Shown piece after piece: positions 1-64,000 of a DNA stretch of 64,000 nt; positions within the stretch are counted from its first letter, which is position 1, and each line of letters begins with the position of its first letter. Source of the stretch: Bugula neritina (Eukaryota; Animalia; Bryozoa); NCBI GenBank assembly GCA_964035545.1, contig OZ037769.1, forward strand, positions 15,592,633-15,656,632. The letters run 5' to 3'. Made by a program: the position numbers and the translations under genes. The notes under the pieces are model-generated. The model had not been told where the DNA came from and searched no databases. It saw nothing but the letters and a program-made list of their open reading frames with translations.

Positions 1-126
1 ATGGTGATATGAAATCTAGTTGGGAGAATAGCTAAAGAGGGCTCAGGCCATGTGTTCTAGAAAGAGCAGGTAACTCTGAATCGAAGCTGCTGTCGAAAGA
101 GTAAAGTCAGCGTAATACAAACTCAC

Positions 127-3100
127 TCTGCTGTAGGGCCATGTTGTTGGCATCACCAGTAGCTCTAGCAAAGTTCTCTCCTTGGTACCTTCAACATCAA
201 CAATTCAACGAGTCACAAATAATCATATTTAAACAAATAATTAAGAAAAACTAATTAAAATATTAACTTCAATCTCGTTTAGCGAGTATATAAATGTAAA
301 ACTACATGTAGGAAGCCGCCCTAGTACTAATTACACAGCTAATGACACATTGCGGTAGGGCTGAACCTCCCCCCAAACTAGTATAACAACCTAGCCTTAG
401 GTCTAATTAAATGAAGTGAAAGAGGAACATCAAGGTGGAGCTACAGCTAGTAAATTAATTACATAGGTTGGGTGGGCAGCAATTAGTAACATTCTAAATA
501 ATTATAAAAAATACTGAAATTAATTCTGTCATGCAGCAGACAAGCTATGCTACTGTAGTACAGATCTTGACAAATGCAATGCACGCACCTTATCCATAGG
601 CATTTCTAATGATATTGATAATTTGCCGGAGAAAGACTACCTTTCCATTCAACTAAGTGTTAATTTATCTTAGAAGACAACATTAGTTAATTAAATAATC
701 AGAATTTAAATATTTAAAATTCAAAAAGTTCAAACTACAATTTACAGAGGCCATGGCAAGATGAATGTACTAATTATTCATATGACAAATTACTATAAAT
801 ATTACAGATTTGAATAAATTGTCTGACACGTTAGATTATAGAGACAATGTCAAGCGATGAATTGGGAACTGCCAGGAAAATGGCTGCATTTACTTAATTA
901 TTTTTTAAATAATTAATATTTTTAGTTTACGTTGAAGAAATAAAAAAGACGCTAATGTAGTTACATGAACCAGGTTGGAGAGATACTGCTGTATGAAATA
1001 GAAACCCTCTAGCCAACGCCAGCTGAAAACTTTGCTATTTTTATCAAATTGATAGGAGATTGCAGCACAACATAATACCGCCAGATTATCAAAACCTCAT
1101 TGCAAGGAAATCATAAATGCATTAGTAATAATCATAAAATCATAGGACATCAATTAGCAGACATATATATTGTGTTACTACATAGAATGCATGTATGAAT
1201 CTATTACCTCTACTCCCACTACCACTGCTTACTGTCATGACAAGAAGTATAGCATTCGCAAGGCACACTTATTACTCCTTTGAAGATAGCTAATAGGTGT
1301 CATTCTATATACCTCCACCAACTTAAACCCTAATTTATTCTGGTTAAGTTGAATATCATTGACATTGTTTGCTGCCCTTAGTTAAGGCAGCGCTCAGTGT
1401 CGCGTGCAGGTGCTAATTAACCCAATTCAGTCGACACTTATCAGTTACAAGTTGAGGTGATAAAGATAAAAGAGAGAGGGTAGCCCTGCTAGACCACCAT
1501 GCACTCTCCCTCAGTATACTGTTCCTACTTCATACAAAAGAAAACAAAAGTGTGCCTACAGTATTTCCACAGCCATGGAAGAGATACACTTGGCCCGGTT
1601 TCCACTGGCAGCTGCATTAACACAACATGTAAAACTAAACGGAGAAATCCTGTTCAGATCATATTAAATTATTATTGTTTTTTATTTACCTAAAATATAT
1701 CTAGGTAAAAGATACACCCAGGTAAAATATTCAGTCTTAGCCAGGCACACAAACATTGCTTAGTCATTATTGTCCCTCCCTATTTATCTGTTCAATAAAA
1801 GTGACAAGAATATTTCTACCTCAACTTTCACCTCAACGTGGCCACTGTATTACATAACAATATTTTAATTACAGATTAATTGGTCTATTAATAACATTGC
1901 AGTATTATTTGTGCTTTAACTGGCCACACATTAAAAGCAAATTAGACACTGAAAGAGCTGAGGTGAATATTGATGCTGTAACCAGCTCTTGATGGGGTTT
2001 GGCCACAATTTGGTATTCTAGGTGGACCCTTCCAGTCATATTTCAACAAATAATAGACAACAACAAACATGAACAATAGCCTAAGAGCTTACGATGTGCT
2101 CGGATCTTTGTTGGTGCCCTGCAGGGGGTTCCCTCTCATCGCACGCGTCTTAGGATCGTAGTAGGCAGAGTTGACATCCAAATTAAACAAATACTGTAAA
2201 GAAAAACAGGCTAAATAAAACAGCAGAATATACAGTGCTTACTGTACATTAAAAAAGTATATAATATTTATTGTATATTAGAAACAGTATATAATATAAT
2301 ATATATCACAATAAAATGTTTATCTAAAAACTAAACGTGTTTATTTCAGCATAGCTTTTCGCCTGAAACTTTAACACCAAAATATATTCATTTTAAAACC
2401 CAACGAAACCTGATACTACTGTTTGTAAATTGAAAAACACTAAACATAGAATGAAACATCCCCACTTTTGAAAATAGGTGCTCAAAATGCAACTCATGGT
2501 CTATTTTATGTCCCCAGTTTCAGCACCGTATGTTGTTATACAATATGTACTACACAATACACTAGAAAGTCATGTCTGCATATTTTATTTATTTGGTCCC
2601 TAATTAACATATATTAATCAAAAGCTGATAGTCTATGAAACTACATTCTACAGTTTTCATTATTAACCAACTTTGAAGTCATTTTATTCATTATAGATTT
2701 TCTATTCTCTGTGTAAACGCCAATAGTTGTGCATACAAATAAATTTGAAATTGCAATGTGCAAAAAAAATACAAAACTATTGCAAAAATAAATAAATTTC
2801 TCTGATAAAAAATAATGTATTTACGTTTTAAAAAAGATGACTAACATAAAATCGTGACATCCACAGTGAAATACTCTAACAGCGGCTCTCTCACAGTTCA
2901 GTATTTTTCTTGCATTACTAAAGTAATTGCTATTGAAGCAAAATTACTGAACATTCATTTAAAAGTTGAGAACTGTGGGGCAAGATATACTTGTCAGATT
3001 TTTAATGTGAAATAATTGGAGTAGTTTGGAAAGATGTTTGTTGACAATGCAAAGAATAATATTTATATTCATCGCTGAAGATGTAGCATTAAAAGCGGGT

Positions 3101-6100
3101 CATTCATAAAACAATACTCAATACTCCAGCCACTTGTTAAGGCAATCTCGACAAAAGCTGTTGTGTTGTCACATTTTTTTACTTGACGGAAACATTGACA
3201 TTGTTCCAAAACAAATGCTAAGTAGACAAGGTAGAGAGAGATGTTACCATGCAGTGTACAGAGAGGCTGTGAATGGGGATTGTGTACAAGTTTATGGAAT
3301 GCAATTTACATCCAACATTAACATAACAGAATTTTAAATGAGATAGAAACATATACATGTTACATAATAACTCTCGTTCCCAGCAAATGTTTTGGGCAAC
3401 CAGAAAGACATTAGAGGTGGCAGAAGGGCTATCATTAGACCAGGGACTTGAACACTCAAAGTGATAAAAACATGGAGAAAACACTGACAGCAGGGTATGA
3501 CCCACGCTGCCACTTCATGTGGCCACAAATACCATTCCCAAGCAAGTTTCAGTTTATCTCTCCTGGAGAATCTGCAGTAGAAGTCAATCATCTTCCGGAC
3601 ATTATCATTCTTACTCTATCACAGAACTCATCTAACTGCTTGTTAAACTAACCAGAGGAATTTTTTGCTAATGCGCACACCTGTACACCGAGCTAATTGT
3701 TTCATAATAGGGGGTGACATTTATATTGGCAGCGTTTTCCACATGTCACCAATATTCATAATAAATGACGTAGTTATGCAGTGTCAGCAGCCAATATTAT
3801 CAAACTGTTTGTTTATAAGTGAGTACATAGCCAAGTATCTCCCATACTCCAGCGAGCACCTGCGCCTACCTGCTCATCCTGTCAACCTTCATCAAAATCA
3901 CAGCTCATATCAAAGAAGCTGCATGTCAGTGAAAACTTTACTACGTAAGACAATCGAGTATCTTATACTACTTGAATTATGGGCAAGAATTTTCCTCGAA
4001 TTGCCAAAAATAACCAGTCTATGGAGAGAGTGGGAGATGGGGTTTTAGATACAGAAAACTCGCAGGCATTAGAAATGAAGAAAATGGCAGAAGTGGTAGA
4101 GATTATGTAAAACCAACAATAATTTATTGTATGTATAAGAGTAGCTGATTGGTTAAAACCCGACCAAAAGTAGTTAAGTTGCATCCGAAACTTGTCAGTC
4201 CGACCACTGAAATAACAAATTACATCAATCGTTGGCAATAAAAATATTTGGCTATTTTCCTCAAATCAACATTCATATTAAATCAACCACACACTTTTGT
4301 GTTCATAACCCCAACTTGAGTATAATTTGAATATTTATTATATTCTTTGGTTAAACTGGCCACATGACTTACCAAAAGGCAAATACTGATTATAGGAAAT
4401 TAATTAAGTAAACCAGAAGTGATTAAGAGCTACTGATGACATTACGTAACACCCATCAATTAGTGGTGTAGTCATGCTTGTGTGTATTACATCCAGCAAT
4501 TAGCATTTCCCCCAAACTCTCTCATCTGTGGTGACTAACATACACCAGTCTCTACCTTGTGGTAGACTCTCCCTGTTCCTTTCTCTCTCCTTCCTTCTGT
4601 GGAGAACAGGAAGAGAAGATGGGAGAGCAGGAAGATGGGGAGGGGCTAGACTGCAGCATAGATCCACAAATTCTTTGAACATGTATGTGGCGTAGATTTC
4701 AAGCAACGGGTACTCCATATCTAGGTCCACAGGACTATCACAAATATTATTTTGTTAAAGTCTGAGTGCAATGCTGAAGAGCTTAAACACATATTTGATG
4801 AAGTTCCAAAATTAAATTCCTGAGAGAGGAATGAAAATCACATTAACCCCGCTAGGGTTACACAAACTCAAAATAAGCTAAAACTGCTACGTAAACACCG
4901 AGGGCTGAGCTGAGAGTTTCGATGAACAAAACTTCCACATAGATTTTGTTCCCATGGCAACCGGTGAGAAAGAATAGCAGTTTCTAAAGACTTGTATATG
5001 GTATAGACTAGTTGCAAATGATGCAAATAATAGTTTATCTCTATAACTCATTCCGGTGATCAAAAATGAAAACACACTATTTCAAATCATGTATATAAGT
5101 TAATATATAATTCTTTTAATGAAGGATAAAGCTGCTAAGGGCCTTTAAACTTGATGTCTTATTTATTTATGGTGTCAGTGGCTTGCAGTGGTCAAAGGTT
5201 ATGAGAAGCTAAAAGGCTAGTAATATCTCAGCTGTTTCTGGACCCGTAACTGAACAATTTCTTTCGGATCAAATAATTTTGAGACTAAATTTAAATAGCG
5301 TGCATGTAAGACAACCACATCATAATAAAGTCATATTTTAATCATTTTCAAGCAACATTCAAGTCATATTCAAGTAAATTTTACAAAAAGAGAAAAAACT
5401 AGCAATGACAATCACATATAACTGTTCATAGATTCACTGCATGGTAATTTAGTCAATGTTTTGGAGTTGCTGCATCATGCACGAATTATACAATAAGTAT
5501 GACAACTCCAGTTTGTTCAACAAGACTATACTGTAGTGCACTGAATGGGTGTTAATCAGATTAGATTTAGCAGAATGGAGAGCTGTTTATGGTAAACGGT
5601 GAAGTGTTAAAGAATATTGGCAAAGAAATGCCAAAGTCTGTTTGAAAATAGAAATTTGTGTGTACAAGTTTAATTGACTGCTTTAAAGGCGGCAAACTTA
5701 CAAGTATAATTGACAAATTAAATTTTCCGAAAAAATACTTTTTCAAATTTGCTGACTCAATAAGTGGGTAAAACCCCCTAATTGCATACCTTTGCCGTAT
5801 CTTCACGAATCCTCAGATTTCTCACAGTGATTCGCTGCTTTGTCTCAAACTTCTGACCGGGCATGTCCACGTCGTCAGCGTATTTCAGTTCGTCTTCATC
5901 GTCGCTGTCCCTCGCCTTCATCTCCGAAGTCTCCCCAGACTCTATCATCTGATCCAGTTTTGTTGTCTTCAGTTGCCGTTTCGCTTCTTCAAGTTTCTCG
6001 TGCTCTTCTTGTTTTTCTTCATTGTAAGTGTCTAAATAGTAATAAGTGACAGTGTAACATAGTGTGTGACAGCGTAACATAGTGTGTGACAGCATAACGT

Positions 6101-7806
6101 AGTGTGTGACAGCTAATGACAGTGCGTGACAGTGCAACAAGGTGTCCCACAATGTAGTGTGACAGTGTGTGACAGCCTCACAGAGTGACATGGTTTTCTA
6201 GTCACAATGAAGATTGGTTTGTATGGTTTGTAGATAACAATCATAATTCAACACAACAGTTAGTGAAGAACTGATCAATTGAAAAAATCCGTATAATTAA
6301 TTATAATTATTTACAATCTCATTAAAGTTTCGGAAGATTTCAAAAAACAATATGCAGCCTTTGCAGACCTAACATTGGTGATTACAAGAACACCATTACA
6401 ATATATCCGCTAAAAGACATTTGATATTACATATTATTGCCACTCAGTCCTGAAAGAAGTAAAAGAAGACGGAATCTAGCCCAAAAGCAAGACACACCTA
6501 CCCGTGTCATACGACTTCCACTCGTCCCGTTTCCCTTCATAATCAAAGCCGATGGTTTCTGGTATATGCTCGTCTGGCCTTATGTCTGCTCCGGAATATT
6601 TTGCTAGCACCTTACGTGGCCTCTATAACATGATGAGTAGGTTTAATAGCCTAAGATGGCCTCTCTGAAACCATCTAAAGCTGTGACCATGGTAACAGTT
6701 TACAGAAGTTTGAATAGTTTGAAAGAGTTGTTTAATTTTGGCAATTGAATGAGAGGAAAACAACTATATCATCAAGGGATTCCATGCTTAAAAGGTTTAG
6801 ACTTTAGACTTTAGCAGAAAGTAAAGCGAGACAGATGGAAATGCTATTCATACTGATTTAAAGAATAGGAAACTCTGAGGTTTCTTGTACCAATGGTGTG
6901 AAGGATTTAGTATTGAGTCTACAATACACACGACAGGGCTAAACTACAATATACTACACTATACGGTATACAAATACATACACTACACAACACAGAACTA
7001 CACTACACAACACAGAACTACATTACACACGTCTCACTATGATAAACAATAATGTGCGAAAGATGTAAACCACCCCAAGATGATCAACAACTATGTATCA
7101 CTTACTGTTTTCAAATACTCATATTTTCAACTAATAGCTTGAAACACAATTACCAGTAAATGCAATATCTAACAATATATCTATTCTGACAACACAAGAG
7201 CACATAACTCTGACAGCATTGTGTACACGAGCACATAACTCTGATAACACTGTGTACAGGAGCACATAACTCTGAGAACACTGTGTACAGGAGCACATAA
7301 CTCTGATAACACTGTGTACACGAGCACATAACTCTGAGAACACTGCGTACAGGAGCACATAGCTCTGAGAACACTGCATGCAGGAGCACATAACTCACCT
7401 CTAAGCAGTCTTTCTTTTTGTGAGTCATGGCTCCACAGTTGTCACACGCCCCTTTCCTATACTTGGTGGCAACAGGCCCCTCCTTTATGCCCTTCTTCTG
7501 CCACTTTTCCAGACTCGCAAATATCTTTTTCTTCTCATCGTGTATTCTTTGATGTTTGAGGGTAGGAACCTTGGACTGGATGTACCAGGGTGCCTGCATT
7601 ATGTACTGTGGTATGTGGGGGTTAATGTCCTTCCCTGACTCATCCTGCATGGCTGGCACTGTGCCAGCTTTCCGAGCCTCTTCCAGTTCCTTCTGCTTCT
7701 TGTAGTCCTCACGAGACTTCTTGGCGGGCTCATCTCCATCCGCCTCAGCCCTTTCCTTAGCCTCCTTGGCTATCATCGATGGCGGCTGATTTAGAATGAA
7801 CGACAT
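127..7806 (-). CDS. SLU7: Pre-mRNA splicing factor SLU7, 5' part; coding exons 7806-7399, 6622-6502, 6031-5790, 2193-2093, 188-127; continues beyond window start
   Basis: Spliced translation gives SLU7 signatures: [16 protein letters not shown], zinc knuckle [95 protein letters not shown]. All junctions are GT-AG with compatible phases. Confidence 0.96.
6046..6190. repeat. Intronic minisatellite, ~20-bp unit (GTGACAGYRTAACATAGTGT)
   Basis: Visible tandem array just outside the SLU7 exon 3 acceptor; explains the spurious N-terminus of ORF 5778..6191. Confidence 0.8.
6941..7030. repeat. Low-complexity tandem repeat (ACTACAC/ACAACACAGA)
   Basis: Repeated CACTACACAACACAGAACTA units. Confidence 0.6.
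7197..7396. repeat. Minisatellite, 31-bp unit (GAGCACATAACTCTGAGAACACTGTGTACAG), ~6.5 copies
   Basis: Tandem copies begin directly at the SLU7 first coding-exon donor site. Confidence 0.9.
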
Positions 7807-10180
7807 TGTGACTTCTGTTTCTGTTTACCCTGTGATTAAAAAAAGATAGATAAATTAAGAAAAATAAACTATCTTCCATCACTGGCCTACTGACCTACAA
7901 AGTAAATGTATTGGTATTATGAGAAAACAGTACACAGCCGATATAATCACAATAATAATGAATATTTGAGCAATTTAGGCTGCTTGAAAATAAAAAGGTT
8001 GAGCAGCTAAAGTGAATGGTTTGAGCAAATTAACTGTTGTAATAACATTTTGGGTACTCAACTAAACTTAGTTACATGTTTTGACCTAGCTGTAATTATT
8101 ACTAATAATAATAGTGATAGTAATTAGTAATATGTCAACTTTAACATAACGAGACCTAGTACTACTAGACTACTACTACTAGTAACTCATTTACTCATAG
8201 ATAATCAGAGTTAATAAATATTTATATAATATACAAAATGAAATGTTTTATTATATTTATTTTTAATGTAATTATAATATAAAATATCTTATTTTATATA
8301 TATTATAGTTTTAGTTTATGCTAAAACTAATAAGCATAATGTCAATGATAAGGGTATAATAAGAGTAAAAGAAATTATATATAATACTATATTAATATTA
8401 TACTTGGCTACACTTACTATTAATATTATTATTAATATTAGTATTCATATCAACCAGACATTCAATTTTATTTGATTATGGTTCTAAGCAGAGTGATGGT
8501 AACTAGTAAAATAAAGATAGTAAAACTAAATCAAAATCAAAAGTAATAAGTAAAATCTAATATTCCAGTTCCACCTGTATTCAATAAGTATAACAATTAT
8601 TATTAACATATATTCACAAAACACTATTTTTATTAATCAAATTAGTATTATCGGTATAAAGTGATAAACAAATCATATACACACTTATTGTATTTGCAAG
8701 CATCCGTAAGTATCTTCTTTAGTTAGAGCTTTAAGAAGTAAAAAAATAATTATTACTACTACTACTAGTAACTAATAAGCAACCGTACAAATTCGGAAAG
8801 GGAAATCTAAATAATGCATTGTGTTTCTCTTTTGTGAACATTCGAATAAATTGCTTTGAATGTCTTGCGGAATTATAGATTTCTCCGAATTAAAAGTAAA
8901 GAGAGGGTAACTCTAGCTTTTATAAAACATTTTAAAACTTAGCTTAGCTCTGAAAAGAGTCCTTACTCCACTGAAGGTTTTGTCGTAAGCAAGAAACGAG
9001 TGCAGACAACGCTAACAAGAAATTCAACATTGCTTTCTTTATTGAGAATGCCTGAACTTTTATTCCTGTTTTCCAAGGAAATTACAGTTACACAAAGTGC
9101 CATATTCTTTTTTAGCGAAAGTCAACTTTTAAGCTGAGGTTTCACAGTATGCATTGTCTAGATACATATTTAAATGACAATGGTTTCTTCCTATATACCA
9201 TCTCTAGATTGTAACAGGCTTATCAGTCAAAAAATTTGAGTTTGTAACTTTTTTATTTTCAACTCTTCAATGAGAAGTTTTGTGTGCTATCTTAATGCAT
9301 ACTCAGAATCTTTTTTTAGGACAAACTAAAAGTCAAAAGCAAATGACTGCTAGAAGTTAATTCAAAGTGAATTTTTAATAATCTAATTTTCAGGAGCAGG
9401 CATTGCTATCAGCTTTCACACTAGCCTGCCCATGACTTGAAGACAACATTAGAGATCTTAGTCTATGACAAATAACTAGTTAACTCATCACCTACTTGTT
9501 GAAGGTCATAATAATAACAACTCCACACACTTGAATTGAAAGGCACATGTTTTCAATAACTGCTGTTCAAATATATATGTAGAATATATTATAATTATAA
9601 TGAAACTTACAGTATATTACCAATGAGTAACACATTGTATAATCATATGGGATTAATCAACTAGTAGGGCTTATTTAACACACAACAGCCTTCTCTGGTA
9701 ATGCAATAAAATATTTAAAAAAATTGACAGTTAATCATAAAAAAGCTGCAGGGTAAAGGCAACATAATTTATGTCATACTGTAGGCCTATTGACAATGGT
9801 GATGAAAGCATACAGATGTGATCTTTCTGTAGGCCTATTCTATATTACTGCTTTATATATTTGTGATAATGGTAGAAAATGGAAATAGTCATTTTACACT
9901 CTGATTACTATGGCCTGCCAAATACACTATGTAATAATAATAATGGTGTGGTATATAGATTATATTATAGATGACAATAATGAGTGTTATCATGATAGCT
10001 TTATGTCTAGCACAATACAACATGATTCATAGGTCAGGGTCACTGATAAGAAGCATTCCTTGTTTACTAGTTTACATTCTGATGACTAGTAAGTTTCCAG
10101 GAAGCATTTAGTCAAGTCTAGTATTTGTTTAGAGTAGCACTTAGTTTGTTAAATGGTAACAGTACTGAGGAATATTATTA

Positions 10181-10305
10181 GAATATATAGACCAGCTTCG
10201 CTGCCCTTTGTATTGGAATATATGGCAGGATATAGACTGGTTTCGCTGCTCTTTGTATTGGAATATATGGCAGGGTATAGACTGATTTTGCTGTCCTTTG
10301 TTCTA
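10181..10305 (+). repeat. ~45-bp tandem repeat overlapping the start codon and signal peptide of receptor 1
   Basis: GAATATATGGCAGGRTATAGACTGRTTTYGCTG..CTTTGT occurs twice in full plus one degenerate upstream copy. Confidence 0.75.
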
Positions 10306-13300
10306 TTTGTTCAGTCAATAGATGGACTGCCAGGTATGTAGTGTTTTCTATTATATAATAGTTGCGCAATAATAACTACTCTATCTCATTATAGTTAGTA
10401 CTTTAAAATATTAGCAGAATAATTAAGAACTGGGCAGACAACTACCAACAGTATCAAGGCTCATCTCTAATACTTATCATTGAAATAGGTACAAGTTCGG
10501 AAAAATTTCAATAACCCAAGTTGTTCAATTTTTTATGAATTCGAGGTGTGAATTAAATTTTTTGGCTAAAAAGCAAATTTCTTTGCTGTATTTTTTTAAT
10601 CTAGACCACAGGCTCTTCTTGATTTCTCTGTTACTGCTCATACTAATGGCATTATATTCTTACTTCTATCCATATGCACTCCTTCTTGGAGTTGATGTCA
10701 TATAGCATATGCAGCTCACTGAGCAGTGCTGCTACTCATAGTGCTATAGAAAACTTATATTATCTAAGTCACATGTCTTTCATACATTTCAATCTCTCTT
10801 TTTTGTTAAGCAAATTATGTCTTCACTTTTAGGGAACACCACTTTCTGTGAAACTCTGCCTAAAAACACAGTGTCGCTGCAATACAGTGGCAGCTCTCAG
10901 TCAGGAGTTATCTATAGCCCGAGATACTTAGTCAACTACAGGTCTGCCAACTTTAGCCGAGGATGTTACGTAGAACTCAGTTCTATACCTAAAAGATCTT
11001 ACGTCACCTTAAAGGTGAACTATAATGGGACACTTTCTTCCCCTGGTTGCTCACACAGATCTCTTTTCTATCTAAATCAGGATCCCTCTTATCAACTCGA
11101 CACCAATCTATGTACGAATAAGGACAATATGAGTGAAATTCACTCAGAAGGAATATTTATGGGAGCTAGTCTGAAACTGTTTGCCTTTGGATCAGATGCA
11201 CAGTTTACAATTCATTATACAAGTTAGTTCTGGTTTAAAGCCATAAAAAGCTGAAATAGTTAGAAGTTGAAGTAGCTAATAGTCAAATTGTAGTTATGCA
11301 ACTATAGTGAAGTTTGTAGTTAAAGTAGTTTGTAGTTAAAGTAGTTTGTAGTTGAAATATTTTGTAGTTAAAGTAGTTCGCATAGTTAAAGTAGCCTGTA
11401 TGGTTACAGTAGCTTGTATGGTTAAAGTAGTTTGTATAGTTACAGTAGTTTGTATAGTTAAAGTAGTTCGTATAGTTACAGTAGTTCGTATAGTTAAAGT
11501 AGTTTGTATAGTTACAGTAGTTTGTATAGTTAAAGTAGCTCGTATAGTTACAGTAGTTTGTATAGTTAAAGTAGTTTGTATAGTTACAGTAGTTTGTAGT
11601 TAAAGTAGCTAGTAGTTTGTAGTTAGAATAGTTAGCGTATGATTATGCCAACTAGGACATGCCAACTAGTTGGATAGTACAGATCAAGAGAGTGAAAACA
11701 TTTCATGCATCAACAATTGGCTATTTATCTGAAAGCTTTTCATAGCTTTTTTAAACCTTGTATAGCTGCATTGCTATAATGCAATAATATTATACTACAG
11801 CTAGTAATCTGATGAAGGAAAGGAATTTGTTTCTTATTCTTTGAAATAATGTTGTGATTTGCTACAAAATTGAGGCAACCAAAGCAATGAAGTGTCTTTC
11901 CTCTTGGATAGGTTCAAGTCAGTTGGAACTATAACATGACACATTCAACACAACTCAAATGTTTGATTGCAAATCATTGAGTGGTAATTGGTTTAACATA
12001 TTGCAGCTTTTTATGTAACCATTGAGTTGATTCTGTGAGTGTACAAGCTTATCTTATAACATTATTATTTGAAGAACAGTGTTATATGGTATTTGATAAG
12101 CTTGTTTCAGTGCTATTTTCTTCGTATAATTCGAAGTGTAAAAATGAAATTGGTTGATATATACGTATATTTGAAACATTTTAAAATATAATAGAGCTAT
12201 ATTTTGAACATCTATGTGATTGTGTTTTAGTTAGGAGTGTGTTTGTGTTCCCGAAAAAGCGGCCCATAAAGACAATAAACACAACGCAGCACCAGTCTGG
12301 TTACATCGCCAGCAACTGGACTCACTCCCCCAACAACAAATCTACAGATTCTACAATTACCCTTACGGGAATTCCGACTCTTGCAACCGTGACTATTGAA
12401 TTTATCTACTATGAGTTAGAAGATAGACTTAGCTGTCACAATGACACCATGCTAGGTGGCGCTAACAACTTGTGCTCCCTTTCAATAATAACTCACTCTG
12501 GTGGAGACGAATGTCTTAATTTAAACTCAATGCACAAAACCTGGAGTTATCTCATCAGCAATGAGACTCTTAGTTTTTCCTACAAAGCTGATGGTCGGTG
12601 CAAACAGAGCTATAAAGGCTTCCTTTTCAGATATACAGGTGAGCCTTATAACATGATAATAGGTAATTCAAACAGTATAGGCATAATTTTGTCAAAATTT
12701 GTCTTCTTTAGTGCTGCCTAGCTGCCTCGCTCTTATCTAATGGTTTAGATTATTTGGATCATTTGACCAAACATTGGCTAGATTTATTTAAGAAATTTTG
12801 ATAGAGTTTGCATATGTCTGTGATGTAAAAAATATATGTACTGTATCATCACATGTGCTGAGTATATATATAACATATATGCTGCAGTGTGTACATGTGC
12901 TGCAGTATATATATAACATATATGCTGCAGTGTGTACATGTGCTGCAGTATATATATAACATATATGCTGCAGTGTGTACATGTGCTGCAGTATATACAT
13001 GCATCAGCGACTATATATAAATAACTTTTTATTTTTGATTATTTTTCATTTAAACTTCTTATCTGAACTACTAACCATAATGCGATGTTACTTTATATAG
13101 TTATTGGAGTTGAAGAGGATGCAGGTTTGGGATATAGCAGCACACCTCTGGCTAACACTGCAGATCTATACACTTACTGGAGCACGCAGGATGCACCATG
13201 GGACAAGGGGGACAACTCAACAAACCTAAGCACTGATCCAGGTAATTAAACCTTCTACCATCTAGCAGCTTATAATGGTGCACTTATATAATGGTGTACT

Positions 13301-16300
13301 TGTAACTTGTTCATCATTTCAAGCTTTCATTATGCTTGAGCCGTACAGAATACACAATGTGTCATGGGTTTAAATATTGTCTTCCAGAAGATAGAATTTC
13401 ATAGCAGCAGTACCGAAGAAAGACTTTTGAATCTGATCTACTGCTGCTATGCCTTTCAGTTTCTGGTCTTTTCTATATGTATTATATCGAGTCTTATACA
13501 TGTATATGCAGGTACCATATCGAGGACACATCCTAGTTTAATTTTCATGCCGACAGTCTTGAAGTTTTCATACTTTTACACATTTAAAAATTGATTGACC
13601 CTCTCTTAATATGCAGCTTTTCTAAATCAGAGCGCTGAATCTACTTAGATATTGTTTAGTTACAACTGGTTGCTTATGTCAGCATGTGACCAATAGCAGA
13701 AGAGATAGAGGCAAATGGCAGCCATTAAGTGTGGTTAATATTTTACTTTCTTCCCTTAGTTGTCTGGTCATAACAGTTTTTTACAAAGTGATCTCATATT
13801 TATTAAATCAACTGGCTCCAGTTACAAGAATAACACCAGCATTTAGTTTCAGCATATAGTTAGTCAAACATAAAACAGCCAGAAATTTGGAAAGCTAGTA
13901 AATTCAGGTCAATGTTTATTTTTACAAACAATACTGTGACGTAACACACGTATTCTACAGGAAATAAGTGTACACTAGCTATTTATGTTTGTAAAAGATA
14001 AGATTAAACTGACAATCAATTCATTCCACAAAAAGCCCCTCTACAAACTCGATTATGAGGATTGAGAACTCTGTAGATGACGTCATGGCTGGTATCATCT
14101 GAACATCTCAAAACCTCCAGAGGCCATGTTTCTCTTCTACAGTTCCTTACTGTCACACCATAAGCGTTGATAGTAGCTTTAACACCAACAGCTGTGGGCG
14201 CCATGCCATCTGTCCAAAGTGGTAGTTGTGTTCCGCAACTTTTAGGTTTAGGACAGGAGTTGAGCATTCTGTTTCCAGCAGCACCAGTAAACCTGAACCA
14301 GCTGGTGTCTTGGTTGAGGTCACATGCATATCCATTCAGAGAGTTGGCACCACCTGCTCTGAAGTTGCTTCCATTATGCTCCATTCTCCAGGATTCGGTG
14401 AAGTTTATTGCAGTCAGGCATTCAGCTGGTTGGGGTGGTTTGATTGGTGTTGTGGTTGGTGTAGCCGTTGTGGCTGGTGTAGTGGTTGTGGTTGGTGTAG
14501 TGGTTGTAGTTAGTGTGGCCGTTGTGGTTGGTGTAGTTGTTGTAGGTGGTGTAGTTGTGACGTTGAGTACTTTGGTTGTTGTCTTTGAACCAATACGTCT
14601 GCAACTGATGAGATCTGCATACATCTGAGAGTATACAATCCTATCTGCATTCAGTTCATCTTCTGAGCTCAGCTGACGAGTATTTCTCTGATAGTGACTG
14701 TACATCGGACATTCGACAGCCAAAATATTTCTTAATACTTCAATCTTTAGCTTGTAGATACTCAGGTCCAACTCGTTAGAATCAGAAATAACTGCGGCAT
14801 AGCTTAGAGCTGCGATGGAAAGTAATGCGAAGAATAACAAGGCTCTCATGCTATAATCTGTACTAAAATGTGGTACTTTCAATCTACAGCCTGACTTACA
14901 GAAGTAAAGATAGTAGAGGAGATGTCTTTATATGTCCTTCACATCTGCTTGCTCCCAGATCCTATTACTATACATACTATAATATTATTCGTACCATATA
15001 GCATCATAAGATAGTAACATTGTTATATAAAAACGATCGTGATATGAAATTATAATTTTAGTTAGCTCAAGTAAACCTTGCACTTGCGTGTTTAAAATTG
15101 CGGCTGATTTCAGTAAGGTATATTTTAGATCAGAAGTTTTCTCAAAATGAAATGACAACTCCAATAAATCCTGTGACAGAAAGGCAAATACCAACAAAGC
15201 CCATGATGACGAAGATGTATATTATAGCATGTGGCATAGGAGCGGCTGGAGTAGTGTTGATAGCTATTATCATCTTGCTGGTGTGTAAACTTACCAGGAA
15301 ATCCTATAACTGGTGAGCGGATAACTCTCAAAGGTGTGACAACTCCATTACCTTGTCTCAAAGTGAGAAAACAGAGACATGTTTGCTGTTTGGTTTTAGT
15401 AAATCCTCTCAGACAAGAAGCAGGGAGTCCGACTGTGATGGCATCGATGTGAATATGAATGTTGCCTGTCACGCATCGGCCCAGGAGTTACAGCAAATAC
15501 TTTCCAGTTCAGGTGCGTAGTGAAGGTTTAAATAAACCTGTAGTATTCTAATATTGTGTAAGTCATTGAGGGATGGCTCTTTGAAAATCTTTGAAAATAA
15601 ATGGCTTTTTGAGGTAATGTTTATTTACTTGAGCAAATTGAAAGATGAACCTTCACTATTACAATACACTATTACTAATATGTATAACTATTGCTTTTTT
15701 TGTGTAACTATAATAGAACCATTAATTTTGTATTGACTTTGTAACTCCATTTACTAGCTGAATGTCTATAGTTACTAATTCACACTGATAGCGAGGTTAT
15801 ATATGCAGTAATGGAGAACTTGAGAAAAGCCTGTGTTCTAGATTAAAAGTGTAGCACAAGAAATTATGTTCCAGCAAGAATTTTGACCTTCGCCCCAAAC
15901 CAAAATTTGATAATGAAATTAAAGAGCTCAGGCTATCTCAATTTCTTCACTACTGCTCCTAAATGCTGATAGCTGTCATGCTTGCGTAGATGGTCAGATC
16001 CCAAATAGCCTGATCATTATACTAATAACCTAGTTATTATATTATTCCTATTGCTATCATATAACCAGTCATATATGTGCCATATGCAATATCTATATGA
16101 TCTAAGAGCTGCATGTAGGTATATAAATAACCTTTAAATTGAAGTACACTTTACAACCTGCTATATATTGTGACTGGGGCTACCTTTTTCCTGGTACAAA
16201 TGACAAAGGGAAACTTCCCTGTTTCTCCCACATACATGACGAATACCAAGTACAAAATACAAAACATGTGGGTATGAGTAAGGAGTGTTATCTGTTGGCA

Positions 16301-17067
16301 CATGGCGTTGGCACACAGTTACAGCTTTGTTTGGGCACACCTGGGATTTAGTCACTATTAGCAACTTTAGGAGCTGTTGCACCTTGCCATGTAGACTGAG
16401 ACTTGGGAATGAGAATGAAAATAGACTAACACTAAATAAGTCTGATGCCCTTCAGGAAGTTGAACAAAAGAAAACAGTGTGAATTGGATTTCTTAAAACC
16501 TATTATTTGAATTTTAGAAGTAATGTAATTATGATTGTATGATTTAGGGTATTCTATCTCCACCCACTACCACACTCTTGAAAACCCTTTGAGTAACAGA
16601 GGTGAGAAATTACCTCTCTGCCAATGTAGCCTTAAACTAATGACAGACAGCACTAGCGGTAGTGGTGCAGACGTGAGTGAATACAGAGTTGCAGACGACA
16701 CCCACTATAGAGTTGCAGAGTGTAAAAACTGTAAAGAGACAAGAAGCACATTGAGCAAGAAAACCGTGCCACCTTGTAACAACGCTAATGTTCTAATGCC
16801 TTCGAGGTTAGTAAAAAGAAGCTCTTGATGTGAGCATATGCACTTGGAACTTCCTAAGATATGGCTGTTTCCATAAAATAACTTGAGTTATCCCGCCTTG
16901 TAAACAAATCACCTTATATAGCAAGCAAACTGTTGCAATAGAAACGAGGGCATATATTTTGTAGACCGGGAGACAACTTCTACATGGCTGTCCTGCTGGA
17001 CAGCGTCCAACAACCCGAGGAACGAAAGAGAAACACCGACTCAGGTTTATATGAAATCTGCAGTTGA
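10267..17067 (+). CDS. Receptor 1: type I membrane protein with two divergent CUB-like domains, stalk, TM and Tyr-motif tail (~554 aa); exons 10267-10333, 10833-11222, 12231-12638, 13101-13241, 15129-15312, 15400-15512, 16548-16806, 16965-17067
   Basis: Signal peptide MAGYRLILLSFVLFVQSIDG. CUB-like motifs SGVIYSPRYLVNY..C..FTIHY and SGYIAS..TIEFIYYELE..C..YKGFLFRY, each on a phase 1-1 exon. TM YIIACGIGAAGVVLIAIIILLVC. Tail YHTL, YRVA x2, YMAV, YEIC. All introns GT-AG; exons sum to 1665 nt with an open frame. An upstream in-frame ATG exists at 10222. Confidence 0.8.
11311..11620. repeat. Intronic minisatellite, 18-bp unit (AGTTAMAGTAGTTTGTAT)
   Basis: Visible tandem array; source of the V/K/C-rich spurious ORF. 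Confidence 0.9.
12851..12998. repeat. Intronic minisatellite, ~44-bp unit (ACATGTGCTGCAGTATATATATAACATATATGCTGCAGTGTGT)
   Basis: About 3.5 tandem copies. Confidence 0.8.
14016..14849 (-). CDS. Secreted Thr-rich protein with C-terminal UMOD/GP2/OIT3-like D8C(D10C) domain, copy 1 (277 aa), nested antisense in intron 4 of receptor 1
   Basis: Single-exon ORF from [19 protein letters not shown]-terminal [19 protein letters not shown]...CGT..PLW..G...V..C....IY.....C...FC resembles the uromodulin/GP2 D8C consensus. TATAAA ~80 nt upstream (14927-14932); AATAAA downstream (13915-13920). Confidence 0.9.
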   Translation of the reverse strand: MRALLFFALLSIAALSYAAVISDSNELDLSIYKLKIEVLRNILAVECPMYSHYQRNTRQLSSEDELNADRIVYSQMYADLISCRRIGSKTTTKVLNVTTTPPTTTTPTTTATLTTTTTPTTTTTPATTATPTTTPIKPPQPAECLTAINFTESWRMEHNGSNFRAGGANSLNGYACDLNQDTSWFRFTGAAGNRMLNSCPKPKSCGTQLPLWTDGMAPTAVGVKATINAYGVTVRNCRRETWPLEVLRCSDDTSHDVIYRVLNPHNRVCRGAFCGMN

Positions 17068-18159
17068 AAACTGGAGCAGAAATCTACAGCAACCTGTAAA
17101 CTCTCTAAACGAAATCTGCAGGAAAACAATCCAGTATAATGCCGCAGCTGAAACCATTGACTGAGGACAAAAGGAGTAACTGTAATTATGGGCTGGGAAT
17201 AGGAAGTATATAGTATGATGTCACAGGATATGACATCAACATCAGAGTTGTTGGCCCAGTTAGAGATTAGGTTGTGAAGATAACTCCTTATTGTGGAAAT
17301 GATCTGCTAGCCCAAATTATACAATGATTATTGTGTATTAGTTTATTGATGGTATGCATATGATTATACGTATGACAGGCACATTTATAGTATATTATAT
17401 ATTGCTCTCTATAAGCTCATGCTTCAATTTGACTAAAGGTTGTTATTGTTTAATATTTGCTGTTATTGAACATTGCTCACTCAAACGTTGACAGGTTAGC
17501 AACGTATGTGAATCACAGATACTGTATTCTCCAAGCTTGGTGTTCGTGTATTTTTTTGTCCATTTCATAGAGTTTGGAATTGAATGAAACTTGATTAAAG
17601 TTGATACTTCGAATTTTAAATGTTATACTTGATTACTGCAACTGTTTGGTTTTATGAAGTTTCAAGTATTTTGTATGTATATTTTAATAATGCAAAAGCT
17701 TTTCCCATAATATTATGTTTGATTCTACTTTATAACACTGAAAACTAAGTAGTAGCAGTTTTCGAAATTTACAAGTCATACAGTGATTGCACATTGTTCA
17801 GCTACAAAAGGCAGCATGCTGCCTATGATATTTTGGGTTAGCGGACTAGGATATTATTCTTATGACAAATAGCAGACATCATGTGTTGTAGCCTTTTTAG
17901 GCAATGGTTTCATATCAAATCGATAAGTTTTAGCTACAAGATTGCAGCTAAACTCATTGCAATGCTTCACTTTAGTATCAACTGCTGTTAATATGTAATT
18001 GCAAAGGTCAAAGTCATGGTCAAAGTGGCACATTAATTAAACATCTACTTGGTAAGTTATCAAATGCCAATCACAGTTTATTTTCAAAAAATGATATTGA
18101 TTACATAACACATTTCACTGTGTATTTATGTAGTTGCTGTTATACATAAAATCACTCAG

Positions 18160-19218
18160 TTAATTCATACCACAAAAAGCTCCTTGACAAGGTTTATTAT
18201 ATGGATTGAGAACTCTGTAGATGACGTCATAGTTGGTATCATCTGAGCATTTCAACACTTCAAGTGGCCATGTTTCGGCCTTACATCCACTACTACTTAC
18301 AGCATAAGCCTTAATATTAGTTTTTACACCAACAGTTAAAGGCATGATGCCATCTGTCCAAAGTGGTAGAGCTGTTCCACAACTTTGAAATTTAGGACAG
18401 GAGTTGAGCATTCTGTTTCCAGCAGCACCAGTAAACCTGAACCAGCTGGTGTCTTGGTGGAGGTCACATGCATATCCATCTAGAGAGTTATTACCACCTG
18501 CTTTGTAGTTGTTTCCATTGTGTTCCATTCTCCAGGATTCTGTGAAGTTCATTGCAGTCAGACATTCAGCTGGTTGGGGTGGTTTGATTGGTGTTGTAGT
18601 TGGTGTAGTGGTTGTGGTTGGTATAGTAGTTGTAGTTGTTGTGGTTTGTGGAGCGGTTGTACTTGTTGTGGTGGTTGTGGTTGGTGTGGTGGTTGTAGTT
18701 GGTGTGGTGGTTGTAGTTGGTGTGGTGGTTGTGGTTGTTGTGGCTGGTGTGGTGGTTGTGGTTGTTGTGGCTGGTGTGGTGGTTGTGGTTGCTGTGGCAG
18801 TTGTGGTTTGTGTAGCGGTTGCAGTTGTTGTGGCGGTTGTGGTTGGTGTAGTGGTTGTAGTTGGTGTGGTGGTAGTGGTTGTTGTGGTTGGTGTAGTAGT
18901 TGTAGTGGTTGTAGTTGGTGTAGTGGTGATGTTGAACGCGTTGGTTGTTGTTTTTAATTTAAGACGTCTGCAGCTGATGAGATCAGCATACATCTGAGAA
19001 TATACAATCCTATCTGCTTTCAGTTCATCTTCTGAGTTCAGCTGACGAGTATTTCTCTGATAGTGACTGTGCATCGGACATTCGGCAGCCAAAATATTTC
19101 TTAGTACTTCAATTTTTAGCTTGTAGATACTCAGGTCCAACTCGTTAGAATCAGAAATAACTGCGGCATAGCTTAGAGCTGCGATGGAAAGTAATGCGAA
19201 GAATAACAAGGTTCTCAT
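18160..19218 (-). CDS. Secreted D8C-domain mucin-like protein, copy 2 (352 aa, longest Thr tract)
   Basis: Intact ORF, close paralog of copy 1, with a ~120 aa Thr/Pro tract. Confidence 0.9.
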
Positions 19219-19786
19219 GCTAGCTGTACTAAAATGTGGTACTTTCTCTCTACAGTCTGACTTACAGAAACTATAAACTCAAAGATTGCGGAGATGTATT
19301 TATGTGTCCTTCACATATGCTAGTTCCCAGCTCCTATTACTATACATATACTATATTATTATCTATAACAAAGCACAAACTATAGTAATACTACTATTAT
19401 AAAAAAAACTCGCACAAGTTAATAGTCACCATCCCTGTGAGAAAGCCCCTGGTGGAAAGAGTTTTTTTATTAAATCGGGTTAAGGATTTATTCGGATGAG
19501 ACACAGAAGCAATTATGACTGGATGCTCTCCCCAACATCACCAATGGCTTTTGTCGGCTCGAACCCATGACTTACACTTGGAGAGTAATACTACTGTTAT
19601 AATATAGAAGTAATTTATGGTAACAGTTCCAATGACGTTGATAAAATTCTGTAGGTTTTGTTGCCATGTATGGACCAACGCTTGTGCTATGTGTTTTCAG
19701 GGATAATAAACACTAAAGAATGGGCGTGGCATTAATTTTATCAACCCTATAGAGGTTAATGCATGTCCACGTATAAGTTAAAGTTA

Positions 19787-20116
19787 GCCTAGGGCCACAC
19801 AGTGCGAAAATTGAAATCACAAGTAGCAAAGGTGTCCACTGTGTGCGTTGAGAAAACATTCGCACTTGTCGCTCTGCATTTTCAACGCAAGTGCGAATCG
19901 TCTCTGTCGTCGTCACTTAATTGGCTGGTAGTTATTAAGCGAGCCCAATTGCTTTATTTTAGTGCTAAATTCCAGTAAATTGCGTTTTATTGAAAGCGAG
20001 TGCGATTTAAAAATGAAAGCTTTATTTATCACGCATCACTGATGCTACAGTGGACACCTTTGCTACTTGTGATTTCAATTTTCGCATGCGAAAATACGCA
20101 TCGTGTGGTCCTAGGC
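19787..20116. mobile_element. MITE, PIF/Harbinger (Tourist)-like, 330 bp
   Basis: TIRs GCCTAGGGCCACAC...GTGTGGTCCTAGGC, ~45-bp subterminal inverted repeats, TTA target-site duplication. The paralogous repeat unit shows the empty site AAGTTAACGCC at ~24646-24656. Confidence 0.9.
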
Positions 20117-21490
20117 TTAACGCCAGAAGTAGCTGTAACTATATAGATTGGTTTCGTGTGTTAAATTTTTGTTTTGTAAAAATTCGGCTTGAGTAGGTAA
20201 AAGCTACTAAGCGTGATAACTTGTATACGAGAGTAGCTTTAAAGCCAGTGTTATATATTTCAAAAGAATATTTATGTTAAGAAAATGTGGTGACTTGATA
20301 AATTATTTATTTTTCCATAAATTAAATTGGTTCAATCGTACAAAAGACTGAACAATATTGCGTGCTTTCCATCTACTATTATATATACATAAATGCATTA
20401 TATGCAGTTATTTTCGTTATTTACCTGCACAACTTATTCGTTATTTACCTGCACAACTTATTCGCTATATTAGTAGGCTATTTTGTAATACATATTTCAG
20501 CACAATTATTTGTCCCTTTTTGCATTTATATATCTTTCAAAGTTTTGCATCAAGTTAAAAGAATTTACTACTATAATAAAATATTACAATGATATGGTGT
20601 AGTCATTATTTCAATTATATACTATATAACTGCCTGTTAGGTGTCTAATATTAATATTGTGGTGGAAAAGGTTCTTCCAAATAAATTATATAATATACCT
20701 GTGTCCAAGCATTGCTGACACTCTAGCAAAAGGGTTTCCTGTTGCTGCGCTATCAGCCAACACTCCTTGATTAGCTTTGGCAGCAATATTTGTCACCATC
20801 ACTAGTATATTATGTTATTTGAAATGGTACAAAATGATGATTGCTTTCTTATAGGTTTTTACTAGAAAGTATCATAGTATAGTAATAATATATAACTGTG
20901 TAAAAAGCCAAGTTTTATAAAGGCTGGTATAGAATGTTAAAAAAATCATTTGTTTTAAGCGATGCTATATACGGGCCTGCTATAAACGTTATGGTACCTT
21001 CAAGGCTAATGCAATTATCTCTATTGACGTAAACATATGCTGCATCTTCAACTTCCCAAGATATGGCCTGTTTCCTTGAGGCTCTTTACGTCATTCTATG
21101 TGTAATCTCACCATGTGAAGTAACACACAGCCACTTATTGCAGGCCTAAGAGTTACTTTCATTATCTGGTGTTTGCATATTTTCCAAAAGCTTTACAATC
21201 TTGAAGATTTTCAACACAATATTTACCAAGTGACATAGATGGAGCACATTTATGGGACTTTTGCACACCTCAAGTAAAAATATATCATAAATTTTGAACG
21301 TCTGCAGGTTCCTAGTGAATACCTAGCAGGCTAACCAGTTGAATATATTGTGAAACAGGATCTTACATCAACATAATGAAGTTCCACTTTACAAACAAAA
21401 TTTATTCCTGGCTTCAAGCGTTCTTCTACTGTGATAAACCAAACTTTATAGTTGAACCAGTTTTTATGTAAAATCAAATTCTAATGGAAC

Positions 21491-21820
21491 TGTAGCATTG
21501 AATTAACCCAGCAGCTCCTGTGGTGTAATTGGTTAGTGCGCTTGCTTGCTTGCAAGCTGGAGGTCTGCGGTTCGAACCCGGTGAGGGCAATTATTTTTTA
21601 AACTAATTCAGCCTTTAGTGAAGTGTGGTAGTACTCCGAGGGAGTTGAGTGGCCAGGGGAGCCTGAATACTGAAGGAGTAGTAGATAAGCCAGTGGAGTT
21701 CAGAGAACTGGGTGGGATGTAGCGTTGGGTTTACTCAGTAGCCTCCGTGGTGTAATGGTAGCACACTTGCTTGCAAGCCAGAGGACTCAGGTTCAATTCC
21801 TGGTGGGGGAAATTATTTTT
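21491..21820 (+). mobile_element. Dimeric tRNA-derived (SINE-like) element, copy 1: tRNA-like units 21514-21589 and 21741-21811
   Basis: A-box TGGTGTAAT(T)GG, B-box GGTTCRAWYCC, partial acceptor stem and a following T-run in each unit; the anticodon arm is defective. Confidence 0.7.
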
Positions 21821-21984
21821 CAGGAACTACCAGAAGCAATTCTCAGTTTGACTAAATTTTACTGGTAAACAATAGAGCATAATATATATGCACAGCTCTC
21901 ACACTAGTCAGCGGGAATGATATGCACCTATAATATCATTATCTATTAGTTTAATGTTATGTATATTGTAGACCAGGAAATGAT

Positions 21985-22119
21985 TTAACATTTTATTTTT
22001 TGGCACAATTCCATCTTTAGCTTGTAGATACTCAGGTCAAACTCGTTAGAATTAGAAATAACTGCGGCATAGCTTAGTGCTGCGATGGAAAGTAATGTGA
22101 AGAATAACAAGGTTCTCAT
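21985..22119 (-). pseudogene. Truncated copy or mini-gene of the secreted family (44 aa: signal peptide + [26 protein letters not shown])
   Basis: Homology to the first ~35 codons of the full genes, then a novel tail and TAA. Upstream region with TATAAA is retained. Confidence 0.75.
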
Positions 22120-23278
22120 GCTATAGGCGGTACTAAAATGTGCAGTACTTTCATTCTACAGTTTGACTTACAGAAGTAAAGATAGTAGAGGGGATGTTTT
22201 TTATATGACCTTCACTTCTGCTAGCTCCCAGCTCCTATTACTACGCATGATGCAATGCCATTTCTATAATTGTAATAATTCTTTTGTTTATATATAAATA
22301 TTGTATCATGGCATTTATAATGATCAAACAGCATCTGTTCTCAAAACTGCTCCAGTATTTTTATTATATTGATCTTAACAGTCAATGTCAATGGGAATAA
22401 GTTTTATATGATACTAGAAACTATACACAGTATTTTATTAACTCAATAATGCCCATCAGTTAATCATGGTTACGTGATGGTATGGCGTCAGGATATGACA
22501 TCAGCATCAGAGTTGATGGTCGAGTTTAAAATTGGATTGCTGAGATAACTCCTTAAGAGATACTTGCTCAACCTATACAATAATATGTTTATTGTGTATT
22601 AGTTTAATAATGGTATGCATATGATTATACATATAACAGGCACACAGGTATGGTATATCATATTATATTGTTTTCTATAAATTCACCTTCTAATTTGACT
22701 AAAGGTTGTTGTTATTGAACACTGCTTACTCAAACCTTGGAGCAATGTATGTGAACCACAGGTGCTATGACCTCAAAGTTTTATATTCTTATATTTTTTG
22801 CTTTTCATCAATTATTCAAAATTAAAAACTATTTGATTTAAATTTAATGATTTGAATTTGTAATGTACTTGGGTGAAGTAATTGCACGTTCTCCTGAAGT
22901 TTCAAGTATTTATCAAATGCCTATTCACTTTAGTGAGAGCATGTAAAAAATGATGCAATTGAAAGTTATATTTACGCACGCATGCAGGTTTGCACATGCA
23001 CGCACACTCTCTCTCCCACCCAGCTTATCTGTTCATAGTGAACTATAACTTTTGTACTGTAGTGAGTAGATTAAGCTATTAGATTGATTGTGACTGTAAG
23101 CTCATTTCTATGCTTCACTTTAGTATCAACTGCCAATATATAATTGTTCAAAGTGAGACATGAAATAGACAGCTATTTGGCTATCAAATGCAAATCACAG
23201 TTTATTTAGAAAACTTATATGATTACATTATGTATTTCACTGTGTATTTATGTTGTTGTTATACATAAAAATACTCAG

Positions 23279-24091
23279 TTAATTCATTCCACAAAAAGCT
23301 CCTTGACAAACGTGGTTATGAGGATTGAGAACTCTGTAGATGAGGTCATGGCTGGTATCTGAGCATCTCAACACTTCCATAGGCCAGACTTCAGATTTAC
23401 ATGCATCGACATTAGCACCATACCCATCAATATTAACTTTTACACCAACAGCTGTAGGCGCCATGCCATCTGTCCAAAGTGGTACATATGTTCCACAGCT
23501 TTTATGTTTAGGACAGGAGTTGAGCATTCTGTTTCCAGCAGCACCAGTAAACCTGAACCAGCTGGTGTCTTGGTTGAGGTCACATGCGTATCCATTCAGA
23601 GAGTTGGCACCACCTGCTTTGTAGTTGTTTCCATTGTGTTCCCTTCTCCAGGATTCTGTGAAGTTTGTTGCAGTCAAACATTCAGCTGGTTGGGGTGGTT
23701 TGGTTGGTGTTGTAGTTGGTGTAGCCATTGTGGTTGTTGTAGCAGTTGTAGTTGTTGTGACGGTTGTGGTTGGTATAGTGGTTGTAATTGGTATGGTGGT
23801 GATGTTGAACGCGTTGGTTGTTGTCTTTGAACCAAGACGTCTGCAGCTGATGAGATCTGCATACATTTGAGAATATACAATCCTATCTGCTTTCAGTTCA
23901 TCTTCTGAGTTCAGTTGACGAGTATTTCTCTGATAGTGACTGTACATCGGACATTCGGCAGCCAAAATATTCCTCAGCACTTCAATCTTTAGCTTGTAGA
24001 TACTCAGGTCCAACTCGTTAGAATCAGAAATAACTGCAGCATAGCTAAGTACTGCGATGGAAAGTAATGCTAAAAGTAGCAAAGCTCTCAT
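23279..24091 (-). CDS. Secreted D8C-domain mucin-like protein, copy 3 (270 aa)
   Basis: Intact paralogous ORF. Confidence 0.9.
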   Translation of the reverse strand: MRALLLLALLSIAVLSYAAVISDSNELDLSIYKLKIEVLRNILAAECPMYSHYQRNTRQLNSEDELKADRIVYSQMYADLISCRRLGSKTTTNAFNITTIPITTTIPTTTVTTTTTATTTTMATPTTTPTKPPQPAECLTATNFTESWRREHNGNNYKAGGANSLNGYACDLNQDTSWFRFTGAAGNRMLNSCPKHKSCGTYVPLWTDGMAPTAVGVKVNIDGYGANVDACKSEVWPMEVLRCSDTSHDLIYRVLNPHNHVCQGAFCGMN

Positions 24092-25985
24092 GCTATAGCT
24101 GTACTAAAATGAGGTGCTTTCTCTCTACAGTTTGAATTACAGAAACTATTAACTCAAAGATAGTAAAGGAGATGTCTTTATATGTCCTTCACATCTGCAA
24201 GTTCCCAGCTTCTATTACTACGCATACTATTTTGTTATTTGTACCAAAGCACAAACTAGTGCATGTTAAAAAAAAACTCACGCAAGTTTATAGTCGCTAT
24301 CCCTGTGAGAATCCCATGATGGAAAGGTTTTTTTATCAAATCAGGCTAAGGACTTATTCATATGTGACGCAGGAGCAATGATGACTGGATGCTCTCCCTA
24401 ACATCACTAATGGCCTTTGTCGGCTCGAACCCATGACTTAGAGAGTAATACTATACTGTTATAATATAGAAGTAATTCATGGTAACAGTTCCAATGACGC
24501 TGATAAAATTCTGTAGATTTTGTTGCCATGTATGGACCAATGCTTGTGCTATGTGTTTTCAGGCATATAAATAAACACTAAAGAATGGGCTGAGCATTTA
24601 TTTTATCGACTCTATAGAGGTTAATGCATGTCCACGTATAAGTTAAAGTTAACGCCAGAAGTAGCTGTAACTATAGATTGGTTTCGTGTGTTAAATTTTT
24701 GTTTTGTAAAATTTCGGCTTGAGTAGGTAAAAGCTACTAAGCGTGATAACTTGTATACGAGAGTAGCTTTAAAGCCAGTGTTATATTTCAAAAGAATATT
24801 TATGTTAAGAAAATGTGGTGACTTGATAAATTATTTATTTTTCCATAAATTAAATTGGTTCAATCGTACAAAAGACTGAACAATATTGCGTGCTTTCCAC
24901 CTACTATAAATAAAGGCATTATATGCAGTTATTTTCGTTATTTTCCTGCACAACTTATTCGCTATATTAGTAGGCTATTTTGTAATACATATTTCAGCAC
25001 AATTATTTGTCCCTTTTTGCATTTATATCTTTCAAAGTTTTGCATCAAGTTAAAAGAATTTACTACTATAATAAAATATTACAATGATATGGTGTAGTCA
25101 TTATTTCAATTATATATTATATAACTGTCTGTTGGGTGTCTAATATTAATATTGTGGTGGAAAAGGTTCTTCCAAATAAATTATATAATATACCTGTGTC
25201 CAAGCATTGCTGACACTCTAGCAAAAGGGTTTCCTGTTGCTGCGCTATCAGCCAACACTCCTTGATTAGCTTTGGCAGCAATATTTGTCACCATCACTAG
25301 TATATTATGTTATTTGAAATGGTACAAAATGATGATTGCTTTCTTATAGGTTTTTACTAGAAAGTATCATAGTATAGTAATAATATATAACTGTGTAAAA
25401 AGCCAAGTTTTATAAAGGCTGGTATAGAATGTTAAAAAAATCATTTGTTTTAAGCGATGCTATATACGGGCCTGCTATAAACGTTATGGTACCTTCAAGG
25501 CTAATGCAATTATCTCTATTGACGTAAACATATGCTGCATCTTCAACTTCCCAAGATATGGCCTGTTTCCTTGAGGCTCTTTACGTCATTCTATGTGTAA
25601 TCTCACCATGTGAAGTAACACACAGCCACTTATTGCAGGCCTAAGAGTTACTTTCATTATCTGGTGTTTGCATATTTTCCAAAAGCTTTACAATCTTGAA
25701 GATTTTCAACACAATATTTATCAAGTGACATAGATGGAGCACATTTATGGGACTTTTGCAAACCTCAAGTAAAAATATATCATAAATTTTGAACGTCTGC
25801 AGGTTCCTAGTGAATACCTAGCAGGCTAACCAGTTGAATATATTGTGAAACAGGATCTTACATCAACATAATGAAGTTCCACTTTACAAACAAAATTTAT
25901 TCCTGGCTTCAAGCGTTCTTCTACTGTGATAAACCAAACTTTATAGTTGAACCAGTTTTTATGTAAAATCAAATTCTAATGGAAC

Positions 25986-26315
25986 TGTAGCATTGAATTA
26001 ACCCAGCAGCTCCTGTGGTGTAATTGGTTAGTGCGCTTGCTTGCTTGCAAGCTGGAGGTCTGCGGTTCGAACCCGGTGAGGGCAATTATTTTTTAAACTA
26101 ATTCAGCCTTTAGTGAAGTGTGGTAGTATTCCGAGGGAGTTGAGTGGCCAGGGGAGCCTGAATACTGAAGGAGTAGTAGATAAGCCAGTGGAGTTTAGAG
26201 AACTGGGTGGGATGTAGCGTTGGGTTTACTCAGTAGCCTTCGTGGTGTAATGGTAGCACACTTGCTTGCAAGCCAGAGGACTCAGGTTCGAATCCTAGTG
26301 GGGGAAATTATTTTT
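25986..26315 (+). mobile_element. Dimeric tRNA-derived (SINE-like) element, copy 2
   Basis: Near-identical to 21491-21820; part of the tandem duplication unit. Confidence 0.7.
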
Positions 26316-26482
26316 CAGGAACTACCAGAAGCAATTCTCAGTTTGACTAAATTTTACTGGTAAACAATAGAGCATAATATATATACACAGCTCTCACACT
26401 AGTCAGTGGGAATGATATGCACCTATAATATTATTATCTATTAGTTTAATATTGTTATGTATATTGTAGACCAGAAAATGAT

Positions 26483-26617
26483 TTAACATTTTATTTTTTG
26501 GCACAATTCCATCTTTAGCTTGTAGATACTCAGGTCAAACTCGTTAGAATTAGAAATAACTGCGGCATAGCTTAGTGCTGCGATGGAAAGTAATGTGAAG
26601 AATAACAAGGTTCTCAT
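26483..26617 (-). pseudogene. Truncated copy or mini-gene 2 (44 aa)
   Basis: Same ORF as 21985-22119. Confidence 0.75.
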
Positions 26618-27771
26618 GCTATAGCTGTACTAAAATGAGGTGCTTTCTCTCTACAGTCTGACTTACAGAAGTAATGATAGTAGAGGAGATGTTTTTATAT
26701 GACCTTCACGTCTGCTAGTTCCCAGCTCTTATTACTACGCATGATGCAATGTCATTTCTATAAATGTAATAATTCTTTTGTTTATATATAAATATTGTAC
26801 CGTGGCATTTATAATGATCAAACAGCATCTATTCTCAAAACTGCTCCAGTATTTTTATTATATTGACCTTAACAGTCAATGTCAATGGGAATAAGTTTTA
26901 TATGATACTAGAAACTATACACAGTATTTTATTAACTCGATAATGCCCATCAGTCAATCATGGTTACATGATGGTATGGCGTCAGGATATGACATCAGCA
27001 TCAGAGTTGATGGTCGAGTTTAAAATTGGATTGCTGAGATAACTCCTTAAGAGATACTAGCTCAACCTATACAATAATATGTTTATTGTGTATTAGTTTA
27101 ATAATGGTATGCATATGATTATACATATAACAGGCACACAGGTATGGTACATGTATATCATATATTGTTTTCTATGAGTTCACCTTCTAATTTGACTATA
27201 GGTTGTTATTACTGAACACTGCTTACTCAAACCTTGTATGTGAACCACAGGTGCTATGACCTCAAAGTTTTATATTCTTATATTTTTTGCTTTTCATCAA
27301 TTATTCAAAATAAAAAACTATTTGATTTAAATTTAATGATTTGAATTTGTAATGTACTTGGGTGAAGTAATTGCACGTTCTTCTAAAGTTTCAAGTATTT
27401 ATCAAATGCCTATTCACTTTAGTGAGAGCATGTAAAAAAAGGATGCAATTGAAAGTTATATTTACGCACGCATGCAGGTTTGCACATGCACACACACTCT
27501 CTCTCCCACCCAACTTATCTGTTCATAGTGAACTATAACTTTTGTACTGTAGTGAGTAGATTAAGCTATTAGATTGACTGTGACTGTTATAAGCTCATTG
27601 CTATGCTTCACTTTAGTATCAACTGCCAATATATAATTGTTCAAAGTGAGACATGAAATAGACAGCTATTTGGCTATCAAATGCAAATCACAGTTTATTT
27701 AGAAAACTTATATGATTACATTATGTATTTCACTGTGTATTTATGTTGTTGTTATACATAAAAATACTCAG

Positions 27772-28593
27772 TTAATTCATTCCACAAAAAGCTCCTTGAC
27801 AAACGTGGTTATGAGGATTGAGAACTCTGTAGATGAGGTCATGGCTGGTATCTGAGCATCTCAACACTTCCATAGGCCAGACTTCAGATTTACATGCATC
27901 TACATTAGCACCATACCCATCAATATTAACTTTTACACCAACAGCTGTAGGCATGATGCCATCTGTCCAAAGTGGTACATACGTTCCACAGCTTTTATGT
28001 TTAGGACAGGAGTTGAGCATTCTGTTCCCAGCAGCACCAGTAAACCTGAACCAGCGGGTGTCTTGGTTGAGGTCACATGCATATCCATTCAAAGAGTTGG
28101 CACCACCTGCTTTGTAGTTGTTTCCATTGTGTTCCATTCTCCAGGATTCTGTGAAGTTTGTTGCAGTCAAACATTCAGCTGGCTGAGGTGGTTTGATTGG
28201 TGTTGTGGTTGTTGTAGTGGTTGTAGTTGTTGTGGTTTGTGGAGCGGGTGTAATTGTTGTGGCAGTTGTGTTTGGTATCGTGGTTGTAATTGGTATGGTG
28301 GTGATGTTGAACGCGTTGGTTGTTGTCTTTGAACCAAGACGTCTGCAGCTGATGAGATCTGCATACATCTGAGAATATACAATCCTATCTGCTTTCAGTT
28401 CATCTTCTGAGTTCAGTTGACGAGTATTTCTCTGATAGTGACTGTACATCGGACATTCGGCAGCCAAAATATTTCTTAGCACTTCAATCTTTAGCTTGTA
28501 GTAGTTCAGGTCCAACTTGTTAGAATCAGAAATAACTGCGGCATAGCTAAGTACTGCGATGGAAAGTAATGCTAAAAGTAGCAAAGCTCTCAT
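27772..28593 (-). CDS. Secreted D8C-domain mucin-like protein, copy 4 (273 aa)
   Basis: Intact paralogous ORF; C-terminal domain almost identical to copy 3. Confidence 0.9.
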   Translation of the reverse strand: MRALLLLALLSIAVLSYAAVISDSNKLDLNYYKLKIEVLRNILAAECPMYSHYQRNTRQLNSEDELKADRIVYSQMYADLISCRRLGSKTTTNAFNITTIPITTTIPNTTATTITPAPQTTTTTTTTTTTTPIKPPQPAECLTATNFTESWRMEHNGNNYKAGGANSLNGYACDLNQDTRWFRFTGAAGNRMLNSCPKHKSCGTYVPLWTDGIMPTAVGVKVNIDGYGANVDACKSEVWPMEVLRCSDTSHDLIYRVLNPHNHVCQGAFCGMN

Positions 28594-29480
28594 GCTATAG
28601 CTGTACTAAAATGAGGTGCTTTCTCTCTACAGTCTGAATTACAGAAACTATATTAGCTCAAAGATAGTAAAAGAGATGTCTTTATATGTCCTTCACATCT
28701 GCAAGTTCCCAGCTTCTATTACTACGCATACTATTTTGTTATTTTTACCAAAGCGCAAACTAGTGCATGTTAAAAAAACTCACGCAAGTTTATAGTCACT
28801 ATCCCTGTGAAAAAACCTGGATGGAAAGGCTTTTTTTTATTAAATCAGGCTAAGGACTTATTCAGATGGGGCACAGGAGTAATAATGACTGGATGCTCTC
28901 CCTATAAACATCACTAATGGCCTTTGTTGGCTCGAATCCATGACTAAGAGAGAGTAATTAGAGAGTAATACTATACTGTTATAATACATAGAAGTAATTC
29001 ATGGTAACATTCCAATGACATTCTGTAGGTTTTGTTGCCATGTGTGGACCAATGCTTGCGCTATGTGTTTTGAGGCATAATAAGCACTAAAGAATGGGCG
29101 TGGCATTTATTTTATTGACTCTATAAAGGTTAAAGGTTAATGCATGTTGACCATAAGTTAAAGTCAACACCAGAAGTAGCTGTAGCTATGGCTTGGTGCT
29201 AAATTTTTGTTTTGTAAAATTTCGGCTTGAGTACAGGAGAGCTACTAAGGGTGATAACTTGGGCTGAATTAGCTTTAAGACCAGTGTCATATTTCAAAAG
29301 AATATTTATGTGGGGACTTGATGAGTTATTTATTTTTCCATAAATTAATTTAAGGTTCAGATATTCAAAAGAATGAAAATTATTGTGTGCTTTCCACCTA
29401 TTACATAAAGGTATTATATGCAGTTATTTTCGTTCTTTTCCTGCACAACTTACTTACTATTAGTTTGTTATAATTTTGTA

Positions 29481-29529
29481 ATATATATATATATATATAG
29501 TGTATATATATAGTGTATATATATAGTGT

Positions 29530-29609
<80 letters not shown>
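29481..29609. repeat. (TA)n microsatellite
   Basis: Direct observation; absent from the paralogous positions in the two preceding units. Confidence 0.95.
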
Positions 29610-30550
29610 CAAAGTTTTGCATCAAATTAAAAGAACTTATACTAGGTGTATAATATTACAATGATATGGTGTAGTCATTATTCCAATTATATATTATATA
29701 ACTGCCTGTCGAATGTCTAATATTAATATTGTGGTGTGTAGAAAAGGTTCTCTCGAATAAATTATATAATATAGCTGTATCCAAGCATTGCTGACTCTCT
29801 AGCAAAACGGTTTCCTGTTGCTGCTATCAGCCAACACTTTCTGATTGGCTTATTTGGCAGCAATATTTGTCACCATCCCTATAGTATATTATGTTATTTG
29901 TTGCTTTCTTATAGGTTTCTACTAGAAAGTATCATAGTATAGTAATAATATATAACTGTGTAAAAAGCCAAGTTTTATAAAGGCTGGTATAGAATGTTAA
30001 AAAAATCATTTGTTTTAAGCGATGCTATATACGGGCCTGCTATAAACGTTATGGTACCTTCAAGGCTAATGCAATTATCTCTATTGACGTAAACATATGC
30101 TGCATCTTCAACTTCCCAAGATATGGCCTGTTTCCTTGAGGCTCTTTACGTCATTCTATGTGTAATCTCACCATGCGAAGTAACACACAGCCACTTATTG
30201 CAGGCCTAAAAGTTACTTTCATTATCTGGTTTTTGCATATTTTCCAAAACTTTACAATCTTGAAGATTTTCAACACAATATTTACTAATAGTGACTAGAA
30301 GGAGCACATTTATGGGACTTTTGTAAACCTCAAGTAAAAATATATGATGCATTTTGAACGTCTGCAGGTTCCTAGTGAATACCTAGCAGGCTAACCAGTT
30401 GAATATATTGTGAAACAGGATTTTACATCAACATAATGAAGTTCCACTTTACAAACAAAATTTATTCCTGGCTTCAAGCGTTTTTCTACTGCGTAAAACC
30501 AAACTTTGTAGTTGAATCAGTTTTTATGTGAAATAAAATTCTAATCGAAC

Positions 30551-30884
30551 TGTAGCATTGAGTTAATCCAGCAGCCCCTGTGGTGTATTTGGTTAGTGCG
30601 CCTGCTTGCAAGCTGGAGGTCTGTGGTTCGAATCCCGGTGGGGGCAATTATTATTTAAGCTATTTCAGCCTTTAGTGAAGTTTAGTATAGTAGTACTCCG
30701 AGGGAGTTGAGTGGCCAGGGGAGCCTGATGGCTGAAGGAGTAGTTGATAGGCCAGTGGATTTCAGAGAACTAGGTGGGATGTAGTGTTGAATTTACCCAG
30801 TGGCCTCCGTGGTGTATTTGGTTAGTGCGCTTGCTTGCAAGCCGGAGGTCTGTGGTTCGAATCCTGGTGGAGGCAATTATTTTT
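30551..30884 (+). mobile_element. Dimeric tRNA-derived (SINE-like) element, copy 3
   Basis: Units ~30574-30646 and ~30803-30876; the second has a full acceptor stem GCCTCCG/TGGAGGC. Confidence 0.7.
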
Positions 30885-31064
30885 CAGGAACTACCAGAAG
30901 CAATTCTCAGTTTGACTAACTATTAAGCTAGTAAATAATAGAGCATATATATATTTATATATATATATATAATTTATATATAATTATATAGATGATTTGC
31001 ACCTATATAATATTATTATCTATTAGTTTAATGTTATGTATATAATTGTAGACCAGGAGATGAT

Positions 31065-31202
31065 TTAACATATTATTGTTTCTTGGCACAATTCAATCTT
31101 TACCTTGTGGATGTTCAGGCTCAACTCATTAGAATCAGAAATAACTGCGGCATAGTTTAGTGCTGCGATGGAAAGTAATGTGAAGAATAACAAGGTTCTC
31201 AT
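31065..31202 (-). pseudogene. Truncated copy or mini-gene 3 (45 aa, ends KVKIELCQETIIC)
   Basis: Diverged copy of the mini-ORF with an in-frame 3-nt indel and the same terminal TGT TAA. Confidence 0.7.
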
Positions 31203-33411
31203 GCTATAAGCAGTACTAAAATGTGGGGCTTTCTCTCTACAGTCTGACTTACAGAAGTAAAGATAGTAAAGGAAATGTCTTTATACGACCTTCTCATCTG
31301 CTAGTTCCCAGCTCCTATGGTACAATCATATGAGTCATGGTAATAGACATGATAGATTGTGCAAAAATACAAGCTTTAAAACTAGGGCACAGACTTTTTA
31401 TGTCGTATTTCAGAAGAATATTTATATTAGGAAAATGTGATACATTTTGTGCTTTTCTTTTACGAAAAACAGGTACATGCAGATATTTTTGTTAGTATCC
31501 TGCAAACCTATTTGCTATATCAACATGCAGTTTATAATAGTTAAACGCAAGTATTTGTCACTTTTCATAATTATAACTATTGATTCACAGTTTTGCATTA
31601 AGTATTAAGTTATTAGAACTAACTACTAGTATAATATTGCGCATGCAATGATATGGTGTAGTGAATATTTCAGTCATATATTATATTACTGCCTGTTGGA
31701 TGTCCAATATTAATGTTGGGGTAAAAAAGTTTTTTCAAATAAATTATGTGATAAAATTGCATGCGAATATAACTGATATTTTGGGCACAGTTGAGCAAAG
31801 TATAGTGTCAGGTAGCTAGTGTCGCAGTAAATATCCTTTGATTAGTTGTGGTCACAAAATTTGTCACTTTTTCAATATACTATATACATATTGTGTGAAA
31901 ATGTTAAAAAATGATTGCTTTTATGGCTTTACTTAAGACACATGCACCAGAAAGTATATGCGTGATAAAGAAACTGTGTAATATATATAGCTAAGCTTTA
32001 TGTAGTCTGGGAATACATTGAAAAGGGAAGCATATACTACAGCCTTGCTAATGTTTTGATGCCTTCAAAGTTAATACAATTATCATCTATTGACGTATTT
32101 ATATACTGCACACATGTGCAACTTCCCAAGATATGGCCTGCTTCCACAAGCTGCCTACGTCATTATATGTGTAATCTTACCATGTGAGGTAACACACTGC
32201 ATGCTACTTATTGTAGGCCTAAAAATTACTTTCATCATTTGGTTTTTTCATATTTTCCAAATGCTTCATAATCTTGAAAACTTTCAACACAATATTTACT
32301 AAGTGATTAGAGGGCGGGTTACATTTATGGAACTTCTTTTGCAAACGTCTGCAATTTCCTAGTGAACCCCATAAAAGCTCAATATACTCATATTAGGAAA
32401 CAGGATAATGCATCAGAATAATGGAGTCCAGTTTTACAAACAAAATGCATTCTGAGCTTCAACAGTTTTTTTACTTTAAAGACGTTTTTTAAAGAGAAGT
32501 TATAGTTGCATTTGATATACACTTGATTTATAACTTTTAAAAAGTGAATTCAATACCCATAAATTTAAGATAGGAAATAAAATGATACACTAGCGCGCTG
32601 TAATTGACTGCTGGAAATACTCACAGAAAGTGCAAACAACTGTAGCTAAACCCCACAACTGAAAACAAAAGGAGTAACTGTAATTGGCGGCTAGATATAT
32701 GAAATCTAATGTTTGATGTCAGGATATGACATCAGCATCAGAGTTGATGGACGAATTAAATATTAGATTGTGAAGATAACTCCTTATTGTGGTGGAAATG
32801 ATCTGTTAGCTCAAACGATACAATTATATGTTTATTGTGTATTAGTTTAATAATGGTATGCATATGATTATATGTATAACAGCTAGGCACACAGTTATGG
32901 TATATGGTTCACCTTTTAATTTGACTAAAGGTTGTTGTTATTGAACACTGCTTACTCAAACCTTGGAGCAATGTATGTGAACCACAGGTGCTATGACCTC
33001 AAAGTTTGGTGTTCTTATATTTTTTGCTTTTCGTTAATTATTCAAAATTAAGGACTAGTTGATTCAAATTTGATGATTTGAATTTGAAATGTACTTGATT
33101 GATGCAATTGTATGCTTTTCTGAAGTTTCAAGTATTTATCAAATGCAATGAAATTTTTGAGGGCATGTAAAAAAATGATGCAATTGAAAGTTCTTTATCC
33201 AAACTCTCTCTCCTCCACCTCTCTCTCCCCGCTCTATTTATCTCTCTTATTCTCCTTTTTTTCTCAATGTTTTGATGCACCTTTAAAGAGTTATATTGAT
33301 TACCAAAAATATTTTACTGTACGTTTATTTATTTAGATGAATATAAATATTCAACAATGATCTGTTAGAAGTGGTAAGTGAAAAATATTTGTCAACTGAT
33401 AAAACTGATCA

Positions 33412-34245
33412 TCAATTCATTCCGCAAAAGGCTCCTTGACACCGGCCGCCATATGGCTTGAGAACTTTGTAGATGACGTCATGGTTAATATCTGAACATC
33501 TCAGCACTTGCATAGGCCACGTTTCGGCCTTACATTTATTCTGGTTAGTATATTTACCTACAGCATAAGCGTTAATATTAGTTTTTACACCAACAGTTGT
33601 AGGCACGATGGCGTCTGTCCAAAATGGTGCATACGTTCCACAACTTTGAATTTTAGGACAGGAGTTAAGCATTCGGTTCCCAGCAGCCCCGGTAAATCTG
33701 AACCAGCCGGTGTCTTGGTTGAGGTCACATGCGTATCCATTCAGAGAGTTGGCACCACCTGCTTTGTAGTTACCTCCATTGTGTTCCATTCTCCAGGATT
33801 CTGTGAAGTTTATTGCAGTTAAACATTCAGCTGGCTGAGGTGGTTTGATTGGTGTTGTAGTTGGTGTGGCGGTTGTAGTTGGTGTGGTTTGTGGAGCGGG
33901 TGTAATTGTTGTGACGGTTGTGGTTGGTATAGTGGTTGTAATTGGTACGGTGGTGATGTTGAACGCGTTGGTTGTTGTCTTTAAACCAAGACGTCTGCAG
34001 CTGATGAGATCTGCATACATCTGAGAGTATACAATCCTATCTGCTTTCAGTTCATCTTCTGAGTTCAGCTGACGAGTATTTCTCTGATAGTGACTGTACA
34101 TCGGACATTCGGCAGCCAAAATATTTCTTAGCACTTCAATCTTTAGCTTGTAGATACTCAGGTCCAACTCGCTAGAATTGGAAATAACTGCGGCATAGCT
34201 TAGTGCTGCGATGGAAAGTAATGCGAAGAATAACAAGGCTCTCAT
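33412..34245 (-). CDS. Secreted D8C-domain mucin-like protein, copy 5 (277 aa)
   Basis: Intact paralogous ORF with the most divergent C-terminal domain. Confidence 0.9.
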   Translation of the reverse strand: MRALLFFALLSIAALSYAAVISNSSELDLSIYKLKIEVLRNILAAECPMYSHYQRNTRQLNSEDELKADRIVYSQMYADLISCRRLGLKTTTNAFNITTVPITTTIPTTTVTTITPAPQTTPTTTATPTTTPIKPPQPAECLTAINFTESWRMEHNGGNYKAGGANSLNGYACDLNQDTGWFRFTGAAGNRMLNSCPKIQSCGTYAPFWTDAIVPTTVGVKTNINAYAVGKYTNQNKCKAETWPMQVLRCSDINHDVIYKVLKPYGGRCQGAFCGMN

Positions 34246-35445
34246 GCTAGCTGTACTGAAATGAGGTGCTTTCTCTCTACAGTCTGAATTACAGAAGTAA
34301 AGATAGTAGAGGAGATGTCTTTATATGACCTTCACATCTGCTAGCTCTCAGCTCCTATTACTGCGCATGATGCGATGTCATTTCTATGAACTCAATAATT
34401 CTTTTGTTTATATATAAATATTGTATCGTAACATTTATAATGATCAAAACTGCTCAAGTATTTTCATCATATTCACCAACAGTCAATGTCAATGGGAATA
34501 AGTTTTATTTGATACTAGAAACTATACACAATATTTTATTAACTCTAAAATGTCCATCTGTTAATCAAAGTTACGTGATGGTATGATGTCACAGGATATG
34601 ACATCAGCATCAGAGTTGGTGACTAAATTGTGCAGATAACTCCTCAATGAGATGCTAGCTCAAGTTAAACAATTATATATGTTTATTGTTTATTAGTTTA
34701 TTGATGGTATGCATAGGATTACATAATTAGTAAACTTCAACACAAAATAATTTTTTTTATTTATAACCCATGCTCTAATTTGACTTAATTTTGTTTAATA
34801 GTTACTGTTATTGAACACTGACACGATGTGTAGGCTCACAATATATGTGACCTGGCTATAATATGAAATCATTTTAGCTTTTTATATTTACCAAATTGAA
34901 ATAATTATTACAAAGTTATTATAAGAGATAAACATAATGGAAAGCTTTTGTTGCAATAAAGTTGAACAACTTCGTAGTTGTTTTGTCTCAAAAACCAACA
35001 CCTAGATAAAAAATAATTCAGTTTTTACGGCGAATGCAAGAAACAATATAAGCAAGTAAAAATTAGAACACTGTAGAAAAGTTTATTTTGTGCATCATGT
35101 GGTAAGAAAAAAAGTCGTAATAAACAGAATTCATTCACAAAAATTACAAAATATGAACACTCATGATTAACTGTTATACACTTCATAGCACTAAGTATAA
35201 GTGTAACACTGCTGCATGATGATATAGTTATAGCATTTGAACACAAATCTGATACATATAAAATTACAAATGTTTCAATATTATGTTTCATGAATATTAT
35301 GCTACTTAAAAATTATAACCTATAAAAATAAATTTCAATAAATCATACTCAATGCACCATAGAGAATTTTTATGTAGCTCACACGCAAGCCTCTGAAAGA
35401 TAAAGTTGTTCTGCTGCATGGTAAGAGTTGTGTTTGCATTGACCT

Positions 35446-36800
35446 CTACTCAATCTCACCATAATCACCCTCAGCATTCTCTGTGTTTGCTGGTGGCTCT
35501 ATTTCATAATATTCTCCTTCCTCCATCTCATGGCAGTTTCCTTCATTGAAACTATCTGCTTTCACTTCCGTATCTGTTACCGGGCCAACATGGTAAATAA
35601 GGTTATCAGAAGGTCTTGTCACGGTTTCCTCAGGCTTTTCATTATTCTCTACCATATGGTATACTCCTTCCTTTCCAGTAGTTTCTGCTTCTGCTTCAGG
35701 AGCGTCTGCCAAATAGTAGACACTGTCTTCTGCTAGTCTTGGTTCCTCCCTTTCTCTTTCTGGTGATTCTAGAGTGTGGTAATCTCCCTCCCCGTTAGTA
35801 TACGTTGGAGCTCTACTATCTTCTTCCTCAGGATCAGCTAGGCTGTACTGAACAGCTTCTTCTTGATTGTATCCAGCACCATGGTAGTCACCATCTCTGG
35901 TCTCCTCTTCTTCCAGATGGTAGATAGTGTTCTCAGCATTCAAATAAGGCTCAGTACAGGGTATAACTGAATATTCATCTTCTGCCATAAGGTTTCCAGT
36001 TCTCTCTCCTTTTACTTCTGGTTCCATGGAAGGATTCACATAAGAGTACACTGCAGCACTCCTTGATGTCTTCGGGGTATTGATGCAGTCATAGTCATTC
36101 TCCTCATTGGCTGACGATGAGCTGACGCAAAGCTCATAAGATGAAGCAAATTTTTTGTCGTCTGAAAAATGAAAATATCATTTCATAAAGTTGGTAAGAA
36201 AATGGCTTTTGTAAATTTTAAATTACTTTGCACTATGAATGTAGAAATATCTAGTTTTAGATTTCTCAAAGGACAATTAAAAATTAAAAAATGTTCAATT
36301 CTAGAATAATAAATAACAAAAAAATAAACTTTTAGGCTCAGCAGATATGAATCTGATAAGTTATTATATAGTGAAAATTTAGTGTATAAATGTGGTGCTA
36401 CTCGGGTTCATATTCAGTCCAATCTGCTTAAGTATTTAAAGTTAGTTTACAAATCAGTATAGCATTAGCATTAAACAACCCTAAGTGGATGTAACTAACT
36501 GTCTTATCATTCAATTTTTTACAATATTTTAAATTACTATAATAATGTAGCCATCGTAGGTTAATTTTATGTCCATCACAATTCAATCTGTATTGATATA
36601 AGTTACAAAACCTTAATACCAGGTTTTAGCTAGTACATCTTCAAACACTTGTGCTTTGTAGGAGATTGGTCAGTTCAAAAATAATTTCAGAAGTCAAACT
36701 TCAACAGTAAATGTTTAGAGCATCTACAGTAGCTGAGCATTACACAACAGAATATAGATTGAGAGTATAAGTATACTATAATAGAGGGTCCATTAAATGT

Positions 36801-36857
<57 letters not shown>

Positions 36858-39800
36858 GTATGCTGATTGTCAATCTAGTTGGAGTTCCAGCAAAGTAAAG
36901 TGCTCGATATCACGGGTGACAGAGCTAATATAATGTAGTGTGTTCAGATTGTTAATGATACATATATATTTTATTTAAAAAATCTTACACGACTATATAG
37001 TTTCGTGCAGTAAACTGCACTCCTCAGGTGTTAGACTAAAAATAAATAAAATCTATGAAGCATACCGATTATTCAAATTTTTACATAAAGAAAATTATCA
37101 TGCTAAACACAACGTAAAACGAAATGCAAACATAGTAGTGGATTTGGTGTTATCTATTAATTAATTAAATTGCTTTTTTTTCTAAAGGATTAAACTATAA
37201 AAGCTAGATGTTTGATGGAAAGGCTAATTTATAATAGGTAGTACTATGGTTGAGAGTTGTTAGTATTGTTATGTGATGTTGCCCAGGTAGTGCTTACGTG
37301 CATGTCTGCATGTGGATAGAATTTCATTTCTGTTATTAAGGGAAGATTTGCTGGGCTGGTATATTATGAAATATTTTTCCCATAGGCAGAGGTTGCATCT
37401 TTTAGTGACTTTGTTGTATGAGTTGGTCTTTTTCATAATTTTCCATGTTATGTCAAAATGGGTGTTCTTGTCTTTTAGTTTCCAGATATATTTGCTCAAT
37501 TCAGTATGGTTCTTTTTTGTTTTGTTGTTAAAAGTTGATTTGTGGTTATAAAATCTGGTTTTGAATTCTGTTTCTGATGTTCCCACGTAAGTCTGGGGTT
37601 GGCTGCCATCTTTGGTTGTAACTGTAGCTTGGTATATGATGCACTTTGTGAGGCATTTTACTGCACGAAACTATATAGTCGTGTAAGATTTTTTAAATAA
37701 AATATATATGTATCATTAACAATCTGAACACACTACATTATATATATATATATATATATACAATACAATATTGGTAGACCCACCTCTATACTGATAGACA
37801 CACCCACCTCCATACTTGATGCACCTACCCACCTCCATACTGATAGACACACCCACCTTCATACTGATTATAGACACACCCACCTCCATACTGATTATAG
37901 ACACACCCACCTCCATACTGATAGTCTCACCCACCTCACACTGATAGACACACCCACCTCCATACTGATAGACCCGCTCACCTCCATACTGATAGACACA
38001 CCCACCTCCATACTTGATACACCCACCCACCTCCATAGTTGATAGACCCGCCCACCTCTATACTTATAGACCCGCCCACCTCCATACTGATAGTCCCACC
38101 CACCTCCATACTGATAGACACACCCACCTCCATACTGATAGACACACCCACCTCCATACTGATAGACCCGCCCACCTCCATACTGATAGACCCGCCCACC
38201 TCCATACTGATAGTCCCGCCCACCTCCATACTGATAGACACACCCACCTCCATACTGATAGACACACCCACCTCCATACTGATAGACCCGCCCACCTCCA
38301 TACTGATAGACACACCCACCTCCATACTGATAGACACACCCACCTCCATACTGATAGTTGTTGACAGTCTCTGGTGGCTGGCTTCCTTTCCTTCTCTTCT
38401 TCAGTTTTCTAGAACATATTCAACACATGCATTTTCAAACTTTGATAATAATGAGTATTAATTGCTGTTTTATTGTACAAGTTATAATTATATAGTATAT
38501 AATATATATAACCATAATATGTATCTAGCAATACTATTTTTACATAATGCTTTTATCTAACAATTATACTAATTTGCTATAGAGTGTTTCTAGCTTTCTA
38601 TAGCAATACTATATGAGTATATATATAGATCTATGATCTATAACAATACTATATATATAGAGTATTTCTAACAACACTAACCTTCTATAAAGAATCACTA
38701 ACACTCCAACAATAAGTACTACACCAAGAACAGCCACACCCACAGATAGCCCTATAGTCAGAGGGGGGACACTTTCCTGGGAGCTGGCATCTACAATCAA
38801 ACAATACTTTGAAATATGTGAATACAGAATAAATTCTATGAGTACTTCATACTAATATAAGCTAGCATCAGCATTGCATACAGCAAACACTCTATTTTAT
38901 AAATACAGACTTAATTTTATGAAGTATTTTATTATAATAAATTTAAAAACATATAGAGAAATAAAACAGTGAGTGCTACGCTGATAATAGATCGCTTCAG
39001 TTCAAAAGAGGTAGTTGTGAAGTTAGCACCGCTAAACAACAGTTTTAAACGCCCACTTTTATAGCTGGGGTATAAAATTTTAAACATATCACAGCTCACC
39101 AAGTTTTGGTGTAGCAGCTGGTTCCAGTTCTGTACTCAGCCAGTCTGTTGAGACTATATCATCAGATGTAAAGTCTGGAGTGAAAGGTTCACTGGTTGTG
39201 GTTACAGGTTCGCTGGTTGTGGTTACAGGTTCACTGGTTGTGGTTACAGGTTCACTGGTTGTGGTTACATGTTCACTGTTTGTGGTTACAGGTTCACTGG
39301 TTGTGGTTACAGGTTCACTGGTTGTGATTATAGTTGTAGCATTTCGTGAGGAACAATTTGGTAGACTGTTATTTGTCATATGACTCCCTGAAATTGTCAC
39401 ATATATATTATAGATACAGAATCCTATAGTATTGGTTTTGCAATTTAGTAAAACTCAATCAACCAAGGCCGGTGTATTATTATTAAATACTTACAGTGAT
39501 ACAGGAAGTGAAATCCATATGATATATATGAATTTGGAAGCCAACTGAATGTTATGGATGATTTGAAGTTAATAGGTCCAAAGGGTATGGGGGTTTGGGG
39601 TGAAACAGAAAATAGCTGGCGGCCATCAACAGCTATGACTAGCTGAGCTCCATTTAATGATTGATTTCTATTCCAAATAAAATATAAAATCTCAAGTTTG
39701 ATTTTGGAGTTACAAGGATTATGTAGTGTCAGTGAGTAGTTGTAATGATGTCCTAACAAAGCGTTGGGGTGTTCAGGGTGGCTAAAAATATAGCCCTCTC

Positions 39801-41326
39801 CAAATAACCTTGATGTCACCTGTGGGAGAACGTTATATGGTTGCTTAGAAATTTCCCTCTCAAGACTTCTGTAGGGTATAACTGCAAGAGAAAGATAGCA
39901 TGCAGGTAGAAATATATTATTCATATAATACATGTAGCCTCTACTGTTAAGACTATAAATTAATCTATTATTTTCATATAATACATTTTAATGTAAATTA
40001 AATTTGGCCTGTTTTTTATTATAAGCATGCATGAAGTGGGGGTTACGGTTTTTGTTCTGAACATTAATGGCAAGTGTTTTACTATTCCTCTCATAACTGA
40101 GTAAATAGCTTCATGCAGCTATTTAAATGTACTTTGAATTATAAAAGTTTCAGAATGTAAATCAACTATTAGATTGTGTATAAGCGCACCTGTTAGTTCT
40201 ATATCAAACTCAAACTTTTTCTTAGAGTGCAGAGTGATTGTAAAATTGTCTCCTTCATAATAGGCTATGGTGAAAATCTCCCCTTCATCTTTCTCGCACA
40301 GCCATGTGTAGAAACCAATGTAAATGTACGCATCAGTGCAATCTGCAACTTTTTTTCCTTGGACTTCAAACGTATTTACCGTATATTGGACGAACACAGG
40401 GTAGTCTACGTTCTTCACAGTAATCTGACAGTTTATACTATCTCCCTTCAAATTAATGACAGCTTCCGTGACATTGCTATAACTCTTCCCGGCAGCACAT
40501 TCTAGCTCTACAGTAAAGACACAACTCTACACAGCACAGCAATGTAACTGTGAGGAAAGTGAGAAAAGTGCAATAACACTGTCAATATATAACTGTGATA
40601 AAGGAGGGGAATAAAGGTATAGCAGTTGACAGCAGAATGCGGCAGCCAATGATTGCGGAAGAAGAAAATTAGTAGAATTACAATAGGAAAGTCTCCAATG
40701 TATCAAAGCTAAATTACCCTAAGTTTATAAACTAGAAGGTACACTATATAATTTAATATACCAGTAATCTAAGGGGTAAGGAAACACAAATCCTGTAACT
40801 AGTTGTTACAGTAGAGATTCAACTTTCTCCAATCTCAAATTCCGGCTTTAAAAAGTTTTTTCACTTTGGCTATTCAGGTAAAAGTTTGGGTCTACGAATC
40901 ATGAAATCATCGTTCACCAAAAATAATCACCGTGCACCACAAACTAGCAGCATGTTATATGCAATACGAAAAAACTTCACTGTCAGTTTATTAACACAGA
41001 AATATACTGTATCTATATAATCGGATTGTTCTATAAGCAGCGTTGAGTTAAGAGTGAATAAGTGCAGTATAGTTTGGACTTTGCAAGTTTAGAGTTAGGG
41101 GACCTCTAACTTGGCGCTGCTTATAGAACCACGCTATATACTCAGACTAACAGCTCATGGCATGCAAAGCAGACCCCAAGTCTTCAATACTAAAATGGAC
41201 TGAAGGATTACATTACATATTGGGGCTTGTAGTATAATATATATTTACTATACCTGTCTCTCCTCTAACTGTAGTCTGAAGTAAGCTGATCCATAGTCCT
41301 AGAACAACATACAAGAAGATGACCAT
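35446..41326 (-). CDS. Receptor 2: type I membrane protein with two divergent CUB-like domains, TTSEPV mucin stalk, TM and acidic Tyr-rich tail (~651 aa); exons 41326-41254, 40507-40190, 39881-39495, 39387-39100, 38790-38682, 38408-38344, 36161-35446
   Basis: Signal peptide MVIFLYVVLGLWISLLQTTVRG. CUB-like C..NCQITV..FEV..DCTDAYIYI..LCE..FTITLH and EGYIFSHPEHPN..YSLTL..IKLEI..GFHFLY. TM IGLSVGVAVLGVVLIVGVLVILY followed by RRKLKKRRK. ~260 aa tail with 21 Tyr. GT-AG junctions; 1956 nt in frame. Confidence 0.85.
36803..36855. repeat. (TA)n microsatellite
   Basis: Direct observation; flanks the Penelope-like insertion. Confidence 0.95.
36928..37743 (-). mobile_element. 5'-truncated Penelope-like retroelement: GIY-YIG endonuclease C-terminus (37269-~37658), 3' tail and 87-bp inverted terminal repeat
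   Basis: Translation CLTKCIIYQATV..QTYVGTSETEFKTRFYNHKSTF..HTELSKYIWKLK..CNLCLWEKYFII..LNNRNEILSTCRH is typical of the PLE GIY-YIG domain. 36928-37014 is the reverse complement of 37657-37743. Confidence 0.9.
36983..37035 (-). ncRNA. Minimal type I hammerhead ribozyme in the Penelope-like element tail
   Basis: Minus strand reads UCUAACAC-CUGAGGA-GUGCAG(UUUA)CUGCAC-GAAA-CUAUAUAG-UC^GUGUAAGA: intact core, 6-bp stem II, palindromic short stem III, 7 of 8 bp in stem I. Confidence 0.85.
37775..38357 (-). repeat. 24-bp VNTR (CTATCAGTATGGAGGTGGGYGKGT), ~24 copies, spanning the exon 6/intron 6 boundary of receptor 2
   Basis: Thirteen exact-length units from 38357 to ~38040, then degenerate 23-27 bp units. 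Confidence 0.95.
39186..39325 (-). repeat. Coding 21-bp repeat (TTSEPVT) in the receptor 2 stalk exon
   Basis: About 6.5 copies of ACAACCAGTGAACCTGTAACC. Confidence 0.9.
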
Positions 41327-41636
41327 GTTGACACTGCATACACGTCCCCAGGTGCTGTTCCGTCACTCAGGAAGTAGGTGTGAGAATGAGGCAACGAGCG
41401 AGCGAAGCACATGATTATTAGAGTCAAGGCTATTCAGAATTGAGTAAATTGTGAACAATAGGGTATATTCACATTGTTCATTATTCTATTTATGTATCTT
41501 TTCTATTCACTCCTATTAAATAACTTAGTATTGACATAAACTACTTTCCCTGTATGTATGTAGGTTTACTTTTACATTCCAAGTTTGAATATCATGTATT
41601 ACAGAGCTTAGCTTAACGATCTGAAGCATTATATAA

Positions 41637-42008
41637 TATGCTATAATATGCAGTGCTATAATATGCAGTGCTATAATATGCAGTGCTATAATGTGCAGTG
41701 CTACAATATGCAGTGCTACAATATGCAGTGCTACAATATGCAGTGCTACAATATGCAGTGCTACAATATGCAGTGCTACAATATGCAGTGCTATAATATG
41801 CAGTGCTACAATACGCAGTGCTATACCATGCAGTGCTATAATACGCAGTGCTATACCATGCAGTGCTATACCATGCAGTGCTATAATACGCAGTGCTATA
41901 CCATGCAGTGCTATACCATGCAGTGCTATACCATGCAGTGCTATAGTATGCAGTGCTATACCATGTAGTGCTATAATAGGCAGAGCTATAATGTGCAGTG
42001 CTATAATA
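41637..42008. repeat. Minisatellite, 15-bp unit (TATGCAGTGCTAYAA / CATGCAGTGCTATAC), ~24 copies
   Basis: Visible tandem array ~300 bp upstream of the receptor 2 ATG. Confidence 0.95.
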
Positions 42009-43026
42009 GTGAAAAGAATAAACAGTAATAATTATGGTATCAAAACAGATAGTTGCAGCTGAGTTTGCTAATTGCAAGTTGACCACCTAAAACTATACAG
42101 CTAATCTAATTGTCTGCAATGATTCGAAGTTGCGCTCTCTTAGAACAAAACTTGTAATAATGAGAGAGTAACTCCAATTTATAAATGTTTTACTTCACAT
42201 TGGACCATAAAAGTATGAAACTTTCAGAGATTATTTTCATATATATTAAAGTGACGTCACATCGTTTGTGAAGACGACTAGTGAGAAGGCACATGAGAAA
42301 TAACTCCCTAAAACTCTTGAGCAGATTTCACCATTGTAGAAGGAATTATTCTACAACTTAAAACAGAAAGGGAAGCTCTATAATTGAAATTTGAAACTTT
42401 CCTAGAACTTGATTCTAACATCTATAGGACATGTTTGATGTGTTGCTTCACACTAGTATAATATAGCCCAATTACTATTTGGAAATTAAAATTAGTTGTA
42501 GGTATGATGAAATTTTTTTTTAATAGCTATTTAAGAATGCAGCTTGTATGCTTTAACATTATAATATGCTCAATTATAAATGCGATGCCCTCACATTATT
42601 TACAGTTGAGATTGGTGTTTAGGGTATATAATAATACTTCTGGCAAAGTTAAGTCTGGCCTAGTAGTAGGGTTTGAATTTACAAACTTAGCTATAAGTGT
42701 GTTATGCAAGGCAAGTGTTCCTATAAGTTTCTGTCTTATTATATCCACTCCTCACTGTAATCACTATATGACAAAACTCTAATTAGCTTGTAGCACAGGA
42801 TGGTACATCTATAGACATAAATGAGGACATTATTAGCATTTGAATTATCCCTAGAGCACCTCATTGGGCCTCTTTACCACTTCAAACTCCAAAAGTTCTC
42901 TTTGTTATTATATAGAAACTACTTTTCTAATGAATTCCTTCAATTCTCTACTCTTCGATTCAAGACAAAGAGTTATTATCCTTCACTATTTTAATTAATA
43001 TAGTTTTTATTTGTATTAGGCATACT

Positions 43027-43106
43027 ATATATAATATAATATATATATATATACACACATATATATCAAAATATATATTAAATATATACTTAATATGTAT
43101 ATATAT

Positions 43107-43175
<69 letters not shown>

Positions 43176-43193
43176 TTATATAGTGTATATATA

Positions 43194-43259
<66 letters not shown>

Positions 43260-43300
43260 TATATAGTGTATATATCATGTATATATTTAATGTATATATA
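43027..43300. repeat. (TA)n-rich microsatellite
   Basis: Direct observation. Confidence 0.95.
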
Positions 43301-44283
43301 CATATGTATCTACATTATATACATACTATATAAATCAGATGACTAATTATGTCCCAACAGGTATTCTTAAATAGCTATTCTCTATAACTTTCTGCAATAT
43401 GATTGGCTCCCTCTGCATACCGAGGAAGAAGGAAATGGTCAGACAAGTCAAGCAATCAGACTGAAGACTCCGGGACAAATCATCTCCACCTTTTGGCATC
43501 GTCTTTTGAGGTTGACATTCTAATTAGATATTTTATAACAACCAGGTATTTGTAACAATCAGGTATTTGTAAAAAGAAATTGAAACTGAAAGTTACCTTT
43601 TTAAATCAGTTTTAGGAAATATGTGCTTCAAATACATTAATTCGTTTTTTATATTTTTCCAATAAATGAAATACATAATATTATATGTTTTGGGTACAAC
43701 TTTTAAAGAGCTATAAGTTTTTATCTCAAACAGAAATTTTTTGTTTCTAAAAATAAATTCAACTTCTGATATCAAGTAAACTGAAATAAAATGATAGCTT
43801 TAAATTACTCAATAGATGGAAAAATATAGCATGCCTTATTGGAGTCTATTTCAAGAACACGCCTTGTGTGTCACGATTGATCCAATTTTATTATAAAAAC
43901 CTAGGCATTCCTTGACAGGTGCTACGGACATGCACATATTGATTATCATTTTGAAAAGTATCTCTCTTGGCATGTTGAGTCAATTTGCATACATTACTTA
44001 GAAATAAGGAAATGTAATTATCTATTATTAACAGCTTCTTCACTGCAAAAACTTGACTTGCATTGCCTAAGTTCTTTTTCTATAAACCTAAAAGCTTCAG
44101 GCTTTAGATAGGGAGCCTGTGTTACTCACCCTTTCTTGGTATTGGAAACAGTGAGATGGTTGCAAATAGTAGATTTGAGCAGTGAAATTGTAATATTTTA
44201 AAAGCTGTCCCTATGTCTTTATTATAATTTATTTAATAAACAAATATTACTTCATAAAAACCTATAAGCTGTACTTGTAAAAC

Positions 44284-44367
44284 TTTTGCCTCTACTGGGA
44301 TTCGAACCCGAGACCACTGGCTTGCAAGCTAACCGTTAACCACTAACCATTACACCACAGAGGCTAC
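44284..44367 (-). mobile_element. tRNA-derived SINE-like monomer, same family as the dimers
   Basis: Reverse complement GCCTCTGTGGTGTAATGGTTAG..GCTTGCAAGCCAGTGGTCTCGGGTTCGAATCCCAGTAGAGGCA, with A and B boxes. Confidence 0.7.
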
Positions 44368-47263
44368 GGGATTTCTAACAGTATCATAACCATTTATATA
44401 TAGAAGAAGAAAGTAAAATACTTGTGCTGATAATATCTTTGAAATACAAAAGTATGTGTTGGAATGATAATCATAATTATGTCTGTGAGTTTGGACTGAG
44501 ATTCTTGAAGAAGAAATAAAATATAACAAAACCATGATTTAGTAAAACCTAAAGCCAAATAATTATGTAGTGAACGAGTAAACAGGAAAGGGTGTGGCTG
44601 CAGCGCACCGGCAGCTATCAATGTATGCTAACATGAAAAGACAACTTCATCAAAATCAAATGTTAAATGCATCATTAGCTATACACGCCTTGAATTCACA
44701 TCTTCAAAGTCACTGCAGCTGTAAAGCCACTAGATGTAAAAATGTTACTTTTTGAAGTCATATTTGGCAGTGAATGTGTGTCACATTGTAATAACAGGCT
44801 TTTCAGGGAAATATAATTTTTTAGTTGTTATAGAAACGAATTATTTTGGGCTATTAGCAAAAGTTGGTCAGAGTTGAATATTTTGAGGTGATAAATGGTT
44901 AGAAATTTAAATTTAGTAATGAATATAAATTATTGCGTTTCCTCATTTTTATTATCATCGCTTGTTAGATTTTTTTGCGAATTTTGTAGGCTAACTATGA
45001 CATAACCTACCTTATAAGGAAAATACGCCTTATTAGGAATTATTAATATTACATCTTTCTTGCATGTGATACTTTTTGTAAAATTAAAAGGTATTTTTCG
45101 CCATTATTTATAAAAACTGTTTATTTAATAAAATAAACAAGACTAATTTAAAAAAGCTAACTTAACTGCCTACAACTTATGTTTCCAATTGATTCAAATA
45201 AACTAGGCTATACCTACCTATACTTGCGTTGTTATTAGAATTAGATAGCCTTTGTCCATTCATTGGCAGCAACCTTTCATGCACGGATACTAGTAAATCC
45301 AAGCTTTCAAATCACACTTATAGTTTCAGCTTGAAATAGTTAGTTTATTTCAGTGTTTTATTTGTATTGTTGTTATTTGATATTTTCTTTTATTTTGTTT
45401 CTTGTGTGATTTTATCATGTATTTTCTTGGCAATTAATATTTAATTGTATATGCTGAAATAACAGTACAGTGATGAAATACCTTTTCACTTTTCTAATTG
45501 CGATAAAATAAAGCAAAAATTATATCAAATGTTTTAATCTCAATTGCATCTATTTTTAAGTAATTTCAAAATCCTGCTTCGTAATTAACCAGGAAACCGT
45601 GACACATCTTATCATGTTTTATCAGCTTATAACTGTATTCGTTCAACTTTCTATAACGACAACGAAGATAACATAAAACTAACTCTGAATGTACAAATAG
45701 TTTGATGACATACACAACCATAAGTAAAATGAAGACAGAAAATATAATGAAATTAAAAACTTGAAACATAGTAAAAAATATAAAATCAGTATGTAAATAA
45801 AAAATACCTGTCAAGCAGGTTTTTTGGAGCTATAGTTAAGTTATAACCTGTCAATAATAATCGATAGGAATATCAATAATTAATGCATTTTGTCAACAAA
45901 ATTGGCTAAACTTCTAACCTATAGCTATAAATCTGCTTCCATGTCATTTAAATAAAGCCCAGCACAACATACTTTCTACTCCAGATTGTCAGATATAAGT
46001 TATTGCACCTCATCAGTGCTTTATCTTATCCTAGATTGCCAAGTTTCCCAGGCTATAAATAGATAGCAGATAACTCCCACTGAGTTCAGCAAACATCTTC
46101 AGTGTGAAGTTAGGTGAACTCTTTACAAGTAGTTAGCAAATAGCTGCATATAACAACTTTTACTGTTTACTGGCATAACTAATAAGTGTTAAACATGCTG
46201 ATGCTTTAATAGAATCTATGTTGATGTGTTAAGATCGTGGAAATCTAATAAAACCAACTCTTGTAGCAGTGAGTGAACTCCTATGTTAAACTCCCCTTCT
46301 TTCTAAGGTTGACTAAATAAAGGCTCAGTCTATGCGCTGTTAAGAGAGTTGATGCTGCAAGAGCTCAAACCTAAATGTGTTACTTTTTATAATAACTGCT
46401 GCTTTTTAAACTTATAATTTGGAGTTTTCTTTTCCTGCATCTCACAATGCCTTTAAAGACTCTTTCTTGTAAATTATGCTAGACTTTCATGAATATAAAT
46501 GAAAACTTTCTCTGCATATACTTTCTGATTATGCAGTATATATCCAGTGCAGCAAAATTTTCAAGTTTAAAAACATTCTTTCAACACATATGTGCAGCTA
46601 CAGCCTTCAATAGCCAATCAGAAGGCCTGTCTTATCTCCCAAGTGATTTTGTAATATACCTAACATCTATTTTCTGATAATTGAGTTCATATATTTTTAC
46701 CAGCAGCTTCAATATTTTTGTTTATTTCTCCAGGTGTATAGCAGTGCACTAATTAGACTTGGCTGGTACATTATTAGTCAGCCTGCATGTAAAGCTTATA
46801 TAGCGTAACAGAATAGCTTTTGATATGCTAAAAATAACAGTGTGGTAAGTTGTGTATATCATCATAATAGATTACAATGGTGAGACATTAGCATGCATTT
46901 AGCTCATGTGGTGTGAATGGTACATGTGGACGTCCTGTAACTCTAAAGGGTGGAGAAAAACAGTTTCCTGTGATGTCAGAGTGACATCTTTGCACATTTA
47001 GCCTTATAATCTTTAACCTGGTCCCCAGTAAGGGGCATATATAAAACCAAACCAATGTTTACTGCTTAGACCAGCATGCAAGCTGTAGATTATCTGCTAT
47101 ATATGTTGCTTCACTATAGCTGATATTATTAGAACACATCACATGATGTAGAATGTTTTACCACTTATTCACTGTTTCCTGTGTGTAGGAGTAATTTCCT
47201 TGCAGTATGTCAGTGTAGCTTACTCAATTTTTTATATGCTGATTTGGAATTTATTTATGATTT

Positions 47264-47507
47264 CAGGTAAAAATGGCACTAGTAAAAATGGCACTAGTAA
47301 AAATGGCGCAAATGGAGAAGTAAGTAAAAGTGGCACACTGATGATAAATTTTGCCAAACTCCAAACTCAAACCCCCAACTATTCTAACCTAAACCCTGAT
47401 ATTGAAATGGTGCCATTTTTACCTACTTTGCTACTTGTGCCATTATTATACCTGTGTTATTACTACCTTTGCCATTTTTACCTGTGCCATTTTTTTACCG
47501 GACACCT
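47264..47507. mobile_element. Small non-autonomous DNA transposon-like element with inverted arrays of GGTAAAAATGGCAC
   Basis: Motif repeated in forward orientation at the left and as GTGCCATTTTTACC at the right, around a TAACCTAAACCC core. Confidence 0.6.
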
Positions 47508-47980
47508 TTATTTACAGCCGAATAAATTGCATTGAATATATTAAATATATAAAACAATATAGTGTAATATACTGTGGAATACAGTATAAGATAGTATATA
47601 ATACAGATATAAAATAGTATAATACAGTATAATATAGTGTAATATACAACATAAGATAGCGTAATATAATGCAATATATTGTAATAGAGTGTTCAGGGCA
47701 AGATTTTGGGAAGCAAATATAAATAGATACTGTGGAATGGCTAAGCTATTCCTTAACTACTGTTTAATGTTAATTAGGCAATAATTTTGGCAACCAGGTG
47801 CCTATTTTACCAAAATATTGATTGCTATATTTAGAAATAGAAAGCCTCTTTCATTCTCCAACTGCAATTATATTCACTTTGATACAGAATCTGTATGTTT
47901 CATTTTCCAGCTACACAGTGCACATGTACTACTATATAGCCATCTCTGCATTTAAAATTGATTGATTCTGCATGATTACT

Positions 47981-50900
47981 TTAACATTTTACTTTGTTCA
48001 ATAATGCATTAATAATATTGTATCAATAATAATGGGTATTTTTTATTAGGCATTAATCTTCCAACTTTAGTATTTTAATTTTCCATGTGCTGTTACTACA
48101 GCTTTCCTACCAATTGTTTTATCTCTCAATTTTTAAATATCACACGTAGATTCAGGTGAAGACGATTTCTATTAAACATGCTTGCAGCCTGCTTTGGCAT
48201 GGTATAGTTAAAGGTATTAGCAAGATGTAAAACAAGATTTAAATTATAATGTATAAATATTTGCTGCAGGCAACCTATGAGAGACGAGTTTGTAAAACAC
48301 ATGGAGATGTGAGGCAAAATGAAAATTAGACATCAAGCTATGTATATGCATACATCGCTTTCAAATGGCAAAATCAGCTAAAAGATTATCTGTTAGATAA
48401 TTTTATAAGTTCTAGTTCAGATTATATCTAAGTTTTGGAGCATATCAAGATTATGTTTTAAATTATGTGAACTCCAATCTGTTAGAGAGTCTCAATGTTA
48501 TAGTTATATCTATACTTGAGTTTTGATAAGCATGCATACTCAGACTATTTAAAGACAATTTACCATACAAACAATTGTTAGCAATGGTGAAGTATTATTA
48601 TATTAGCCAAATATGTATGAGTCATGTTGGTTTTTAAAAAAAATCACAAAAGAAGTCATGAACTCTACGTTTTCAAAATATAATTTATTTTTATGATAAC
48701 GAAGTTAACAAATAGCAACATTCCATTTTAGCATTTTGTGGCATAATTATAGAATTAAATTTAAATAATAAACTGCTTTTTCGAAACGAACCGGTACATT
48801 TAAGTACACTCTGGGTATAAGGTCAATGACTTGGGTTCTGTTGCCATTTTTTAATATTTCAAACAAAAAGTGCAGACAGAGAGGGAGATAAATTTTATAC
48901 GTGTTGTACTCGCTTGTCAAAGTGCATTCCAAACTGCTTACAGCCGCTTATTATAAAGTCCCTGCTAAATGATTGATTACTCAAAAGTTAAGAGAGATTT
49001 TAGATTTCTGTTTAAAATAGATGTCATTACCTTATTATTTGAACCCAGCTTGTACTAAATAATGAAATTTGAGAACATACTATAGGAAATTGTGATATTA
49101 ATGCAGGCCTAATGTTTAATATTATATACCTATACTTTTGTAATTTGACATTTAGGAACTGTATTAATATTGCATAATCATAGATATGTGGCTTAATTGA
49201 TCAAACCGATACTGATTTTTGTATTTATATAGGAAATACTTAACATTTAAATTGACTAAAAAATTAATTAACTACCTCAGTTGCAATGTTCAACAGTATA
49301 ATATATAATACAAATATAGCATCTAGCTAAAGCGTATGAATCATACATTTGCCTGTCTTAAGTATCAGCATGAGCTCAATCTCTGTTTTGTCCGTCTGTT
49401 GAATTTACTTTGACATATACTCACTTTCACTTGGTCAGTATGACTCACTTTCACTCCCTCACTCACTCTCACTTGGTCAGTCTGATTCACTCACTTTTAC
49501 TCACTCAGTTTGACTCATTTTGATTACATTGACATTTTACTTTGTTTAATAATGCATTAATAATATTGGATCTATAACAATGGGTAATGTTTAATAGGTA
49601 TTAATCTTCCAACTTTAGTATCTTGATTTTCCATGTGCTGTTACTGCAGCTTTCCTATCAATTGTTTTTATCTCTTGATTTTTAAATTATATCGCTCGTA
49701 GATTCAGGTGAAGACGATTTTTATTAAACATGCTTGCAGCCTGCTTTGGCATGGTAGTTAAAGGCACTAGCAAGATGTAAAACAAGATTTAAATTATAAT
49801 GAAAATATTTGCTGCAGGCAACCTATATGAGAGACCAGTTTGTAAAACACATGGAGATGTGGGAAAAAAAGAAAGTTAGACATCAAGCTATGCATATGCA
49901 TACATCACTTTTAAATGGCAAAATCAGCTAAAAGATTACCTGTTAAATAATTTAATAAGTTCTGGTTCAACTGAAAGTTGAGCTTTGGAGTAAATCAAAA
50001 AATTATGTTTTAAAATATGTGAGCTCCAATCAATATGAGAGTTTCAATGATATTATAGTTACATCTATACTTGAGTTTTGATAAGTGTGCATATTCGGAT
50101 TATTTAAAGACAATTTATTTACCATACAAACAATTGTTAGCAATGGTGAAGTATTATTATATTAGCCAAATATGTATGAGTCATGTTGGTTTTTAAAAAA
50201 ATCACAAAAGAAGTCATGAACTCTACGTTTTTCAAAATATTATTTATTTTTATGATAACGAAGTTAACAAATAACAACATTCCATTTTAGCATTTTGTGG
50301 TATAATTAGAATTAAGTCTAAATAATAAACTGCTTTTTCGGAACGAACCGGTACATTTAAGTACACTCTGAGTACAAGATCAATGACTTGTGTTTTGTTG
50401 CCATTTCTTAATATTTCAAACAAAAAGTGCAGACAGAGAGGGAGATAAATTTTATACGTGTTGTACTCGCTTGTCAAAATGCATTCCAAACTGCTTACAG
50501 CCGCTTATTATAAAGTCCCTGCTAAATGATTGATTACTCAAAAGTTAAGAGAGATTTTAGATTTCTGTTTAAAATAGATGTCATCACCTTATTAGTTGAA
50601 CCCAGCTTGTACTAAATAATGAAATTTGAGAACATACTATAGAAAAATGTGATATTAATGCAGGCCTAATGTTTAATATTATATACCTATACTTTTGTAA
50701 TTTGACATATATAGGAACTGTATTAATATTGCATAATCACAGATATGCCTACGTGACTTGATCGAACCAATATTGATTTTTAGATTTAGGAAATGCTTAA
50801 CATTTAAATTAACTAAAAAATTAAGTAACTACCTCAGTTGCAATGTTCAACAGTATAATGTAATACAAATATAGCATCTAGCTAGAACGTATCAATCATA

Positions 50901-51075
50901 CATTTGCCTGTCATAAGTATCAGCATGAGCTCAATCTCTGTTTTGTCAGTCTGTTGAATTTACTTTGACACATACTCACTTTCACTTGGTCAGTATGACT
51001 CACTTTCACTCCCTCACTCACTCTAACTTGGTCAGTCTGATTCACTTACGTTTACTCACTCAGTTTGACTCACTC
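47981..51075. repeat. Tandem duplication of a ~1.55 kb non-coding unit (47981-~49520 and ~49530-51075)
   Basis: Collinear, highly similar sequence throughout; both units end in a CTCA/TCAC-rich low-complexity tail. Confidence 0.9.
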
Positions 51076-52566
51076 CCTCACTCACTCTGTGTAGATGTGG
51101 GCTACAGGATGGCAACTGTAATTATTTTTAACCTTTTCTACACACCACAAACTTTTAAAAACATACCACTGTAAATTCATGTAAGGACGCTTAACAAGTG
51201 AGATAATGAGTGCCACTCATACTATATTCTTATAATAAAGATTGTCAAGTACCATGTAGAAACTTAAAAATTGGCAATATTTCACAAAAGTGAGGTCTTG
51301 TAAAAGAACTTAAGCGTCTATAGCACATTATTAGTCATTCTTACACTGCAGACATTATGTATATCAGCTGTAAGTGTATGTAGCATGCGTCATCTACTGT
51401 TTGTTTTATCTGCTATATAAATAAACTTTCATCCATCACTTGGATGTCTGCTGTCGTTTTATGTTTAGACGTTGCGTGACAGCAACTCTTACTATGCCGC
51501 CTAAGAATGTCAGCTATCCAAGTTTGGCTCTGATCTTCCTTATCGACATTTGGAGACCATGTGATGCATATTGATAGATGTTACGCAATATCTAGCATGC
51601 CTACACCAACCGCATTGAAAACAATTGGTTGTTCTAAATTTAGATATTTGCATTGCAGACTGAAAAAAATATAATCATTTTCAGAAATAGTTTAAAACTT
51701 GAACATAAAATGATTCTTACCAACAATGCCAATTCTACTCATCATCTCTCTTAGAAAATCTGCCCATCTAGATCTGCAGTTGAGAGACGCATTCTCTCTG
51801 TTTGAATGCAGACTTGGCGGGCTTGCAAGCTGCGCTCTTGTAAAGATCAGACAGAATGGAAACTAACAGAACCTGAACAATGGAAAGTCTCTTGCAACAA
51901 TATTGTAATCTTTACAGCCATCTTTATGGATGAGGAGCTCATGGAAAGAGCACAAAGAGTACATACTCATTGCCAAACTCATCCTGCAGCAGACGTGATA
52001 ACTGGTTTCATCTGGTTATCTAGTTACTTAGAAATGAAGGTAACATAAAGTTTCATATATCAACATTGAAGATGCATAATTATGCTGATTTGGTCTTTAA
52101 TGCAAACACCTTTGTACACTTCCTTTCTCATTGAAATTGCCAATATTTGCTGCCAACTTACACATTGCAGATATTCTTGATTTTTAGCTAAAACATGAAA
52201 TTTGGAGTAGAAAGAATCTGTTATTCAAGTATCGACATATTTGATACCAGATAACAAGTTTTATAGAGTGATTTTTTGTAACAACTGACACTTGATTGTA
52301 GAATTCTAAACAGAGTGCAACTGGAAGTTAATTACCTGCGCAGAGTGATTGCTTGTGGAATAGATTACACGGAGTGGTTGCACATACACACCATACCAAC
52401 ACTTACATGTATAAATATAATATATAGCTGTAATTAAAAAGCTAATGTACTTGAAAGATTGTTTATTATACTGCATGTGTGTTCGGAAATTTAGGTTTAA
52501 CTGAATATACTGCATTTTTTCCCCTGTTGTATTTGATGCCGTTTTGTGTTGTTAATTTGCCTATAT

Positions 52567-53314
52567 CACTGCGTTTCCATGAAGGCGAATGAATGCGTAC
52601 GGATGCCCGTACGGATTACATCGAAGGAAAAACCACACGTTCCTATGCAATCCGTACGAAGTTATTTTCTCTTTGCAACTGTGACGGCTGAACTAAAATG
52701 ATAATTAATATGGCCAACTTTGAGTTTGAGTTCATGCACAACGACAATTTTTTAATTCTGTCCCCATTTTTGATAGATTAAATCAACTAAATACACAAAC
52801 TTTGAATCAGTTTATTTAAAATAAAAAACCATAAACCAATGAAAGCATAACGTATTTCTTGATCGATAAACAAAAGCTTAAAAGTAATTTAAATTTCAAA
52901 ATGAAAATAGCTGTCAACTTATTTTTAGCTTGAGAAAGCTTTGGCTTGCAGAGTAGTTTTACAAATTTAAGATGATTAGTAATTATTTTAAATAATAGCA
53001 GCTAGGATAAATAAAATAATTTAAATTTTTAAAAGTCGAAGTACACTTTAGCGTAGGTTGTAACCTATAATTATTGTTAGCATCGCGTAACTATGTGACT
53101 AGCCGCCACAAATGCTGCTCTCTGCCTCCAGCACAAAAGGTTTCATTCGATTTAACCGAAGGAACCATTTCCATGATGCGCATAATGCGAAGGAAAAGTT
53201 TCATCGAAGGAGCCGTTCGGTGTAATTTCCGGCTGCGGTTTTGCTTCGATGCAACTGTTTCCATAGGGCGAATGAGAAAATCCATTCGCATAATGCGATA
53301 ATGGAAACGCAGTG
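52567..53314. mobile_element. MITE-like DNA element, ~750 bp
   Basis: 14-bp TIRs CACTGCGTTTCCAT...ATGGAAACGCAGTG with TAT on both flanks, GC-richer subterminal regions and an AT-rich core. Confidence 0.7.
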
Positions 53315-55171
53315 TATATAAGTAAAGCAATTGTCAGGTTCCCATGCATCAATTTTAATTACATACTGCAGTCAGCACAATCGATTGTTTTCTATTACTT
53401 CATTGTTTCAGCCTTGAGTAGTTGCCTTCTCTTATGTAATCACAACAAGTTAAGATATCTGGCTATGCTCACTTATTTACAATATTCACAGCTACATTAT
53501 TTTTATAGAAAATAAATTCATTCTGTTTTTGATTAAATTAACTATTCACTAACGATAAACTGCAAGCTTTCAGCAGTTTATTGTATTCTTCTACATGTTT
53601 ATACATTCCTACCGTCAAGCTAGTAACTTTATTAAAAAGAAATTCACGAGAAAAAGTTATAAAATCTCATAGAGTCTATAATGATATTACTAGAATTATT
53701 TTTACTATAACTAAATATTAATTCATTATTTTGTCAGCTATAGTGATGGGATGCAAGTTTTGATGGCAAACAGCTTTTTTACCTCTTTTGTGTGTGAGCT
53801 ACGCAGGTATCTTTTTGGCATCCCTACTGAATGCTGATTAAAAGTTCAAGTGAACCAAGCAAGCTACCTTTCCATAGCTAGCACATACCATTATAGTGTT
53901 TAGCACAAGCCAGTTCTCTCTCTGTACAGACTATCTCCATGTTCCGTAGACACCAACTATGTAGGGAGTAATCAAAGAGTGGCTTTATTGGCTTCACGCT
54001 ACAGCATTTCTGCCCAACAAAGCTACTTTACCCTCTCTAATATATACGCATAACTTTTCACAAACACTCATTTGTTTTGCACAGATCTGTAAAATATTCT
54101 ACTCTATGTTTTAGAAATAAACAAAAACAATACTTTTTAAGCGCAACATAACTCTATTTAGGCTCTACAGTATAAAAAATATGCCTGGCTTTCTAAATTA
54201 ATTTTGAGTCTTCAATTCCAGCATTCAGGGGATGGGCTACAGATGCCTACACTAATTACACTGACTGGAACTAAGCTAAATTCGATGGCTTGCAGATTGC
54301 CATGTTAAGAAAAGGTGAAAATCTTGATGCGATGTTGGCACATTCTATATTTTAGTGCAATTCCAGTTTGCCAAGTTTTACGGCAACTAAACTAAACTTG
54401 GATGCCGTCTCCACGCTGTCAACGTGGTTGTCTCACCAACAGACCTTGACCTTCATGATTCCAAGTATTTTTTGGAAAATGAGGTTTTCCTTTAATAGAT
54501 ATTAGTTTGATTCGTGGTGTTATTTTCTAAATTTAAAATATATAAATACAACTATAGTCAGTGCGAAAATATGGGAAGTGGTGGGAGATTGGAATGGCAA
54601 AAAATGGTAAATCCAGTGATAGGTTTCAACTTTTGTGTTCCAGTAGCTGCCGGTAGCTTTATAGACATTGCCGCCTTATAGGCTCAGAGTATCTGCGTGG
54701 AACGAGTTTTCATGGCTAATAAGTAATAATAAGCAGTTTTGTACTTTTTAAGTGCAAATACTTTTTAATTACAAATAATAACTTTTTTCAAATATAAACT
54801 TAGTCTTTGCAAACATTAAAATGCACTTTTGCTATTGTGAAGGTGCCCATTATTGCTGCAATTGTTTTAATAACTAAATATTAATCAGGGTGTATATATG
54901 GTGGAAGAAGATATTATATATACCCTTTAATAATATTATAATATAAATATGTTAGATGCATATAGCTAAGGGATATATCATATGGTTAACATCAACTATT
55001 TCAAACTGACAATGATTAATGGAATATTACAAATTTAACTAATATTTAATGTCCAATATTATCATAATATAATTAATGTAGAATTTTTGTGCTATAGTGA
55101 ATTATGGAGATGTCATACACTGTTCATGAGGTATAAGCTAAAAGCTATAGAAATGCATAAATCAAGTTTCT

Positions 55172-55213
55172 GTGTCTGCATGTCTGTCTCTCTGTCTGTC
55201 TGTCTGTCTGTCT
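55172..55213. repeat. (GTCT)n microsatellite
   Basis: Direct observation. Confidence 0.8.
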
Positions 55214-55349
55214 ACGTAACGTTTGGCAAATTGTTTCCTCAGGTATGAAAGTCCAGGGGGGCTGTATTTAAACTAGCCGGCATGTTTTAGAAGGTGTCAG
55301 AAGTCAATCCTATATATTTATTGTAGATAACAGCTTCAGATTATATATT

Positions 55350-55548
55350 AATGCAATCCAGTGCAATACAATGCAATCCAGTGCAATACAATGCAGTACA
55401 ATGCAATACAATACAATGCAATACAATGCAATCTAAAGCAATGCAGCTATGCAAATACAGTACAATACCATGCAATAAAATACAGTGAGTGTAATTTCAT
55501 TACAATATAATGCAATGCAATGTAAAACAATACAATATTATAATGCAA
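55350..55548. repeat. Degenerate pentamer repeat (CAATA/CAATG)
   Basis: Direct observation. Confidence 0.8.
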
Positions 55549-56021
55549 TTACTCACTGGGGACAGGTTATAATGATATCTTTAAATTGCATCTCAAATAT
55601 TAAGTTATGTAAAGCTGACAATAGAGAAGTTTATAGTTTATAGTTAAAGTTAAGTTCAAGTTGACTAGAGATATATAAAACTAAGTCTTGCATTGGATGG
55701 CTATGTTAGAAGGGCTGAAGGTATTGTTACTATAGATATAGAATGCAAAACAGATGAAATATGGGTAAATTAGCATAATAATTTTTGGGTGTTCCAGTAC
55801 AGAATAGATAGTGTCACACCAATGGCTCTACCAATTGTTTATACTTTATGCAGTGTATAATAGAGGATAGCTAATGTATTCCGCCAAATAAACATACAAT
55901 TTACATACTTATCAACTGTACTGACATGTTGTAGGTTTGTTTCACTTCAAAGATGAAACAATGAGTCATAATTGTCTGGTGGTTTAGTTGTATAAATTTG
56001 AGTTAATTAACTAACAGAGAC

Positions 56022-56160
<139 letters not shown>

Positions 56161-56956
56161 TCACTATGATTAAATTTACAGGCTATGGTGTTGCCATGCC
56201 AACAGCAAGAGTTTACAAAGTTAATAGGACATATCTGCTGTCACTTCAGCAGAGACATACTACCTGTTTCACATGCATTGTACAGCATAATTTATATAGA
56301 TATTATAACATATTTTATGAATATTTGGCTCTCTGTTGAAAATTCAGCAATGCACTATTCAAAATCTATCATAGTGCACCTTCATGGATCTTTGGCCACC
56401 ATTGTTTGCTGAAGTTTGCTTATACTGGACCAACTTAAGTAGGAACAGGCTATCAGACCTATTTTGAAAATAATTAGAAATCACATAAAAAGCTGTGAAA
56501 GCTCATGCAACTACTTTGCAAGCTTTCTGGAAGTAGAACTTAAAATAATATCAAATTACATTGATATAACATCAACATTTAGGCTGCAGTCAATGAAATG
56601 TGTGAAATGAACTAGTTTCGCTTCAAAAAAATATATTGTAGGACTTTTTTCTATCTCATGTCGTGAGGAAGATCCTTTTTACAGATCTAAATCTGAAACC
56701 AACTCCTGCACACAATTTGTGTAGCTACTGTCCCACTCTTCCGGTATAGGATTTTACAGCTCATAAATAAACATTATGTTTTATTTTAGAAGTCTATAAT
56801 AGTTTAACTTTTCAATACTCAAGTTCTTTTGTGCCAGAGGCAATAATGACTGTCAGTCAATATACTAGAATTATATGTTTAGCATTAAAACCAGTTTTAG
56901 TCATATATTTTCATTTATACCCTTTTCAGAGTCAATATGTTTAATTAGTACACCTG

Positions 56957-57181
56957 ATCAGAGTATAGAATGGTGATATATCAGATTGTAGAATAGTGAT
57001 ATATTAGAGTATAGAATGGTGATATATTAGAGTATAGAATGGTGACATATCAGATTGTAGAATAGTGATATATTAGAGTATAGAATGGTGATATATCAGA
57101 TTGTAGAATAGTGATATATTAGAGTATAGAATGGTGATATATCAGATTGTAGAATAGTGAAATATTAGAGTATAGAATGGT
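56957..57181. repeat. Minisatellite, 23-bp unit with two alternating variants
   Basis: ATTAGAGTATAGAATGGTGATAT alternates with ATCAGATTGTAGAATAGTGATAT. Confidence 0.9.
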
Positions 57182-60100
57182 AAAATTTACATCCTCTTCT
57201 AAGATCTGTGCTAGTGAAGGGCATATAGACTATGGATACGCTTGCTACGATCAGCATCCAATGAAATAGCATGAAAATGGCGCTTTTCCTGGTCGCGTGC
57301 CTAACTATGACATAATTTTGGCATTTCTCCAAGCATTAACACTTCTGGCATGGGAATTCGAATACATTTCAGTTAACAGAAGTGAACAATAACATAACTC
57401 AATCTACAGTCATTACTTCTGATAGCAGAATGATTACATTAAACATGGTTTAGTATGTTCCTCAACTACTGTCGTGTGTGAAGACGTTGAGTTGTAACGT
57501 TACAGAATGTCACCAGGAAATCTGTTCTAATTGGACTGGTTGGGGATGAAATGATAATCTGTCCTTCCCCGTGGGGATTACTTATTGTAGAAGTGAGGTT
57601 TTGTATAGCAAAGCTTCTTATAAAAATAAAAAGTTTTCTTATGTGATATTATATGGTGTATTCTACAAAGTATTATATTACAATACGGAATATAATAAGG
57701 TCTATGAACGATTTGTACAAGGTACACGCTGTTTTGAGGCATTCAATTTAAATCTTCATTGAGACGGAAAGATTAAAGTTAAGCTGAAAAAGTTACTACT
57801 ACAGGTCAAACAAATGTCATATTATAGAGTCAAATTAACTATAACATGACCGTAAACATATAATATATGATTAGCCTAAAAGACTCGTGTTTTTCTACCG
57901 TCACATTCCAGGTGAGGCCTCTGGTGGCACAAGGCTTTAATCATATGCTAGCTATAGCAACGCGATTTGTAAGTTTTTAATGAGATAAACGGTAAAATTG
58001 TATGACACCATTAGTGGCTACAATTTCATTTATCAGACATGTATCAGACTAAACCATTGTCTATAACTAGTGAACCATCTGTCTCTGGTTTACCACTCTG
58101 TTTGTATGAATAAACTATTAGTAGTGCAATGAGAATACAAACTCTCTCAGTCACTTTACGTAACAATATGAAGTAAATATTTGCTCACTTTGCTATTAAA
58201 GAGGCTTTTAAACATGATGCGAGATCCTTTAAATTTGTTCACATTTTTAAAATTAAAATTGAAATGATGATATTTTGTTGGATTTTTATGTAATGTATTG
58301 CTATGTGTTTTAATAACATTTATTGCCACAACTAAAACCCTTTACGCACAACCTTTAACTTGTGCTCGGGTAATTTTACTGTGAAATGCATAGAGAGGTT
58401 TGTCTCCGCAAACACTAACTCTGTTTTGAAAATTTCTTCCCTCTGGTTTGTGAGAAAGTTATTATTATAACTTAAAAACCTATTTGGTAATCAGCTTAGA
58501 CACTCTCAAGGCATGCGATGGTGGTTGAATAGAAAGCTGTATAATCTCAAATCTTCTTTGGTGAACATTTCTCGCAAAAATAAAAATACTGCATTAAGCT
58601 AATGGGTATCTATAAATATAAAGGATTAGGGTAAAACTGATTTATTGGGTGCAACTACCAAGCGATACCGTACCACGTCCTAACTGTGCAGAACATCCCT
58701 GCTAGTTACGATAAGCTATATTAATATCATGAATACATGCGAGCTTAGAAAACTTCAAGTAATATAGTAGATTGATCTTGCTGCTATTTCAAAAGCTATC
58801 AACTTTTAATTGCTTCAAGTTATTTAAATCTTAGATGTGGCTGTAAGTTCACAGCTTCAAGTATTCATTAAACATTCTATATGGAGTTCTGTTCTTACAT
58901 CTGCGTTGTATTCTAAACATTACTTTAGTTGAGTTACTTAAATGGCATCGGTTATAGATGGAGACATTTGATAACAGGTGGTTGATTTTCTCACACCTGT
59001 AACACTCTTGTTTTCCAAAACACTTTAGCTTCCGTTACAATTAGTTACCACATACATGTATATATACACTCTGTGTGGATGTATGAAACTTTTCAAATAT
59101 GAATCAGTATGGCTTAAACTCTCTATATAACCAATACCTTACAGATGAAAGAGTTTCAGCTACCGATATTCGACGATGTCAATGTCAAATGATGCTGTGA
59201 CTCACGAATCTAACAGTGCATATATAGGCTGTAGCAGCTGGTGGCAAGCTAGGCTATGCAAAACACCATTCTGATGGCATGCATACTTCTGTGAAACACG
59301 CCTCTCCATCCATCATTTACCCATCAAAACACTCAAAATATAAAACATTAATTCCTATCCGATACTGTATGCGCAAAACCTTTACGATTACCATATTTAA
59401 AACAGTGAATAGGTTATTTTATTTCACAGCAAAGCATTAGGTCAACTCCCTTGGAAACTGTCTGTCTAAGTTGCTCACTGACAACATAGTTCTGTTCAGT
59501 GTTGGTCTAGGATCCTATAAACATGAATCTAACTTACAGAGCAGATATGCATTAATGCCGCATGAGAAAGGAACTGTTATTGTCTTTTGCTGTTTACAGT
59601 CAACATTCTTTACAAATTCACAACACGTTCTAGGTAAATCTATACCACCAGTGAAGTAATTTAAACAACTTGCCTTTTTAAAATGTAGGATTATTGCTGC
59701 ACAGAGTAGTTAAGCTTGTGCGTGTTGGTCAACATTCAGATCTCTTAAGTCAAATGAGCAAACTCAAGATCATGTGCAGCGTCATTATAACCACTTCAGT
59801 TTCTAAGCTTATAAGTTTAACTCAGCTCAAACTGATGTAACGGGAATTTGGTAAAGCTTTCAGTTAGATATTATATTAAATTGTAAAGCAGCTGTAGCAG
59901 TCTTTTACAGCAACTATGGTTAGCTGCAAGCTTGTAAAACAACTCAACCGTGACTGCTGTGAAAAATTTAAAGCTCTTTCAAGAGAGGTTATGACGGCAA
60001 TTTCAATGGGCAGGAAATCACCTGGTGACAGCAGGCCAGATTATCTCATTCTACTAGGTTTTAAATTCCATCCTTTCAATAGAAGTAGAATTAGAATAGC

Positions 60101-62586
60101 ATTGGATACTATAATATTCTGAGATTCTTAAGGTAATCAACATGTATAAACCTCTTTTACAACTAGTAGAAGAAAACATACACTTTCACAAAACCTAGTA
60201 GTGGTTAGTACACAGTTGCTAGTAATTAGTAAAACACTTTAGTTTAAATCAAGTAAACTGTCAACAGTACCGCAGTTAAGAAAACACATAATGAGTTTCA
60301 AAACGGAATAGTAGCAAAGAAGGGGTTTACTTGTAGCCACTGCATCTACATCTCACACATAGCTTTGATACTTGAACTACTTAGCTTGGTGTGCTATCAC
60401 CATTAATTTTTAGCTCTACAAAAAATTCAACTTTGACAGGTTCATGGAAAGCGCATGTAGATGGTAGAGATATACTATGCCTGCTTAAAGTGGTGGTAGT
60501 TTGAAAATGAAAGGAATAAATTAGAGAGAGCGTTGAAGCGATTGTTCCTATTCCACATTCAATTCTCTTGCTGTCACTTTCAAACAAGTAAAAAGTCGAA
60601 CGATGGCTAGATTAGAGAAAAATGTTGGTTTCATATCAAACATTGTTGGTAAAGTTGGCATGCTTGTCATTGCTGGGTTAGATATAATAATATCCAGGTA
60701 ACCAGTTCAAAGGTGAAGCCATAGATTGTTTCAATGATATCAATTCCTATAATGCATTATAGCTCTGTGGTAACATAGGCAATGATCTTACATACTGTTG
60801 TTTGTCTCCTGATTGCACGCCTGCTCAAAACAAAACTTCTTCCAAAGAAAATCATGATAGCATACAAACCTATAGCAATGCTACAAAACTCTAAGACAAG
60901 TTAATGCGGGTGCTTTTGGTTTGTCTGCTAAATTAACAACTTAGAAAAAGTTTTCTACGGCAATCATTTAAGGAAGACCCTTAAGTTATTTGTTCGGAGA
61001 CACTGGTCAAGTAATTAGGGCTATTTCCTGTTATTAACTTAAGTTCTTGAATTATGGTATACAACTAGAAATGATGAGAATGCTAATGAATGCATGACCG
61101 TGACTGTAACAGCAGTTCACAGCTCAAGAAGATGTGCATAGCAACTTGGTGGTTATTAACTTTCAAATATAGTGTATATAGACAAGCAATAAATAATATG
61201 AATACAAATGATGCAGTATATTCAACAGTCTGTGACTATAAACACCTCTAACTGACAGACAGCTCTTAGCGTCTGATGAGATAGAATTACAGGTGAAAAG
61301 AAAAGTTTTGTCGAGCTAAAGAATTTTTTCAAAAAAGAAGCTAAAGTTACCAGAATCTACTATAATCATATTCTCTGCTGTACTCAGGTCTGTCACAACT
61401 GGTCACTATGTTAATTAGTTGGGTGAGGCAACAGAAAAGAAGAAAAACACTCACTTGTACTCGTACGTAAGTGTGGTGGCTTGTAGGCGTTTGAATTTAA
61501 TTTTAAAGGCTCAGCTATACACGCCTTTAAGTGAACATTAAGTGCTTTATAATAGAGAGGAAAGAATACAAATGAGACCTCTATTTCAGAATGTGCATCT
61601 TTATGCCTGAATATCATTAGTCTTTTTAAACCTGTTTATATAATGTAATGCATAACACAATTGTTGCATATCTTGTACGCCGCTTTGTTTATAAACAAGT
61701 TTTCTGAGAAGTATAAAGTAAATCTTAATTCTAAAAGCTAGAAAATAATACGTATGATCAATGCATGTTTTCTAACAAACCAAGTTCTGCTATTCTAAAG
61801 GTAGCAATGTAGCAATAGCATAGACATCGTATTTTGGAAGCATAGACCTCTAAAGAATGCTAGTTAATTATTGTAACTGAGCATAAAGTCACGGATATTA
61901 TTCCTTAAACTCTTTGAGGAAAACCAATCTTGTATTTATATCAACCATGTGCTCATTATGAAAGTGCACTCTCATGCTCTCTGTTGAACTGGTGTACTAT
62001 TTACATAAATAGATATTATACAGTTATAGATATTATATAAGTTTGTATGTGAATTGAATCACAATAATTCAAATGATTTGTCATATTTTTGTGTAAATTA
62101 GAAACAGAAAAAACTCAACAAAACAGTTCAACAAAACAATTTAAATGCAACAGATAAAAAAATATATAATCATTATAATTGGAGTGACACACAACAAATA
62201 AATGAAGCAATTAAAGTCAAATGCCGGGCAATTTTAAAATATAGAACCGTGGTGCTGCACTTTGCCATGTCTGTGGAAGAGAAAGTCATAGGTTCTGTAG
62301 TAACTCATGTTACTCGGCGGTGTTATGAGAATTCTCAGTTCTTGACTCTTCAAGTCTAGAAAGTTCTCAAGTTGAAAAGCCAGCGGGATGAGAAGAATAA
62401 AAGGAAAAAGATGCTTAAGTCTAAACAATCCATGATAATCTTCTATAAGACCCGTTTAGACGCACCTAATCTTGTTATTGCTCCATTACACCATCGTTCA
62501 CAATAGATGTATCAGTTCTTTACAAGTACTTTTCTTTCTTATAGTTGTATCACCCCATCTTATAGTTTGTGAAAACAGCAAGTGTT

Positions 62587-63138
62587 TCAATACTTGGCTG
62601 TCGGCACTTGAAGAAATTTTTTGGGCTGTGGTTGTTTTACTTCGCTCTTGGAATACGAGGAAGTGGTGGCTGACTCTACGTCAGTAATTCTCAACTTCTC
62701 CTCACCGCTGTCAGAGATAGACCTGCATAAACCAATGACCAAGTATGTGATGTATACCAGGCAGGTTATCAAACAGAATATGGCTGCTATCAGACATTTT
62801 CTTGCTGAATCGTGGTCATATTTCACAGGAGAGTTGCCGGACTGATACGCAAAGAACCAGATGTTGACTGCGATGCCGATGGTAGTCTGCACTGTGACAG
62901 TGGTGTGAACAATTCTGAGTGTCTCGTTGCCAATGCAGGAGATAATAATTCCAATGATGCCGCAGACGAGTAGTGAAAGTGAAGGGAGGCAGCGGACAGT
63001 GAACATGACAGAGATGTGAGCAATGTTTGTCTGCATGTCTTTAGTATCACTATAGTGTCTGGTACACAGGGCTATGGAGCACAGAGATGTAATGACTTGT
63101 AGAAGTCCAACGGCAAACAGAATTCGCTGAACTGCCAT
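62587..63138 (-). CDS. Four-transmembrane membrane protein (183 aa), MS4A/CD20-like topology, single coding exon
   Basis: ATG at 63138 follows a splice acceptor (TTTTACAG, exon start 63176); upstream donor GTAAGC at ~63287. Four hydrophobic helices, including LLVCGIIGIIIS in TM2, and a polar C-terminal tail. Family assignment is tentative. Confidence 0.75.
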   Translation of the reverse strand: MAVQRILFAVGLLQVITSLCSIALCTRHYSDTKDMQTNIAHISVMFTVRCLPSLSLLVCGIIGIIISCIGNETLRIVHTTVTVQTTIGIAVNIWFFAYQSGNSPVKYDHDSARKCLIAAIFCLITCLVYITYLVIGLCRSISDSGEEKLRITDVESATTSSYSKSEVKQPQPKKFLQVPTAKY

Positions 63139-64000
63139 CTTTTGTAGCGTTGGAAAGGAAGTATCTGACTCAAAACCTGTAAAAGAAATTACTAGATAAC
63201 AATCCACACTCTAAACTAGTATACAATAAAGCTTTTTCTGCAATCTAAAAAGAAAGAAGATAGCATTCAACTTTTAACATTGCTTACCAGCTATCACTGC
63301 TCTAGTACCATTGTATTAATTACTCTCTAGAACTAAAAGTTAATACGTGTTGCCTGCGTCATGGTAACTATGCCACTGATTGAGCACACACTGGCACGGT
63401 ATAGACCCACAGTGTTAGGGTGGAGACTGTATTGCATATTAGATGGGTAGCTTTAGTATCACAGCCTGCTGCTCAACACTTTAAGGGCCGTTATCAAGCC
63501 ACCCTTTTAGCATGGCGGTACAGTTTGTTGATTAGAATTTAGTGCATGGTGATAGGATGAACCACATGCCATTATAATTCTGGCATTAAATTAATCTTAC
63601 TTAGCTTTAAGGAAGAAATTAATAACTAAACTAATGATAGTTTCTAGATAACTGAAGAAGTATTTGATTGGAAAATTTTACACACAACCATCACATCTCC
63701 TTCATTACATTATATTGAAGTCTAATTAAAAAAGTTTAGCAAATTGATTACAAATTCTTAACTCTGGTATAATTGTTTGATGTATTCGAAGATATATTGT
63801 ACTTGTACTTGAAGGTGGGGCGTGTCAACACTACCCGTCTTCATTCTGTAAGGTGTGAAACTCTTGCGCCGTACTCCACATTATTACTATAGTAATTCAT
63901 GGAACCAAGTTTTTGCTATACGAATTTTTATTTTGTAGTAAAAATCTCATATATTATTTGCTGGGGTTCAGCATTATTCATCTTATTTATTCGCATCACA

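Follow-up and report, generated by a model that had tools for sequence, protein, structure and literature searches.

Two receptor genes, one with CUB domains, beside an array of secreted D8C-mucin genes in Bugula neritina

The window, a 64,000-nucleotide stretch of the Bugula neritina genome, contains two convergent genes for fast-evolving type I receptors together with a series of small genes for secreted mucin-like proteins. The nearest named sequence matches came from Bugula neritina and Watersipora. A preliminary description had read these as one functional unit of receptors and their secreted ligands or decoys. We asked whether the genes are real, what families they belong to, and whether their adjacency carries a function. 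Receptor 1 was modeled as eight exons with GT-AG boundaries throughout and intron phases of 1, 1, 1, 1, 2, 1, then 2:

10267..10333, plus strand: exon 1, with the ATG and signal peptide, ending in phase 1 and lying within a 45-bp tandem repeat
10833..11222, plus strand: exon 2, CUB-like domain 1 with 4 cysteines, phase 1-1
12231..12638, plus strand: exon 3, CUB domain 2, phase 1-1, with an alternative donor after 12662
13101..13241, plus strand: exon 4, short stalk, phase 1-1
15129..15312, plus strand: exon 5, transmembrane helix, phase 1 to 2, with another possible acceptor 18 nt upstream
15400..15512, plus strand: exon 6, short juxtamembrane exon, phase 2 to 1, dN/dS 0.14
16548..16806, plus strand: exon 7, tail exon carrying HYHTLENP and a pair of YRVA motifs, dN/dS 0.28
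16965..17067, plus strand: exon 8, C-terminus, ending in LYEICS and a stop codon

Receptor 1 is a live gene, with dN/dS of 0.03 to 0.51 across its exons compared to the sibling lineage. Exon 1 was identical to sibling contig L016 at 22 of 22 amino acids, and exon 8 matched its sibling counterpart at 32 of 33 with 7 synonymous changes (dN/dS 0.03). Values for exons 2 and 5 were 0.35 and 0.34, respectively, the latter at 86% amino acid identity, and exon 7 of the sibling possessed an extra tyrosine motif created by an 8-amino-acid insertion. A public annotation of a sibling assembly (P0033) joins exons 2 and 3 at the same point and puts the donor of exon 3 between 12638 and 12639.

No direct Pfam match was found for exon 2; the clusters nearest to domain 1 by language-model features were CUB clusters (0.94), and hhalign matched the domain to the family domain-1 profile A5 (56%, E 1e-4). 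Domain 2 matched the paralog profile A3 (96%, E 2e-9, hhalign), and exon 3 also had a weak match to a 13xCUB protein. With A3 as query, the genome yielded 9 domain-2 exons, every one of them on chromosome C5, and receptor 1 domain 2 was among these at E 7e-8; paralog exons of the family clear the Pfam CUB cut-off. On these profile matches, receptor 1 is placed as a diverged member of a Bugula-specific family with the order CUB, CUB, stalk, transmembrane helix and tyrosine-rich tail. The family itself appears to be restricted to Bugula. Receptor 2 was modeled as follows:

41254..41326, minus strand: exon 1, with the ATG and signal peptide, phase 1
40133..40507, minus strand: exon 2, first ectodomain module with 4 cysteines, CUB-like by pattern only
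39495..39881, minus strand: exon 3, second ectodomain module with 1 cysteine, CUB-like by pattern only, its end placed by hand at 39495
39100..39387, minus strand: stalk exon, 7 repeats of 21 nt encoding TSEPVTT, phase 1-1, 3' end from RNA joints
38682..38790, minus strand: transmembrane exon, phase 1 to 2, from RNA joints
38344..38408, minus strand: juxtamembrane exon of 65 nt, phase 2 to 1, from RNA joints in X7, X9 and X13
35446..36161, minus strand: last exon, acceptor from RNA joints

Receptor 2 is also a live gene, as RNA contigs from three studies show introns 36162-38343, 38409-38681 and 38791-39099 spliced out. Its boundaries are all GT-AG with phases of 1, 1, 1, 1, 2, 1, and the donor of the juxtamembrane exon is the first unit of a 24-bp VNTR (37778-38357). 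The tail is acidic, 237 amino acids long with 19 tyrosines, and contains DYHTLESP and a C-terminal YYEI-x12-YGEI. Exon 1 was identical to sibling contig L018 at 22 of 24 amino acids. Homologs of exon 2 were found only in siblings, at 73-87% amino acid identity and dN/dS of 0.24-0.56.

These models bear out the shared exon plan and first six intron phases that had been proposed for the two receptors, with RNA backing three of the receptor 2 introns, as well as the paired tail motifs. Whether the receptors are related is a separate matter. Their CUB-like ectodomains, as originally described, held up for receptor 1 through the A3 and A5 matches; for receptor 2 the resemblance was non-significant. 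Exon 3 of receptor 2 compared to profile A6 gave 19% and E 1e-3 by hhalign over 36 columns in CUB register, which is non-significant, and its atlas features gave no support for CUB, being at chance level. No profile or atlas comparison found significant similarity of the receptor 2 ectodomain to CUB or to receptor 1, and A3 did not recover receptor 2 from the genome at E<=0.001. The ectodomains of receptors 1 and 2 yielded no alignment with each other, consistent with their having been called barely alignable.

Receptor 2 could, on these comparisons, have arisen independently as a type I gene, sharing its modular layout and short SH2-type motif with receptor 1 by convergence, and phase 1-1 exons, common to both genes, are the rule in extracellular modules. 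We consider this unlikely. All six intron phases are identical, including the less common 1-to-2 transmembrane exon and 2-to-1 mini exon, and a phase-2-ending transmembrane exon is also present in a receptor-cluster member. A degenerate DNA pattern for YHTLExP had only 2 matches in the 216-Mb genome, which were the tails of receptors 1 and 2, compared to 3 for controls; of 2000 shuffles that preserved composition, 14 gave a 6-of-7 match to the tail motif (p about 0.007). A valine variant, YHTVEEP, was found in the tail of a third family member at 10.26 Mb, generalizing the motif to YHT[LV]E.P. The receptor 2 tail also aligns collinearly with the tail of a cluster member (E 0.086), the weak profile matches sit in the correct CUB register, and the two genes adjoin. 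Taken together, receptors 1 and 2 probably belong, as diverged paralogs, to a single family whose tails are tyrosine-rich and enzyme-less. The exon plan and tail motif make the paralogy first proposed probable, even though ectodomain similarity is not significant, and the probable membership of receptor 2 in the family is based on exon plan, short tail motif and position.

The secreted-protein genes and associated features are:

14016..14849, minus strand: D8C-mucin gene D1, lying inside intron 4 of receptor 1
18160..19218, minus strand: D8C-mucin gene D2, 352 amino acids, with the longest Thr-rich linker
20117..29488, no strand assigned: duplication unit of 4.9 kb in two copies (20117-24992 and 24649-29488), 93.7% identical
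21985..22119, minus strand: relic 1, a 44-amino-acid ORF with the D8C promoter and first ~36 codons
23279..24091, minus strand: D8C-mucin gene D3, intact ORF
26483..26617, minus strand: relic 2, a 44-amino-acid ORF with a translation identical to that of relic 1
27772..28593, minus strand: D8C-mucin gene D4, a recent duplicate of D3 (dS 0.10)
31065..31202, minus strand: relic 3, a 45-amino-acid ORF; 15 matching codons are left at the corresponding site in sibling L002
33412..34245, minus strand: D8C-mucin gene D5, with the D8C/D10C-like domain encoded by 33415-33840

All five D genes are intact, as had been claimed, and are single-exon, minus-strand ORFs. In each protein the signal peptide is followed by a helical N-domain of ~65 amino acids with 2 Cys, a Thr-rich mucin linker predicted to bear O-glycans, and a C-domain with 8 Cys. 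The nesting of D1 was likewise correct and is conserved in two sibling contigs, L016 and L029. The D1-D5 proteins lack a ZP module, an EGF domain and a GPI signal. A profile of 26 D8C domains searched against PDB sequences matched only UMOD (5.6e-11) and GP2 (2.6e-9). An AF2 model of the D5 domain (pLDDT 93.6) matched GP2/UMOD exclusively in Foldseek at E<=0.001, with a best E of 7e-9, TM of 0.66-0.69 and 26% identity. Individually, the D8C proteins of the window scored 16-19 bits against Pfam PF23283, under the cut-off of 27. Profile and model together indicate that the C-domain of D1-D5 is a genuine UMOD/GP2 D8C/D10C fold, in agreement with the original GP2/UMOD assignment.

The family is larger than this array: this genome has no fewer than 27 D8C loci, spread over seven chromosomes. 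Other clusters repeat the three-part architecture, as does one paralog in which the linker consists of 46 NWT N-glycan sequons. Within the window, each 4.9-kb duplication unit comprises one relic and one full gene and is absent from sibling lineages; in the collinear sibling contigs L002 and L029, D3 and D4 are missing, leaving 3 genes compared to 5 here. The three "mini-genes" described earlier do exist as ORFs of 44-45 amino acids, but they are truncated 5' copies of D8C genes, each repeating a promoter and ~36 initial codons, and are decayed in a sibling lineage. The array evidently changes copy number by segmental duplication. Pairwise dN/dS among D8C genes was 0.09-0.97, peaking in the Thr-rich linker, with a maximum of 0.82 in the D8C domain; the sliding-window maximum was 0.94, and D5 compared to its sibling ortholog gave 0.31. 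The N-domain and first half of D8C are strongly conserved. No D8C or receptor comparison (pairwise, sliding-window or sibling) exceeded 1, and the label "diversifying" is therefore not supported.

Zebrafish omcins form a lineage-specific tandem cluster of UMOD/GP2-like D10C genes with copy number variable among relatives, and one member protects against bacteria (PMC11415648). The Bugula cluster is likewise lineage-specific, tandem and variable in copy number between relatives; however, omcins possess five D10C domains, EGF IV and a ZP module and are GPI-anchored (PMC11415648), whereas the Bugula proteins have a single C-terminal 8-Cys D10C-like domain after the helical 2-Cys N-domain and mucin linker, with no ZP, EGF or GPI. 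The decoy module of human GP2 and uromodulin (PDB 7P6R, 7PFP; PMC8930769) has the same fold and is homologous by profile, although the Bugula domain has 8 cysteines rather than ten, the C5-C7 pair being apparently absent by alignment. An N-x-S/T sequon lies 6 residues past the first cysteine in 23 of 26 D8C sequences, comparable to GP2 N65 (PMC8930769). In contrast, the Bugula D8C domains do not retain the glycan site at UMOD N275 in the profile alignment, and the ZP filament scaffold is lacking.

CDCP1/Trask and DCBLD-type receptors are type I proteins in which CUB ectodomains of divergent sequence are combined with tails that have no enzyme domain but many tyrosine docking motifs. The Bugula family shares this layout, and the atlas neighbors of receptor 1 domain 1 include CDCP1-type CUB clusters; there are differences in domain number and in tail motifs, and the likeness noted is architectural. 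The Neto/SOL-1/LEV-10 auxiliary subunits also have a CUB-CUB ectodomain followed by a single transmembrane helix, sharing the CUB domain with the Bugula family, but they differ in having an LDLa module and no poly-Tyr tail. The Hydractinia Alr allorecognition complex is described as clustered type I receptors with ectodomains too diverged for ordinary sequence detection, extreme allelic polymorphism and proven genetic linkage to fusion phenotypes (PMC9546547). The Bugula receptors are similarly clustered, type I and highly diverged in their ectodomains, whereas Alr has Ig-like domains instead of CUB and is not known to have an interposed array of secreted genes.

Could the locus be a recognition cassette, in which receptors 1 and 2 act with interposed D8C ligands or decoys in mucosal defense, symbiont handling or allorecognition? 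The layout is tight and convergent with D1 inside receptor 1, the D10C fold is a known decoy for bacterial adhesins (PMC8930769), D8C copy number varies between lineages, and the receptor tails are tyrosine-rich, that of receptor 2 ending in an ITAM-like pair. We estimated roughly 2% odds of a chance receptor-D8C adjacency within a few kb on the 17.7-Mb chromosome, so that the adjacency is mildly unexpected and could carry meaning. RNA-type runs X7 and X13 cover both receptor 2 and D5, but contig depth is no measure of co-expression. The linkage is kept in three Bugula lineages only, and synteny in siblings, as lineages too close to be informative, does not count. Against this reading, the D8C motif was not found in 68 kb around seven other receptor-family loci, and none of five other D8C clusters had a CUB/Tyr-tail ORF of at least 95 amino acids within 10 kb, in a scan that is blind to small-exon receptors. 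The neighbors of D8C genes in Watersipora are unrelated ones, namely a further D8C gene, a gene of DPF/PHD type or one for a tyrosine phosphatase. Together with dN/dS values below 1 throughout, these results make a joint cassette very unlikely, and the single functional unit originally proposed is unsupported rather than refuted.

Alternatively, the D8C-mucins could be structural proteins of cuticle, larval adhesive or extracellular matrix, cross-linked via the 2-Cys N-domain and D8C, and not immune decoys. Two small Cys end domains flanking a glycan brush recall gel-forming or matrix glycoproteins, the strong conservation noted above would fit, large families are usual among matrix and secretome proteins, and the UMOD N275 site is absent. 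However, profile searches found no ZP or other known polymerization module, and experiments have so far linked the fold to decoy or binding roles only (PMC8930769, PMC11415648). We regard a structural role as possible, if rather unlikely.

The reading we favor, at a probability of roughly 60%, is that two lineage-specific Bugula neritina families lie side by side, their adjacency, including D1 in the receptor 1 intron, being a single local event that need carry no function. Both are genuine gene families and newly described. D1-D5 would be tandem members of a bryozoan family of small secreted glycoproteins, in an array that may expand and contract by unequal crossing-over, leaving 5' relics behind, under purifying to relaxed selection. 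Receptor 1, and probably receptor 2, would be type I proteins (CUB, CUB, stalk, transmembrane helix, tyrosine-rich tail) with no enzyme domain, presumably signaling via tyrosine phosphorylation, with SH2/PTB docking at, for example, YHT[LV]E.P and the C-terminal YxxI pair. Fold and architecture suggest that the D8C proteins are glycoproteins secreted onto surfaces or into mucus. The glycans they present, possibly including the conserved N-glycan beside the first cysteine of the D8C domain, may form a barrier or act as decoys for lectins or adhesins.

The five minus-strand D8C-mucin genes of the window (D1 to D5, with D1 nested in intron 4 of receptor R1) were single-exon ORFs with products of 270-352 aa. 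Each product begins with a signal peptide and a highly conserved N-domain of about 65 aa that contains two Cys; a Thr-rich linker, whose length varies, joins this to an eight-Cys C-domain of 140 aa. Scored singly against Pfam PF23283 (D8C_UMOD), the five proteins reached 16.4-19 bits (E 0.0016-0.01), below the gathering cut-off of 27 bits; a precomputed PF23283 match was present in most of their database homologs. An hmmsearch of all PDB sequences with a profile of 26 D8C domains (alignment A2) matched UMOD (5.6e-11) and GP2 (2.6e-9) only, over profile positions 29-137. The AF2 model of the domain built with the same alignment had a pLDDT of 93.6, and all 12 of its Foldseek matches at E<=0.001 were to the GP2 decoy module or UMOD (TM 0.66-0.69), the next match having an E of 1.0. 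Judged by profile and predicted structure, the C-domain of D1-D5 is a D8C/D10C decoy-module fold homologous to that of UMOD and GP2.

The D10C module has been defined by ten conserved Cys in five disulfides (PMC8930769). The Bugula domain covers the full D10C extent as defined there and carries eight Cys rather than ten in nearly all of the 26 sequences, which fits the older eight-Cys count. When it was aligned to UMOD, a Bugula Tyr fell at UMOD C5 and a single Cys opposite UMOD CC, and by this alignment the missing Cys pair appears to be C5-C7. The decoy function of UMOD and GP2 lies in a high-mannose N-glycan, held in a groove, that is bound by bacterial lectin. The Bugula stretch aligned with the UMOD N275 sequon had no sequon; an N-x-S/T sequon was found 6 residues past the first Cys in 23 of the 26 sequences. 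The FimH-binding glycan of GP2 sits two residues past its first Cys (PMC8930769), and the placement of both sites close after the first Cys may be a parallel, to be taken as a lead and not as a result. No ZP, EGF, or GPI elements were found in D1-D5, for which Pfam matched D8C and mucin only, and the proteins end 3 residues beyond the last Cys. D1-D5 thus do not have the whole-protein layout of the UMOD/GP2 type, with one or more EGF domains, a C-terminal ZP polymerisation module, and a membrane anchor. The closest likeness to the Bugula array is the teleost omcin cluster (UMOD/GP2-like), which is also lineage-specific and copy-variable and has been shown to be protective against bacteria (PMC11415648). 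Unlike the Bugula proteins, omcins have five D10C domains together with EGF, ZP, and GPI elements.

At least 27 D8C loci were found in the genome, on seven chromosomes and with several tandem clusters, and the three-part architecture was kept in the five other clusters examined. A six-frame genome search with PF23283 gave one sub-threshold match only and was too insensitive for family counting. One family member on the same chromosome (C5) has a different linker:

L019 608-2449 (G000:C5:16913107-16914948): 613-aa D8C family member; linker with a P-S-N-W-T unit repeated about 46 times

In this protein, about 46 NWT N-glycan sequons take the place of the Thr-rich O-glycan linker, and the N-domain and D8C domain are unchanged in kind.

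The closest named proteins to the window genes were those of two bryozoans, Bugula neritina and Watersipora subatra. Nucleotide identity to the window was 84-88% for L002 and L016-L018, four contigs of "symbiont metagenome" samples, and for L029, a contig of a 2020 NCBI draft assembly, with about 91% identity between L029 and L002; such low identities mark them as sibling lineages of the Bugula neritina species complex. Two sibling assemblies were collinear with the window between SLU7 and the D5 region, a stretch that includes R1, the D1 gene nested in it, and D2. D3 and D4 were absent from both, giving three D8C genes versus five in the window. The D2-like copy in L002 may have a disrupted frame: it matched as two pieces with a few bases of overlap, and the product called for it was a fragment of 169 aa. 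The window carries two copies, 93.7% identical, of a 4.9-kb unit made up of a relic and a full gene. The three relics (21985-22119, 26483-26617, and 31065-31202), formerly described as mini-genes, reproduce the promoter and first ~36 codons of a D8C gene and have ORFs of 44-45 aa; the relic counterpart in a sibling contig had just 15 matching codons left.

The preliminary description called this array diversifying. Paralog dN/dS among the D8C genes (Nei-Gojobori) ranged from 0.09 to 0.97 across all regions and was highest in the Thr-rich linker. Inside the D8C domain it peaked in the second half at no more than 0.82, the maximum in a 20-codon sliding window was 0.94, and D5 compared to its sibling ortholog gave 0.31. 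Because every value was below 1, diversifying selection on these genes is not shown. Synonymous divergence between the D8C genes was lower toward the 5' part, which suggests gene conversion there.

Receptors R1 (plus strand, 10267-17067) and R2 (minus strand, 35446-41326) were modelled with GT-AG introns of phases 1,1,1,1,2,1,2 and 1,1,1,1,2,1, respectively, with the end of R2 exon 3 set by hand at 39495. All 8 R1 exons were kept as ORFs in sibling contigs (dN/dS 0.03-0.51), the last of them, ending LYEICS, at 0.03. The sibling-draft annotation P0033 had an identical exon 2/3 junction and an exon 3 donor at 12638|12639. In the public annotation of L029 (VXIV02001762.1), R1 is split into two "hypothetical protein" models of 226 and 212 aa that flank the nested D1, and the gene to the left of R1 carries Pfam Slu7 and corresponds to window ORF 7150-7806. 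For R2, introns 36162-38343, 38409-38681, and 38791-39099 (minus) were seen in RNA-type contigs from three studies, with no RNA-type contig coverage in the flanking intron bins. Single exons were the queries in all receptor searches; exons were combined only once, by summing their codon counts for a single dN/dS value.

Several repeats lie in and around these genes. Translation of R1 starts, and its signal peptide is encoded, within a 45-bp tandem repeat (2.6 copies, 10185-10301), with an in-frame MAGYRL start copy upstream of the modelled start, and R1 intron 2 holds an 18-bp minisatellite (16.7 copies, 11317-11608). A 15-bp minisatellite (24.7 copies, 41639-42008) upstream of R2 is also present in sibling contig L018. 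In R2 intron 6, a 24-bp VNTR of ~24 copies (37778-38357, minus) begins at the donor of the 65-nt juxtamembrane exon; RNA-type contigs from three runs were always spliced from the first unit (joint 38344|36161), and no use of the downstream repeated donors was seen in them. The same intron contains a high-copy repeat (36800-37800; in read run X4 its summed contig depth peaked near 1e5) with a 133-aa ORF (37272-37670, minus) that is GIY-YIG-like by eye and matched no Pfam family. Elsewhere in the window, a 206-aa multi-pass membrane ORF (62587-63207, minus) had weak sub-threshold Pfam matches (EXPERA, Rft-1) and is unrelated to the receptors or D8C genes.

Both receptors had been described as having two CUB-like domains. 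Pfam scans of all four R1 and R2 ectodomain exons (E up to 10) gave no CUB match, and PDB sequence searches with domain 1 of each receptor gave chance-level matches only. No match emerged when the four modules were compared with one another by hhalign, in agreement with the preliminary description of the ectodomains as barely alignable. When the four were compared by hhalign to a CUB profile of low diversity, made from the 13 repeats of P0030, only R1 domain 2 reached 64%. A single-sequence AF2 model of R1 domain 1 was all-beta with a pLDDT of 44.7 and was unusable. Among 1.8 billion representatives, R1 domain 2 matched only its sibling ortholog and a 13xCUB protein (E 8e-4). When the genome was searched with this domain, weak paralogs turned up elsewhere on C5, at 13.41-13.46 Mb and 4.46 Mb, and the Pfam CUB gathering score (21.4) was passed by the paralogs' second-domain exons and one first-domain exon (21.9-32.1 bits). 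R1 domain 2 matched the paralog domain-2 profile at 96% in hhalign (E 2e-9; genome-wide E 7e-8), and R1 domain 1 matched the domain-1 profile less strongly (56%, E 1e-4; atlas 0.94). The CUB assignment therefore holds for R1, through homologs that pass the PF00431 cut-off. In R2, the resemblance to CUB was non-significant, with hhalign probabilities of 19% (domain 2) and 1.6% (domain 1) for alignments in CUB register and an atlas score of 0.82, and the genome-wide paralog profile search did not retrieve R2.

The paralogs form a tandem cluster with dispersed members:

G000:C5 13.41-13.47 Mb (L020-L024): receptor-family tandem cluster
G000:C5 6.08 Mb (L025): dispersed family member
G000:C5 10.26 Mb (L026): dispersed family member

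Genes at 13.41-13.46 Mb have two domain exons, one or more stalk exons, a TM exon, and Tyr-rich tail exons, and the same CUB-CUB-stalk-TM-Tyr-tail layout was found in genes at 13.46, 6.08, and 10.26 Mb. In cluster member L023, the TM exon donor is in phase 2 and the domain-2 exon donor in phase 1. Short stalk exons are repeated in the cluster genes, and L020 contains a retroelement with an integrase-like ORF as well as the second CUB exon in two adjacent copies. In the database, the family was found in Bugula only. Because of the domain-2 and domain-1 profile matches, the CUB-passing paralogs, and the phase-2 TM exon in a cluster member, R1 is, as read from its sequence, a diverged member of this family.

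For R2, the claim that the two receptors are paralogous stands on the exon plan (phase 1-1 domain exons, a TM exon ending in phase 2, and Tyr-rich tail exons, with RNA support in R2), the same first six intron phases, and the tail motif, whereas ectodomain similarity was non-significant. A degenerate DNA pattern for YHTLExP hit nothing in the genome but the tails of R1 and R2, versus 3 control hits. A YHTVEEP variant is in the tail of the 10.26-Mb family member, and a 6-of-7 match to the tail motif occurred in 14 of 2000 composition-preserving shuffles. Two candidates for a V/I/M version of the pattern, on C4 and C2, were chance matches without receptor context. The R2 tail was collinear with that of a cluster member, non-significantly (E 0.086). 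Considering the exon plan, the position beside R1, the tail alignment, and YHTLExP, we put the probability that R2 belongs to the family at about 75-80%.

ITAMs have the form YxxL/I-x6-8-YxxL/I and ITIMs the form [SIVL]xYxx[ILV]; once phosphorylated, they are bound by tandem SH2 proteins. The R1 tail motif THYHTL is ITSM/ITIM-like, and the R2 C-terminus, YYEI-x12-YGEI, is outside the x6-8 ITAM spacing and fits a loose x6-12 definition only. In a sibling R1 tail (L002 9180-9458 versus window 16550-16804), an 8-aa insertion duplicates an acidic SEY motif, so the number of tail Tyr motifs differs between lineages. In plan, the Bugula receptors presumably resemble CDCP1- or DCBLD-type CUB receptors, the sole pointer to this in our analysis being an atlas lead. 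In evolutionary behavior they are like the Hydractinia Alr family.

The placement of receptors around the array was proposed to be a linked locus of receptors and secreted ligands or decoys. If it were a co-adapted cassette of this colonial bryozoan, the ITAM-like-tailed CUB receptors would sense the state of the D10C glycoproteins, or microbes or conspecific tissue bound by these. By a rough estimate, the odds that the two families would lie side by side on this chromosome by chance are near 2%, and the R1/R2-D8C arrangement is a single, mildly unexpected event. Against a functional unit, a scan that detects five D8C motifs in the window found none in the 68 kb surrounding seven other loci of receptor-family genes, and no CUB-like or Tyr-tail ORF of at least 95 aa was found within 10 kb of five other D8C clusters. 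The genes next to D8C in Watersipora were a further D8C gene, a DPF/PHD gene, or a tyrosine phosphatase. The linkage was kept among the sibling Bugula lineages only. Contig depth gives no reading of co-expression. Allorecognition loci of the Hydractinia ARC/Botryllus fuhc type combine exceptional polymorphism with positive selection on ectodomains, and the between-lineage dN/dS of R1 and R2 did not reach this: up to 27% of residues in R2 domain 1 differed among three lineages, with dN of 0.04-0.16 and dN/dS of 0.24-0.56, and R1 domains compared to a sibling gave 0.35-0.51. With the pairing seen at none of the seven other receptor loci, five other D8C clusters, and Watersipora D8C genes examined, the linked functional locus is unsupported, and we consider the cassette very improbable.

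Were it true, the cassette would give bryozoan self/non-self or symbiont recognition its first molecular entry point and would pair a D10C decoy module with a signalling receptor outside vertebrates. Such receptor-ligand coupling would matter much more than the families themselves; so far it is unsupported. We found no paper in the literature that connects Bugula to uromodulin or D8C, and none on bryozoan allorecognition genes was among the papers listed in an allorecognition search. The D8C family places the UMOD/GP2 decoy-module fold outside vertebrates in a pared-down form, with a helical cap, a glycan brush, and an eight-Cys D10C and without the ZP filament. The bryozoan expansion of at least 27 genes, with linkers that appear to switch between O-glycan and N-glycan display, offers a simple system for studying the role of D10C itself. 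The newly defined CUB-CUB receptors, restricted to Bugula and marked by Tyr-rich tails and the conserved motif YHT[LV]E.P, are candidate components of lineage-specific signalling, in immunity or adhesion, in a phylum for which molecular immunology hardly exists.
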